Assembly (NCBI GenBank): GCA_043816605.1 | Contig: JBDRHR010000102.1 | Span: 1 to 45,904 of the forward strand | Length of the DNA: 45,904 bases | Direction: 5' to 3' | DNA from: Nitrospirota bacterium | GTDB lineage: Bacteria; UBA9089; CG2-30-40-21; SBAY01 | Part shown: piece after piece, positions 1-45,904 of the stretch | How the letters are laid out: the number at the start of each line of letters is the position of its first letter | Numbering within the stretch: the stretch's first letter is position 1 | Made by a program: the position numbers and the translations under genes | Notes under the pieces: model-generated | What the model saw: the letters and a program-made list of their open reading frames with translations, nothing else | What the model was told of the DNA's origin: nothing | Database searches by the model: none

Positions 1-160
1 GTAATGGGTCAGTTATCAGGGGGAGGAAGGGGTCCAGGATTCGAGGGTTCAAGGGTTCGAGTGTTTGTTTTTCCTTATTCCACTTGCCCCCTCGACCCCT
101 CAACCCCTTGAATCCTGTTGATACATTTTTCTATATCCCCCCCGAAGACTGACCCATTAC
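1..160. repeat. MITE-like element: 13-bp terminal inverted repeat enclosing an 8-bp-period inverted repeat
   Basis: gtaatgggtcagt (1-13) is the exact reverse complement of actgacccattac (148-160); the inner arms ggattcgagggttcaagggttcgagtg (~37-63) and cacttgccccctcgacccctcaaccccttgaatcc (~81-115) are imperfect inverted 8-mer arrays. Confidence 0.8.
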
Positions 161-286
161 ATAATTATACAGTTTCTGTTTATCTCCGAAAATCTTATTA
201 TACTTGCTTGATTTTTTCCCCAAATTTATAGTTTTCTAACTGTATAACATACATTTTGTAAATGATATCAAGAGAGATGGATAACT

Positions 287-431
287 ATAAGCATTCAGCC
301 GTCAACTTTCGGCATTCAGCCAGAATTAGAAAAATCAAAGGAAAATTGAACTTCACAATTTTATACCTTCTCTATTTTGTGACCTGACTCCTTAAAAACT
401 GATAGCTGACGGCTGATAGATGAACGCTTAC
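287..431. repeat. Heptamer-period inverted repeat element (TCAGC/GCTGA family)
   Basis: ataagcattcagccgtcaactttcggcattcagc (287-320) versus ctgatagctgacggctgatagatgaacgcttac (399-431). Confidence 0.7.
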
Positions 432-459
432 CTTAATCTCTCCCATCTTCCTCATTTTC

Positions 460-488
460 ATTCTACCAAATTTCTTAGATATTGTCAA
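460..488 (-). promoter_or_regulatory. sigma70-type promoter
   Basis: Minus strand TTGACA (488-483), 17 nt, TAGAAT (465-460). Confidence 0.6.
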
Positions 489-507
489 TCCTTTTTTGCC
501 TTATTCT

Positions 508-719
508 GTAATGGGTTAGTTACTGGTGGAAAATTCATCAAAAGGAAAATCCGAATCTCGAAATCCGAAATCCGAAACAATATCAAATTACCAAAATACA
601 AATGGTTAAAACAAGAACTATTTCGATATGTGGATTTTGAATTTTGGATTTGTTTCGAATTTCGATATTCGGATTTCGGATTTATAAAACTTTTTCCCCA
701 CTGATAACTGAGGCATTAT
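508..719. repeat. GTAATG-ended wrapper enclosing a heptamer (AAATCCG) inverted repeat
   Basis: Ends gtaatgggttagttactggtggaaaa and ttttccccactgataactgaggcattat resemble the ends of 1-160; inner arms at 547-580 and 650-683. Confidence 0.75.
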
Positions 720-810
720 CTCATCCTTTTGCCCCAGTTATCAAAGATAATATAGACAATGGAGACGATTATCAGGGACAATTAAGTATTGTGTCCTCCG
801 AATACAAAAC

Positions 811-1071
811 TCAAACCATTACGGCTTCTACACCATAGTTTATAAGTGGAACAGATACAGTAGGTGCTCTGTCTATACGCTTACTGTCCTTAATGAGTTC
901 AGCAATGTGTTCTCCTACCTCTGCGATAACAACTTTTTCCCCACATTGAGGACATACCCCTGCTGGAACATTCTCAATAATTACCAACTTGTTCTTAATC
1001 CAGAAATCTTGATGGATACTCCTCTCCTGAAGAAATGTATTACAGATTTTACATTCTCCATAGTTATACAT
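811..1071 (-). CDS. YgiT-type zinc finger protein (MqsA N-terminal-like, putative antitoxin)
   Basis: CxxC...IIENVPAGVCPQCGE motif; start moved to the ATG at 1071 behind a GGAGGA ribosome-binding site. Confidence 0.85.
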   Translation of the reverse strand: MYNYGECKICNTFLQERSIHQDFWIKNKLVIIENVPAGVCPQCGEKVVIAEVGEHIAELIKDSKRIDRAPTVSVPLINYGVEAVMV

Positions 1072-1086
1072 TTTATCTCCTCCTAC

Positions 1087-1483
1087 AATATTACGACCTG
1101 TGCAATCGGAATTCACTACACAGCATAACCTATAACAATTCCACCTGCTACAATAATGTCACCCTTTCAGGGTTTAATTGTTGTTCAACAAATGCTACAA
1201 TAATATCATCCCTTCGGGATTAAATGCAAATTATACCACTTATACTAATTATACTAAGTTTTCGCCTGATCATTTTCTCAATTTTTAATTTTTAATTCAT
1301 AATTTTTAATTCTTAACAATTAGGCAAAAACTTTATATAAATCGTATTATTGAAGGCAAAATCCAACCCCAACGGGGTGATATTATTGTAGCAAAACAGC
1401 CAGAACAAGCAATCATAACCCCGAAGGGGTGGAATTATTATAGATTCATTATAACAAATTCCGATTGCACAGGTCGCAATATT
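1087..1483. mobile_element. Non-autonomous element of about 400 bp with 27-bp terminal inverted repeats and internal REP-like hairpins
   Basis: aatattacgacctgtgcaatcggaatt (1087-1113) versus aattccgattgcacaggtcgcaatatt (1457-1483), 26/27 match; internal hairpins accctttcagggt, atcccttcgggat, accccaacggggt, accccgaaggggt. Confidence 0.8.
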
Positions 1484-1757
1484 ATAAAGCATATACTGTG
1501 ATAAAAAGTAATTTGTCTGTACTTTTGATTCTACAGATGATACCAATCTCTCTTCCGTCCATAGATTGACCTACAATTTCATAGCGTATCCCCATGGGAT
1601 CCCGTGTAAATTTCCGTCTAATTCTGCCTGTGGCTATAGCTCTTTTAACATCCGCAAATTCAAACTCGTCTGCTGACATCTCTTCAAAAAAGTGTGGAAT
1701 TGCAAATTCATATTCTTTGTCAATAACCTTTTTGCGTATTTTGTCAATTATATCCAC
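1482..1757 (-). CDS. DUF4258-family protein (putative RelE-like toxin)
   Basis: 91 aa with H-x-x-E-E-M, ending ...LLFITVYAL; upstream of a YgiT zinc finger, the usual pairing. Confidence 0.8.
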   Translation of the reverse strand: MDIIDKIRKKVIDKEYEFAIPHFFEEMSADEFEFADVKRAIATGRIRRKFTRDPMGIRYEIVGQSMDGREIGIICRIKSTDKLLFITVYAL

Positions 1758-1795
1758 ACTCTGTCTTTCCTTTCAACCAATTACCTCTTATAAAG

Positions 1796-1824
1796 AGGAT
1801 AACAAATTTATTAGCTATTGTCAA
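1796..1824 (-). promoter_or_regulatory. sigma70-type promoter for the DUF4258-YgiT pair
   Basis: TTGACA, 17 nt, TATCCT with a TG extended -10. Confidence 0.55.
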
Positions 1825-1850
1825 CCTTTTTTTGCCTCAGCAATTCTAAT

Positions 1851-2005
1851 TTTAGCCACAAAGTCACAAAGAACACAAAGGAGAATAATAATCTTTTGAC
1901 AGGATTAACAAGATGAACATGATAATTTTCTTGTCTATCCTGTTATCCTGTCTAATATTTTATACTATAAAAATTTTCTTGGTGTCTTAGTGTCTTCGTG
2001 GCAAA
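1851..2005. repeat. Nested 9-bp-period inverted repeat elements overlapping the RND stop codon
   Basis: Outer gccacaaagtcacaaagaacacaaag / cttggtgtcttagtgtcttcgtggc; inner gacaggattaacaagatgaacatgat / ttgtctatcctgttatcctgtc. Confidence 0.75.
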
Positions 2006-5000
2006 TTTTCCGCTTCCTATCAAAGACAATATAGACAATCGGCACGATTATCAGGGTGAGTATTGTGGATGAGGTAAGCCCTCCCATAACTCCAATCGCC
2101 AGCCCTTGCATCTCTTCTTCGCCCTCTCGCAAAGCCAGAGCCATAGGCAATAGAGCAAAGAAGGTACAGATAGCCGTCATAAGAATTGGTCTGAGTCTAA
2201 TCCTGGCGGCTGAGATTACCGCCTCTTTTATCTCTAATCCCTTTTTTCTCTGCTGATTGATGAAGTCAACTAAGATAATGGCATTGGTTACCACAATCCC
2301 AACCAGCATAATTATACCAATAAATGAACTGATGTTTAATGATTGTTGGGTAATAAACAATGCCAAAAATACCCCTATTGCGGCAAAGGGGAGAGAGGTC
2401 ATAATGGTCAATGGATGGATTAAGGATTCAAATTGAGCGGCCATAATCATATAGACCAGGACAACAGCAAAGATAAGCATCAGACCAAGGTCACGAAATG
2501 TCCCCCGCATATCCTCATATTCACCACCAAAATCAATCAAATATCCCTGGGGTAAGGGTATTTTTGGTAAAGTATTTTTGACCTCTTTCATAACATCACC
2601 AAGTTTACGACCAGCGAGATTAGCATTAATAATCACCAGCCGTTTCTTATTAAATCGCTTGATATTGCCTGCCCCTTTTCCTTGTTCAATCTTTGCCACA
2701 TCCCGCAGTAAAACTTGAGTCCCAAAGGGTGTAGGGAGGCTGATATTTCCTATATTCTCAATGCTTTTTCGCTGCGACTCGGCAAGCCTGACGCGGATGT
2801 CAATCTCTTCCCCCTTCTGTCTCAACCTTGTCCAAACATCACCACCTACAGCCATTTTAACTACCCCTGCCGCCTGAGCAATACTTAACCCTGCCTGTGA
2901 TAGCTTCTCGCGGTCATAGATTATCTGAAATTCAGGATTCCCCTCTTGAATGCTTGTCGTAACATCAACTACCCCTTCGATCTTTGAAATTACCTGCTTG
3001 ACCTCCTCGGCGATGCTTTTCAAGGTAGGCAGGTCATCACCACTCACCTTGATTTCAACCGGAGCCTTACCGCCCATCATCATACTGCTAATATCATTGA
3101 TTTCAAGAACTGCCCCAGGAATAGAAGTAGCGATTTCCCTTATCTGCTTAGTTACATCATCAGTGGTTACGCTTCTTTCCTTGCGGTCTTTTAAGGCAAC
3201 CATAATCATACCCGTATTGACTCCAGATACCTCACCCATTCCCATTGAACCTGCCCGTGCTCCTCCTGCCTGGTCTTCTCCTGTAAGAGTGAAAACCGTG
3301 TCTATCCCTTCAATCTTGCCGATATTGTTTTCCAGAAAAGAGACCGCCTCAGATGTTTCTTTGAGGGATGTCCCCACAGGCATTTTTAACCTTGCCATAA
3401 AAAAGCCGGAATCAGATTTTGGGATAAATTCCTGAGGAATGAAAACAATCAGAATAAGGCTTAAGACAAGTAAAAACAGGGAGGATGTAAGCACCTTCTT
3501 TTTATGGTCAAGGCACCATAAAAGTATCTTCCCATATCTTTCTCGCAGGGCATGATACCAACCTGTTTCTTTCTCTTCACCGGTAGTGGCGGTTAAGAGT
3601 TTTGATGCCATCATTGGGGTAAGGGTAATAGCCACAAATAGCGAGGCAAATAAGGCATAAGCGACTACCCAGCCAAAGGCTTTGAATAGCTCTCCGGCAA
3701 TCCCTGTTACGAAGACTAACGGAAAGAAAACTGCAACCGTTGTCAATGTGGAGACAATAATGGGCATAGAGACCTCAGTCGCACCGACAATAGCCGCCTC
3801 TTGCCTGTCTTTACCCGCACTTATATGCCGAAAGATATTTTCAATGACCACAATAGCATCGTCCACCAATCTACCCATGGCAATGATGAGTCCGGATAAG
3901 GTCATAATGTTAATGGTGAACCCTTTGAAATACATAAAGATAAAGGCAGTAATGATGGAGAAAGGGATGGCAAGAGAGACAATAAAGGTTGGTCTAACAT
4001 TACGCAAGAAGAAGAGAAGAACGATTACCACGAAAATCCCTCCTTCAATGCCACTCCATTTGGTAGAGTTAATCGTGTTTCTTATCTGTTTAGCCGGTTC
4101 AAATACCTTGTGTATCTTGACATCTGCCGGTAAATACCCTTCGATTATCGGTAATTGCCGCAGGATTTCATCTGTCACGGCTACGGTATTGGCATCTGCC
4201 TCCTTACGGACAATCATCCCTACTGTTTGTTGCCCTTTTAATCTGCCATAGCCTCTTTGTTCCTTAAAGGTATCCTTTACCTCAGATACATCCCTTAGAT
4301 AGACAGGATTACCTTGTTTTATACCGATGATGAGCTTCTCCATCTCCTTTGCTTGACTGAACTCGCCAATAGTCCGGAAGGTGTATTCTGTGGGTCCCTG
4401 GGTTATCTTTCCACAGGTTTTATTCATATTTTCCAGACGCAATTTTTGTGCTATTTCAACAAGTGATATTCCGCGGCTTTTAAGTTTATCTGCATCAACC
4501 TCAATCAATACCTCCCGAATAAGCCCACCCATGGCCATAGCCTGACCAACACCTTTTATTCTTTCTATGCGGGGAACAATAATATCATCAGCTAAATCCT
4601 TTAATTGGGCGAGGTCTCGTTTGCTGGAAATGGTCAAAGCCAAAACAGGCATAGCCCCGATGTCCATTTTGATAACCATAGGGTCTTTCACATCCTCCGG
4701 CAGGAAAGCCTTTATAGTTGATAGCCTTTCCCGAATATCTGCTATAGCACTGTCTAAGTCTGTCCCCCAGTTAAACTCTACCGTGACTAAGGAAACGCCT
4801 TCCTGTGAGGTAGAGGAAATCTTCTTTACATCTGAGACGGTAGAAACAGCATCCTCAATAGGCTTGGTTAGCAATTCTTCTATCTCCTCCGGTGCTACCC
4901 CTTCATAGTTAGTAATGATAGTGGTAACCGGGTAGTCTATGTCCGGCATAAGGTCAATAGTCAATTTAGAAAAGGCAACTATGCCGATGATAATGATAAT

Positions 5001-5057
5001 CAGCATCACCATTAACATAGAAACCGGTCTTTTGACGGATAGTTCTGGGATGTTCAT
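1965..5057 (-). CDS. RND efflux permease, AcrB/AcrD/AcrF (HAE1) family
   Basis: 1030 aa; VDDAIVVIENI and RLRPILMT motifs; 12-TM RND layout. Confidence 0.95.
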   Translation of the reverse strand: MNIPELSVKRPVSMLMVMLIIIIIGIVAFSKLTIDLMPDIDYPVTTIITNYEGVAPEEIEELLTKPIEDAVSTVSDVKKISSTSQEGVSLVTVEFNWGTDLDSAIADIRERLSTIKAFLPEDVKDPMVIKMDIGAMPVLALTISSKRDLAQLKDLADDIIVPRIERIKGVGQAMAMGGLIREVLIEVDADKLKSRGISLVEIAQKLRLENMNKTCGKITQGPTEYTFRTIGEFSQAKEMEKLIIGIKQGNPVYLRDVSEVKDTFKEQRGYGRLKGQQTVGMIVRKEADANTVAVTDEILRQLPIIEGYLPADVKIHKVFEPAKQIRNTINSTKWSGIEGGIFVVIVLLFFLRNVRPTFIVSLAIPFSIITAFIFMYFKGFTINIMTLSGLIIAMGRLVDDAIVVIENIFRHISAGKDRQEAAIVGATEVSMPIIVSTLTTVAVFFPLVFVTGIAGELFKAFGWVVAYALFASLFVAITLTPMMASKLLTATTGEEKETGWYHALRERYGKILLWCLDHKKKVLTSSLFLLVLSLILIVFIPQEFIPKSDSGFFMARLKMPVGTSLKETSEAVSFLENNIGKIEGIDTVFTLTGEDQAGGARAGSMGMGEVSGVNTGMIMVALKDRKERSVTTDDVTKQIREIATSIPGAVLEINDISSMMMGGKAPVEIKVSGDDLPTLKSIAEEVKQVISKIEGVVDVTTSIQEGNPEFQIIYDREKLSQAGLSIAQAAGVVKMAVGGDVWTRLRQKGEEIDIRVRLAESQRKSIENIGNISLPTPFGTQVLLRDVAKIEQGKGAGNIKRFNKKRLVIINANLAGRKLGDVMKEVKNTLPKIPLPQGYLIDFGGEYEDMRGTFRDLGLMLIFAVVLVYMIMAAQFESLIHPLTIMTSLPFAAIGVFLALFITQQSLNISSFIGIIMLVGIVVTNAIILVDFINQQRKKGLEIKEAVISAARIRLRPILMTAICTFFALLPMALALREGEEEMQGLAIGVMGGLTSSTILTLIIVPIVYIVFDRKRKICHEDTKTPRKFL

Positions 5058-5268
5058 TTCTGTTTAATCTCCTCGTTCAAAGTCTGAATCAAATTATCAA
5101 AGCCTGAAAGGCGGCAGAGGTAATCATTGACGGAATTTGGGTAATAATTCCCAAATCTTATCAGACTTTATGAACATTTCTTTACCTCAAGGATAGGATA
5201 CTTAACAATATTGTTAATTATTGTATTTTAACATCTTCAATAATACAACCTTTGCATTCACTTACCAG

Positions 5269-5331
5269 GATATGTAATCGTCCGGGTGATTGCCGGACGA
5301 TTGCCGGACGATTGCCGGACGATTACATATC
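5269..5331. repeat. Perfect 17-bp inverted repeat with an 11-bp tandem expansion of one arm
   Basis: gatatgtaatcgtccgg (5269-5285) / ccggacgattacatatc (5315-5331); gattgccggac x3. Confidence 0.8.
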
Positions 5332-5350
5332 GGGTAGCTGACCCCTTACC

Positions 5351-5398
5351 TAATCAGGTAACAATGAATTACCTGATTATTACCTGATTAATTACCTG
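5351..5398. repeat. Short inverted/tandem repeat (TAATCAGGTAA family)
   Basis: taatcaggtaa followed by ttacctgatta x2; related to 20286-20358 and 22662-22733. Confidence 0.6.
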
Positions 5399-5512
5399 TT
5401 TGTCTTCATCATATAGACTATGCTTCTACCTTATAATAAAGTTTCTGTGAATCGCAAGGGACGGTAACAATTAAGGTTAGGCTCACTGTTTCCATTGCCT
5501 GCATTTACTTCT

Positions 5513-5680
5513 GGAGTTCAGGCTTCAGCCTTTCATCTAACGAATGAAACCCTAAAGGGTAAATTCCATTCATTAATAAAGGGTGAATTCCATTCGTTAT
5601 CGGAGTTAACTCTTTAGAGTTTCATTTGGAATTAAGTCTTTAGAGTTTCATTATCCTGGATTTTACCCTTTAGGGTTTCA
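5513..5680. repeat. REP cluster 1 (five full 23-bp copies plus a partial), overlapping the mcrB 3' end
   Basis: Copies at 5513, 5545 (reverse), 5577 (partial), 5602, 5628, 5658; consensus GGANTTN-stem4-TTYA-stem4-TTCA. Confidence 0.9.
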
Positions 5681-7335
5681 TTTAGTGCATTAATAAAGTC
5701 ATCATCATTATTAAATTCATCTTCTTTCTTAATCCTATACACCTTCTGCTCCGAGTCATAGTACTCCCCGTACTCCCCTAATTTCTTTTTTGTATCTTCA
5801 TCAATTTTAGTTTCTTCAATAAACTTCTTTCCAATTACTACCTTTAACTTCCCCAAATCATCATAGAAATACTCCTGTAACAGAGGCACAATCTCGTAAA
5901 ACCAGACAAACCTCAGGGTTTCAACCTTTTTGTCTTTTTCGGCATTTTTCACCTTCAAAAAGTAGCTGTGTCCAATCTGATGGTCTCTATCTCTAAGGAT
6001 TTCTATCCTTTCGTTGAGTTTTTCAAGTAATTCCTTGAGATTGATTTCACTTCTTTCTATTTCTACTTTCACACCTTCCAATTCCTCTGGTTCAGGCATT
6101 AACTCCAAAAATGTAAACCGTCTCCTCAAGGCTACATCTAACAGAGCAATACTCTTATCCGCTGTGTTCATCGTGCCAATAATATAAAGGTTTGGAGGAA
6201 CGCCAAAGGGTTCTTTTGAATACGGAAGCTCAACAATGAGTTTATTGTCTCCTCTAATTCGCTTATCATCTTCGATAAGGGTAATAAGTTCACCAAATAT
6301 CTTTGAGATATTGCCTCGGTTGATTTCATCAATGATGAGAAGATAGTTATTGTTAGGATAATTATTTGCCTCTTCGCAGATTTGCTTGAAGATACCAGGT
6401 CGAACTGGATAGGTAATGTTACCGTTCCCATCTGCTTCAGGCTTTATGCCTTCAACAAACTCCTCATAGGCATAGGATTGGTGGAAGGTGATAAATTTGT
6501 AATTCTTCCATTCCTCAGTAAGTTTATTTGCCCAATATGTCTTTCCAGTTCCTGGTGGACCGTAGAGGATTAAGTTTTTGGAGTGATTAAGTAATTTTTT
6601 TATCTTACAAATTAGAACTCCATTATTCTCTATTCCTTTTGTCCAGTCTCCGTAAAGAAAATTATCCAAATCCCTAAAATCTTTCTGTAAGGGTAAGTCA
6701 GCTATCTCTCTAATATTAGTGAGTAATTCTACATTATCTAAGTAATCTTTTAGTGTTGAGTTAATTTGCTTTGCTTTGATTCTTTCTATGCCGTATCTCT
6801 TTAACCCTTTAATAGTCGCACCATTAACCACAGGATAAACTGTAGGATGAAGAGCATAGAAAATGGGGGATAAGGTTCCAGATTTAAGACCTTTAATTTC
6901 TAACTTGGAAAATTTCTCAACATCTTCATCTAATCCCTTTTTATTTTTCTTCTCAACCAGTGTCCGTAAAAATTCCTGTATATCTTTTTTATTTTCTTCA
7001 GTAGGTTTAAATTTTCTTGTGTCAATAGTGACAAATCCCACTTTGTTTTTCTCCAAGAAACCAACAAGTTCGTTTTTCTCATCACCACCTATGTTTAGTT
7101 TTTTTATGTATCCTGTTTTTGTTTTTTCCGTTCGTTCTCCATCAGAACACCCAAATATTGCATCTAAATCATCTTTTTCAACAATATCCTTTTTAAGAAT
7201 CACTTCTATCAGTTGTCGAATTAAGATACTGGTATTCTTAGCAATCTCTGATATTTTTTCCCATTCACACTGCTTTTTATATCTTTCAGCATCCTCTATT
7301 ATTTTCTTTTTTACCTTTTCAGTTAACTCTACCAT
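5632..7335 (-). CDS. mcrB: McrB-family AAA+ GTPase (type IV restriction) with an unassigned N-terminal domain of about 230 aa
   Basis: GPPGTGKT, ITFHQSYAYEEFVEG, LIIDEINRGN, MNTADKS (NxxD), ALRRRF, IGHSYF. Confidence 0.92.
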   Translation of the reverse strand: MVELTEKVKKKIIEDAERYKKQCEWEKISEIAKNTSILIRQLIEVILKKDIVEKDDLDAIFGCSDGERTEKTKTGYIKKLNIGGDEKNELVGFLEKNKVGFVTIDTRKFKPTEENKKDIQEFLRTLVEKKNKKGLDEDVEKFSKLEIKGLKSGTLSPIFYALHPTVYPVVNGATIKGLKRYGIERIKAKQINSTLKDYLDNVELLTNIREIADLPLQKDFRDLDNFLYGDWTKGIENNGVLICKIKKLLNHSKNLILYGPPGTGKTYWANKLTEEWKNYKFITFHQSYAYEEFVEGIKPEADGNGNITYPVRPGIFKQICEEANNYPNNNYLLIIDEINRGNISKIFGELITLIEDDKRIRGDNKLIVELPYSKEPFGVPPNLYIIGTMNTADKSIALLDVALRRRFTFLELMPEPEELEGVKVEIERSEINLKELLEKLNERIEILRDRDHQIGHSYFLKVKNAEKDKKVETLRFVWFYEIVPLLQEYFYDDLGKLKVVIGKKFIEETKIDEDTKKKLGEYGEYYDSEQKVYRIKKEDEFNNDDDFINALNETLKGKIQDNETLKT

Positions 7336-7358
7336 TTTCTTTACCTCCTATAAATTTT

Positions 7359-7478
7359 TGAAATTCTAAAGAATTAATTCCATTAAACTTGGAATTCACC
7401 CTTTAGGGTTTCATCTCTACTATAGTTATGAAATTCTAAAGAATTAATTCCAGAATGAAATCCCAAAGGATTAACTCC
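7359..7478. repeat. REP cluster 2 (four copies)
   Basis: 7359 (reverse), 7391, 7429 (reverse), 7456 (reverse). Confidence 0.9.
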
Positions 7479-7487
7479 AACTCCATT

Positions 7488-8018
7488 TCAATCCTTCCAA
7501 CTCAGTGAAAAATCAATAATCGGATATGACTCAAAGCAAGACATTATCCATTTCATTCCATATTTTCGCAAATAATACTGAAAACTTGAATATTGCCAGT
7601 CTTCCATTTGTTTGGCATAGCCATGTTTTACCGGATTATGATGAATATAGTTGAAGTGCATCCACCTATCTTTCTCATCTTTTGGACAATAGTCCCAATA
7701 GTTCTGCCAAATTTTTCGCCCACTTTCTTTATCCTCTAAATTCCATTTATGAGAAGCGCTTCCATGTATTTTTTGAATGAGTTTTGGTATATCATTTCCT
7801 TTACTTGTTTTAAATAAAATATGATAGTGATTGTCAAGAATTACCCATGCCTTAATCTTATATCCAAATTTAGAGTAAACATCTTTTAATAAATCTCTTA
7901 ATTCTGATTTGCGTAAGTCATTTGCTATAATTGGTTGTTTTTGATACACACCTACACTCAAGAAATACCAAGTATCATCATAATACAAATGAAGGGGATG
8001 GTGTAATTTCTGAGGCAT
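7488..8018 (-). CDS. REP-associated tyrosine transposase (RAYT / TnpA-REP, HUH Y1 family)
   Basis: AWVILDNHYH (HUH), WQNYWD, NYIHHNPVKHG, W-x-YSS; flanked on both sides by REP copies. Confidence 0.9.
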   Translation of the reverse strand: MPQKLHHPLHLYYDDTWYFLSVGVYQKQPIIANDLRKSELRDLLKDVYSKFGYKIKAWVILDNHYHILFKTSKGNDIPKLIQKIHGSASHKWNLEDKESGRKIWQNYWDYCPKDEKDRWMHFNYIHHNPVKHGYAKQMEDWQYSSFQYYLRKYGMKWIMSCFESYPIIDFSLSWKD

Positions 8019-8031
8019 TTTTACACTCCTT

Positions 8032-8128
8032 TGAAATTCTAAAGAATTAATTCCGGAATGAAGAATGAAATCCTAAAGGATTAACTCCAGAATCTAATCC
8101 TGGATTTTACCCTTTAGGGTTTCATTTA
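8032..8128. repeat. REP cluster 3 (three copies), overlapping the mcrC 3' end
   Basis: 8032 (reverse), 8066 (reverse), 8102. Confidence 0.9.
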
Positions 8129-9407
8129 ACTCATTCCTCAATTCCTCTTTCTCCTTCTTTAAATCCCGATTAAGGTTCACTGTGCAAATGAGGATTTTTC
8201 TATTACCCTCTTTCACAAAATAATCTTTCTTAACTTCTTTTTCCCATTGCGGATAAAGTAAAATAACCTTTGGGCAGTTATGCCTTTGACTATACGCAAA
8301 CATCTGATACATATCCTCTGATGTAACATCTTTTTCAGTTTCCAGCCGCTTATATTTTGTATCAATAATCAATTTACATTCCTTATCGTTATTTCTACTA
8401 ACAAAAAGAATATCTGGCTGAAGATGGAATGCTCCTTCAATACCATTCTTATAAACCAAATATTCCCCTCTTTTCTGAGTGATAATTTCACACTCGTTAT
8501 AATCTGTATTGTCTAAAATTCTCTCCTTTTTAATAAACTCAGCAATAAACTCCTCAAACAATTTATTCATATCAAAAAGCAAGGAGAAGGTTTCTACCTT
8601 ACCGACCGAAAGTTGAATAGAGGAATCACAAATAAATAATTTAGCCAGATTGAATACGGGTTTATACGCATCTATTAATCTTGTAAATGTAAATTTCTTA
8701 CAGTCATTCGAAGAAATCATTTTATCGCTTACATCTGAAAAAATAAAAGCAAGTTGTCGTAAAAGTCGCTTATTCCCCTCACTCTCGGATACAGTTAATA
8801 AACACTGGATGGTGAATTTTAATATCTGATTAAGAAGATTATCCTCTGTGAATTCATCATAGGCAACTAAAAAATAATGTTTGCTTATTGGATGATGTCT
8901 CAATTGTTTTGTGATAAGCCATTTTCCTTTAAGAAAGCCGGTTTTCTCTTCAACCACCTCATACCTTCGATGAATACCTTTTTTCAATAATTCATCAAGA
9001 TTTTTCGCAAAGAGATAAATAAGCACCTCAAAGAAACTATCTCGCTTTGAAGTAAGACTGGCAATTTCTGACTCCTTAATGGTTAATTTCTTAGTATACG
9101 ATAATAAAAAAAGCAGATTTTGGGTAGCAGTTTGTTTCTTCTGTTTATCCTTATCCTCCATCCCATTTTCTTTAAAATCAAGTTTTGGTAATATCTGAAT
9201 GGTTTTATTTCTGCACCTGATTACCCCTACATAAGAAGTTGCTTCAATTTCCTTCCAACCTAAATTAAAAATTGTTGCCTTTTGTTTTTTATTTATGCGG
9301 TCTATCTGATTCTTGTCCGAATCTGTTAATTCTATCTTCTCTTTAGGGTCTGGCGAAAGGTTTTTATATTCATATTTTTTATGCTCAAAAAATGTAATTA
9401 GTTTCAA
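8094..9407 (-). CDS. mcrC: McrC-family PD-(D/E)xK nuclease subunit
   Basis: YVGVI, IQILPK, FDMNKLFEEF, PDIL...IIDTKYK, DMYQMFAY; TTG start. Confidence 0.92.
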   Translation of the reverse strand: MKLITFFEHKKYEYKNLSPDPKEKIELTDSDKNQIDRINKKQKATIFNLGWKEIEATSYVGVIRCRNKTIQILPKLDFKENGMEDKDKQKKQTATQNLLFLLSYTKKLTIKESEIASLTSKRDSFFEVLIYLFAKNLDELLKKGIHRRYEVVEEKTGFLKGKWLITKQLRHHPISKHYFLVAYDEFTEDNLLNQILKFTIQCLLTVSESEGNKRLLRQLAFIFSDVSDKMISSNDCKKFTFTRLIDAYKPVFNLAKLFICDSSIQLSVGKVETFSLLFDMNKLFEEFIAEFIKKERILDNTDYNECEIITQKRGEYLVYKNGIEGAFHLQPDILFVSRNNDKECKLIIDTKYKRLETEKDVTSEDMYQMFAYSQRHNCPKVILLYPQWEKEVKKDYFVKEGNRKILICTVNLNRDLKKEKEELRNELNETLKGKIQD

Positions 9408-9440
9408 GTATCTGCTTCCTTGCTATTAATTTTAATAATG

Positions 9441-17770: not shown

Positions 17771-19093
17771 TTAATTGCATATTTCTCCTCCCATCGCCTT
17801 CCTCAGACTAAAGATAGCCATTTGGTAATCATAGATTGCCTTAACATAATTGGTTTTGGCATTATTAAAAGAGGCTTGAGCATCTATAACCTCATAGATA
17901 GGGGCTACCCCTGACTTATACCTTCCCTGAGTGGACTCAAAACTCTCCTTTGTTTGTGCTACCTGTTTTTCGGTAGTTTCTATTACCTTCTTTTGCGACT
18001 TTACAGTCAAGTATGCCTTCTTCACCTCTAAGGCAATATCTTTTTTTGACTGGTCTGTATTACTTTTGGTGTTTGATAGATTAATATTAGCCTTTATTAC
18101 CTCTCTTTTTGATTTACCGGCATCAAAAATCGGGACACTTGCTTTTACGCCTATCTCCCAATCCGAAGCATTATCCCAATCATATTTATTATTGATGAAT
18201 TGGTCAACATCGGTATTGTAATTACCTTCCAAAGTGATATTTGGCAAAACCTCTTTCTGTTTCAATTTCAGGTTTATCTCATCTATCTTTAAATTGATTT
18301 CAGCCTTCTTTATTTCAGGATGATTTTTTAAGGCATAAGCCAAACATTCATCAAGGGTCATCTCTCCTGTCAGACTTATCTCTCCTGTCAGACTTATCTC
18401 TTCTGTCAGACTTGTCAGGCTTGTCAGATCTATTCCTAAACAATTATTGAGGTCAGACAGGGCTAAGGAAAGTGTATTCTCTGCAGAAATCATGTCCAAC
18501 TCGCTACTTCCTACCTCTACTTCGGCTTTAAGGATGTCGGATTTAGGAGCAACTCCTGCATCATATCTTGCCCTGGCTAAATTGAGGTGAGTTTGTGCCT
18601 GTTTTAAACCTTCGCCTTTTACCTTGAGCATCCCTTGTGCTTTCAGGAGTTCATAGTAGCTCTTGATTACCTCAAGGGTCATCTCATCCTGTATTTCCTG
18701 GAAATCTAACCGGGCAGATTCCAGACGGGCTTTAGCCTGCTTGATTTCGTTAGGTGTCTTCCCATTATCATAAAAAATCTCTGTCAGGGACAGGCTAACA
18801 TCATAATGGTTTTCTGTCCATTCTATTTTATCGTAGGTGTCATTAACCTTATAACCTGCAGTAGCATTTAATTTCGGAAGATACTTTGCCCTCACATCCT
18901 TCACCTCTAACTCTGCTGTATCCATGCTCCTTTTAGCTATCGTTATCTTTGATGAATTCTCTAATGCTATCTGAATACATTCTTTTAGGGTCAATGGTTT
19001 TTCGGTGTTTAAGGATGTCCCTTGCACATAGGTGCTTGAGAAAGTAAGTAAAAGGATGACAATTATTGACACGGATTTTGATAAACATCCCAT
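17771..19093 (-). CDS. TolC-family outer membrane efflux protein
   Basis: Two OEP repeats, RYDAGVAPKSD, RYKSGVAPIYEVIDAQ; start uncertain (19093-19120). Confidence 0.9.
   Translation of the reverse strand: MGCLSKSVSIIVILLLTFSSTYVQGTSLNTEKPLTLKECIQIALENSSKITIAKRSMDTAELEVKDVRAKYLPKLNATAGYKVNDTYDKIEWTENHYDVSLSLTEIFYDNGKTPNEIKQAKARLESARLDFQEIQDEMTLEVIKSYYELLKAQGMLKVKGEGLKQAQTHLNLARARYDAGVAPKSDILKAEVEVGSSELDMISAENTLSLALSDLNNCLGIDLTSLTSLTEEISLTGEISLTGEMTLDECLAYALKNHPEIKKAEINLKIDEINLKLKQKEVLPNITLEGNYNTDVDQFINNKYDWDNASDWEIGVKASVPIFDAGKSKREVIKANINLSNTKSNTDQSKKDIALEVKKAYLTVKSQKKVIETTEKQVAQTKESFESTQGRYKSGVAPIYEVIDAQASFNNAKTNYVKAIYDYQMAIFSLRKAMGGEICN
18358..18430. repeat. 18-bp x3 and 9-bp tandem repeats within tolC
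   Basis: tctctcctgtcagactta x~3 then gtcaggctt/gtcagatc; encodes LTSLTSLTEEISLTGEISLTGE. Confidence 0.75.
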
Positions 19094-19232
19094 GAAATCT
19101 TTTCCTCCTGATGGTAACATAGTGTATCAATAACCATTAAGGGTGCATGATACACACCATGATTAAACATAGTATATTTTAGACAGTCCACATATCCAAA
19201 AAGTTCCCTTTCAAGAAAAATTTCACACCTTT

Positions 19233-19835
19233 TCATTCCTTAATTACTCCCTTAAACCAAATTTCTAAGATGGTATCCAATTCATTAGTGAGTGGATAAT
19301 CCTTATCACTTATCAGCCATTTATAGATGATAGCATTAGTCAGCCCAATTAAGGCAAAAGCCGCACTTTGTGGATTGATATTTTTTATCACCCCTTTTTC
19401 TATGCCTTGAGTAAGCCCTTCTTCTAATAAGGATATATGGGGAAGATATGTCTCTCTAAATATTTTTTCAACCTCTTCTCTAAAGCCGGTCATTTCTTGA
19501 ATCAGGACACGATAGAATTCGCGGTGTGTCTCAAAAAATTTTAAATAGGTAGAAATTGCCCGGGTTGTTCGTTCAATCGGAGAATCAATATTCTTAATTG
19601 CCTCACCGATGCACTCCTTCATCTTAGAAATACCCCATTCTACCACGGCGAGGAATAATCCCTTTTTGCTTTCAAAATGGCGATATATAGTGCCTTTGCC
19701 TACTCCAGCTTTTATAGCCATCTCATCTACATCTGCTTTATGATAGCCATCCCTTGAAAAGACAGTCATAGCCGCTTGCAGGATTTGTTCAGTTCTTTCT
19801 TGTTTCTTAGAAGAGATATGTGTCTTCATAGTCAT
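19233..19835 (-). CDS. TetR/AcrR family transcriptional regulator
   Basis: AGVGKGTIYRHFESKKGLF helix-turn-helix; heads the efflux operon; start at 19835 or 19829. Confidence 0.92.
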   Translation of the reverse strand: MTMKTHISSKKQERTEQILQAAMTVFSRDGYHKADVDEMAIKAGVGKGTIYRHFESKKGLFLAVVEWGISKMKECIGEAIKNIDSPIERTTRAISTYLKFFETHREFYRVLIQEMTGFREEVEKIFRETYLPHISLLEEGLTQGIEKGVIKNINPQSAAFALIGLTNAIIYKWLISDKDYPLTNELDTILEIWFKGVIKE

Positions 19836-19846
19836 TCCCTTTAATA

Positions 19847-19904
19847 TAGAAAACGGACTTGTCCGTTCTATTTCAAGATTAACATAATTTTCCTGAATTG
19901 TCAA
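19847..19904 (-). promoter_or_regulatory. tetR promoter with a downstream palindromic operator candidate
   Basis: TTGACA (19904-19899), 17 nt, TAATCT (19881-19876); near-palindrome aacggacttgtccgtt just downstream. Confidence 0.6.
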
Positions 19905-19923
19905 GAAATTTTTTTGCATCAAT

Positions 19924-20159
19924 GTAATACATTCGTTATCAGGGGGTTATCATTGAAATTGTTCCGTTAGGAACAAAATATTGGTAGAAACAATAAACAT
20001 TGACAAACCAACAGTTCCGTTAGGAATAAGATATCGGTATAGGTAGAAACCTATATCATGCCTACGGCATTTGACATTTTGGGTGGTATCTTTTCTACCG
20101 ATATATTGTCCCTACGGGATTTTAACAGAAATTTACACCTAATAACTGTTAAGGATTAC
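19924..20159. repeat. GTAAT-ended wrapper enclosing four REP-like hairpins
   Basis: gtaatacattcgttatcagggg ... cctaataactgttaaggattac; hairpins gttccgttaggaac (19961), gttccgttaggaat (20014), atgcctacggcat (20058), gtccctacgggat (20108). Confidence 0.7.
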
Positions 20160-20215
20160 GACCTCCATCAATTTTCACTTGACATTTTTAATATTTTATG
20201 ATAAGTTGTTAAGTA

Positions 20216-20358
20216 TAATTATCAATTATCAATTATCAATTATCAATTGTTAATTGTAAGAAAGGGAGGGACATAAGGGATAAAAGGTAATCAGTGAGCG
20301 GTGAGCAGGTAATTGGTTCTGCATCCAACATACTGATTACCAATTACCAATTACTAAT
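20216..20358. repeat. Two adjacent heptamer elements (AATTATC array; GGTAATC/ATTACC inverted repeat)
   Basis: aattatc x4 then aattgttaattgtaa; ggtaatcagtgagcggtgagcaggtaattgg / ctgattaccaattaccaattac. Confidence 0.7.
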
Positions 20359-20374
20359 TAAGGAAATATATTTT

Positions 20375-22414
20375 ATGGAACTCAATGTGTCCCTTGGTGT
20401 AAGTGCATTTTTAGCCGGAGTGACTAATCTTTTCCTGGTAGGACTTGTTTTTTTTAGTGGAAGAAAATCCAGGATAAATAATATCTTAATCCTCAATGGA
20501 ATAATTTTGGCACTCTGGAATTTTGTCTCTCTGGGGGTATATTTTTCTTTAAGTGTAGCTTGGGCATTGATCTGGTTAAAATTCTATTACATAAGTTTAG
20601 TCTTTATCCCATCTGTCTTCTTTCATTTGGTGTCAGTTACTATTGCCGACCATCGATTGATGACTAAAAGACTTTGCCAGAGTGGGTATTTTTTAAGTTA
20701 TCTCTTTCTTATTCTAAGTGCAATAGGGGGAATGAGTCATGATGTTAACTATACTCAAGGTTGTTATTATCCCATAGGGGGCGGAGGTGATATTTTATTC
20801 TTTAGTTTCTTTATATTAGCTGGAGTTTATAGCCTTTTGACTTTAGCTCATAGAAAAGGGACAACCACTAATATTATTGAAAAAAGACATTTGCAATGGT
20901 TATTTCTGGGAGGATATATTAATATCTTAGGCATAAGTAGTAATTTACTTTGTCTTGTTAATAATAAGATATATCCGCTGGGGCATTTAGCCTGTGCTAT
21001 TTATCCTTTAATAATTGGTTATGGTATTGTCAGGCATAGATTGATTACGCTTGAAACTAAAGAGATTGAGATTTCTGGAAGGAAATTTATTTATCTGGGA
21101 TTAAGTTCAATTCTATTCGTTTTGTTTTTGGTAAGCCTTTTAACCCTTGAGACAATGTTTAGAAGACTAATAGGTTATAATTCACTTTTACCGGCTATAT
21201 TAATTATTATGATATTGACTTTCCTTTTTCAGTTCGGGCGAGAGAAGATTCAAACATTAATTGATAAATATTTCTTTTTTGAAAGACTTAATCAAGAGCA
21301 GATGGTTAAAGACATCAGCCGTAAAATAACCTCTATTTTTGATAAGGAGATATTATTAGATATCTTTTTAAATTCTATAGTAAATAGAATGCATATTCGT
21401 AATGCTTGTGTGATTTTATTCGATGAATTCACCCAGATGGCTCAGGTAAGTCGAGCAGTCGGGCTCGATATAATAAAAAGAAAGATAATGAAATTTAATA
21501 GTGATTCAGGACTAATTCATCGCCTGATGCAAACTAAAATGCCGATTATCAAGGAAAAAGAAGAAAATAGTCCCGGCAACTACCAGCGTGAGATAAAAAA
21601 AGACTTTGAAGGATTAAATGCAATAATTTGTATCCCTTTAACCTGCAAGGATAAGTTGTTAGGGATGTTAGCCATAGGAGAAAAGCTCTCTTTAGAACCA
21701 TATAAAAAAGAAGAAATAGAGATACTTTCAATCCTATGTAATGAAGCAGGGGTAGCTATTGAAAATGCGCATCTTTATCATGAAAAGATGCGCCAACTTT
21801 TGAATACTATTCAATCATTATTAGTCGCAGCAGAGGCAAAAGACCCCTATATCCATGGGCATTGTGAGCGGGTAGCCGACTATTCGGCTAAAATTGCACA
21901 AGAACTTGGGTTAGATGCAGAAAATGTAGAAACAACTAAAATAACCGCCTTCTTACATGATTTAGGTAATATTGGTGTCTCAAATCAAATACTTCATAAA
22001 AAAGGCAGGCTAACTATAGAAGAGTTTGAAAATGTCAAGAGACATACAGCCATCGGAGCAAAAATTCTGGAACCAATTTGTTCTAAAAAAGAGATTATTG
22101 AAGGGATAAAATTTCATCATGAAAGAATGGATGGCAGTGGTTATCCATGGGCTTTAAATGATAAAATGGTCCCTTTAATTGCTAAAATTATTACCGTAGC
22201 GGATGTCTATGATGCTATGACTTCAACTCGACCTTATCGGAAGGCATTTACCCCGGAAGATGCCATATCAGAACTTAAAAGAGGTTGTGGCTATGAATTT
22301 GATGGTAAAGTGGTATCTGCATTTATTAAGGCATTAAACAAAGATTTTAATAGAAAAAGAATATTACGGAATGAAAGCAGAACACAGAGCACAGAACACA
22401 GAATACAAATTTAA
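20375..22414 (+). CDS. Membrane (7TM-type sensor) - GAF - HD-GYP cyclic dinucleotide phosphodiesterase
   Basis: Multiple N-terminal TM segments; IPLTCKDKLLGMLAIG GAF; AKDPYIHGHCERV, HDLG, HHERMDGSGYP, RPYR. Confidence 0.9.
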   Translation: MELNVSLGVSAFLAGVTNLFLVGLVFFSGRKSRINNILILNGIILALWNFVSLGVYFSLSVAWALIWLKFYYISLVFIPSVFFHLVSVTIADHRLMTKRLCQSGYFLSYLFLILSAIGGMSHDVNYTQGCYYPIGGGGDILFFSFFILAGVYSLLTLAHRKGTTTNIIEKRHLQWLFLGGYINILGISSNLLCLVNNKIYPLGHLACAIYPLIIGYGIVRHRLITLETKEIEISGRKFIYLGLSSILFVLFLVSLLTLETMFRRLIGYNSLLPAILIIMILTFLFQFGREKIQTLIDKYFFFERLNQEQMVKDISRKITSIFDKEILLDIFLNSIVNRMHIRNACVILFDEFTQMAQVSRAVGLDIIKRKIMKFNSDSGLIHRLMQTKMPIIKEKEENSPGNYQREIKKDFEGLNAIICIPLTCKDKLLGMLAIGEKLSLEPYKKEEIEILSILCNEAGVAIENAHLYHEKMRQLLNTIQSLLVAAEAKDPYIHGHCERVADYSAKIAQELGLDAENVETTKITAFLHDLGNIGVSNQILHKKGRLTIEEFENVKRHTAIGAKILEPICSKKEIIEGIKFHHERMDGSGYPWALNDKMVPLIAKIITVADVYDAMTSTRPYRKAFTPEDAISELKRGCGYEFDGKVVSAFIKALNKDFNRKRILRNESRTQSTEHRIQI

Positions 22415-22449
22415 TTATCTGTGTTCTGTGCTCTGTGTTCTGTACTCTG
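22378..22449. repeat. CACAGAR heptamer inverted repeat across the HD-GYP stop codon
   Basis: cagaacacagagcacagaacacaga / tctgtgttctgtgctctgtgttctg. Confidence 0.85.
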
Positions 22450-22466
22450 ATAAAAGGAGTTTTTAA

Positions 22467-22652
22467 ATGAAAAGATGTTGCGAAATTAGAGGGTGTCCGG
22501 CAAGCCATTATTTAAATTGTGCGGCTTATCGTCAGGAACTTAATTGCTGGGAAGTTCCTCAGATACCCTGCTGTAAAAGGAATGATAAAGAAAGATGCCC
22601 ACAGTGTCCGATATATCAAACAGCAGTGGGTAAAGAAGACCATAGACATTAG
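22467..22652 (+). CDS. Small cysteine-rich protein (two-CW-domain-like)
   Basis: AAGGAG ribosome-binding site; CCEIRGC...CAAY...CWE...CC...CPQCPIY. Confidence 0.65.
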   Translation: MKRCCEIRGCPASHYLNCAAYRQELNCWEVPQIPCCKRNDKERCPQCPIYQTAVGKEDHRH

Positions 22653-22661
22653 ATTTTAGGA

Positions 22662-22733
22662 CGGTAATCGGTGAGAGGTAATCAGGTTATCGGTGAGGAA
22701 AACGCAATAATCGGTTGTCACCAATTACCGATT
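22662..22733. repeat. GGTAATC-family degenerate inverted repeat
   Basis: ggtaatcggtgagaggtaatcaggttatcgg / caccaattaccgatta. Confidence 0.55.
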
Positions 22734-22749
22734 AAGGATAAGGAAATAA

Positions 22750-23187
22750 ATGCTAAAAAAAATACTTTTGAGTTGTTGCTTAATACTCTCTTTAACAAGT
22801 CCTGCCTTTGGATTAAATGAAGGTGTTGACGATACAGATTGGGTAATATGTAAGCCTGTCCCACCCAAAGTATTTCCACTAAATGGTAATCTTAAAACGG
22901 TATTTACCTATATCATAACTTACACTGACCCGGAAGGAGCACCACCAAACTTTATTGAGGTCTGGATTGATGATAAAATATATCCTATGGAAAAGGTTGC
23001 TATCTTAGCTAATAATTATGCTGAGGGTGTTACTTATCAATACAAAACTAAACTTTCACCAGGAACTCACAAATATTCCTTTGCGACATCAGATGGGATT
23101 ATTAAAGTTAAAACACCTACTTTTAGTGGACCAATAGTGATGGAAGAAGACTATCCATATCCGGCTAAGGTAACTATAGGAAATTAA
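22750..23187 (+). CDS. Secreted hypothetical protein (beta-sandwich-like)
   Basis: Signal peptide ending PAFG; YTDPEGAPP...GTHKYSFATSDG. Confidence 0.7.
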   Translation: MLKKILLSCCLILSLTSPAFGLNEGVDDTDWVICKPVPPKVFPLNGNLKTVFTYIITYTDPEGAPPNFIEVWIDDKIYPMEKVAILANNYAEGVTYQYKTKLSPGTHKYSFATSDGIIKVKTPTFSGPIVMEEDYPYPAKVTIGN

Positions 23188-23290
23188 AAATTATGAATTA
23201 AAAATTAAAAATTGAGGAAAGAGAAAATAATTCATATTTTTTATTCTCTTACTCTTCAATTTTTAATTTTTAATTCATAATTTTTAATTT
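23182..23290. repeat. AATTAAA heptamer inverted repeat element supplying the upstream stop codon
   Basis: aattaaaaattatgaattaaaaattaaaaattga / tcaatttttaatttttaattcataatttttaatt. Confidence 0.85.
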
Positions 23291-23311
23291 CCTAATATTA
23301 AGGAGTAATGA

Positions 23312-24388
23312 ATGGATTTTACATTTGATAACCTATTGCAAGAGATGGTAAAAGAAGGTGGCTCTGACTTACATATTCGTGTAGGAGAACCACCATTTTT
23401 CAGGATAAATGGGAATTTGATTCGCTCAACTAAATTTCCAACATTATCTAATGAAGAGGCTAAAAAGTTATTATACAGTATCTTAAGTGAGGAACGAAGA
23501 ATAAAATTTGAGGAAACCCTTGAGTTAGACCTATCTTATACCATTCCTGATATAGCCAGATTTAGAGTCAATATCTTTCAACAAAGGAATTGTATAGGTG
23601 CGGCTATTCGAATGATACCTATAAAAATCCAGACTGTTGACGAATTAGAATTACCTCAGGTATTTAAACAACTTGCCTTACTTCCACGAGGATTTATATT
23701 AGTTACAGGACCTACCGGCAGTGGTAAATCAACAACCTTGGCCGCTATGATTGACCATATAAATACTAATAAAAAGGGAAATATAATAACTATTGAAGAC
23801 CCCATAGAATTTGTTCACGCAGATAAATTAAGTGTTGTTAACCAACGGGAGGTAGGTGTTGATGCTCTATCTTTTGGAGATGCCTTAAAACATGTTATGC
23901 GTCAAAATCCTGATGTTGTTTTAGTAGGTGAGATGCGAGATTTGGAAACTGTTTCCTCGGCTATTACTGCGGCTGAAACAGGCGTTTTAGTCTTTGCTAC
24001 ATTACATACCAATAATGCCGTTCAAACCATAGATAGAATCATAGATGTTTTCCCTGTTGAACAGCATGAACAGGTTAGACTTCAATTATCCGTAAATTTA
24101 CAAGCTATTATTTCACAAACTATAATTCCAAGATCTGATGGTAAGGGAAGAGCAGTAGCATTTGAAATTATGATTGCTATCCCTTCCATAAAAAGTCTAA
24201 TTAGGGAAGGGAAGGCACATCAAATGTATACTATTATTCAAGCCAGTGGTGGATATGGCATGCGAACATTGGATAGTGACCTCTTAGAGTTAGTGAAAAA
24301 TAATCTGATTAGTTATGAAGAGGCATTAGCCAGGGCACCAAATCCAAAGGAATTTGAACAAAGGATAAGTAGAATTCGAGCAATGTAA
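23312..24388 (+). CDS. pilT: Type IV pilus retraction ATPase
   Basis: SDLHI, GPTGSGKSTT, TIEDPIE, GEMRD, TLHT, SIKSLIRE. Confidence 0.92.
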   Translation: MDFTFDNLLQEMVKEGGSDLHIRVGEPPFFRINGNLIRSTKFPTLSNEEAKKLLYSILSEERRIKFEETLELDLSYTIPDIARFRVNIFQQRNCIGAAIRMIPIKIQTVDELELPQVFKQLALLPRGFILVTGPTGSGKSTTLAAMIDHINTNKKGNIITIEDPIEFVHADKLSVVNQREVGVDALSFGDALKHVMRQNPDVVLVGEMRDLETVSSAITAAETGVLVFATLHTNNAVQTIDRIIDVFPVEQHEQVRLQLSVNLQAIISQTIIPRSDGKGRAVAFEIMIAIPSIKSLIREGKAHQMYTIIQASGGYGMRTLDSDLLELVKNNLISYEEALARAPNPKEFEQRISRIRAM

Positions 24389-24395
24389 TAGGTAA

Positions 24396-24485
24396 ATAGA
24401 CTGTAGGCTATTAGGCTGAAGGCTGTTAGGTTAGGCATGCATAATTTCCTCCTACAGTCTAATAGCCTACAGCCTAACAGCCTAT
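24396..24485. repeat. AGGCTG(T/A)-family inverted repeat element
   Basis: agactgtaggctattaggctgaaggctgttagg / cctacagtctaatagcctacagcctaacagcct. Confidence 0.85.
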
Positions 24486-24501
24486 CCATTACGAGGTAAT
24501 T

Positions 24502-25566
24502 ATGAATATTAATGAATTATTAGAGATTGCGATTAAAACCAATGCCTCAGATTTACATCTGAAGGTTGGCATTCCTCCATTACTCAGGGTATATGGGGAT
24601 TTAGTAGCTATGGAAAGTCTTCCGCCACTTACTGCGGCAGATACTAAAAATTTAGCTTATAATATGCTTTCGCAGGACCAGCAACGCAAATTTGAACAGG
24701 AATTTGGGATTGATATAAGTTATGAGATACCTGATTTAGCCCGATTTAGAACCCATATCTTTCAACAACGCGAAATGGTTGGAATAGTTTGTCGGGTTAT
24801 CCCATTAAAGGTTCCAACTATAGAAGAATTGGGGCTTCCAGAGATTTGTAAAGAATTTTGTAAGAGACCAAGAGGGCTTATATTAATTACCGGGTCGGCA
24901 GGTGCAGGGAAAACGACTACTCAATCGGCTATAATTAATCACATTAATGAGAATTTCCCAATCCATGTGATGACTATTGAAGACCCTATTGAATTTACCC
25001 ATGAATGTAAAAAAGCACTTGTCAACCAAAGACAATTAGAAAGGGATACCTTATCTTTCAGTGAGGCATTAAAACATGTATTCAGGGAGGACCCGGATGT
25101 TATTTTAATAGGTGAGATGCGGGATTTGGAAACGATACAATTAGCTGTTACAGCCGCAGAGACAGGACATTTAGTGCTCGGCACACTACATACGACTGAT
25201 ACGGTTTCAACTATTGATAGAATAGTTGATGTTTTCCCTCCTCATCAACAACCTCAGGTCCGTTCTCAATTAACGGTTAATTTAATTGGCGTTATTTCAC
25301 AACTTTTGATTAAAAAATTTGATGGAACAGGACGAATAGCCGCCTTTGAAATATTAGTTGCCGTGCCGGCAGTCAGGGCATTGATTCGTGAATCTAAAAC
25401 CTACCAGATACCTTCAGTGCTTCAAACAGGTAGGAAGCAGGGAATGATAAGTATGGATCAATCTTTAGTAGAATTAGTGGCTAAAAAAATCGTCTCTTAC
25501 GATGAGGCATTATCAAAGGCAATTAATCCGAGAGAATTTAGAGATTTGGTAGGGAAACAGGGGTAA
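24502..25566 (+). CDS. Second PilT/PilU-family ATPase
   Basis: ASDLHL, GSAGAGKTT, TIEDPIE, GEMRD, AVRALIRE. Confidence 0.9.
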   Translation: MNINELLEIAIKTNASDLHLKVGIPPLLRVYGDLVAMESLPPLTAADTKNLAYNMLSQDQQRKFEQEFGIDISYEIPDLARFRTHIFQQREMVGIVCRVIPLKVPTIEELGLPEICKEFCKRPRGLILITGSAGAGKTTTQSAIINHINENFPIHVMTIEDPIEFTHECKKALVNQRQLERDTLSFSEALKHVFREDPDVILIGEMRDLETIQLAVTAAETGHLVLGTLHTTDTVSTIDRIVDVFPPHQQPQVRSQLTVNLIGVISQLLIKKFDGTGRIAAFEILVAVPAVRALIRESKTYQIPSVLQTGRKQGMISMDQSLVELVAKKIVSYDEALSKAINPREFRDLVGKQG

Positions 25567-25617
25567 AAAAGTGAAAAGTTGAAAGTTGAAAGTTAAAAGT
25601 AGGTAAGAGGATTTTAA

Positions 25618-26616
25618 ATGGAAAATATATATTTAGATTTTGAGCGACCAATTGAAGAGTTAGAAAATAAAATAGCAGAATTAACAAATCCTGGCGAAGA
25701 AAAAGTGGATTCAGATGTCTCTAACCAGATTAAAGAGTTAGAAAAACAGGCAAACATACTGAGGAACAAGATATTTGCCAATCTTACTCCATGGCAAGTA
25801 ACTCAATTAGCCCGCCATTCACAAAGACCGGGAACAATAGACTATATTTCTAAAATCTTTACCAACTTTATTGAATTACACGGGGATAGAAGATACGCAG
25901 ATGACTCAGCGATAATTGCTGGAATTGCCTCTTTAGATAAGCAAACGGTTTTTATCATTGGACATCAAAAAGGTAAAGATACCAAGAGTAACCTGCGATA
26001 TAACTTCGGCATGCCTCATCCGGAAGGATACCGCAAGGCATTACGAGTAATGAAATTAGCTGAAAAATTCAAGAAACCACTCATCACCTTTATTGATACC
26101 CCCGGGGCTTACCCCGGCATAGGGGCAGAAGAAAGAGGTCAAGGTGATGCTATTGCCCAAAATTTATTTACCCTTTCCCAACTTAAAACCCAAATTATTG
26201 TCACTATTATCGGTGAAGGTGGAAGTGGTGGGGCATTAGCCATAGGAGTAGGGGATAAGATTTTAATGTTAGAAAATGCGGTTTATTCTGTTATCTCACC
26301 GGAAGGTTGTGCCGCTATTCTATGGGAAGACAAGAAAAAGGTAGCCGAGGCCGCCTCGACTCTTCGACTAACCGCTAAAGACCTTTTAGAATTAGAGGTT
26401 ATTGATGAGATTATCCCTGAACCGGCAGGTGGGGCACACCGCAATATAGAGGAGATATGTCGGACGCTTAAAAAGGGATTAATCAAATCTCTTGCTGAGA
26501 TTCAAAAACATAATTCTTCAACAATTGTTTTGAAACGCTATAAAAAATTTCGTAAGATGGGAAGGTTTATTGAAAAAGATTTAGAAAAAAACATTGACAA
26601 TGAAGAGAAAATATGA
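25618..26616 (+). CDS. accA: Acetyl-CoA carboxylase carboxyltransferase alpha subunit
   Basis: FGMPHPEGYRKA, DTPGAYPG, GEGGSGGAL, VISPEGCA. Confidence 0.96.
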   Translation: MENIYLDFERPIEELENKIAELTNPGEEKVDSDVSNQIKELEKQANILRNKIFANLTPWQVTQLARHSQRPGTIDYISKIFTNFIELHGDRRYADDSAIIAGIASLDKQTVFIIGHQKGKDTKSNLRYNFGMPHPEGYRKALRVMKLAEKFKKPLITFIDTPGAYPGIGAEERGQGDAIAQNLFTLSQLKTQIIVTIIGEGGSGGALAIGVGDKILMLENAVYSVISPEGCAAILWEDKKKVAEAASTLRLTAKDLLELEVIDEIIPEPAGGAHRNIEEICRTLKKGLIKSLAEIQKHNSSTIVLKRYKKFRKMGRFIEKDLEKNIDNEEKI

Positions 26617-26670
26617 TAAATTTATATAAGTCCTATAAGACCTATAATTTTAAAAAGGAGGATTTGAAAA

Positions 26671-27204
26671 GTGAATATTTCTATAACGGCAAGACATATA
26701 GAAGTAACCGATTCTGTAAAGGAGTATTTAGAAAAACGGTTAAATAAGTTAAAAAAGTATTTTAAAAAAGAGGTAAATATCCATGTGGTTTTTGCCGCAG
26801 AAAAAGAGCGACGAAGTATCGAGGTTGACATTAATTACAATGGTAATATTCTTCACAGTGAAGTAACTACCCAGGATATTCATACCTCTATTGATCAGGT
26901 GGTTGAGAAATTAGAACGCCAGGTTAAAAAATGTAAAGACAAAATCCAGGGGAAAAACAAAATATTGTCAACGAGGCAAGCCTCTAAAATAACGGAAGGA
27001 ATAGGTCTCAGTTCAACAGAGGATATAAAGAAGATAAAACGGAAAAAATTAACACTTAAACCTCTTGAGTTAGCTGATGCTATTCTTCAATTAGAGAGAA
27101 CCAAGGCAGGATTTTTAGTATTTACTGATGCCCAAACTGATAAGGTAAATGTCCTTTATCAATGTAATGATGGAAATTATGGGTTAATAGAAACAGGAAG
27201 GTAA
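26671..27204 (+). CDS. hpf: Ribosome hibernation promoting factor (long HPF/RaiA)
   Basis: ITARHIEVTDSVKEY...KLERQVKK plus C-terminal FLVF..NVLY..DGNYGLIE domain. Confidence 0.9.
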   Translation: MNISITARHIEVTDSVKEYLEKRLNKLKKYFKKEVNIHVVFAAEKERRSIEVDINYNGNILHSEVTTQDIHTSIDQVVEKLERQVKKCKDKIQGKNKILSTRQASKITEGIGLSSTEDIKKIKRKKLTLKPLELADAILQLERTKAGFLVFTDAQTDKVNVLYQCNDGNYGLIETGR

Positions 27205-27268
27205 TATTTAAAAATAGGTCATATAAGACTTATATGACCTATTTTTAATTTACAAGGAGGATAAATCA

Positions 27269-27733
27269 ATGAAATTGTCTGATGTGTTGAGTTTAGATGT
27301 GATTGAAACAAATCTAAAAGCGAAAGATAAAGATGGTATTTTGGAAGAGATGGTGGGTTTGTTGTTTAAGGCAGGGAAGATTGAAGATGAGGGAAAAATC
27401 TTAGATGCTGTCCAAAAAAGAGAGGAATTAATGAGTACAGGTATTGGACATGGAGTAGCTATCCCTCATGCCAAATATGATGGAATCAAGGATTTATGTG
27501 CGGCTTTTGGTCGTTCAAAAAATGGAATAAATTTTAAATCCTTAGATAATGAACCTGTCCATTTATTTTTTATGTTACTTTCCCCGGAAGATGTTACAGG
27601 TCCTCATATAAAGGCATTAGCTAAAATATCAAGACTTCTTAAACATCATCATGTGCGTGAGCTGCTAAAATCTACCGACACCCCTGAAAAGACATTAGAA
27701 ATAATTCGTCAGGAAGAAGATAAACACCTGTAA
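27269..27733 (+). CDS. PTS IIA (Ntr/fructose type) protein
   Basis: REELMSTGIGHGVAIPHA motif; hpf-ptsN-hprK context. Confidence 0.9.
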   Translation: MKLSDVLSLDVIETNLKAKDKDGILEEMVGLLFKAGKIEDEGKILDAVQKREELMSTGIGHGVAIPHAKYDGIKDLCAAFGRSKNGINFKSLDNEPVHLFFMLLSPEDVTGPHIKALAKISRLLKHHHVRELLKSTDTPEKTLEIIRQEEDKHL

Positions 27734-27736
27734 AGG

Positions 27737-27856
27737 AAGTTATAGAGTTAAAAGTTATAAAGTTGAAAGTTGAAGATTGGAAGTTAGGGTATTACTGTCT
27801 CTCACTTATTTTTTCCTTCTTACTTTATAACTTTCAACTTTATAACTTTATAACTT
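27737..27856. repeat. AAGTT(G/A)A 7/8-mer inverted repeat element
   Basis: aagttatagagttaaaagttataaagttgaaagtt / actttataactttcaactttataactttataactt; a solo arm of the same family lies at ~25567-25600. Confidence 0.8.
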
Positions 27857-27875
27857 AAAATGGAGGTAATCCAAA

Positions 27876-28799
27876 TTGACTGTTAAAGAAATGATAGAAG
27901 ATACTAAAGTTGATTTAAAACTTGAGGTTATATCCGGTGAGGAAGGATTAAATAATGAAATTGTCGCTCATGATATTAATCGGCCGGGACTTGCCGTAGC
28001 CGGTTATGTAGAATTTTTTGGCGCTAAAAGAATTCAAGTCTTAGGCAAAGGAGAGATAACGCATCTTGGAAATTTAACTAAAGAAGAAAGACTAACGATA
28101 TTAGAAGGGATGTTTAAATACGAAATATCCTGTTTCATTGTTACCTGGGACCAAAAAATCCCGGAAGAATTAATAGAACGGACAGAAAGAAATAAAGTCC
28201 CACTTCTACGCTCATTCCTGCCAACAGGTATGGTAATGGCATTACTTACCTTTTATTTAGAGCGAATGTTTGCCCCGGAGATAAGTATTCATGGTGATTT
28301 AGTTGAGGTTCATGGAATAGGTGTTCTTATTCTGGGAGATAGTGGAATTGGTAAAAGTGAGTGTGCCTTAGAATTAGTTGAACGAGGACAACGGCTTGTA
28401 GCAGACGATGTAGTTAAAATTAGACGCGTAGGTCCTGGTCAGCTAACTGGATTTCCATCAGAGGTATTAGACCATCATATGGAAATTCGTGGTATAGGCA
28501 TCATTAACCTGAAGGAGATGTTTGGAGTAGGGTCTGTATCTCCTCTGGTGAAGATTGAATTAGCCGTAAATTTAGAAATGTGGAATCCTGAAAATGAATA
28601 TGATAGATTAGGTATAGATGAAAAAACTATAAAAATGCTTGGAGTGAATATCCCTCAAATAATTATTCCTTTACAACCAGGCAGAAATATTGCGGTAATT
28701 GTAGAGGTAGCCGCCATGAACCAGAGATTGAAAAAAATGGGCAAATTTTCTGCCAAAGATTTTGACCAGAAATTACTTAAAAAATTAGTTAAAGAATAG
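27876..28799 (+). CDS. hprK: HPr(Ser) kinase/phosphorylase
   Basis: INRPGL, GDSGIGKSE, LVADD, MEIRGIGII. Confidence 0.95.
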   Translation: MTVKEMIEDTKVDLKLEVISGEEGLNNEIVAHDINRPGLAVAGYVEFFGAKRIQVLGKGEITHLGNLTKEERLTILEGMFKYEISCFIVTWDQKIPEELIERTERNKVPLLRSFLPTGMVMALLTFYLERMFAPEISIHGDLVEVHGIGVLILGDSGIGKSECALELVERGQRLVADDVVKIRRVGPGQLTGFPSEVLDHHMEIRGIGIINLKEMFGVGSVSPLVKIELAVNLEMWNPENEYDRLGIDEKTIKMLGVNIPQIIIPLQPGRNIAVIVEVAAMNQRLKKMGKFSAKDFDQKLLKKLVKE

Positions 28800-28802
28800 G
28801 AA

Positions 28803-28836
28803 GTTGGACAAGTCAGACAGGTCTGACTTGTCCAAC
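28803..28836. repeat. Perfect 16-bp hairpin of the GACAAGTCA 9-mer family
   Basis: gttggacaagtcagac-ag-gtctgacttgtccaac. Confidence 0.85.
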
Positions 28837-28851
28837 CAAGGAAAAAGCCTT

Positions 28852-29991
28852 ATGAAAAAATTAACCATCCCTGAATTTAGCTCTCAAGACAAGGAAGAAC
28901 TAAATAAGTTTCGAAAAGAAATTGACGAAATTGACAACCAAATCCTTGAGTTGTTAAATAAACGCATAGAGATTGCAGAGCAGATAGGGAAATTTAAAAG
29001 GAAAAGAGGGATAGAGGCTTACCAGCCCGATAGAGAAAAAGAGATTTATGATAGATTATGTAAAAACAACAAAGGACTATTCCCAAATAAGGCAATCAAA
29101 GCCATTTATCGTGAAATTATGTCTGCCTCCCGTTCATGGGAAGAGGCTCTAAAGATAGCCTATTTAGGACCTGAGGCGACCTTTACTCATCAAGCCGCAC
29201 TTGAAAAATTTGGTGCATCGTGTGAATTTGTCTCTAAAAAGAGCATCTCAGAGGTTTTTGATGAAGTTGAAGCCGGCAGGGCTAATTACAGTGTAGTGCC
29301 TATTGAAAATTCATCAGAAGGGATTGTTACCCATACCCTGGATATGTTCAGTGAGTCAGAACTCAAGATATGTTCAGAAATTATATTAAAAATCTCACAT
29401 AACCTGCTTTCAAATACCCAGCTTGAGGGAATTAAACGAGTCTATTACCACCCGCAGTCTTTTGCCCAATCACGGGTCTGGCTTGAGAATAACCTGCCTA
29501 ACATAGAATATCTTGAGGTCTCAAGCACGGCTGAAGCCGCCAGAAGAGCTTCGTTGGAAAAAAACTCCGCCGCCATTGCCAGTGAATTAGCCGCCACTAT
29601 TTATAACCTGAATATAGTTATTAAAGGAATTGAGGCAGGGAAAGAAAATTATACCCGGTTTTTGGTTATAGGCAGGGAGATTTCTGCCCCAACAGATAAT
29701 GACAAAACCTCTGTTTTATTCTCCATAAAAGATAGGGTCGGTGCCCTTCAGGATATGTTAATTCCATTCGCACACCACGGGATTAACCTGACCAAAATTG
29801 AATCTCGTCCCTCCCGAAAACAACCATGGGAATATATCTTTTTCTTAGACCTTGAGGGACATGCCAAAGACGAAAATGTCCAACAAGCTTTAACTGAATT
29901 AGAAGACCTCTGCCTGCATCTAAAACTTTTGGGTTCTTATCCTGTATCGGACAAGTCAGACAGGTCAAACTCAGAGGAAAAATATGGCTAA
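28852..29991 (+). CDS. pheA: Chorismate mutase / prephenate dehydratase
   Basis: Chorismate mutase domain, YLGPEATFTH, NYTRF, LTKIESRP ACT domain; ATG at 28852. Confidence 0.95.
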   Translation: MKKLTIPEFSSQDKEELNKFRKEIDEIDNQILELLNKRIEIAEQIGKFKRKRGIEAYQPDREKEIYDRLCKNNKGLFPNKAIKAIYREIMSASRSWEEALKIAYLGPEATFTHQAALEKFGASCEFVSKKSISEVFDEVEAGRANYSVVPIENSSEGIVTHTLDMFSESELKICSEIILKISHNLLSNTQLEGIKRVYYHPQSFAQSRVWLENNLPNIEYLEVSSTAEAARRASLEKNSAAIASELAATIYNLNIVIKGIEAGKENYTRFLVIGREISAPTDNDKTSVLFSIKDRVGALQDMLIPFAHHGINLTKIESRPSRKQPWEYIFFLDLEGHAKDENVQQALTELEDLCLHLKLLGSYPVSDKSDRSNSEEKYG

Positions 29992-31009
29992 TTGGTTAAA
30001 TTTAGTATTCTTATTTTTTCTATTAGCCTTTTCTGCCTTTAATTTTGCTGCAGAAATATCTATTATTGCCTTAGGCAAAATAAAATTGAAGGCTTTAGTC
30101 GAAAAAGGGCAAGTCAAGGCAAAAATTATCAGCAAGGTATTCGCTCATCCGGAACGGCTCTTTGGAACTATCTTAATCGTCAATAACCTTGTAACCATCT
30201 TAGCCGGCTCAATTGGGACTATTCTTGCCTTAAATCTATTTGGGGATATAGCGGTAATTCCGGCAACCATTATCGTTACCCTTCTTATCACGATGGGCGA
30301 TGTGATAGCAAAAACCTACGCTGCCAGAAACCCGAAACAGGTCTCTTTTTTAACCATTCGTCCCTTACAAATTATTATGTTTATTTTCTACCCATTGGTG
30401 AAATTCTTTGCCGTGGTTACAAATTTTATTATAAGAATTATGGGTGGTGGAAAGGATTTGTCCCCCTTTGTCAGCAAGGAAGAATTACGGATGCTGATTA
30501 AAATTGGGCATGAAGAGGGGGTATTAGAAGAAAAAGAAAGAGAAATGTTACATCGTATCTTTGAATTCAGTCAGAAGAAGGCAAAAGAAATTATGGTTAA
30601 GGCAGACAAGATGGTAGCATGTGATTTAGATTCACCGATAGAGGAGATTCTGGATAGGATAATTGACTCGGGACATAGACGGATACCTGTTTTTAAAAAT
30701 AATGTTCACAACATTATCGGCATAGCCTATACCAAAGACCTGTTAGTTATGGCCAGAAATGTGGAATTATTGATATTAGAGGATTGTCTGACCAAACCAC
30801 ACTTTATCGCAGAGGATATGCGGGTGATTGACCTGTTAAGTGAATTTCAAAAAAGCAAGGTGCATCTGGCTATTGTTCGAGATGGAAATGATAAGGTAGT
30901 GGGATTAGTGGCTATTGATGACCTATTTGCAGAAATCGTAGGGGAGATTATCCCGGAGCACCAGGATAGTAGAATTATCAATTATCAATTAATAATTAAT
31001 AATTGTTAA
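29984..31009 (+). CDS. CNNM/DUF21 + CBS (hemolysin/CorC-like) protein
   Basis: DUF21 TM region, tandem CBS domains, AEIVGEI. Confidence 0.88.
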   Translation: MANWLNLVFLFFLLAFSAFNFAAEISIIALGKIKLKALVEKGQVKAKIISKVFAHPERLFGTILIVNNLVTILAGSIGTILALNLFGDIAVIPATIIVTLLITMGDVIAKTYAARNPKQVSFLTIRPLQIIMFIFYPLVKFFAVVTNFIIRIMGGGKDLSPFVSKEELRMLIKIGHEEGVLEEKEREMLHRIFEFSQKKAKEIMVKADKMVACDLDSPIEEILDRIIDSGHRRIPVFKNNVHNIIGIAYTKDLLVMARNVELLILEDCLTKPHFIAEDMRVIDLLSEFQKSKVHLAIVRDGNDKVVGLVAIDDLFAEIVGEIIPEHQDSRIINYQLIINNC

Positions 31010-31051
31010 TTCTATTCAGGCATTTATCCGCCTACAAGAAGGAAAAAAGAA

Positions 31052-33253
31052 ATGCGATTATTTATTGTTTCCAATAGATTACCTTTTACGGTTACCGAAA
31101 AAGAAGGCAAGATAGGATTTGAAAGGAGTGCGGGCGGACTGATTGCCGGCATCAGTGATTATCTTAATTCGCTTAAGGATTCCTCATTTACAAAGATTGA
31201 ATACATCTGGACCGGCTGGCCCGGCATTGCCATTGGTAAAAACCTCCAGGATGAGGTTAAACAAAGATGCCTTGCTAAATTTTCAGCCTACCCTGTCTTT
31301 ATCCCCAGCAAAAATATGGAGAATTTCTATCATGGATTTTGCAATAAAACCCTCTGGCCGCTCTTCCATTGTTTCCCAGCCTATACTGTTTACGACGAAG
31401 ATTTCTGGGATTCTTACCGGCAAACAAATGAAGAATTTCTGAACACGATTGTTAATATCTTAGAACCAGATGATATCTTATGGATTCATGACTATCATCT
31501 TATGCTCCTGCCCAAACTTCTAAGAGAAAGGATGCCAGAGGTCTCAATAGGATTTTTTCTTCATATACCCTTTCCACCTTACGATATATTTCGGCTTTTA
31601 CCCAATACCTGGCGACTAAAAATATTAGAAGGACTTTTAGGGGCAGACTTAAGTGGCTTTCATACCATAGAATATACCCAGAATTTTCTAAGATGTGTCT
31701 TGCGACTTTTGGGATATGACAACAATATTGGTGAAATAAACATCGGTGAGAGAATACTGAAGGCAGATACCTTTCCTATGGGTATAAATTTTGAGAAGTT
31801 TTTTGCTGCCCAGGATAACATCCAGATTCAGAAAGAAATAAAAGACCTTCAGGAACATTTTGGAGGGAAAAAGATTATCCTTTCGGTTGACCGCCTTGAT
31901 TACACAAAGGGTATCTTGAATCGGCTTGAGGGATATGAATTGTTCTTAGAGAAAAACCTTAACTGGCATAAAAAGGTAGCTATGCTTTTGATTGTTGTTC
32001 CATCTCGAATAGGTGTTGAAAGTTATGCCAAAACAAAGAATAAGATTGATGAAATCGTTGGAAAGATAAATGGAAGGTTTGGAAGTATTGACTGGACGCC
32101 AATACAATATCAATATAAAAATCTACCCTTTGAGCAATTGACGGCTTTGTATGGCTTAAGTGATATTGCCTTGATTACACCGTTGCGGGATGGGATGAAT
32201 CTCATCGCCAAGGAATATGTGTCCACAAAAAGGGATAAAAAGGGTGTCCTGATTTTGAGTGAAATGGCTGGTGCGGCAAAAGAACTGGCCGAGGCAATTA
32301 TTATCAACCCAAACCACAAGGGAGAAATAGCCAGGGCATTGGAAGAGGCAGTAGAGATGTCCGCTCAGGAACAAATAAGACGAAATGAGATAATGCAAAA
32401 GAGATTGAGTGATTATAATGTTATCCGTTGGGCAGGCGACTTTATTCAGGAATTGAGGGATGTGGTTGAACAAAGAAAAAGATTCGAGACTAAGTTATTA
32501 TCTTTTTCAGAAGAGGAAGAATTGCTCAGGGATTTCAAGAAGGCTCAATCAAGGATTATCTTTCTTGATTATGACGGAACATTAGTAGAGTTTGCCAGGG
32601 ACCCACAAGAGACAAAACCGGATGAAGAAATTATAAGACTACTTAAACTTATTGATGAATATCCTCAAACAAAGGTTATTCTTACCAGTGGACGCGATAG
32701 AGAGACACTTACCAACTGGTTTGGGAGATTGAATATCGGCTTGATAGCCGAACATGGGGTCTGGATAAAAGAAAAAGATTTAGACTGGCAATTAATAAAA
32801 CCACTGAGCAATGACTGGAAGCCGAGGCTGTTATCGTTGTGTAGGGTGTATGTGGATAGATTACCAGGTTCATTTATCGAAGAAAAGGAATTCTCTCTTG
32901 TCTGGCATTATCGGGGAGCAGACCCGGAACTTGGCTTCTTAAGAGCAAAAGAATTTACGGATGATTTGATAGCCTTAACCGCAAATATTGGACTGCAGAT
33001 ATTACAGGGGAATAAGGTTGTGGAAATAAGAAATTCAGGGGTAAATAAAGGTGCGGCGGCATCATATCTTCTTGCCAAGGATAAATATGATTTTGTTTTA
33101 GCCATTGGTGATGACTGGACAGACGAAGACCTTTTTAAGATTCTGCCACAGGAGGCGTATTCCATTAAGGTCGGAATTGGTTCATCATATGCCAGATATA
33201 ATCTGATGAATCATGAAAAGGTTTTGAGATTTCTTAAGGAGATGGTTGAATGA
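31052..33253 (+). CDS. Bifunctional trehalose-6-phosphate synthase/phosphatase
   Basis: VSNRLP, WIHDYHL, VDRLDYTKG, RDGMNL; HAD motifs FLDYDGT and GDDWTDED. Confidence 0.95.
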   Translation: MRLFIVSNRLPFTVTEKEGKIGFERSAGGLIAGISDYLNSLKDSSFTKIEYIWTGWPGIAIGKNLQDEVKQRCLAKFSAYPVFIPSKNMENFYHGFCNKTLWPLFHCFPAYTVYDEDFWDSYRQTNEEFLNTIVNILEPDDILWIHDYHLMLLPKLLRERMPEVSIGFFLHIPFPPYDIFRLLPNTWRLKILEGLLGADLSGFHTIEYTQNFLRCVLRLLGYDNNIGEINIGERILKADTFPMGINFEKFFAAQDNIQIQKEIKDLQEHFGGKKIILSVDRLDYTKGILNRLEGYELFLEKNLNWHKKVAMLLIVVPSRIGVESYAKTKNKIDEIVGKINGRFGSIDWTPIQYQYKNLPFEQLTALYGLSDIALITPLRDGMNLIAKEYVSTKRDKKGVLILSEMAGAAKELAEAIIINPNHKGEIARALEEAVEMSAQEQIRRNEIMQKRLSDYNVIRWAGDFIQELRDVVEQRKRFETKLLSFSEEEELLRDFKKAQSRIIFLDYDGTLVEFARDPQETKPDEEIIRLLKLIDEYPQTKVILTSGRDRETLTNWFGRLNIGLIAEHGVWIKEKDLDWQLIKPLSNDWKPRLLSLCRVYVDRLPGSFIEEKEFSLVWHYRGADPELGFLRAKEFTDDLIALTANIGLQILQGNKVVEIRNSGVNKGAAASYLLAKDKYDFVLAIGDDWTDEDLFKILPQEAYSIKVGIGSSYARYNLMNHEKVLRFLKEMVE

Positions 33254-33894
33254 ATTCTTCATTTTATTTTTGGACACGGTTGCATCTGGTAAAATTACTG
33301 GGACTGAAGGCAAAAAATCCAATTGAATTATTAGAAGTAATAAAAAAGGTTCCGGCCTCTTCTATTTACTATCATACCCATCGTTTTCTTCAACAGCATC
33401 ATTATCTCTCCCCTGAGCCGCCAAATGATTTTGCCTATTGGCTGACCAATATCCTTAATTTAGATAAATTAGGTGAGAGAATTGCCAGTGTCAATATAAT
33501 TGATTTTAAGAAAATGAATGATTTACGCTCAGCCTTTATAAGAATTTTAACCGACTATTTAGCTGAAGAGAAGCGGATGATTGATTGTCCAGAGGGTGAG
33601 GAATTTCATTTTACAGGTTGTACAACCGTTATTTTACCTACACCTTATGTTGCCTCCAATTTAGCCGAATTTGTGAAAATGCTGGAAAAAATAAGCATCA
33701 ACTCACTCTATTTTCATATATTTGAAGCACCTATGCGTCTGGAAAAAGGAGAAAACGATTTTTCTGCCTGGTTTAGAGGTATCGGAGAAGAAGAACTGGC
33801 ACAAAAAATCTCTATCCTTGACCCTTATACAATAACACTGGAAGGGTTGCGACAAAAAATTATTCAGGTGGTGAAACAGTATGGTAAATGTTAA
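33250..33894 (+). CDS. DUF5752-family protein
   Basis: Duplicated S(I/L)Y(Y/F)H...NDF..W motifs; adjacent to a TreT-like gene. Confidence 0.75.
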   Translation: MNSSFYFWTRLHLVKLLGLKAKNPIELLEVIKKVPASSIYYHTHRFLQQHHYLSPEPPNDFAYWLTNILNLDKLGERIASVNIIDFKKMNDLRSAFIRILTDYLAEEKRMIDCPEGEEFHFTGCTTVILPTPYVASNLAEFVKMLEKISINSLYFHIFEAPMRLEKGENDFSAWFRGIGEEELAQKISILDPYTITLEGLRQKIIQVVKQYGKC

Positions 33895-35101
33895 TGATTA
33901 CACAGCGATTGTTGGACAGGGTATAATCGATGAATTATTTCTTTTAGCCCAAAAATTGCAGGGAAAAATCATTCAGAATATTAATTCTACAGCCGTAGGA
34001 GGTGGGGTAGCCGAAATCCTTATCCGCATGATTCCACTTTTGAGACAACTCGGTGTTGACACAAGATGGGATGTAATTAAGGGTAATGAAAGGTTTTTTT
34101 GTATCACTAAAAAGATACATAATGCCTTACACGGGGTAAATGTTGAGCTTAGCCCTGAAGATTTAGGGTATTTTCTTGAGACTAACCGCGATAATGCCCA
34201 AGAACTGGATTTTTATGGCGATATATTGTTTATTCATGACTCTCAGCCGATTGCTCTGGTAGAAAAGAAAAAGGAGATTGGCCAAAAATGGGTCTGGAGA
34301 TGTCATGTTGATTTTACTACGCCCAAACAGGATATTATGAATTTCTTGAGATCATACATTGACAGATATGATGCCGCTGTCTTTTCTGCCCCGGCATTTG
34401 CCATGGATATTAATTTACCCCAGGTGCTTATTTCACCCTCGATTGACCCATTAAGCGATAAAAATAAAGAATTGCCATCAGAAACGATTAATTCGATTCT
34501 AAAAAGGTTTGGCATTGACCCAGATCGTCCGATTATCACCCAGATTTCACGGTTTGATTATCTGAAAGACCCTGTGGGTGTAATCAAGGCATACAAAATG
34601 TGCAAAAAATATATTGATTGCCAGCTTGTCCTTGCGGGTGGCGGGGCTACGGATGACCCGGAAGGACTGATAGTTTTAAAAGAGGTAAAATCAGCCGCCG
34701 ATGATGACCCGGACATACATGTTCTCCTGCTTCCACCAGCCAGCGATATAGAAATCAATGCCTTGCAAAGGGCATCAACCGTAATTTTACAAAAATCATT
34801 AAAAGAAGGTTTTGGTTTGACTGTGGCTGAGGCATTATGGAAGGCAAAGCCGGTTATTGCCGGGGCTGTAGGCGGAATTCCGCTCCAGATAACACATAAA
34901 TATTCAGGTATCCTTACTCATTCAATTGAAGGAACGGCCTATTACTTGAAACAACTAATCAATGAACCGGGGTATGCAAAAAAGCTTGGAGAAAATGGCC
35001 GGGAACATATCAAGAATAATTTTCTTATCACCCGCCATCTTCGGGATTATCTACTTCTTTTTCTTTCCTTGTATTATGAGGGTGATATTATTTATCTCTG
35101 A
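33881..35101 (+). CDS. treT: TreT-like trehalose glycosyltransferase (GT4)
   Basis: NSTAVGGGVAEIL, WRCH, SRFDYLKDP, EGFGLTVAEALWK. Confidence 0.85.
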   Translation: MVNVNDYTAIVGQGIIDELFLLAQKLQGKIIQNINSTAVGGGVAEILIRMIPLLRQLGVDTRWDVIKGNERFFCITKKIHNALHGVNVELSPEDLGYFLETNRDNAQELDFYGDILFIHDSQPIALVEKKKEIGQKWVWRCHVDFTTPKQDIMNFLRSYIDRYDAAVFSAPAFAMDINLPQVLISPSIDPLSDKNKELPSETINSILKRFGIDPDRPIITQISRFDYLKDPVGVIKAYKMCKKYIDCQLVLAGGGATDDPEGLIVLKEVKSAADDDPDIHVLLLPPASDIEINALQRASTVILQKSLKEGFGLTVAEALWKAKPVIAGAVGGIPLQITHKYSGILTHSIEGTAYYLKQLINEPGYAKKLGENGREHIKNNFLITRHLRDYLLLFLSLYYEGDIIYL

Positions 35102-35181
35102 GGTGAAGGGAATAGGGAAGAAGCAAGGGAAGAAAGACTTCCTTGCTATCTTCAGTTTTCCACCCCAGTCCAATTTTTCAT

Positions 35182-35211
35182 TTGACATTTTTGCCTGTTT
35201 TAGGGTATAAT
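35182..35211 (+). promoter_or_regulatory. sigma70-type promoter
   Basis: TTGACA, 18 nt, TATAAT. Confidence 0.7.
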
Positions 35212-35237
35212 GTTTGTAGCCTAAGGAGATTGATAAA

Positions 35238-36269
35238 ATGATTACAGGATTGATAATAATTCTTATTTTTGTACTTGTCTTGCCTTTCGTACTAAAAAAG
35301 GTAGAAGAGGAACTTGAGGTTTTTCTATTTGTCATGGGATTAATTGCCGTAAGTATAACTTATCAGTGGAGTGGGCACATTGTTAAAGAATGTTTAACAG
35401 AACCAATAAAAATAACGGTAGCCGTTTTTTTAGCCGGTATATTATTCAGGCTAATCCAAAAGCCTCTTGGTCAAAATTTAAATCTGATTGTTGAAAAGTT
35501 GGGATTAAAACTTTTTGTGTTTTTACTTGTGATTGTTTTAGGCATGCTTTCAAGCATCATTACCGCCATAATAGCTGCCTTAATATTAGCGGAAGTTATT
35601 ACTAACTTAAAATTAGATAAAAAGACAGAAATAAAAATTGTTGTTCTGACTTGTTTCTCCATAGGATTAGGTGCCGCCTTAACCCCTATTGGTGAACCAC
35701 TTTCAACCATAGCCATTGCAAAATTAAAAGGAGAACCATATTTTGCCGACTTTTGGTTTTTATTTAAACTTCTTGGGATTTATCTAATACCTGGAATAAT
35801 TATGGTTGGACTTATAGCCACAAAACTTGTAGGAAAAAGTCAAGGTGCAGAATATGGGCTTAAAGAAGAGAGATTGGAAAATTTTAAGGATATAATTACG
35901 AGAACCTTGAAGGTATATTTATTCATCATAGCATTAATTCTTCTCGGGACTGGTTTTAAGCCTTTAATTGAGATGTATATTTTAAAAATTCCTCCTTATG
36001 CCTTATACTGGGTTAATATTTTATATGCTGTCTTAGATAATGCCACTTTAACTGCGGCAGAAATTGGACCTGTTTTAAGTTTAATTCAAATTAAATATGC
36101 ACTTTTAGCCGCAATCATATCAGGTGGAATCTTAATACCCGGCAATATTCCAAATATTATCTCAGCCAATAAATTAAAAATAAAAAGTAAAGAATGGGCA
36201 AAAATAGGAATACCACTTGGACTTACATTAATGATAATTTACTTTATTCTATTAACTTTTGTTCAATAA
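35238..36269 (+). CDS. DUF1646-family membrane protein (ion transporter superfamily-like)
   Basis: GAALTPIGEPLSTI, LDNATLTAAEI, LIPGNIPNII. Confidence 0.8.
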   Translation: MITGLIIILIFVLVLPFVLKKVEEELEVFLFVMGLIAVSITYQWSGHIVKECLTEPIKITVAVFLAGILFRLIQKPLGQNLNLIVEKLGLKLFVFLLVIVLGMLSSIITAIIAALILAEVITNLKLDKKTEIKIVVLTCFSIGLGAALTPIGEPLSTIAIAKLKGEPYFADFWFLFKLLGIYLIPGIIMVGLIATKLVGKSQGAEYGLKEERLENFKDIITRTLKVYLFIIALILLGTGFKPLIEMYILKIPPYALYWVNILYAVLDNATLTAAEIGPVLSLIQIKYALLAAIISGGILIPGNIPNIISANKLKIKSKEWAKIGIPLGLTLMIIYFILLTFVQ

Positions 36270-36281
36270 GTAGGGACCACA

Positions 36282-36599
36282 ATGGGAAACAGAAGTATAA
36301 CTCAAAGAGAGAATGAAATATTAAACAAGACCATTGATATTCTTAAAAAATATCTTGAGCCGCACTTAGTTATTCTATTTGGCTCAAGGGCAAAACAAAA
36401 ATATCCTGCACATTCTGATTTTGACATGGCAATTGACAGGGAAAAGGTTGATATAAGGTTGGAAAGAAGGATAAGGGAAGAGATTGAGGAGGTATCAGGA
36501 CTTTATAAGGTTGATATTGTATTTTTGAACGCAGTGGATAAGTCCTTCAAAGATATAATCTTAAAAACAGGGAGAGTGGTTTATGGAAGAAAAGGTTAA
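36282..36599 (+). CDS. Minimal nucleotidyltransferase (MntA-like antitoxin)
   Basis: LFGSRA...SDFD (GSx10DxD), KVDIV. Confidence 0.88.
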   Translation: MGNRSITQRENEILNKTIDILKKYLEPHLVILFGSRAKQKYPAHSDFDMAIDREKVDIRLERRIREEIEEVSGLYKVDIVFLNAVDKSFKDIILKTGRVVYGRKG

Positions 36600-36984
36600 A
36601 TATGCCGTTGAAAAATTCACAAACGGTTTTAAAAGATTAAAAGAAGCTATACAAGAAGCTAAAGATGACCTTGATAAAGATGGAGCAATCCAAAGATTTG
36701 AATTCACATTTGAGTTATTATGGAAGGCATTAAAGATATTCCTTGAATATCAAGGGATTGTGGTGAATACACCAAGAGAAAGCTTAAAAGAGGCTTTCAG
36801 AATTAATTTACTTGGCGACGAGGAAGTATTCTTGCAGATGCTTGAAGATAGAAACAAGACATCCCATATTTATGATGAAGAAACCTCTGAAGAGATATTT
36901 GAGAGAATTAAAACTGCCTATATTCAATCTATAGAAAAGGTTTTAGCTAATCTACGGGCAAAGGTAGAATTAGAAATTAAGTAA
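36583..36984 (+). CDS. HEPN protein, HI0074 family (HepT-like toxin)
   Basis: IQRFEFTFELLWK, RNKTSH (Rx4H). Confidence 0.88.
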   Translation: MEEKVKYAVEKFTNGFKRLKEAIQEAKDDLDKDGAIQRFEFTFELLWKALKIFLEYQGIVVNTPRESLKEAFRINLLGDEEVFLQMLEDRNKTSHIYDEETSEEIFERIKTAYIQSIEKVLANLRAKVELEIK

Positions 36985-36988
36985 TAGT

Positions 36989-37112
36989 TCACCACAGAGA
37001 CACGGAGGCACAGAGAATGATTTTGGAAGAAGCACTTACAGAACAGATAATTGGGACAGCAATAGAAGTTCATAATCTGATTTTTTCCCGTGTCTCCGTG
37101 TCTCTGTGGTGA
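36989..37112. mobile_element. 9-mer-period inverted repeat element enclosing a GxxExxY gene fragment
   Basis: Perfect 19-bp arms tcaccacagagacacggag (36989-37007) / ctccgtgtctctgtggtga (37094-37112). Confidence 0.8.
37017..37079 (+). pseudogene. N-terminal fragment of a GxxExxY (PD-(D/E)xK-like) protein
   Basis: MILEEALTEQIIGTAIEVHNL matches the GxxExxY N-terminus LT.QIIG.AIEVH..LG; the rest is missing. Confidence 0.75.
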
Positions 37113-37151
37113 GATGAACTATTACGAAATTAATAATTTGGAGGTAGCGAA

Positions 37152-38330
37152 ATAAAGAAAAAGAAAAAAAGTTGGCAACTGTTTTGGGTGATGGTTTGTA
37201 TCCCTATGGTTTGGGTAATCTTGCGATTTTCAGGTTGGCATTGGGAAGGACAGCCCATTTTAACTGCTTGTTTGTCAGGGCTGGCGATTGTTGCGTCGGC
37301 ATTTCTATTGTGCTGGGCGGCTGAAGTTGCCCAAAAGGATGTCTCGCAGGCATTAGCTTTAGCCTTTTTGGCATTGATTGCAGTTTTACCTGAATACGCC
37401 GTAGATATGTATTTTACCTGGATGGCAGGCAAAGACCCACAATATATCCCTTATGCGATGGCAAATATGACCGGGGCTAATCGATTACTTATTGGATTTG
37501 GCTGGGCATTGGTCGTTTTCCTTTATTGGATAACAAAAAAGGCAAAATGTGTAGAATTGGAAGAAGGACATAAAATAGAAATATCCGCTTTAGCTCTGGC
37601 TACTTTATATTCCTTCATTATCCCCATCAAGGGGTCTTTATCCCTCATTGATACGGTAGTTCTCCTGAGCCTGTTTGTCTTTTATATCATACAAGCTTCA
37701 AAGGCACATGTAACAGAGCCGGAACTTATTGGTCCTGCTATGGAAATTGGGATGTTTCCTGATGTTCCAAGGCGGTTAATCATCACATCTTTATTTCTAT
37801 ATTCTGCTTTTGTTATCCTTGTTTCCGCAGAGCCTTTTGCCGAGGGATTACTTAGTACCGGAAGAATCTTTAAGATAGATGAATTTATCCTTGTTCAGTG
37901 GTTAGCCCCACTTGCCTCTGAGGCTCCTGAGATTATTGCCGCTTCATTGTTTGTTTTGAAGGCAAAACCTACTATGGGACTGGGCACATTAGTCTCGTCA
38001 AAGGTGAACCAGTGGACACTGCTTGTTGGAATGATACCGATTGTTTATTGTATCTCGGCTGGTAAGATTGCACCAATGCTCATTGATGCCCGGCAAATAG
38101 AGGAGCTATTTCTTACCGCCGCACAATCCGTCTTTGGTGTGGCAATCTTAATCAATTTAAGTATTTCTACGAGAGAGGCATTGATTTTATTCATATTGTT
38201 TGTGACACAATTGGTTTTGCCATCAAGGGAGATACGGCTGATTTATGGTTTTGTTTATCTGGTGTTAGCCTTTTTCATTTTCTATAAAGATAAGGCAAGA
38301 CTAAAAAATCTGTTTTCGCTTTTTAAATAG
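37152..38330 (+). CDS. Na+/Ca2+ (CaCA family) cation antiporter
   Basis: AVLPEYAVD, ANMTGANRLL, APLASEAPE, SSKVNQWTLL; start is ATA 37152 or GTG 37188. Confidence 0.85.
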   Translation: MKKKKKSWQLFWVMVCIPMVWVILRFSGWHWEGQPILTACLSGLAIVASAFLLCWAAEVAQKDVSQALALAFLALIAVLPEYAVDMYFTWMAGKDPQYIPYAMANMTGANRLLIGFGWALVVFLYWITKKAKCVELEEGHKIEISALALATLYSFIIPIKGSLSLIDTVVLLSLFVFYIIQASKAHVTEPELIGPAMEIGMFPDVPRRLIITSLFLYSAFVILVSAEPFAEGLLSTGRIFKIDEFILVQWLAPLASEAPEIIAASLFVLKAKPTMGLGTLVSSKVNQWTLLVGMIPIVYCISAGKIAPMLIDARQIEELFLTAAQSVFGVAILINLSISTREALILFILFVTQLVLPSREIRLIYGFVYLVLAFFIFYKDKARLKNLFSLFK

Positions 38331-38385
38331 GTCCTATATGACCTATAAGTCCTATAATCCTAATTAAATTAAGGAGGAACAAACC

Positions 38386-39279
38386 ATGTCGGAAATAGTG
38401 CTACTTAACACCAATATAAAGGATGTGCGCACCCATTCTAAAGGCAAAGTCAGGGATATTTACGACTTTGGCGATAAACTTTTAATCATCGCTACCGATA
38501 GAATCTCTGCCTTTGATGTCGTTTTGCCAAATGGCATTCCACACAAAGGTAAGGTCTTGACCGCTCTATCTCTATATTGGTTTGAGCTAACTAAAAATAT
38601 TATTAAAAACCACCTCATCACCGCAGATGTAGCGGAATATCCAATCGAGATAGCAAAATATAAAAGTGTATTAGCCGGGCGGTCAATGCTGGTGAAGAAA
38701 ACAAAGGTTTTGCCGGTAGAGTGTGTGGTGCGTGGGTATTTAGCCGGCTCAGGCTGGAAGGAGTATCAGGAAAGCCGGTCTGTATGCGGGATTAAACTAT
38801 CTGCCGGGCTTGTAGAGTCGGCAAAATTGCCGGAACCTATCTTTACCCCATCTACAAAAGCAACCTCTGGACATGATATTAATATTACCGGGGCTCAAAC
38901 GCAAGATATTGTTGGAATTGAGACGGCAAAATTTTTAAAAGAGGTAAGTGTCCGTATTTTTGAGTTAGCCGGTAAAGAATTAGAGAAAAAGGGGATAATT
39001 CTGGCGGATACAAAGTTTGAATTTGGGGTGTATGAGGATGAAATTATCCTGATAGATGAGGTGTTGACCCCTGATTCCTCCAGATTTTGGCCCAGGGATG
39101 AATACTGCCCGGGTGGGCCACAACCGAGTTTTGATAAGCAATTTGTCAGGGACTACCTTGAGAAAATCAGATGGGATAAAAACCCACCTGCTCCAACACT
39201 GCCGGATATTATTATAAAAAAGACCTCAGAGAAATATCTTGAGGCGTATAGAAGAATATGTCCTATAAGACCTATATGA
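38386..39279 (+). CDS. purC: SAICAR synthetase
   Basis: GKVRDIY, TDRISAFD, ADTKFEFG, DEVLTPDSSRFW. Confidence 0.96.
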   Translation: MSEIVLLNTNIKDVRTHSKGKVRDIYDFGDKLLIIATDRISAFDVVLPNGIPHKGKVLTALSLYWFELTKNIIKNHLITADVAEYPIEIAKYKSVLAGRSMLVKKTKVLPVECVVRGYLAGSGWKEYQESRSVCGIKLSAGLVESAKLPEPIFTPSTKATSGHDINITGAQTQDIVGIETAKFLKEVSVRIFELAGKELEKKGIILADTKFEFGVYEDEIILIDEVLTPDSSRFWPRDEYCPGGPQPSFDKQFVRDYLEKIRWDKNPPAPTLPDIIIKKTSEKYLEAYRRICPIRPI

Positions 39280-39309
39280 CCTATTCTTTACTAAATTGGA
39301 GGTTAAAAA

Positions 39310-40881
39310 ATGAATAATGTATTAATCTATGATACGACCCTACGAGATGGGGCACAAACTGAAGGAATATCGTTTTCTGTTAAGGAAAAGATTCGGATTA
39401 CTCAAATGATAGACCATCTGGGTGTTCATTATATCGAAGGTGGTTGGCCTGGGTCAAATCAAAAAGAGACCGAGTTCTTTCAGGTGATAAAGAATTACCC
39501 CCTTAAAAATGCGAAGCTTGTTGCCTTTGGAAGTACCAGACGGGCAAAACACAAAGTGGAAAATGACCCAAGTTTTTTAGAGCTATTAAAGGCAGAAACG
39601 CAGGTAGTCTGTATATTTGGTAAAACTTGGGACCTGCATGTGCATGAGGCACTCAATATCCCTTTGGAAGAAAATTTAGAGTTAATACAAGACTCGGTAA
39701 GTTATTTAAAATCAAAAGGTAAAGAGGTAATTTATGATGCCGAGCACTTCTTTGACGGCTATAAGGCAAATCCTGAATATGCCTTAAAAACTATTTTTAC
39801 GGCACAAAACGCCGGGGCAGATACAATTGTGCTTTGCGATACTAATGGCGGCATGCTCCCTTATGAAATAGAAAAGCCAATTAAAGAGGCACTAAAAGTA
39901 ATTAAAGTGCCTCTGGGTATTCATAGCCATAATGATTCAGATATGGCGGTAGCAAATTCTATCATTGCCATAAAGTTAGGCTGCCGGCATGTCCAGGGGA
40001 CTATCAATGGTTATGGGGAACGATGTGGTAATGCAGATTTATGTGCCATCATACCCAATTTAAAACTTAAAATGGGCATAAATTGTATTTCAGATGAGCA
40101 ACTTGGGAGTTTAACAGAGGTATCCAGATTTGTCGCAGAAATGGCAAATTTCATCCCGCAACCTCATACACCTTACGTAGGAAGCTCTGCCTTTGCTCAT
40201 AAAGGTGGGGTTCATGTCAGTGGTGTCCAAAAAAATCCTAAAACATACGAACATATTCAACCGAAATTAGTTGGGAATGAGCGGAAAATACTCATCTCAG
40301 AATTAGCCGGACAAAGTAATATCTTAGAGAAGGCAAAGGAACTCAAGATAGACCTTAACGAGGCAAGCCTCTCAAAAAATACACCACAAACAAGAAAAAT
40401 ATTAGCCAGGGTTAAAGAGAAAGAACACGAAGGTTACCAATTTGAATCTGCAGATGCCTCATTTGAATTACTGATAAAAAAGGCGTTAGGAAAATATAAA
40501 CCCAGTTTTGAATTAAAGAAATTTGAGGTTATTGTCGAAAATAGAAATGGAGAGCTTTTTTCAGATGCGATTATTAAAATAGAGGTAAATGGTCAGGAAA
40601 AATATATAGTTGCAGAAGGTGATGGTCCGGTGAACGCACTGGATACTGCCCTTAGAAAGGCATTAGAAGATGCTTACCCAATTCTAAAAAAGATTCATTT
40701 AACGGATTACAAGGTCAGGGTGCTGGATGCCAAAGAAGGCACAGCCGCAAAGGTCCGGGTATTAATTGAGTCAACAGATGGAAAAGATTTCTGGGGCACA
40801 GTTGGGGTCTCTGAAAATATCATTGATGCCTCCTGGCAGGCATTAGTGGATTCAGTAGAATACATTCTTTCTAAGAATTAA
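39310..40881 (+). CDS. cimA: Citramalate synthase
   Basis: [40 protein letters not shown]. Confidence 0.9.
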
Positions 40882-40976
40882 AAATTATGAATTAAAAATT
40901 AAAAATTATAAGATTAAGAATTAAGAATTATTTTCTAACTCCTCAATTTTTAATTTTTAATTCATAATTTTTAATT
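40876..40976. repeat. AATTAAA heptamer inverted repeat element (copy of 23182-23290)
   Basis: Same arms aattaaaaattatgaattaaaaattaaaaatt / aatttttaatttttaattcataatttttaatt; overlaps the cimA stop codon. Confidence 0.85.
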
Positions 40977-40995
40977 AATTAAGAGGTGATTTGCC

Positions 40996-41469
40996 GTGAT
41001 AAATGTAAATATGCCCATTGAGGCAATGGTGGATAAGAATCTACTCACCACTAATTCCCAAAAAATTGACTCGGTAAAGATTAAAGAGAAGAGTTTTGAT
41101 GAGGAATTGAAAACAGCTACCAGGGACCAACTAAAGGTCTATTTTGAAGACCTCCTTAGTAATATCGAATCACAAGGAAAAATTTTAATTCAATCACCTG
41201 TCTATGATAATTTTACCCAATATAAAGACTTAGTCAAAACATTTATGGAAAAGGTAGTTAGAAACCTGTATTCGGTGGAAGAAAATGTAACCGCCACAAG
41301 GGCGGCACAATTACAAATAGGACAACGCAAGGTCTATACACTTATTAAAGAGGTTAATAAAAACTTAGCGGAATTAACGCAAGAGATGGTAAATGGACAG
41401 GGTAATCCTATCGCCATTGCGGCTAAGGTAGATATGATTCAGGGATTATTGATGGACATTTATTCGTAA
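40996..41469 (+). CDS. YaaR/DUF327-family protein
   Basis: I..QG..L...YKDLVKTFM...IQGLLMDIY. Confidence 0.8.
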   Translation: MINVNMPIEAMVDKNLLTTNSQKIDSVKIKEKSFDEELKTATRDQLKVYFEDLLSNIESQGKILIQSPVYDNFTQYKDLVKTFMEKVVRNLYSVEENVTATRAAQLQIGQRKVYTLIKEVNKNLAELTQEMVNGQGNPIAIAAKVDMIQGLLMDIYS

Positions 41470-41560
41470 AATTCACTTGTCAGGCTATTACGAAATAGAA
41501 ATTTTGTTCATTTACTCAAGCATTTCTGAAAAAAACCATAGCCTGTTTGCAAGCCTAAAT

Positions 41561-42418
41561 TCATTTCTTACCATAGATATGCTCCATAATAGCATTCATA
41601 TTCTCCACATTTCCCATAGCCAGAATATGAATTCCAGCGGCAAAATCTCGAATCTGGTCAATTAACTCACAGGCAATAGGAATACCTGAGCCATATTTTT
41701 CAAGGCTGGCGATAACATTTTCCGGAACATTGATTCCATGGACATTTTCATTAAGATAATTAGCCATTTTAACGGATTTCAGCGGCATTACGCCGAGAAG
41801 TATAGGCACACCTAATGGCGATACCTTCTCAAGGAATCTCTTTGCCTGCTCGGATGAATAGACAGGCTGGGTTTGCAGAAGATTGGCGCCGGCATCTACT
41901 TTGGATTTAACAAGCTCAATCTCTTTGTCCAGATTCCTGGCGGCTGGTGTGGCTGTAGCTGAGATGAAGAAATCGGTTTTACCTTTAATCTCTTCACCAT
42001 TATAATCTAAGCCTTTATTTAGATTGCTGATTAATTTAATCAAGCCGGGTGTATTCAGATTATAGACAGCGGCTGAGTCTTTGTATGTCCCATGTTGAGG
42101 CGGGTCTCCAGTAGCAGCCAAAATATACCTCACCCCCAGGCAATGAGCACCTAACAGGTCTGATTGCAAAGCCAGGATACTTCTATCCCTTCGGGTCAGA
42201 TGTGGAATGCAACATACATTTAACTCCTCCTGAATGATATGTGTCAGGGCAAAGGTATTTATTCTCAATTTTGCCATAGCACAGTCGATGATGTTTATCC
42301 CATCAGCCCTTGAAAGGCTTTTGGCATCTTCCAGAGATTTTTCTACATCTGTCCCCTGTGTTCCTCCTAATTCGCAGGTAACCACGAATTCCTTCCCTAA
42401 TTTTTCTTTTAACTCCAT
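41561..42418 (-). CDS. Methylenetetrahydrofolate reductase-family protein
   Basis: PHLTRRDR, TGDPP, KVDAGA..LQTQPVY, GIHI. Confidence 0.85.
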   Translation of the reverse strand: MELKEKLGKEFVVTCELGGTQGTDVEKSLEDAKSLSRADGINIIDCAMAKLRINTFALTHIIQEELNVCCIPHLTRRDRSILALQSDLLGAHCLGVRYILAATGDPPQHGTYKDSAAVYNLNTPGLIKLISNLNKGLDYNGEEIKGKTDFFISATATPAARNLDKEIELVKSKVDAGANLLQTQPVYSSEQAKRFLEKVSPLGVPILLGVMPLKSVKMANYLNENVHGINVPENVIASLEKYGSGIPIACELIDQIRDFAAGIHILAMGNVENMNAIMEHIYGKK

Positions 42419-42444
42419 TTCTTTACCTCCTCGTATAATATGTT

Positions 42445-42632
42445 AAATGTGTAATGTGTAATGTCTTACATAACACATTACACATCTAACATTACACAGT
42501 TAAGCCATCAGGGCACAAAGGCACTAAAAAGTTAAAGTAAGCAGTCGGCAGGAGGCAGTAAGCAGGAAATAAAAATTATTTCTTACTTTCTCCTTCTCAT
42601 TTTCTTCGTGTCTTTGTGCCTTCGTGGCTAAA
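42445..42632. repeat. Cluster of short-period inverted repeats between the metF-like gene and queA
   Basis: tgtgtaa / ttacaca heptamers (42445-42497); gccatcagggcacaaaggcac / gtgtctttgtgccttcgtggc 9-mer arms (42504-42628) enclosing gcagtcg/gcaggag/gcagtaa heptamers. Confidence 0.75.
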
Positions 42633-42634
42633 AT

Positions 42635-43669
42635 CTATATAATTAACATCGCATCGCCATAGCTGTAAAATCTGTAGCCTTTATTGATGGCGGACTGATA
42701 TGCCCCTAAAATCCTTTCTTGCCCTGCAAAGGCACTCACTAAGAGCAAAAGCGTGGTTTTTGGTAGATGGAAATTCGTAACCAGCATATCCGTTACCTTA
42801 AAGTTAAACCCAGGATAAATAAACAAATCTGTAACGCCCGAACAAGGGAATATTTTGGATTTTGGATTGGGGATTTTGGATTGGGGATTTTTACCCACTG
42901 TTTCTAACGCCCGCACGGCAGTTGTGCCTACAACTACTATCCTTCCCCTTGTCTGGTTAATGATTTCCGCCGCCTGACTGCTTATTTCATAATATTCTTC
43001 TTCCATCTGATGCTCAAGCACATCTTCATTTCTAATGGGAGCGAATGTGCCTACACCCACATGCAAGGTAATATAGGCTAATTGGACACCCTTCTCCTGT
43101 ATTTTCTTGAGCAATTGGTGGGTAAAATGTAACCCCGCCGTAGGTGCGGCAATAGCTCCACGATGCCTGGCATAAACCGTTTGATATTGCTCCGCATCCG
43201 CTTCATTTGACTCTCTTTTAATATAATGGGGTAATGGGAGTTTGCCCACCTTACTTAGTATCTTAAAGAAATCCCCCTCATACTCAAATTTAACAAATCC
43301 GTAACCGCCTCTTTTTTCTATTAATTCACCTGTTAGTTCATCTCCAAACTGTAATTTTGCCCCTATTTTAACCTTTCTTGCCGGTTTAATCAGTACTTCC
43401 CAAACCTGGTCTGGGTGATTCTTACTAAGTAATATCTCTACTTTCTTAAGCCCATTTATTCCAAATAATCTTGCCGGAAAAACCTTGGTATCATTCAAAA
43501 CTAAGGTATCGCCAGGGACTAAATACTCAATTATATCCCTAAAAACTTTATCCTCAATCCGTCCATCGCTACGATGTAAGACCAAAAGTCTTGATTCATC
43601 CCGATTAGTTAAAGGCTGTTGGGCGATTAATTCTTTAGGTAAGTAATAATCAAAATCTGTCAATTTCAT
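42635..43669 (-). CDS. queA: S-adenosylmethionine:tRNA ribosyltransferase-isomerase
   Basis: DFDYYLPKELIAQ, AAPTAGLHF, TNFHLP, YRFYSYGDAM; true ATG at 43669. Confidence 0.96.
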   Translation of the reverse strand: MKLTDFDYYLPKELIAQQPLTNRDESRLLVLHRSDGRIEDKVFRDIIEYLVPGDTLVLNDTKVFPARLFGINGLKKVEILLSKNHPDQVWEVLIKPARKVKIGAKLQFGDELTGELIEKRGGYGFVKFEYEGDFFKILSKVGKLPLPHYIKRESNEADAEQYQTVYARHRGAIAAPTAGLHFTHQLLKKIQEKGVQLAYITLHVGVGTFAPIRNEDVLEHQMEEEYYEISSQAAEIINQTRGRIVVVGTTAVRALETVGKNPQSKIPNPKSKIFPCSGVTDLFIYPGFNFKVTDMLVTNFHLPKTTLLLLVSAFAGQERILGAYQSAINKGYRFYSYGDAMLII

Positions 43670-43714
43670 CTGAAAATACCTCATTCTGCTTTTCGCAAAG
43701 GTCGCAAAGAAAGA

Positions 43715-43814
43715 TATAGCCACAGATTCACAGATTATTAGGATTATAAAGAATATAAGGGGTAAGATATATCTAAATATTCCAATCTGTATAATCTGTG
43801 AATCTGTGGCTATA
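43715..43814. repeat. CACAGATT 9-mer inverted repeat element
   Basis: Perfect 24-bp arms tatagccacagattcacagattat / ataatctgtgaatctgtggctata. Confidence 0.88.
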
Positions 43815-43844
43815 ATTTCTTGCTCTTTTCCGAGCAATCAGGAA

Positions 43845-45710
43845 TTAGATTCGTCCCTTACATTCAAGTAAGAATCGTGATGGCTGACCAAAACTACCAC
43901 TGTATAATCTCCTTTTTATGGCATAAGAGAGAAAGAGTTGCTCCTTTGCCCGAGTCATACCGACATAACAAAGCCGCCTCTCTTCCTCTTTTTCCTCTTC
44001 ATCACGGGCATTCATATGCGGAAGTATCCCTTCCTCTAAACCTATCAGGAATACATAACTAAATTCTAATCCCTTGGCTGAATGCAAGGTCATTAGACTT
44101 ACCTTGGCTGATGTATCATCCCATTTATCAAGATTAGTGTAAAGTGAGATGTTGGATAAGAATGCCTCTAAAGTTTTATCCTCATTTGACGCCTCAAATT
44201 CCTCTATACTGATAAGAAATTCCTTTATGTTGTCGAGCCTGTCGTGTTCGGCTAATTCCTCTAATTCCTGTTTGTAGCCTGTTTTATCAATCACCGACTT
44301 AGTTAATTCAAGCACACCTAAAGTTTGCTTTAGTTTTATGAAATTATCCATTAATTCTACAAATTTCTTGATGGAGGCGGTAGCTTTTTGTGGTAAAAGT
44401 TCAGCCGTTTGTATTTCTTTTAGGGCAGGATATAAATGTATGCCTTTTTCTCGTGCAAAATCTGCTATCTTTTGAATGGTTGTCTTTCCGATTGAGCGTG
44501 CGGGAACATTTATAATCCGTTTTAAACTCACCGCATCCTGGGGATTAGCCATTACCTTTAAATAGGCTAAAATATCTTTAATCTCTTTTCTTCCGTAGAA
44601 ACTTACCCCTCCGATAATCGCGTAAGGCACATTAGCCCTTCTAAATGCCTCTTCTAAAACCCGCGATTGGGCATTAACCCGATAAAGGACAGCGAAATTA
44701 TTTAACGAAGTCCCCTGCCCACTTATCTCAAGCACCTTTCTTGCCACAAAAGACGCCTCATGATGCTCATCAGTGCCAACATAAGTTATAACCGGCAGTC
44801 CACCTGTTTTCTGCGTCCAGAGTGTTTTCCCCTTACGGTCAATGTTATGGCTTATTACCCGATTAGCTGTTGAAAGAATTGCCTCTGTTGAACGATAATT
44901 TTCTTCCAATCGAATAATCTTTACATTTTTATAATCCTTTTCAAAATCTAAGATATTTCGGATATCTGCCCCTCTAAAGGAATAGATTGACTGGTCATCA
45001 TCCCCTACACAACAGATATTATTATGCCTTTGGGCTAACATTTTTGTAAAAAGATACTGCACATAATTAGTATCCTGATATTCATCAATCAATAAATACT
45101 TAAACCTATTCTGGTAAAGTTCCAAAATTTGCGGATATTCCTGCCAGAGTAAAACAGTCTTCATCAAAATATCATCAAAGTCTAAGCCGTTATTTTCGTC
45201 TAATTTGGATTGATATAATTCATAAAGCGGTTTAATCCTTTGCTCAAAGAAATTTGTAGGTGTATATTCCGAAGCGGTAATTAAAGTTTCTTTGGCACGA
45301 GAGATGTTGGATAAGATGGCTTTGGGCTGCAGGGCAAGATTTAGTTCCTTCAGGCATTCCTTAATAAGGCTATTCTGGTCATCGGCATCATAGATAGTAA
45401 AATTAGGGTTTTTAAGGTGAGAACGCAGAATTCTGACGCAGGCAGAATGAAAGGTGCTAATCCAGAGTCTTTGTCGGCTAAAGGAGCCATTCAGGAGTTC
45501 TACCCGCTTTTTCATCTCAGCTGCGGCTTTATTGGTAAATGTGACGCTGAGGATGTTCTCCGGGGCAATTCCTTGATGCAATAAATACGCAATGCGATAT
45601 GTAATTACCCGTGTTTTACCAGACCCTGCCCCGGCTAAGACCAATAAAGGTCCATCGGTATGTAATACTGCCTCTTTTTGCTGTGGATTTAAACCCTTTA
45701 AAATCTCCAT
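43845..45710 (-). CDS. pcrA: UvrD/PcrA DNA helicase
   Basis: AGAGSGKT, DEYQD, VGDDDQSIY, ENYRS, TLHSAKGLEF, EERRLCYVGMTRA. Confidence 0.93.
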   Translation of the reverse strand: MEILKGLNPQQKEAVLHTDGPLLVLAGAGSGKTRVITYRIAYLLHQGIAPENILSVTFTNKAAAEMKKRVELLNGSFSRQRLWISTFHSACVRILRSHLKNPNFTIYDADDQNSLIKECLKELNLALQPKAILSNISRAKETLITASEYTPTNFFEQRIKPLYELYQSKLDENNGLDFDDILMKTVLLWQEYPQILELYQNRFKYLLIDEYQDTNYVQYLFTKMLAQRHNNICCVGDDDQSIYSFRGADIRNILDFEKDYKNVKIIRLEENYRSTEAILSTANRVISHNIDRKGKTLWTQKTGGLPVITYVGTDEHHEASFVARKVLEISGQGTSLNNFAVLYRVNAQSRVLEEAFRRANVPYAIIGGVSFYGRKEIKDILAYLKVMANPQDAVSLKRIINVPARSIGKTTIQKIADFAREKGIHLYPALKEIQTAELLPQKATASIKKFVELMDNFIKLKQTLGVLELTKSVIDKTGYKQELEELAEHDRLDNIKEFLISIEEFEASNEDKTLEAFLSNISLYTNLDKWDDTSAKVSLMTLHSAKGLEFSYVFLIGLEEGILPHMNARDEEEKEEERRLCYVGMTRAKEQLFLSYAIKRRLYSGSFGQPSRFLLECKGRI

Positions 45711-45718
45711 TAAGATAT

Positions 45719-45747
45719 ACTATACCATAAAGTTTATAAAAAGTCAA
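45719..45747 (-). promoter_or_regulatory. sigma70-type promoter for pcrA
   Basis: TTGACT, 17 nt, TATAGT with a TG extended -10. Confidence 0.55.
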
Positions 45748-45904
45748 GAAAAGTAAGTGCCAAACAGAAATTCCCCATCTTTGTTTCCCATGGAAAAAGT
45801 TAATTAAACTTCTGTCTAATGCCAACATCTCCCCCTTTCCCCAAAATCTCCATTTTGAGATCTATATTTAAACTGTTCGAAACAGCGTTTTGGAAGGTAT
45901 CCTT

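Follow-up and report, generated by a model that had tools for sequence, protein, structure and literature searches.

Tandem heptamers and small palindromic repeats have been described in several bacterial groups. Mazel et al. reportedly described the STRR heptamers of heterocystous cyanobacteria in 1990 as direct arrays built from three units, and cyanobacterial small dispersed repeats that nest within one another are said to have been reported by Elhai et al. in 2008. A Xanthomonas study cites three heptanucleotides of Calothrix PCC 7601 as STRR and reports (GGGAATC)n repeats in convergent pairs near stop codons, 70 in X. campestris and 75 in X. axonopodis (Rehm et al. 2015, PMC4692102). Direct TAACTGA heptamers occur in Beggiatoaceae, cyanobacteria and Bacteroidetes (MacGregor 2015, PMC4679880), Porphyromonas gingivalis has a MITE with an internal minisatellite (PMC4596501), and REP sequences and REPINs go with RAYT transposases (Bertels & Rainey 2011, PMC3116915; Di Nocera et al. 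2013, PMC3733652).

The window analysed here, a contig of 45,904 nt from a 2.62-Mb Nitrospirota MAG (G000), had been described preliminarily as holding more than 25 elements with two inverted arms of 7-9-nt tandem units, and such hairpins are real both in the window and genome-wide. Tandem Repeats Finder gave 81 rows in the window, with periods mostly 7, 8, 9 or multiples, and there are 78 inverted pairs no more than 150 nt apart, the longest 25 of which include the sites named in the preliminary description. However, the figure of more than 25 is true only with one-armed arrays included, because direct reading gives about 25 elements of which about 15 are two-armed, and a strict automatic criterion yields just 12 hairpins. 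The features are listed below, with strand where one was assigned.

1..160: shell palindrome (GTAATGGGTCAGTTATCAGG ... CTGACCCATTAC) around a two-armed GGGTTCRA 8-nt-unit hairpin (27-117; arms 35-61 and 91-117)
507..720: shell-like outer inverted repeat around a two-armed AAATCCG 7-nt-unit hairpin (547-683); member of a 140-190-nt family
1280..1316: AATTAAA/AATTTTT family arm, one-armed copy
1857..2000: two-armed, nested, with outer CACAAAG 8-nt-unit arms (1857-1880 and 1977-2000) and inner GACAGGAT-type arms (about 1899-1951); the 3' end of an AcrB-family ORF runs into its right arm
13880..13990: partial second copy of the CACAAAG and GACAGGAT composite of 1857..2000
15468..15530: two-armed AGGCTGT-family hairpin, arms 25 nt, 92% complementary
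16618..16762, minus strand: heptamer arrays (ATTCGGG, ATTTTGG, ATTCTGT, CTGCCTC) in frame within an HlyD-like ORF, encoding a SKIQNPKSKI-type peptide
17740..17785: one-armed AATTTTT/AATTCAT array, AATTAAA family
20217..20256: AATTATC x4.6 array, then AATTGTTAATTG, upstream of an HD-GYP gene
22378..22449: two-armed CAGAACA/CAGAGCA hairpin, arms 25 nt, 100% complementary, overlapping the HD-GYP gene stop
22655..22740: two-armed GGTAATC/GGTTATC-type inverted repeat
23177..23294: two-armed AATTAAA-family doublet, arms 54 nt, 91% complementary
24388..24485: two-armed AGGCTGT-family hairpin with PilT-type ATPase genes on either side, two in all
25567..25600: one-armed AAAAGTT x4.9 array upstream of accA
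26624..26647: one-armed TATAAGNCC 9-nt units, accA/hpf junction
27208..27250: two-armed palindrome of TATAAGAC units, hpf/ptsN junction
27737..27856: two-armed AAGTTATA/AAGTTGA hairpin, arms 27 nt, 93% complementary, ptsN/hprK junction
28803..28837: two-armed perfect palindrome, GACAAGTCA-type, hprK/pheA junction
30966..31011: two-armed AATTATC/AATTAAT palindrome providing the last codons and stop of a CNNM/CBS gene; left edge of a 4.2-kb block of trehalose genes that was not found at the L001 syntenic position
36989..37112: two-armed CACAGAG/CACGGAG hairpin, arms 23 nt, 96% complementary; right border of a 0.86-kb nucleotidyltransferase-pair stretch not found at the L001 syntenic position
38331..38360: GTCCTATAA-type 9-nt units; L001 has the same family at the same junction
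39257..39290: GTCCTATAAGACCTATATGACC units providing the purC C-terminus and stop; at this junction L001 carries an AATTAAA-type element in their place
40872..40979: two-armed AATTAAA-family doublet, arms 32 nt, 100% complementary
42440..42492: two-armed AATGTGT hairpin, arms 25 nt, 92% complementary
42493..42639: two-armed outer hairpin, GGCACAAAG-type, inter-arm distance 71 nt
42852..42891, minus strand: ATTTTGG/CCAAAAT heptamers in frame within queA
43715..43814, minus strand: two-armed CACAGATT 8-nt-unit hairpin between a UvrD-like gene and queA; core of a dispersed element of about 230 nt bounded by ATGAAAC ... GATGAAA

The elements starting at 1280, 13880, 17740, 20217, 25567, 26624, 38331 and 39257 are one-armed or short. 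The start of the contig falls within the shell repeat of 1..160. The recurrences reported earlier were correct: the same AATTAAA-type arm is carried at 23182, 40876, 1287 and 17752, AGGCTGT is common to 15468 and 24397, and TATAAGACC-type units are common to 26624, 27215, 38331 and 39257.

A genome-wide scan for periodic palindromes gave an excess far above chance. The MAG holds 526 hairpins, and arrays of period 7, 8 and 9 number 1337, 707 and 636, against 78, 93 and 97 in a first-order Markov shuffle; enrichment is narrow in period, being 17x at 7 nt, 7.6x at 8 and 6.6x at 9 compared with 2.8x at 6 and 1.9x at 10. A reverse-complement partner within 200 nt was found for 1057 of 2801 arrays, versus 26 in a reversed-only control. 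Mean arm GC is 34%, and there are about 170 unit types (177 counted). The periodic-hairpin architecture is a lineage trait, since paired arrays were present in 5/5 same-family, 3/5 same-order and 5/12 other genomes sampled from the phylum, and absent from the one other-phylum sample.

Comparison with relatives showed how quickly these elements change. Nine orthologous junctions in five relatives gave, in our reading, 39 cells, 28 with a different family, 9 empty or short and 2 with the same family; the relatives are 77-85% identical, the closest one compared being at about 85%. Gain and loss at gene junctions thus occur on the timescale of genus divergence, and dominant families differ among genera. 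All nine empty cells lie in G002, G003 and G005, where the element is therefore dispensable; in G000, G001 and G004 nearly every junction examined holds some element, although not always of the same family. These results support the conclusion that we are dealing with DNA that is mobile or turns over rapidly and not with fixed terminators, and to that extent the earlier interpretation stood, but its preference for one mechanism instead of many MITEs was not supported.

All the large families examined proved to be dispersed repeats, each defined by its sequence and sharply bounded. For the AATTAAA arm there are 84 matches at 56 loci, including 27 complete doublets, with an identical start base and unrelated flanks. 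Full-length consensus sequences of 120-230 nt reach past the periodic arms in several families, and conserved full-length copies and subfamilies were found in ACAGCCT, AAAAATG, AAATCCG and AATCTGTG. Summed contig depth from four metagenome runs peaks on the elements, and 96/526 hairpins lie at contig ends, as expected because repeats break assemblies. One 25-nt arm is letter-identical in G008, from another family-level lineage with housekeeping DNA about 72% identical; G008 has 180 matches to this 25-mer at no more than 2 mismatches, and G002, G003 and G005, all of the window's own family, have 0. Such identity would reflect sequence constraint or transfer.

On balance, and with somewhat better than even confidence, we read the elements as many MITE/REPIN-like families combined with host-level slippage in 7-9-nt steps, the mobilising enzymes being candidates only. 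Non-coding DNA would have been colonised by many separate small palindromic repeat families of the MITE/REPIN kind, the window being typical, and each family would be defined by its sequence, with sharp outer ends, conserved arms and, in many cases, a body of 120-230 nt that is also conserved, in tens of copies and lineage-specific sets. The common look of 2-5 imperfect 7-, 8- or 9-nt units per arm would come mostly from a host-level mutational process, replication slippage in 7-9-nt steps that adds or removes units in place, ordinary genes included. In the housekeeping gene queA, which has no palindrome, G000, G001, G002 and G004 carry 6 imperfect heptamers where G003 and G005 carry 3. This 21-nt expansion indicates that unit slippage also acts on ordinary DNA, so that the periodic architecture common to the families could more simply originate at the level of the host. 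Between G000, G004 and G001, orthologous AATTAAA and ATTTTCG elements likewise have unequal numbers of units and different unit variants, and the number also varies among copies within G000 (C183, C220). Unit gain and loss are observed, and we infer slippage as their cause; a 7-nt bias from polymerase slippage is an idea of Mrazek 2007, as summarised in PMC4679880. Hairpin copies may persist because the hairpin is required for mobilisation or by selection, or, alternatively, template switching in quasi-palindromes may copy changes from arm to arm. Slippage alone leaves unexplained the periodicity of both arms, the step size of 7-9 nt and the richness of 5' arms in purines.

This last rule, real and absent from the preliminary description, holds across families, with purines prevailing in the 5' arm and pyrimidines in the 3' arm (108 versus 4 unit types; 31 versus 2 by coarse clusters; 33 versus 4 in pooled relatives), independent of strand, and hints at a constraint or mechanism common to families. 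The earlier proposal of one structure-based or templated-synthesis mechanism would gain from it. One structure-recognising machinery, whether a hairpin-specific transposase or nuclease or template-switching or fold-back synthesis recognising periodic palindromes, would then build and/or move all families whatever their sequence, a reading we hold to be improbable. It agrees with an architecture common to all families, with unit length narrowly at 7-9 nt, with different families repeatedly hitting the same small junctions, and with palindromes lodged, in either orientation, in the middle of other palindromes (shell cargos; window 1857-2000; junction J4 of G005), which suggests structure-directed targeting. 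Against it stand the sharp family-specific ends and conserved non-periodic bodies, the heptamer expansion in queA, and the letter-level conservation of an arm across family-level divergence, which a sequence-blind machinery does not require. In an own-partner test of 8 families, arms of AAATCCG, AACCCTTG and AACCCCCT fit their own partner no better than other copies' arms; in the remaining 5/8, own-partner ranks were better than for exchangeable arms (medians 3-9 versus 12-22 expected), and the mean arm-match score was 26.7 within elements versus 23.6 between. This excess is of the size that subfamily structure gives, and there is no clear sign of one arm copied from the other, because own arms match only slightly better and in 3/8 families no better.

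Moreover, no candidate enzyme tracks the elements. None of the 9 Y1 (RAYT-like) genes of the MAG is flanked by tandem-unit hairpins; other, ordinary REPs flank the RAYT-like genes, and the MAG holds true REP/RAYT systems. G001 is element-rich, yet has one degenerate Y1 match below cut-off (88%-complete MAG). A search for a transposase tied to any tandem-unit family found none, and no autonomous IS with ends matching the elements was found in the MAG. Under the preferred reading of many separate families, Y1/HUH transposases acting on single-strand hairpins would be the leading candidates for at least one of them (AATCTGTG).

It is quite unlikely that the elements are immobile and arise in place by slippage and quasi-palindrome template switching, with local sequence (e.g. 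A-tract/T-tract terminator flanks) as source and convergence or gene conversion behind their likeness across loci. In-place expansion is seen in queA as well as in orthologous elements, the elements fill the space from stop codon to next ribosome-binding site, and the A-rich 5' and T-rich 3' arms of many families match bidirectional-terminator polarity; that 97/177 unit types occur in one hairpin only fits in-place birth equally with decayed or rare families. Nevertheless, 27 AATTAAA doublets and about 29 single arms at unrelated loci share a 25-36-nt arm with an odd ATG unit, and many loci hold elements of 120-230 nt conserved over their whole length. Occupancy of divergent junctions, which are not expected to carry terminators, is no lower than that of the others, and family sets differ among genera while one arm recurs letter for letter in a more distant genome.

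Folding of 14 window elements gave a long hairpin each time (energies of -12.9 to -56.6 kcal/mol, z-scores of -3.7 to -15.0), with 0/200 shuffles folding as well, and if transcribed the elements are predicted to form 20-50-bp stems within operon mRNAs. In operons of housekeeping genes they are packed closely into the space separating a stop codon from the following ribosome-binding site. Occupancy of most gene junctions, as first described, is roughly right: with genes called by a longest-ORF heuristic and no gene finder, 21/36 window junctions carry a 7-9-nt tandem array (9/36 a strictly paired one) and 891/1801 do genome-wide. Hairpins lie at 22% of codirectional, 21% of convergent and 27% of divergent junctions (24%, 28% and 33% in a second count), so that occupancy is independent of junction type and 3' ends are not preferred. 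The elements are indeed not classical terminators, since T-runs are few (at least 5 T within 8 nt past the 3' arm in 71/520 hairpins) and a terminator consensus scan flags 2 elements, both on the non-coding strand. Host-selected elements kept at junctions for putative roles in mRNA 3'-end protection, as RNase III sites, attenuators or terminators, or as site arrays for nucleoid- or RNA-binding proteins, would account for the stable hairpins, their tight placement, the near-complete occupancy in G000, G001 and G004 despite family change and the strand-independent polarity, but are scarcely probable in view of the 9/39 empty cells, the absence of preference for 3' ends over 5'-5' junctions, the rarity of terminator features and a 7-9-nt unit that would mismatch the helical repeat expected for phased protein binding.

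By analogy, the genome may be seen as a multi-family version of the heptamer repeats known from Xanthomonas and cyanobacteria. Cyanobacterial STRR are likewise said to comprise a few heptamer families that are amplified in tandem, repeated many times and placed between the genes of operons, but they belong to another phylum and are reportedly direct arrays of three units. The (GGGAATC)n repeats of Xanthomonas also consist of tandem heptamers in convergent stem-loop pairs, intergenic and often at or overlapping stop codons, with unit number varying, there between species; however, they have one G-rich quadruplex-prone unit instead of about 170 unit types at 34% arm GC, 83% keep gene context between two species whereas here 2/39 cells keep family, and that study reports no mobile-element association, in contrast to the dispersed sharp-ended families here (PMC4692102). 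TAACTGA heptamers are also abundant intergenic arrays whose patchy phylogeny suggests horizontal spread by no known vehicle, but they are one unit, almost always direct (1 inverted set of 170) and just upstream of start codons (PMC4679880). REP sequences and REPINs resemble our elements in having a conserved short sequence as singlets and inverted doublets with variable spacer, extragenic, in tens to hundreds of copies, and able to form hairpins as single-stranded DNA or RNA (PMC3116915); unlike the small REP palindrome with its conserved tag, the arms here are tandem units pairing only with the partner arm, and they do not flank Y1 genes as REPs do. The elements resemble bacterial MITEs in their small size, lack of coding sequence, multiple copies, terminal inverted repeats, long hairpins and mutual nesting; unlike MITEs, no target-site duplication could be defined and no parent IS was found here, the inverted repeats are themselves periodic, and periodicity and arm polarity are common to many unrelated families.

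Repeat scans, array counts against shuffled sequence and folding all agree that the paired architecture of 7-9-nt units claimed for this window in the preliminary description is real. Tandem Repeats Finder returned 81 rows in the window, mainly with periods of 7, 8, 9 and their multiples, and a repeat search found 78 close inverted pairs, the longest of which are the sites first described. Inspection of all the window intergenic regions showed two arms of 2-5 imperfect units flanking a spacer, with the typical element filling the gap from a stop codon to the next ribosome-binding site. Approximately 17 two-armed and 8 one-armed elements were recognized by eye, and a strict automatic criterion recovered 12. 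All 14 window elements that were folded were predicted to form long hairpins (-12.9 to -56.6 kcal/mol, z -3.7 to -15.0), and none of 200 shuffles folded as well.

The same architecture extends through the genome (G000), a Nitrospirota MAG of 2.62 Mb in 250 contigs with a GC content of 37.6%, 93.6% completeness and 1.7% contamination. The genome-wide periodic-palindrome scan that had been suggested as a check revealed 1337, 707 and 636 arrays of period 7, 8 and 9, against 78, 93 and 97 in a Markov-1 shuffle, with an enrichment of just 2.8-fold at period 6 and 1.9-fold at period 10. A reverse-complement partner was present within 200 nt for 1057 of 2801 merged arrays, compared to 26 in a reversed-only control. 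The scan yielded 526 non-overlapping hairpins of about 170 unit types; their arms have a median length of 23 nt and a mean GC of 0.34, and the median loop is 38 nt. Automatic counting of nested elements gave 2 cases, a number limited by the 200-nt partner cut-off, and the nesting examples cited here were found by eye. As a separate observation, the octamer GCGATCGC is absent from the 2.62 Mb of G000, where we estimate that about 10 copies would be expected by base composition.

The gene content of the window is ordinary. It comprises RND and ABC efflux systems, McrBC, TetR, an HD-GYP protein, two PilT-type ATPases, accA, hpf, ptsN, hprK, pheA, a CNNM/CBS protein, a trehalose synthesis block, purC, a LeuA-like synthase, metF, queA and a UvrD-like helicase. 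No match was obtained when it was scanned for Rfam families and tRNAs. The elements had been said to occupy most gene junctions, and for arrays this is roughly right (21/36 junctions in the window and 891/1801 in the genome), while paired arrays were found at only 9/36 and 454/1801, figures that depend on a longest-ORF heuristic for gene calls. Hairpins occupy 336 of 1508 codirectional, 33 of 158 convergent and 37 of 135 divergent junctions, so that occupancy of divergent junctions is at least that of the other types; the remaining hairpins lie within long ORFs (24) or at contig ends (96). Nearly all of them (502/526) are not wholly within an ORF of at least 100 aa, and the median distance from stop codon to element is 30 nt, with the stop itself overlapped in 60 of 369 cases.

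Intrinsic terminators have a GC-rich stem and a short loop followed by a U-tract, and are found at the 3' ends of transcription units. A consensus terminator scan of 20 kb (window 21501-41500) returned 21 sites against 15.3 +/- 3.9 expected, of which only 2 overlap elements, both on the non-coding strand, and a T-run follows the 3' arm in 71 of 520 hairpins. Divergent junctions are equally occupied. In both position and form the elements thus differ from intrinsic (Rho-independent) terminators, an identity that was rejected here and that the preliminary description had denied for classical ones.

Gene 3' ends are extended or supplied by elements, and some elements are inserted in frame inside genes. 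purC owes its C-terminus and stop codon to a TATAAGACC element in G000, and to an AATTAAA element in L001, a syntenic relative record whose AccA is 86% identical to that of the window (the next AccA matches are at 54-57%). Two stretches of the window were not found at the syntenic position of L001, namely 30964-35221, which holds the trehalose block (OtsA/OtsB fusion, DUF5752, TreT-like), and 36270-37131, with a nucleotidyltransferase and substrate-binding pair. A tandem-unit hairpin borders each of them on one side, at 30966-31011 and 36989-37112, respectively.

The idea of a shared architecture without shared sequence could not be maintained for the large families examined, which are defined by sequence and whose copies begin at the same base and often share a conserved body. 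The 25-nt AATTAAA arm, allowing up to 3 substitutions, has 84 matches at 56 loci in G000, all with an identical start base and with unrelated flanks. These loci are 27 complete doublets and about 29 single arms; the doublets have in common an arm of about 36 nt, including an odd ATG unit, and their loops are variable and fall in subfamilies. No common direct repeat was found in the AATTAAA flanks, where the 3 nt outside often just lengthen the stem. The ACAGCCT, AAAAATG, AAATCCG and AATCTGTG families behave in the same way, and their bodies, of 120-190 nt, are often conserved too. At the core of an element of about 230 nt, bounded by ATGAAAC and GATGAAA, lies the AATCTGTG hairpin; ATGAAA at either end could represent target plus element end, and in 8 of 8 copies between codirectional genes the element points along the genes. 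In kind, these families are similar to MITEs and REPINs, with inverted repeats that happen to be periodic.

A separate outer palindrome, which we call the shell, is present in G000 as 323 end copies and 83 short pairs. The content between its arms is varied: in either orientation, the shell encloses a GTAG-type REP doublet or one of two different 8-nt-unit hairpins. It was rejected as a universal outer end for the elements, its hexamers being 6-9 times enriched yet present in fewer than 10% of flanks, and no long pair among the 323 end copies encloses a transposase that would mark a parent IS. The shell end CTGATAACTGACCCATTAC, found in the window at 1-20 and 140-160, includes TAACTGA, which may be a coincidence; according to passages of PMC4679880, this heptamer is abundant as direct repeats in Beggiatoaceae, cyanobacteria and Bacteroidetes.

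Unit gain in 7-nt steps is not confined here to palindromic or mobile DNA. In the same-family relatives G003 and G005, queA has three imperfect heptamers, which encode KNPESKI, and in G000, G001, G002 and G004 it has six (window 42852-42891), an in-frame gain of 21 nt that has diverged since. An HlyD-like ORF (window 16618-16762) contains in-frame heptamer arrays with 7-aa repeats of PKSKIQN type, as in queA. The queA gain, together with the differences in unit number among copies and orthologous elements, supports host-level slippage behind the shared look of the families. An idea credited to Mrazek et al. 2007 in the summary of PMC4679880, namely that slippage favours steps of about 7 nt, is in agreement with this.

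The templated synthesis that had been proposed found no such support. Arms fit their own partner only slightly better than they fit an arm from another copy, and in 3 of 8 families no better; because the mild preference is what subfamilies would be expected to give, fold-back or templated copying between arms was rejected. Template switching in quasi-palindromes is known from the E. coli literature, and either this process or selection on the hairpin may keep the arms symmetrical.

Arm composition follows a rule that crosses families. Of the 526 hairpins, 321 have a 5' arm with more than 60% purine and 25 have one with less than 40%. The polarity of a purine-rich 5' arm and a pyrimidine-rich 3' arm outnumbers the opposite one by 108 to 4 unit types and 31 to 2 coarse clusters; pooled samples of 13 relatives gave 33 to 4. 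This polarity is independent of strand, since a palindrome reads alike on both. In AT-rich families it equals the A-then-T polarity of bidirectional terminators, and G-rich units are polar too. The polarity rule and the narrow 7-9-nt step keep alive the idea of a single machinery.

Comparison with relatives showed that the elements are not fixed at orthologous junctions. The closest genome among those compared has about 85% nucleotide identity, and a scan of metagenome contigs with AccA returned nothing above 60% identity. Synteny with the window from 20 to 41 kb is seen in five same-family genomes (G001-G005, 77-85% nucleotide identity), and nine orthologous junctions, assigned by reading, gave 39 junction-by-genome cells: 28 hold a tandem-unit element of a different family, only 2 keep the same one, and the other 9 are very short or empty. 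The junction after the HD-GYP gene has CAGAACA units in G000, ATTTTCG in G004 and G001 and another unit in G002, and is empty in G003 and G005. The two ATPase genes are separated by AGGCTGT units in G000, by ATTTTCG units in both G004 and G001 and by a composite of four layers in G005; G002 has 3 nt there. Orthologous elements of the same family differ in unit number and unit variants. At the junction orthologous to window 24389-24501, the spacer of the ATTTTCG hairpin in G004 is the reverse complement of that in G001, which implies that the segment between the arms was inverted or that the element re-inserted in the opposite orientation.

In samples of 5-48 kb from 23 other genomes, paired arrays were present in 5/5 same-family, 3/5 same-order and 5/12 other same-phylum genomes and in 0/1 from another phylum, all small samples. 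With up to 2 mismatches, the AATTAAA 25-mer has 73 matches in G000, 107 in G004, 52 in G001 and 180 in G008, which belongs to another family and has about 72% nucleotide identity in housekeeping genes. At the same threshold it is absent from G002, G003, G005 and 13 other genomes; it is rare in G006, G009 and G011, and its matches in G024 are at the control level of that genome. A patchy distribution of letter-perfect AATTAAA arms points to sequence-specific maintenance or horizontal spread, and is at odds with recognition blind to sequence. Four metagenome DNA runs contain the organism at low depth, and joints at elements in them resemble other family copies. A phage vector was rejected, since the AATTAAA arm and the shell end have one exact viral-contig match each, taken as chance because both are in coding-like sequence without a partner arm.

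The search for an enzyme gave one lead. No general link to HUH/RAYT genes was seen: G000 has 9 Y1_Tnp (IS200/RAYT-like) matches, including that in the window, and none of the 9 is directly flanked by tandem-unit hairpins, although at 93.6% completeness a gene may be missing. Their readable 400-nt flanks hold ordinary REP-type hairpins of other families, and across 11 relatives Y1 counts do not track element abundance (one degenerate match in G001, fragments only in G002). RAYT was therefore rejected as a general mobiliser. OrfB_IS605 (TnpB) and DDE_Tnp_1 have zero matches in G000; the 5 RVT_1 (reverse-transcriptase) and 3 DDE_3 (IS630-like) matches were rejected because their flanks are untied to the elements, and one full DDE_3 ORF that was checked lacks such ends. 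No IS was found in G000 to which the elements could serve as ends, and IS copies are often missing from MAGs. Of the refuting outcomes named in the preliminary description, neither fixation across relatives nor a known IS with these ends was thus seen. The lead is the AATCTGTG element, whose ATGAAAC tag is common to its bounds and to REPs beside two RAYT-like genes, and whose orientation bias is of the kind expected from single-strand transposition. As a general tag ATGAAAC was rejected, being within 120 nt of 33 of 526 hairpins compared to 4.6% of control anchors.

Other repeats of the window, beside the Y1 gene and elsewhere, are as follows.

1150-1440: four copies of a REP type with small GC hairpins such as ACCCCGAAGGGGT and ATTATTATAG-like tails, the type that flanks Y1 genes on two other contigs of G000 (C51 and C160)
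5288-5324: perfect 11-nt array of GATTGCCGGAC (x3.4) with GTAATC/GATTAC on either side, its period outside the 7-9-nt class
7336-9600: many copies of the REP-type ATGAAAYYCTAAAGRRTTAAYTCC surrounding the Y1 ORF, also at 5543-5682 and 9440-9600
7488-8018, minus strand: Y1_Tnp ORF of 176 aa, between the McrB-like (5632-7335) and McrC (8094-9407) genes
19963-20119: three GTTCCGTTAGGAAC-like palindromes, then ATATTGGTAGAAAC-like sequence, in the TetR/HD-GYP divergent region

The Y1 locus has the appearance of a REP/RAYT system that entered a restriction operon, and the palindromes at 19963-20119 could be an operator or another repeat family.

A composite mechanism, in which mobile palindromes would be combined with slippage in steps of 7-9 nt, is the likely origin of these elements. 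We regard them as joining a large number of families, at very high density and with rapid turnover, to a common polarity, in a phylum for which they had not been described; no account of multi-family tandem-unit hairpins in Nitrospirota was found in the main texts searched. It seems improbable to us that a dedicated machinery builds or spreads palindromes of 7-9-nt units with fixed polarity by recognising structure rather than sequence. Such a machinery could take the form of a hairpin-specific single-strand transposase or nuclease, or of a template-switching polymerase activity; its products would be the roughly 170 unit types across half of the gene junctions, and the elements would constitute a new, structure-defined class of mobile DNA.

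With arrays at half of the junctions and long predicted hairpins at a quarter, many in housekeeping operons, the elements must affect the lineage, presumably through mRNA structure, operon expression and genome rearrangement. They border accessory-gene indels and break assemblies, and binning, assembly and gene calling of MAGs from these Nitrospirota should account for them. The lineage is a natural experiment on why long simple repeats of bacteria favour 7-nt units, and on a second old question, how REP/MITE-like palindromes are born, keep their symmetry and move. Two regularities can be put to the test, the sharp step of 7-9 nt and a polarity that unrelated families share regardless of strand.

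Among known systems, MITEs resemble these elements in being non-coding, multi-copy, shorter than about 500 bp and bounded by terminal inverted repeats, but here no parent IS with the same ends was found in G000. In REPs, the repeat unit is itself a short and imperfect palindrome that carries a conserved tag at its end, for example GTAG or CGTC. The elements share with REPIN/RAYT systems a dispersed, extragenic occurrence as inverted doublets and singlets; however, their arms are tandem 7-9-nt units without internal palindrome or common tag, and no cognate Y1 gene is flanked by them in G000, where true tagged REPs are present elsewhere. REPINs and MITEs have the doublet or inverted-repeat design in common with the Nitrospirota elements, whose arms, unlike theirs, are periodic. 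The STRRs of heterocystous cyanobacteria are direct arrays of few units, three of which have been described. Like the elements they are tandemly amplified, highly repeated heptanucleotides, but the host here is a Nitrospirota, and STRR1-3 were compared by description only. The TAACTGA repeats, in the part of PMC4679880 that treats them, are direct arrays as well, unlike the paired inverted arms and many families seen here. The closest description found is that of the paired heptamers of Xanthomonas: according to the portion of PMC4692102 consulted, (GGGAATC)n arrays form 70-75 convergent pairs near stop codons, with a unit number that varies between species and a gene context kept in 83%. Both systems have convergent pairs of tandem heptamer arrays near stops, but in place of a single G-rich quadruplex unit the Nitrospirota genome has its many unit types of low mean GC, with the family kept in 2 of 39 cells.

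What the first reader, a model, noticed from the sequence alone, without database searches (positions are those of the whole stretch)
5653..8128. McrB and McrC, unrelated proteins, share a C-terminal peptide encoded by an identical 32-bp REP junction
atcctggattttaccctttagggtttcattta is identical at 5653-5684 and 8097-8128 and is read in the same frame. Both proteins therefore contain LNETLKGKIQD at the C-terminus (McrB adds NETLKT from the next REP). The protease remnant at 9574-9774 also ends in NETLK*. Each gene has lost its own stop codon and terminates in REP-cluster sequence. This implies a precise, repeated joining of gene 3' ends to the REP end, like cassette genes ending in a recombination site. 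Alternatively the peptide acts as a shared tag.
Basis: seen in the sequence. Interest (0 to 1): 0.85.

Follow-up and report, generated by a model that had tools for sequence, protein, structure and literature searches.

The report
REP repeats overwrite McrB/McrC gene tails
A small mobile repeat (REP) and its transposase gene have landed inside a two-gene restriction operon, so both genes now end in the same repeat-encoded peptide; this is a known kind of side effect of such repeats, not a shared functional tag.

Summary
The 32-mer is identical at 5653-5684 and 8097-8128, is read in one frame on the minus strand, and gives McrB and McrC the shared end LNETLKGKIQD. It consists of a 23-nt REP hairpin core plus short flanks. 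The REP family has 117 copies in this genome, and 16 of them crowd the 4 kb around the single RAYT gene (7488-8018). Two of the three REP reading frames stop at once; the third is open and reads NETLKGK. In the nearest McrBC relatives mcrC directly abuts or overlaps mcrB. Here a 766-nt block running from REP core to REP core (7359-8124, RAYT included) sits between them. Just beyond it lies what looks like the displaced native mcrC tail and stop (7357-7319), overlapping the mcrB start by 17 nt as in relatives. The McrB tail is interrupted by a 168-nt REP array, and the protease remnant is truncated by REPs. No tail of this kind was found in 238 homologues, and no long ORF runs into any of 35 other copies of this REP type elsewhere. 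Four other genes in this genome take their stop from a REP. REPs overlapping gene ends are already described (PMC3733652). Cassette-like joining and a shared tag are not supported.

The parts
5653..5684 (-). 32-mer copy 1: TAAA + 23-nt ACCC-type REP core (5658-5680) + AGGAT. Encodes (L)NETLKGKIQD of McrB.
8097..8128 (-). 32-mer copy 2: the same REP unit (core 8102-8124). Encodes (L)NETLKGKIQD of McrC; the TAG stop lies at 8096-8094.
5632..7335 (-). mcrB-like gene (567 aa, AAA_5). Residues 552-567 (5682-5632, stop included) are encoded by two tandem REPs.
8094..9407 (-). mcrC-like gene (437 aa, Pfam McrBC over residues 55-386). Residues 428-437 are REP-encoded.
7488..8018 (-). RAYT gene (176 aa, Y1_Tnp). 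HUH (HYH), the tyrosine and the NPVKHG motif are visible. It is the only copy of its kind in the genome.
7359..8124 (.). 766-nt REP-RAYT-REP block ('REPtron') bounded by inverted REP cores with their TGAAA ends outermost. Inferred to be an insertion into the tail-coding end of mcrC.
7319..7357 (-). Probable displaced native mcrC tail and stop (reads KFIGGKENGRVN*). GG is encoded by the mcrB Shine-Dalgarno GGAGG; the tail overlaps mcrB (ATG 7335-7333) by 17 nt.
5513..5680 (.). 168-nt REP array (5 REP cores plus a half copy) directly after L551 of McrB.
5431..5511 (-). Possible displaced native mcrB tail (in frame, 26 codons plus stop). Not shown.
   Evidence: ranks 54 of 571 and 38 of 571: inconclusive
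8066..8128 (-). Inverted REP pair (REPIN-like) that folds into one long hairpin with the mcrC stop codon in the apical loop.
   Evidence: 105-nt stretch 8028-8132, -17.7 kcal/mol, z -3.67, 0 of 200 shuffles as good
9441..9591 (.). REP cluster (4 cores plus a partial copy) between the protease remnant and the mcrC start.
9577..9774 (-). Retropepsin-like protease remnant with an in-frame TAG. Homology ends near residue 58; REPs cut it off.

Best explanation
This is the local footprint of a REP/RAYT system. A RAYT gene with its flanking REPs (7359-8124) sits inside the 3' end of mcrC, at the point where mcrC and mcrB overlap in related operons. A second REP array (5513-5680) sits inside the 3' end of mcrB. 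The REP has one frame without stops, which reads NETLKGK; the other two frames stop at its TGA or at the TAA in its loop. Both insertions fall after the second base of a codon, directly behind a Leu codon (YTA AA|). Translation therefore runs on into the same REP variant in the same frame, and both proteins get the same tail. The peptide is a by-product that is tolerated because the extreme C-termini of both families are variable. Shown: REP identity, copy numbers, the three frames, where homology stops, and the ancestral mcrC-mcrB adjacency. Inferred: that the block is a clean insertion leaving the native mcrC tail downstream, that RAYT made the copies, and that the tail is functionally neutral.
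For: REP identity. There are 117 copies of a 23-nt hairpin whose stem covaries (AGGC/GCCT 42, ATCC/GGAT 38, ACCC/GGGT 13, ATTC/GAAT 9, ACTC/GAGT 3). 16 of the 117, and 6 of the 13 ACCC-type copies, lie in 5513-9576 around the only RAYT. Nunvar 2010 described such crowding near rayt (passages read).

Frames. They are read directly from the sequence. Elsewhere in the genome a DHODH gene stops at a REP's TGA, and a PTS-EIIC-like gene stops at the loop TAA.

Where homology stops. It stops at the junctions. None of 238 homologues carry NETLK.

Ancestral adjacency. In 28 of 80 McrC loci mcrB lies downstream. In 25 of those 28 a start in the McrB frame lies between -146 and +52 nt of the mcrC stop.

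Relic tail. 7357-7319 reads KFIGGKENGRVN*. If exactly 8124..7359 is removed, the split codon gives K and the tail fits the motif ELxx-hydrophobic-hydrophobic-GG. That motif is seen in 5 of the first 9 database homologues and in L034, L036 and L043. GG then lies 7 nt before the mcrB ATG, as worked out from L036's tail and overlap, and the overlap is 17 nt, as in L020 and L021. Among 851 sequences scored (850 alternative right-hand joins plus the present tail), this join ranks 3rd with the top-10 model and 5th with the top-60 model.

Shared flanks. The AGGAT 3' flank is nearly shared by a third copy on another contig (C21, AGAT). In mcrC it pairs within a long REPIN hairpin. It therefore belongs to the REP unit, not to a gene junction.
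Against: The present REP-encoded McrC tail scores about as well against the family tail models as the relic does: 7th and 3rd of the same 851 scored sequences. Natural tails such as ...ELREILKGARE (P0066) resemble it. The profile test alone therefore cannot say which tail is native.

The McrB relic is not supported (ranks 54 of 571 and 38 of 571).

No REP-free allele or close orthologue was found: McrC matched in none of 11 other genomes of the same order.

All three gene-REP junctions here share an A-rich 5' flank and the same codon phase. The two mcr junctions share TAAA, against 10 of 117 REPs genome-wide. Chance explains this only moderately well.

RAYT activity was not tested.
Confidence: 0.8

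Rival explanations
1. Site-specific, cassette-like joining: the RAYT precisely joins the 3' ends of captured genes to a REP end, so that REPs act like recombination sites at cassette ends.
For: Both mcr junctions are identical over 32 nt. Both follow TAAA in the same codon phase, and the protease junction follows an A run in that phase too. TAAA is the commonest 5' tetramer of REPs (10 of 117, against 1.1% of genome positions).
Against: mcrC-mcrB adjacency predates the REPs, and a native-like mcrC tail survives beyond the block. That is insertion into an operon, not capture of cassettes. No long ORF meets this REP type in any of 31 copies in G017/G011 or any of 4 metagenome loci. Four other genes in this genome meet REPs at other positions, frames and orientations. 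The ORF list of the block shows nothing beyond RAYT, mcrB, mcrC, DUF5678 and the protease remnant.
Confidence: 0.07
2. The shared peptide is a functional tag, for example for co-assembly, degradation or localisation of the two subunits.
For: The two proteins are partners and carry the same 11 residues. The REP tail fits the McrC family tail profile well.
Against: None of 238 homologues have it. The tail positions are the most variable part of both families. McrB carries 6 further REP-encoded residues, so the peptide is not terminal there. The sequence is fully explained by a 117-copy DNA repeat.
Confidence: 0.03
3. The REPs replaced the native tails through deletion or recombination between REP copies, and the 'relic' at 7357-7319 is a chance reading of the mcrB ribosome-binding region.
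For: GG arises from any GGAGG read in one of three frames. The McrB relic test is inconclusive. The protease gene was truly truncated, with profile positions 39-92 missing.
Against: The relic join ranks 3rd and 5th of 851 scored sequences. It reproduces the spacing, the hydrophobic pair and the 17-nt overlap seen in relatives.
Confidence: 0.08
4. Assembly artefact: the contig is mis-joined at the repeated 32-mer.
For: The genome is a 250-contig metagenome bin. No listed public contig bridges 8097-8128.
Against: A 153-nt contig matches 5552-5701 exactly, and others match 7356-7585 and 9570-10004 exactly. A crossover within the 32-mer would change what lies downstream, not the gene-to-REP joins themselves. 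These runs may be the source sample, so they are not independent.
Confidence: 0.02

Closest known systems
REP/RAYT systems ('REPtrons'); REPs that overlap or lie inside coding regions (Nunvar 2010, PMC2817692; Di Nocera 2013, PMC3733652; passages read)
   Same: A single-copy Y1 transposase is flanked by inverted short palindromic repeats, with extra copies crowded near it. [quoted passage not shown]
   Different: This REP carries neither a GTAG nor a CGTC tag. The host belongs to a small uncultured phylum. Here the whole RAYT unit, not only a REP, sits inside a gene end and splits a pair of overlapping genes. The list of REP-encoded residues in that paper is in a supplement that I could not open.
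IS200/IS605 insertion sequences (established knowledge, recalled; abstract of PMC6006769 seen in the listing)
   Same: A Y1 HUH transposase, hairpin ends and single-strand mechanics. Insertion happens next to a short specific sequence without target duplication, which fits the clean join inferred here.
   Different: IS200/IS605 elements are multi-copy and their end hairpins are not inverted copies of one repeat. Here the transposase is single-copy and the short repeats are what multiply. Target specificity is not shown here.
Rickettsia palindromic elements inserted in frame in genes (named in the background section of PMC3733652; details recalled)
   Same: Short palindromic repeats are translated as part of apparently functional proteins.
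   Different: Those elements are longer (size recalled) and sit inside genes without supplying the stop. Here the repeat replaces the extreme C-terminus and supplies the stop.
Integron gene cassettes ending in attC
   Same: A structured repeat lies at the 3' side of each gene.
   Different: There is no integrase and no array of unrelated promoterless genes. The two genes form an ancestral operon.
E. coli REPs close to stop codons that lower translation of the upstream gene (Liang, Rudd and Deutscher 2015; recalled, not found in the library by the search)
   Same: A stable REP hairpin lies at or just after the stop codon; here the mcrC stop sits in the loop of a long hairpin.
   Different: Whether this has any effect on expression here is untested.

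Membership tests
RAYT (REP-associated tyrosine transposase) | Y1/HUH transposase fold (Pfam Y1_Tnp) | tested here: met
   PF01797, E 1.9e-10, 41.3 bits against a cut-off of 23. HYH and the tyrosine in ...FNYIHH... are visible in the translation.
RAYT (REP-associated tyrosine transposase) | NP(L/V)(R/K)xG motif next to the nucleophilic tyrosine (Nunvar 2010) | tested here: met
   YIHHNPVKHG in the 176-aa product.
RAYT (REP-associated tyrosine transposase) | Flanked by cognate REPs in inverted orientation; single copy per genome | tested here: met
   REPs lie at 7359-7478 and 8032-8124; the outermost cores are inverted. tblastn finds only weak relatives elsewhere in the genome (26-29% identity).
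REP / REPIN | Short palindrome, many mostly extragenic copies, frequent inverted pairs | tested here: met
   117 copies on 39 contigs, a covarying 4-bp stem, and 48 of 117 flagged as head-to-head pairs by a simple flank-motif test. A single hairpin is weak (-2.6 kcal/mol, no better than shuffles), but the inverted pair folds at z -3.67.
GTAG or CGTC REP superfamilies (Di Nocera 2013) | GTAG or CGTC tetranucleotide at one end | tested here: not met
   Neither tag occurs in the 23-nt core variants listed. The conserved ends are TGAAA and TCC.
McrBC restriction system | McrC family protein next to an AAA+ McrB-type NTPase | tested here: met
   PF10117 at 7.2e-81 and AAA_5 at 2.1e-18. Homologues carry the source names McrC and McrB. 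Activity was not tested.
Integron cassette / attC | Integron integrase and an array of unrelated genes each followed by attC | tested here: not met
   The ORF list of 3000-12000 shows no such gene, and mcrC-mcrB is an ancestral pair. No dedicated attC or integrase profile search was run.
IS200/IS605 | Insertion 3' of a fixed tetra- or pentanucleotide, no target duplication, several full copies | tested here: inconclusive
   The inferred join needs no duplication. Position -1 is A in 103 of 117 REPs, but TAAA occurs in only 10 of 117. There is only one full copy.

The most novel reading that the evidence does not exclude
The REP-RAYT-REP block is a recently moved unit that inserted without target duplication behind TAAA into the mcrC/mcrB overlap of an acquired defence operon. 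The same REP variant was then seeded behind the same sequence, in the same codon phase, at the next gene end. This would be a reconstructable 'filled site' of a whole RAYT unit, with a hint of IS200/IS605-like target choice. The literature I read says signs of such mobility had not been found (PMC2817692).
Probability: 0.25. Interest if true: 0.5.

Novelty: new member of a known kind. Interest (0 to 1): 0.3.

Why it matters
This is mainly a caution for annotation. Identical C-terminal peptides on unrelated proteins can be translated REP sequence, not a motif. Beyond that, the locus gives a fairly clean picture of a RAYT unit sitting inside a gene overlap with the displaced native gene end still readable. 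It could be used to study how such units move and what they do to translationally coupled genes. It also documents a REP family without GTAG or CGTC tags in 12 of 25 genomes searched in a small uncultured phylum.

Tried and rejected
1. A first REP filter and a first genome pattern were each one base too long and found nothing useful. They were replaced.

2. Search for a close orthologue or REP-free allele. McrC matched in only 3 of 41 genomes, G000 included, and in none of the 11 other genomes of the same order. No empty site could be compared.

3. McrB relic tail. The profile scan gave ranks 54 of 571 and 38 of 571, so it is not usable as evidence.

4. Target-site idea. The 5' flanks of 117 REPs show A at -1 in 103, but no fixed tetramer. 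The 31 ACCC-type copies in G017 (30) and G011 (1) mostly sit inside a longer repeat with constant flanks, so their flanks are not independent.

5. Public runs. Word shares were 0.23 and 0.17, all as low-depth contigs from one study that may be the source sample. The joints listed at 5536>8065 have sides of only 21-25 nt and are other REP loci, not deletion alleles. Uncovered parts say nothing.

6. Metagenome scan with the 24-nt REP: 4 loci, all copies of another repeat context, with 6 open codons upstream.

7. Rfam: only plant microRNA-precursor models far below their gathering scores, for example 31 bits against 100. These are generic hairpin matches.

8. Search for the 2015 paper on REPs and translation: not in the library. 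It is cited as recalled only. PMC5009743 had no such passage in the held text.

Supplements of papers were not opened; Additional file 3 of PMC3733652, which lists REP-encoded residues, may bear on how common such tails are. The organism's name was not determined.
Full report
Observation. The 32-mer occurs exactly twice in the window, at 5653-5684 and 8097-8128. No further match appears at up to 3 mismatches, and none of 100 shuffles gave two matches. Both copies lie on the sense (minus) strand at the 3' ends of two ORFs. One is 7335..5632 (567 aa), and the other is 9407..8094 (437 aa). Pfam calls the first an AAA_5 ATPase (2.1e-18). It calls the second McrBC/McrC (7.2e-81, residues 55-386). 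Database homologues are named McrB and McrC by their sources. Both ORFs read the 32-mer in the same frame. McrC ends ...ELRNELNETLKGKIQD*, and McrB ends ...FINALNETLKGKIQDNETLKT*. The third case, the protease remnant, holds only in part. The frame 9774..9577 reads ...VDTGA*NTILSEFDAKEIGLDYHVVSSKNETLK*, so it contains an in-frame TAG. With X at that stop it matches positions 9-38 of 92 of gag-asp_proteas, at 28.1 bits against a cut-off of 28.2. It is a broken gene cut off by a partial REP followed by a full REP.

What the 32-mer is. Its core is a 23-nt unit of the form TGAAA-NNN-TAAAG-NN-T-RANN-TCC. After filtering for a paired stem, the genome (2.62 Mb, 250 contigs; the window is contig C102) holds 117 copies on 39 contigs. 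The 4-bp stem covaries: AGGC/GCCT 42, ATCC/GGAT 38, ACCC/GGGT 13, ATTC/GAAT 9 and ACTC/GAGT 3. A simple flank-motif test flags 48 of the 117 as head-to-head pairs. Between mcrC and mcrB lies a 176-aa Y1_Tnp protein (7488-8018). It carries HYH, the tyrosine and the RAYT-specific NPVKHG motif (the motif definition comes from PMC2817692). It is the only gene of its kind in the genome; the next best tblastn matches are 26-29% identical. Sixteen of the 117 REPs, and 6 of the 13 ACCC-type copies, lie in 5513-9576 around it. This is therefore a REP/RAYT system, with the crowding of copies near rayt that Nunvar et al. described. The same REP pattern occurs in 12 of 25 genomes searched in the phylum, with 348 strict-pattern copies in G017. 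A RAYT 92% identical over its last 62 residues, followed by the same REPs, lies at a contig end in G011 next to a different gene. The REP has neither the GTAG nor the CGTC tag of the two superfamilies of PMC3733652.

Why the same peptide. In the sense orientation the REP has three frames. One starts with TGA. One hits the TAA of the loop after three codons. The third is open in the ACCC and AGGC types and reads NETLKGKI. REP types with T-TAA after the stem stop in this third frame after six codons, which is how McrB ends (...NETLKT*). Any gene that runs into this REP in the third frame gets this tail. Elsewhere in the genome, four real genes take their stop from a REP or overlap one by 3-16 nt. 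A dihydroorotate dehydrogenase uses the REP's TGA as its stop. A PTS-EIIC-like protein stops at the loop TAA. A PIN protein and a nitrate-reductase-gamma-like protein overlap antisense REPs. All frames are thus in use, and McrB and McrC are the only two genes that read through a whole REP.

Where homology stops. In an alignment of McrC with 30 homologues, the last nearly invariant column is L427. This is the Leu whose codon straddles the start of the 32-mer. McrB homologues share a motif F-[IL]-x-A-L that ends at L551, again the Leu before the REP; this alignment used 77 of 79 sequences, 2 being dropped for lacking a Walker A match. Beyond these points, relatives carry variable tails of a few to about 35 residues. 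None of 119 McrC hits and none of 119 McrB hits contain NETLK. A few natural McrC tails do look similar, for example ...ELREILKGARE in P0066 and ...ELNEILKEVSH in P0017.

The ancestral arrangement. 80 McrC loci were fetched from named genomes. McrB lies upstream in 46, downstream in 28, and was not found in 6. The 28 include most of the best matches. In 25 of those 28 the McrB frame has a start between -146 and +52 nt of the mcrC stop, commonly overlapping by 4, 8, 14 or 17 nt. In this subfamily, therefore, mcrC is followed directly by mcrB. In the window they are 758 nt apart, and the space is filled by REPs, RAYT and REPs.

A displaced native tail. The block from the T of the first REP core (8124) to the last base of the last, inverted, REP core (7359) is 766 nt. 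Directly after it, 7357-7319 reads KFIGGKENGRVN*. If exactly this block is left out, the split codon AA|A gives Lys. The tail then follows the pattern EL-x-x-hydrophobic-hydrophobic-GG. That pattern is seen in 5 of the first 9 database homologues (P0004-P0007 and P0009) and in L034, L036 and L043. The GG is encoded by the GGAGG ribosome-binding site of mcrB and ends 7 nt before its ATG, as worked out from L036's tail and overlap. The stop lies 17 nt inside mcrB, as in L020 and L021. A script joined the left side to each of 850 possible right-hand end points and scored the products, together with the present tail, against tail profiles built without the query. This join ranked 3rd of 851 with the 10 nearest homologues and 5th of 851 with 59 homologues. 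Against this, the present REP-encoded tail ranked 7th and 3rd in the same lists. The profile alone therefore does not discriminate; the spacing, the overlap and the exact REP-to-REP borders carry the argument. I read this as a clean insertion without target duplication, at about 85% given the main explanation.

The McrB side. The block 5680..5513 is 168 nt, a multiple of three. The frame then runs on for 26 codons (EVNAGNGNSEPNL...*). The same profile scan gave ranks 54 of 571 and 38 of 571. Whether the native McrB tail survives is therefore open.

The wider setting. In two genomes of the same family (G005, G004), the efflux genes that flank the block here are adjacent: the membrane-fusion protein gene at 10130-11275 and the RND pump gene at 1965-5057. 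The 5-kb stretch holding DUF5678, the protease remnant, mcrC, RAYT and mcrB is therefore an insertion into an efflux operon. No McrC was found in the 11 other genomes of the order, which fits an acquired defence module. A decayed 5' fragment of a second mcrC, with a near-identical upstream sequence and REPs, lies on contig C71.

Is the joining special? The two copies share 4 nt (TAAA) before the core and 5 nt (AGGAT) after it. The 3' flank is nearly shared by a third copy on contig C21 (AGAT). In mcrC it pairs within a long hairpin formed with the next, inverted REP; for 8028-8132 this folds at -17.7 kcal/mol, z -3.67, with 0 of 200 shuffles as good, and the mcrC stop sits in the loop. The 3' flank therefore belongs to the REP unit. 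Position -1 is A in 103 of 117 REPs. TAAA is the commonest 5' tetramer but occurs in only 10 of 117, against 1.1% of genome positions. A weak preference for A-rich targets is possible; a fixed target is not shown. No long ORF runs into this REP type in any of 31 copies in G017 (30) and G011 (1), where upstream open frames are at most 22 codons. None does so in any of 4 metagenome loci either. The pattern is therefore confined to the RAYT neighbourhood of this genome.

Comparison with what is known. Di Nocera et al. 2013 (PMC3733652; passages read) make five relevant statements. REPs are close to or overlap coding regions. REP termini often supply stop codons. [quoted passage not shown] Residues encoded at the termini may not affect function. 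The finding is thus a new example of a known effect. One less usual feature is that a whole RAYT unit splits an overlapping gene pair and leaves a readable native end. [quoted passage not shown]

Limits. No REP-free allele was found and no expression data were examined.

Verdict. It is wrong on cassette-like joining, and nothing supports a shared tag. Interest 0.3; a new member of a known kind.

Noticed in passing
window 5058-10129, compared with L017 (G005) and L018 (G004): The 5-kb stretch DUF5678 / protease remnant / mcrC / RAYT / mcrB interrupts a TolC-MFP-RND efflux operon whose MFP and RND genes are adjacent in two genomes of the same family. In G009 (L016) a different pair of small genes follows the MFP gene; from their sequences they look like a nucleotidyltransferase plus partner, but Pfam was not run on them.
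   Followed up: partly
G000 contig C71, L004:1490-1925: A decayed 5' fragment of a second mcrC (53-91% identity in three tblastn pieces spanning residues 1-130 (61% over residues 34-121), with in-frame stops). It has almost the same upstream sequence and two REPs as the window at 9407-9502.
   Followed up: partly
G017 (L109-L137): The REP family is present in 12 of 25 genomes searched in the phylum. G017 has 348 strict-pattern copies. Most of its 30 ACCC-type copies sit inside a longer repeat with constant flanks.
   Followed up: partly
L006 (G011:C229) 1-330: A RAYT C-terminus 92% identical to the window's is followed by a run of the 12-nt unit GGAGTTAATCCC, then by REPs of the same family, and then by an unrelated gene.
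   Followed up: no
G000 C184:6433, C209:1100, C107:21919, C220:19419: Four other real genes (DHODH, PTS-EIIC-like, PIN, nitrate-reductase-gamma-like) end in or at a REP, with overlaps of 3-16 nt.
   Followed up: yes
window 8094-8126, compared with P0066 and P0017: The REP-encoded McrC tail resembles natural tails of some McrC homologues and scores about as well as the relic in the tail profiles. It may be a tolerated look-alike.
   Followed up: partly
window about 5290-5330 (minus strand): A short tandem repeat (three copies of an 11-nt unit, caatcgtccgg) followed by an inverted stretch lies in the 455-nt spacer upstream of the RND pump gene.
   Followed up: no
window 5513-9576: The REP cores carry neither GTAG nor CGTC. 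The conserved ends are TGAAA and TCC, so this is a REP class outside the two superfamilies described in PMC3733652.
   Followed up: partly

Follow-up and report, generated by a model that had tools for sequence, protein, structure and literature searches.

The locus

In the window, the whole 45,904-nucleotide stretch of Nitrospirota DNA that was analysed, a short inverted repeat lies between genes that read in the same direction. Upstream of it are the gene for an MNT-type nucleotidyltransferase, an antitoxin-like partner (36282–36599, plus strand; PF18765 Polbeta, 4.3e-18), and a HEPN-type (NTase_sub_bind) gene (36583–36984, plus strand; PF08780, 1e-35), and these two profile matches bear out the initial annotation, which had placed the repeat next to an MNT–HEPN toxin–antitoxin pair. 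Downstream follows a gene of the Na+/Ca2+ exchanger family (37152–38330, plus strand), recognized from a match to PF01699 (9.4e-27) and from comparison with the related genomes G004 and G010. This gene is in frame from an ATA codon at 37152, and the list of open reading frames puts its start at GTG 37188. The nucleotidyltransferase and exchanger genes are outside the element described below, and no rRNA match was found by Rfam between 36200 and 37900.

The inverted repeat first noted at 36989–37112 lies inside a larger unit, 36981–37125, which is bounded by 8-bp direct repeats. This unit is 145 bp long, has no transposase gene and contains a single open reading frame (ORF), a 31-codon stub. 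It is flanked by a perfect target site duplication (TSD), GAAATTAA, the left copy of which (36973–36980) is identical to the right copy (37126–37133) at 8/8 positions. Inside the duplication are 11-bp terminal inverted repeats (TIRs), with GTAATAGTTCA on the left (36981–36991), an IS66/ISBst12-like GTAA end that fits GTAAYNRYTCA, and TGAACTATTAC on the right (37115–37125), with which it pairs at 10/10 compared bases. The short-period arms, delimited by reading the inverted repeat, are composed of C CACAGAGA CACGGAGG CACAGAGA on the left (36992–37016) and of CCGTGTCTCCGTGTCTCTGTGG on the right (37088–37109), and they enclose the remnant of a GxxExxY gene (37017–37076, plus strand) followed by a piece of its 3′ end (37077–37087, plus strand). 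On the right side only, a 5-nt spacer, TGAGA (37110–37114), stands between the arm and the terminal repeat; it reads TGAGC in a sister copy on contig C210 of the same genome and TGAGG in the copies of the related genome G012.

The hairpin

The description of a perfect-armed, short-period inverted repeat around an ATG, as given in the initial annotation, holds: the arms are perfect over 18 nt (CACCACAGAGACACGGAG at 36991–37008, with its exact reverse complement at 37095–37112), and a repeat search extended them to 23 nt (36989–37011 and 37090–37112) at 96% complementarity, with one mismatch and a distance of 78 nt. The 15-mer CACAGAGACACGGAG, allowing up to three mismatches, occurs six times in the window versus 0.37 expected, a count reached in 0/100 shuffles. 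As RNA, the hairpin has a predicted minimum free energy of −63.2 kcal/mol (z −9.55), and none of 200 shuffles was equally stable. The effect of such a stable stem-loop between the HEPN and exchanger genes is probably neutral, and a terminator scan detected no terminator at the element and no T-tract signature.

ORF-bearing IVSs of 23S rRNA are known from Leptospira as well as from Coxiella, and the arms might function in a comparable manner, by forming a stem in the transcript that is cut by RNase III, whereby the cargo mRNA would be excised or insulated and the DNA ends would be incidental. The design is indeed similar to that of the Coxiella burnetii IVS (23S rRNA helix 45, S23p), which PMC4990558 presents as a selfish element with an inverted-repeat stem around a small ORF. 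The stub in the window lies in sense between co-directional genes, a transcribed-region setting like that of the rRNA IVS, and the predicted stem is very stable as RNA (−63 kcal/mol); S23p-like four-helix-bundle cargo is also present in hairpin cassettes of this genome, as judged from the sequences. The window element differs, however, in being located not in helix 25 or 45 of the 23S rRNA gene but between protein-coding genes, in its GxxExxY rather than S23p cargo, and in having TIRs and a TSD, and a role of the RNA would leave the 8-bp direct repeats and the conserved 11-bp ends unexplained. In Rfam the hairpin matched no family at the gathering score, only generic miRNA-precursor models (best 38.8 bits versus 58). 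Selection at the RNA level should favour G:U mismatches on the sense strand, but over 47 bracketed loci and 1574 arm positions there were 37 of the G:U type versus 46 of the A:C type (binomial p 0.38), which gives no sign of such selection in what is a weak test, with ungapped alignment and repeating units. An IVS-like function is thus considered unlikely; it is compatible with the transposon explanation developed below, and both may hold.

The GxxExxY remnant and its decay

The ATG at 37017 is located directly 3′ of the left arm, and the ORF from 37017 to 37112 reads MILEEALTEQIIGTAIEVHNLIFSRVSVSLW. Its first 20 residues, encoded by the start codon and 19 further codons (MILEEALTEQIIGTAIEVHN), are identical at 16/20 positions (alignment, counted by eye) to GxxExxY proteins of two relatives, L029 in genome G003 and L036 in genome G017, so that the earlier identification of the peptide as a GxxExxY N-terminus passed the alignment check. 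Both full-length proteins match the family profile above its curated cut-off, the L029 protein reaching 156.6 bits with the TIGR04256 model and 148.4 bits with that of PF13366. At the DNA level, 36993–37073 is 87.8% identical to the L029 cassette over 82 nt (BLAST, E 7e-19), and the stub locus is 87–90% identical to the copies in G012. A Pfam search with the 31-residue stub returned no family at E ≤ 1, with only 20 family residues left versus a profile of ~116 residues, and because Pfam alone gives the stub no match, its assignment rests on the full-length relatives.

The family-like part of the stub ends at ...EVHN, before the LGPGLLESAY of L029, and the G-x-x-E-x-x-Y motif is absent. The gene had been thought to be cut off by the right arm; instead, it has lost an internal segment, so that codon 20 is now followed directly by the gene's own final bases and 3′ tail. 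The piece at 37077–37087, CTGATTTTTTC, compares with the CTGATTTTTC that closes the L036 gene (cf. ...gttctCTGATTTTTCtctgtg in L036 and ...CTGTTAATTTTTCTC in L029), and it contains the last bases, the stop codon, now out of frame, and the 3′ tail, thereby marking the right edge of the deletion. As estimated from an intact gene of 375 nt, some ~310 nt, codons 21 to the end, have been lost. What remains between the two arms is the start of the gene with 20 codons, joined to its final bases and 3′ tail. Judged by these alignments, the stub is by descent the start of a GxxExxY (PF13366/TIGR04256) gene, from which the motif has been deleted along with the remainder of the PD-(D/E)XK fold. The N-terminal 20 residues are shared with the GxxExxY family (TIGR04256 / PF13366 PDDEXK_3), but the motif and the nuclease core are missing, so the window encodes no member of it, and the present copy presumably encodes nothing functional. 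The interior is derived from a hairpin-bracketed cassette in which two inverted arrays of 8–9-nt CACRRAG units surround a PD-(D/E)XK-family gene of ~124 codons.

Stages of this decay are preserved in relatives. An intact gene of 124 codons within arms of the window's type is found at L029, and at L036 the entire coding sequence is present and is split by a nested hairpin. Genome G012 has at least 27 places that match a query containing the sister copy, in most cases by far at the left end of that query, and the 10 that were read (L019–L028) carry various internal deletions. The sister copy (C210:3643–3860) retains N- and C-terminal pieces. The number of codons left falls along the series from 124 to 72, 52, 35 and 16, with 20 in the window, and the different deletions in L019–L028 and C210 indicate that the stub is a late decay stage of a gene-carrying element. 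One early stop is common to L023, L026 and L028, which argues that already-dead copies multiplied. Against the transposon explanation, a TSD is present in 1/10 of the G012 copies read, although both terminal repeats are kept in 6/10, and over all 18 fetched relatives the filter was passed by 3 (2 of them perfect) versus 4/72 controls.

The dispersal of this type of element, with its sister copy, at least 27 places in G012 and 37 end pairs across the genome (see below), bears on the notion that the hairpin is a locally evolved regulatory structure, or a chance palindrome with a fortuitous ATG. The intergenic spot between two co-directional genes would be suitable for such a structure, but this notion is already contradicted by the multi-copy distribution, with copies of 87–90% identity scattered over unrelated loci, both here and in other genomes, and further by the TIR and TSD signature, the homology to full-length genes and the lack of a T-tract terminator signature at the element; its likelihood is negligible.

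Terminal repeats and a candidate transposase

The arms are not the ends of the mobile unit: the ends are the 11-bp IS66/ISBst12-like terminal repeats with the 8-bp TSD, which the initial annotation had not recorded. A search of the genome for GTAAYNRYTCA...TGARYNRTTAC pairs within 1.2 kb yielded 37, and the flanking 8-mers of these pairs match at 8/8 positions in 15 cases and at 7/8 in five. As a control, the right flank was shifted by 10–50 nt, and none of the 185 comparisons reached 7/8 and one reached 6/8. The sister copy on C210 shares the ends of the window element, and the two copies of its TSD agree at 7/8 positions (CTTTCGCC/CTTTCGTC).

Broken transposase genes are found within ends of this kind. 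In genome G003 (L040), 1533 nt are surrounded by a perfect inverted repeat of 20 nt in which GTAACCGTTCAGGTA occurs, and this interior has three ORF pieces that cover positions 3–64, 105–178 and 234–282 of PF03050; L040 has no TSD. In G010 (L043), a match to the C-terminus of PF03050 falls within 579 bp that are delimited by GTAACCGTTCA and TGAACGATTAC. In the genome of the window itself, PF03050 is represented by three fragments, two of them near contig ends, and all three have a GTAATGGGTCAG end close by, which agrees with the TIR of the window only at GTAA....TCA. An intact transposase with the exact ends of the window was not found in the assembly, which is 93.6% complete in 250 contigs, so that the genome may still contain the enzyme.

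GTAA ends and 8–9-bp repeats are generally regarded as typical of the whole IS66 family (ISfinder). A published likeness is ISDge4 of Deinococcus geothermalis (ISBst12 group, IS66 family), for which PMC12898284 gives GTGACTACTCAGCA / GTAACTGCTCAGCA as the TIRs and CCTCGATG as the direct repeat of 8 bp; like the window element it has GTAA ends and an 8-bp duplication, and many elements of the genome begin with GTAACTACTCAGC, which is to be compared with the ISDge4 ends. The ends, the 8-bp TSD, the broken IS66-family genes within the same ends and the likeness to ISDge4 together point to a MITE-like element that was moved in trans. According to PMC3129680, MITEs and MICs are activated by the cognate transposase of a related IS, and in the present case the terminal repeats would have been recognised in trans by a DDE transposase of the IS66 family, ISBst12 group, which would have pasted the element into its position. 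We therefore regard 36981–37125, with a probability of about 0.7, as a dead, non-autonomous, MITE-like transposable element that contains the remnant of a hairpin-bracketed GxxExxY cassette and was presumably moved in trans by the IS66 family.

The small size, the lack of a transposase, the TIRs, the TSD and the many copies are shared with IS-derived MITEs and MICs. The interior differs, in that it is not a deleted transposase but a separate module, in which inverted arrays of 8–9-nt units flank a small PD-(D/E)XK-family gene or what remains of one. Gene-bearing ancestors of the element would count as “mobile insertion cassettes”. Correia/NEMIS elements (Neisseria), ERIC, RUP and BOX are intergenic MITEs that fold into RNA hairpins and are co-transcribed, with some, e.g., NEMIS, being cut by RNase III. 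They are likewise short palindromic mobile repeats between genes, but they differ in their ends and duplications (TA for Correia), and remnants of genes are not known from them.

Arms, shells and gene-less hairpins

The shell of terminal repeats is found in a minority of the inverted-repeat elements of the genome: among 477 of them, GTAA-type ends are present on both sides in 33 and on one side in 50. A convincing shell with TSD was seen in 0/4 of the intact GxxExxY genes and 0/6 of the four-helix-bundle cassettes of the genome. Two four-helix-bundle loci with a 7/8 TSD and a TIR of 8–9 of 10 were counted as chance, because their ends fit neither type of shell. Among GxxExxY loci from other phyla, a TIR with an 8-bp TSD was found in 0/80 (control 5/320). 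These counts (0/80, 0/4 and 0/6) rule out the shell as a general feature of the cassette class, and it thus explains the movement of the window copy, not that of the cassettes in general.

The arms are far more widespread. Inverted repeats bracket 43/80 of the GxxExxY loci from other phyla versus 0/80 controls, and at least two CACRRAG upstream together with at least two CTYYGTG downstream are found in 27/76 usable loci, versus 1/76 in the distal control and 3/76 in the inverse arrangement. The CACRRAG arms and the gene may therefore be looked upon as an old unit that has travelled together across phyla, and as the shell is present in 0/80 of the loci in which this unit was sought, the unit itself being present in 27/76, the cassette must also spread in some other way. 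Shell-less cassettes might, for instance, insert precisely with no duplication, or enter the loops of hairpins already in place, as the nested copies suggest. In this bacterial family, the unit would in addition have come to lie inside transposon shells, by capture or by insertion into a shell, so that decayed copies could keep spreading; the same arms are indeed found in two shells, of the GTAA type and of the CGACCTGTGCAATC type (8-bp duplication), and mostly with no shell.

In another reading, the GxxExxY protein would recognise and cut its own CACRRAG arrays and thereby drive the spread of the cassette, with the stub copies being orphans whose nuclease gene has decayed. The arm unit and its polarity are conserved with the gene clade across phyla in the counts just given, as is the bracketing by inverted repeats, and the paralogues of the genome have different arms, as expected if protein and arms co-vary. 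Yet cassettes of the same design carry unrelated four-helix-bundle cargo, which favours a passenger role of the cargo, and the dead G012 copies that share a stop have multiplied. The literature search yielded a mention of the GxxExxY domain by name, but no study of DNA cleavage or binding by such a protein. Self-mobilisation of this kind appears quite improbable. Hardly better placed is a wider scenario, in which the cassettes are ancient, cross-phylum minimal mobile elements, the arms are the sites of their own nuclease, shells of the IS66/ISBst12 type and of a second type have enclosed them repeatedly in this lineage, and dead copies spread as MITEs and seed hundreds of gene-less hairpins; it is at present speculative.

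The initial annotation had proposed that short-period inverted repeats are carriers of small genes, and that the empty hairpins are collapsed or excised forms, which for the many gene-less hairpins of the genome would mean former carriers of GxxExxY-type genes. The first part is supported by L029, L036 and the decay series, in which the codons dwindle from 124 to the 20 of the window and the 16 of the shortest copy. It had also been anticipated that intact GxxExxY genes would be flanked by the same arms, which is the case for L029, with arms of the CCACAGAGACAC type, but not for the four intact genes of the genome itself (0/4 with CCACAGAGACAC), which have inverted short-period arms of other sequences. 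As to the gene-less hairpins, the genome has ~20 loci with arms of the CCACAGAG/CACGGAG family, most of them without a gene and roughly 70–200 bp long, and in one (C78) a few bases of the 3′ tail of the cassette are kept beside the right arm. On inspection, C78 and C177 also resemble the 5′ part of the cassette, but the shared bases are AT-rich and the resemblance lacks significance. When 11 short-loop copies were compared with the full cassette by BLAST-short, however, the arms alone were in common in 10/11, and several loops are otherwise occupied: C104, C107, C117 and C176 have nested hairpins there, whereas the sequence in C30, C55 and C194 is unrelated. At other places in the genome, arms of the same family accompany four-helix-bundle proteins and further kinds of cargo, and since the arms thus go with several cargoes, a gene-less copy is not assignable to a lost GxxExxY gene. 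The idea that the empty hairpins are collapsed carriers is accordingly held as tentative and somewhat doubtful.

Small genes of the GxxExxY and four-helix-bundle types are very common in bacterial genomes. What is new here is the decay series of the cassette and one route of its mobility: the locus gives a graded series from an intact gene to a 20-codon stub within one arm family, and the shell with 8-bp TSDs in one bacterial family names a candidate for the mobilising enzyme, an IS66/ISBst12-group transposase. In a literature search that covered few subscription journals, no descriptions of hairpin-flanked GxxExxY or four-helix-bundle cassettes, or of IS66-type MITEs carrying them, were found.

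Probable insertion into the HEPN gene

The element lies in the final codons of the HEPN gene. The TSD and the terminal repeat now provide the last codon and the TAA stop (36982–36984) of this gene, with G|TAA supplying the stop. In the HEPN orthologues of G010 (92% identical) and G014 (90% identical), the element is absent and the last codons differ from those of the window. The 3′ end of the G014 orthologue is uninterrupted and reads ...gggaaaATTAATAATTaacc, including ATTAATAATT, the bases that follow the element in the window; the right TSD copy with the following ATTAATAATT is thus the continuation of the original HEPN 3′ end. This comparison suggests that the element inserted after the divergence from the relatives with an uninterrupted HEPN 3′ end. 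The exact empty site, if the reading of the TSD holds, would read ...GAATTAGAAATTAATAATTTGG.

Full and empty alleles at this junction, which had been expected among strains, were both sought and neither was found: G010 and G014 are without the element there, and G004 has no MNT–HEPN module at all, its DUF1646 gene adjoining the exchanger gene directly. Among the contigs of four DNA sequencing runs, one of 290 nt shows the filled allele, has 0 differences from the window and probably stems from the source sample. One contig of a groundwater run skips 36956–37137, but with a depth of 2.1 and just 21 nt on its shorter side it was not counted as an empty allele. No RNA sequencing runs with this stretch were found. 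For the sister copy on C210 there was no clean empty allele either, as G001 and G004 keep the upstream gene and have other hairpins in the spacer. The supply of a stop codon is not confined to the window: in 5/20 of the TSD-bearing copies, that of the window included, the TAA of the terminal repeat is the stop codon of a long upstream gene, and it is through this stop codon that the element alters host genes.

The unit at 36981–37125 of the window is read here as a decayed, non-autonomous element of the IS66/ISBst12 type that carries the remains of a hairpin-bracketed GxxExxY cassette, i.e., of a small gene (PF13366/TIGR04256) held between inverted short-period arms, and we put the probability of this reading at roughly 70%. 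Taken alone, the window copy is ordinary debris of the genome; the additions to the picture are a decay series among the copies, a transposon shell with a candidate enzyme, and the conservation of the arm unit across phyla. A search of the literature for a published description of this class of hairpin cassettes found none.

A gene stub between hairpin arms

The arm CACCACAGAGACACGGAG occupies 36991–37008 and its exact complement 37095–37112; with one mismatch allowed, the arms lengthen to 23 nt (36989–37011 and 37090–37112) around a gap of 78 nt. With up to three mismatches, the core 15-mer of the arm has six occurrences in the window (0.37 expected), a number reached by none of 100 shuffles. 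Upstream of the hairpin lies a HEPN-type gene (36583–36984; PF08780, 1e-35), the partner of an MNT-type nucleotidyltransferase gene (PF18765, 4.3e-18), and downstream lies an exchanger gene (Na_Ca_ex protein). The RNA fold of 36977–37133 is a single long stem-loop of −63.2 kcal/mol (z −9.55, with none of 200 shuffles equally stable); an Rfam search of the hairpin region brought no family to threshold, and no T-tract terminator was found at the element.

An open reading frame that starts at the ATG at 37017, 3′ of the left arm, reads MILEEALTEQIIGTAIEVHNLIFSRVSVSLW and has its TGA stop within the right arm. The 31-residue product had no match in a Pfam search. A query of 41 related genomes with the element region showed that the left arm, together with ~75 nt from the start of the stub frame, recurs with 87–90% identity in G012, G003, G005 and G017 at many unrelated loci, of which 18 were retrieved. 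One locus in G003 (L029) has an intact 124-codon gene within the same arms as the window element (CACCACAGAGACACGGAGGCACGGAG ... CTCTGTGCCTCTGTGTCTCCGTGGTGA), and its product matches TIGR04256, "GxxExxY protein", with 156.6 bits and PF13366 with 148.4 bits; a locus in G017 (L036) has a complete coding sequence interrupted by a nested hairpin. Stub residues 1–20 are identical to the L029 protein at 16 of 20 positions, and likewise to that of L036 (manual count on the alignment), and the DNA of the stub region shares 87.8% identity with that of L029 across 82 nt (E 7e-19), which upholds the initial annotation in its GxxExxY N-terminus between arms. Its further claim that the right arm cut the gene off was wrong: codon 20 is followed in the window by CTGATTTTTTC and next by the right arm, and L036 ends in ...gttctCTGATTTTTCtctgtg, so that the gene has kept its final bases, stop and 3′ tail before the right arm and has lost roughly 310 nt between these and codon 20. 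On these alignments, the peptide is a GxxExxY stub that arose through an internal deletion.

The idea that the stub decayed from a gene-bearing element is borne out by copies graded from the intact L029 down to the stub. The sister copy in the source genome (C210:3643–3860) has ends and arms as in the window, keeps the first ~14 codons, and contains a C-terminal piece with a weak PF13366 match (E 0.0065); a query holding it matches at least 27 places in G012. The ten copies read in that relative (L019–L028) have other internal deletions, with 72, 52, 35 or 16 codons preceding the stop. In two of these (L020 and L027), the deletion junction is the same and falls between a pair of similar short direct repeats (GGTCCTGGTTT... 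/ ...CCTGTTTTGAAAGA), and three (L023, L026 and L028) have an identical early stop, so that already-dead copies have multiplied. In the biofilm metagenome runs X1 and X2, the arm and stub region of 36981–37128 had a summed depth of 190–2300 against about 5 for the flanks, and one 523-nt biofilm metagenome contig (depth 254) extends beyond 37074 into the region of the GxxExxY motif (...LGPGLLES), so longer copies of the cassette are abundant in the biofilm community.

Terminal repeats and the insertion site

The inverted repeat that encloses the stub was seen correctly, and can be extended outward to terminal inverted repeats (TIRs) of 11 bp and an 8-bp target-site duplication; these, and not the arms as the initial annotation had it, are the true boundaries. 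Outside the arms, both copies in the source genome have GTAATAGTTCA at the left end, and at the right end TGAACTATTAC in the window and TGAACTGTTAC at C210, and just beyond these ends lie the direct repeats GAAATTAA / GAAATTAA (36973–80 and 37126–33) and CTTTCGCC / CTTTCGTC, respectively. A genome-wide search for GTAAYNRYTCA with TGARYNRTTAC in the next 1.2 kb returned 37 end pairs, with outer 8-mers that were identical in 15 and had one difference in five; with the right flank shifted by 10–50 nt as a control, none of 185 comparisons reached 7/8 and one reached 6/8. Matching outer 8-mers of this kind are what transposition with a staggered cut of 8 bp leaves behind. The 37 elements have the 11-bp ends in common and differ in their interiors, which contain various short-period arms.

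The element lies within the final codons of the HEPN gene, which now ends in ...ELEIK-TAA with the TAA supplied by the terminal repeat (G|TAA); with the element and one of the two repeat copies removed, the frame is predicted to end in ...ELEINNLEVAK-stop. The HEPN orthologues in G010 (92% identity) and G014 (90%) are without the element, and in the latter ...gggaaaATTAATAATTaacc is continuous, the window sequence 3′ of the element being ATTAATAATT; because the last codons differ in these orthologues, they count as support but do not amount to an exact empty site. In G004, which belongs to the same family, the MNT-HEPN module is absent and DUF1646 adjoins the exchanger gene, its stop being followed by the exchanger's ribosome-binding site, so the whole module was itself added at this spot. 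Other hairpins occupy the place in G001 and G010, and the MNT-HEPN junction (36270–37136) is an insertion hot spot.

The gene upstream of the C210 copy likewise ends at the TAA of the terminal repeat; its homologues in G001 and G004 stop one codon past the homologous ...CTTTC, and the spacer holds other hairpins. Of the 20 GTAA-type elements with a duplication, six have an upstream frame of at least 80 open codons (138–892) that reaches the element edge; in five it stops exactly at the repeat TAA (C29:12194, C39:2688, C101:3029, C102:36981, i.e., the window copy, and C210:3643), and in the sixth (C73:9292) the stop of the gene itself precedes the element by two bases. Insertions that survive thus often lie at the very 3′ end of a gene, presumably because of selection.

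The exchanger start (37152–37191 in the window) has an ATG and a lysine-rich stretch in G004 and G010; the homologous window codon is ATA (37152–37154), in frame with GTG/ATG at 37188/37191, and the start codon may have been lost or shifted in the window.

A candidate mobilising enzyme

The assembly of the source genome has no intact transposase with exactly the element's ends. It contains three PF03050 fragments, each near a GTAATGGGTCAG end and two of which are close to the end of a contig. In G003, a 20-nt perfect inverted repeat (TTTTTGTAACCGTTCAGGTA / TACCTGAACGGTTACAAAAA) surrounds 1533 nt (L040), in which three ORF pieces correspond to positions 3–64, 105–178 and 234–282 of PF03050 (DDE_Tnp_IS66), and in G010 the 579 bp between GTAACCGTTCA and TGAACGATTAC (L043) enclose, as judged by coordinates, a C-terminal PF03050 match. 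The published element ISDge4 of Deinococcus geothermalis (IS66 family, ISBst12 group) is bounded by the TIRs GTGACTACTCAGCA / GTAACTGCTCAGCA, and its transposition produced the 8-bp direct repeat CCTCGATG (PMC12898284). An 8-bp direct repeat is common to ISDge4 and the elements described here, many of which start with GTAACTACTCAGC. The like ends around PF03050 genes in relatives, taken together with the ends and the 8-bp repeat of ISDge4, suggest that an ISBst12-group transposase would mobilise the element in trans. The window element fits the definition of MITEs/MICs as insertion sequence derivatives that are devoid of a transposase and can be activated by a cognate enzyme (PMC3129680).

Cassettes with and without the shell

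TIRs and duplication are found at only three of the seven GxxExxY loci of the source genome, the degenerate ones (C102, C210 and C178); the other four, with intact GxxExxY genes, and six cassettes with four-helix-bundle genes have arms, and no convincing shell was found at them. Weak shell matches at two four-helix-bundle loci were counted as chance, the ends being of neither shell type. A scan of the source genome gave 477 inverted-repeat elements with a score of at least 18, mostly of 60–150 bp, with GTAA-type ends on both sides of 33 and on one side of 50 (background chance 0.007 per 44-nt side). The ends at C178 are of a second type, CGACCTGTGCAATC, also with 8-bp duplications; the source genome has seven end pairs of this type, several with such duplications, and in the window a 377-bp element of this type lies at 1097–1473 (CGACCTGTGCAATC... 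/ ...GATTGCACAGGTCG, with the 8-bp flanking duplication CAATATTA). The same ends surround CCACAGAG-arm cassettes in G003 and G005 (L029, L034 and L035).

A filter for TIRs and duplication was passed by 3/18 related loci against 4/72 controls, two of the three being perfect (L022, GTAA type; L035, CGACCTGTGCAATC type), and by none of 80 GxxExxY loci from many other phyla (control 5/320). An inverted-repeat bracket (score of at least 14) was present at 43 of these 80 loci and at 0/80 with a shuffled right flank, and 27 of the 76 usable ones had at least two CACRRAG upstream and at least two CTYYGTG downstream (distal control 1/76, inverse arrangement 3/76), which argues for arms and gene as an old unit common across phyla. 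How the window copy and its kin moved is explained by the transposon shell, a local addition; how the cassette class moves is not. The stub, arms and decay of the earlier reading stand, its boundaries and cut by the arm do not, and the empty hairpins are no more than candidate collapsed carriers.

ORF-bearing intervening sequences of 23S rRNA (PMC4990558) offer a comparison system for the hairpin cassettes. If the arms formed an RNA stem, transition mismatches on the transcribed strand would be expected to be G:U rather than A:C. Arm mismatches at 47 loci (1574 positions) were of the G:U type in 37 cases and of the A:C type in 46 (p 0.38; by locus 11 vs 14), which does not support an RNA stem, nor does it refute one, since the alignment was ungapped and the units repeat. 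No RNA sequencing run with the stretch was found.

Other hairpins and bracketed genes

Hairpins with AATTAAAAATTATGAATTAAAAATTAAAAATT arms and loops of 37–40 nt lie at 23177–23294 and 40876–40976 of the window and recur on many contigs of the source genome. Arrays of a related arm unit, CACAAAG/CACGAAG, are found at 1857–1880, 13867–13882 and 42604–42626; copies of this arm family are numerous in the genome and often lie beside GTAACAGTTCAG-type ends. Nested hairpins, in which the arms of one family surround those of another, occur at C117:723–945, C176:10596–10716, C104:5204–5302 and C107:1165–1256; together with the hairpin inside the L036 GxxExxY gene, they suggest that hairpins already in place are preferentially targeted in their loops. 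At the end of one contig (C244:5056–5387), a perfect palindrome of 157 nt, with an apparent tRNA 3′ part (CCA end) followed by TGGTAAA repeats, may be an assembly fold-back artefact. Further small genes within inverted-repeat brackets are located at C205:3657–4377, C222:1835–2463, C18:17402–18142 and C118:8314–9165, and these, judged by sequence, presumably resemble IS200/RAYT-like transposases, a DUF559-like endonuclease and an ORF6N-type protein.
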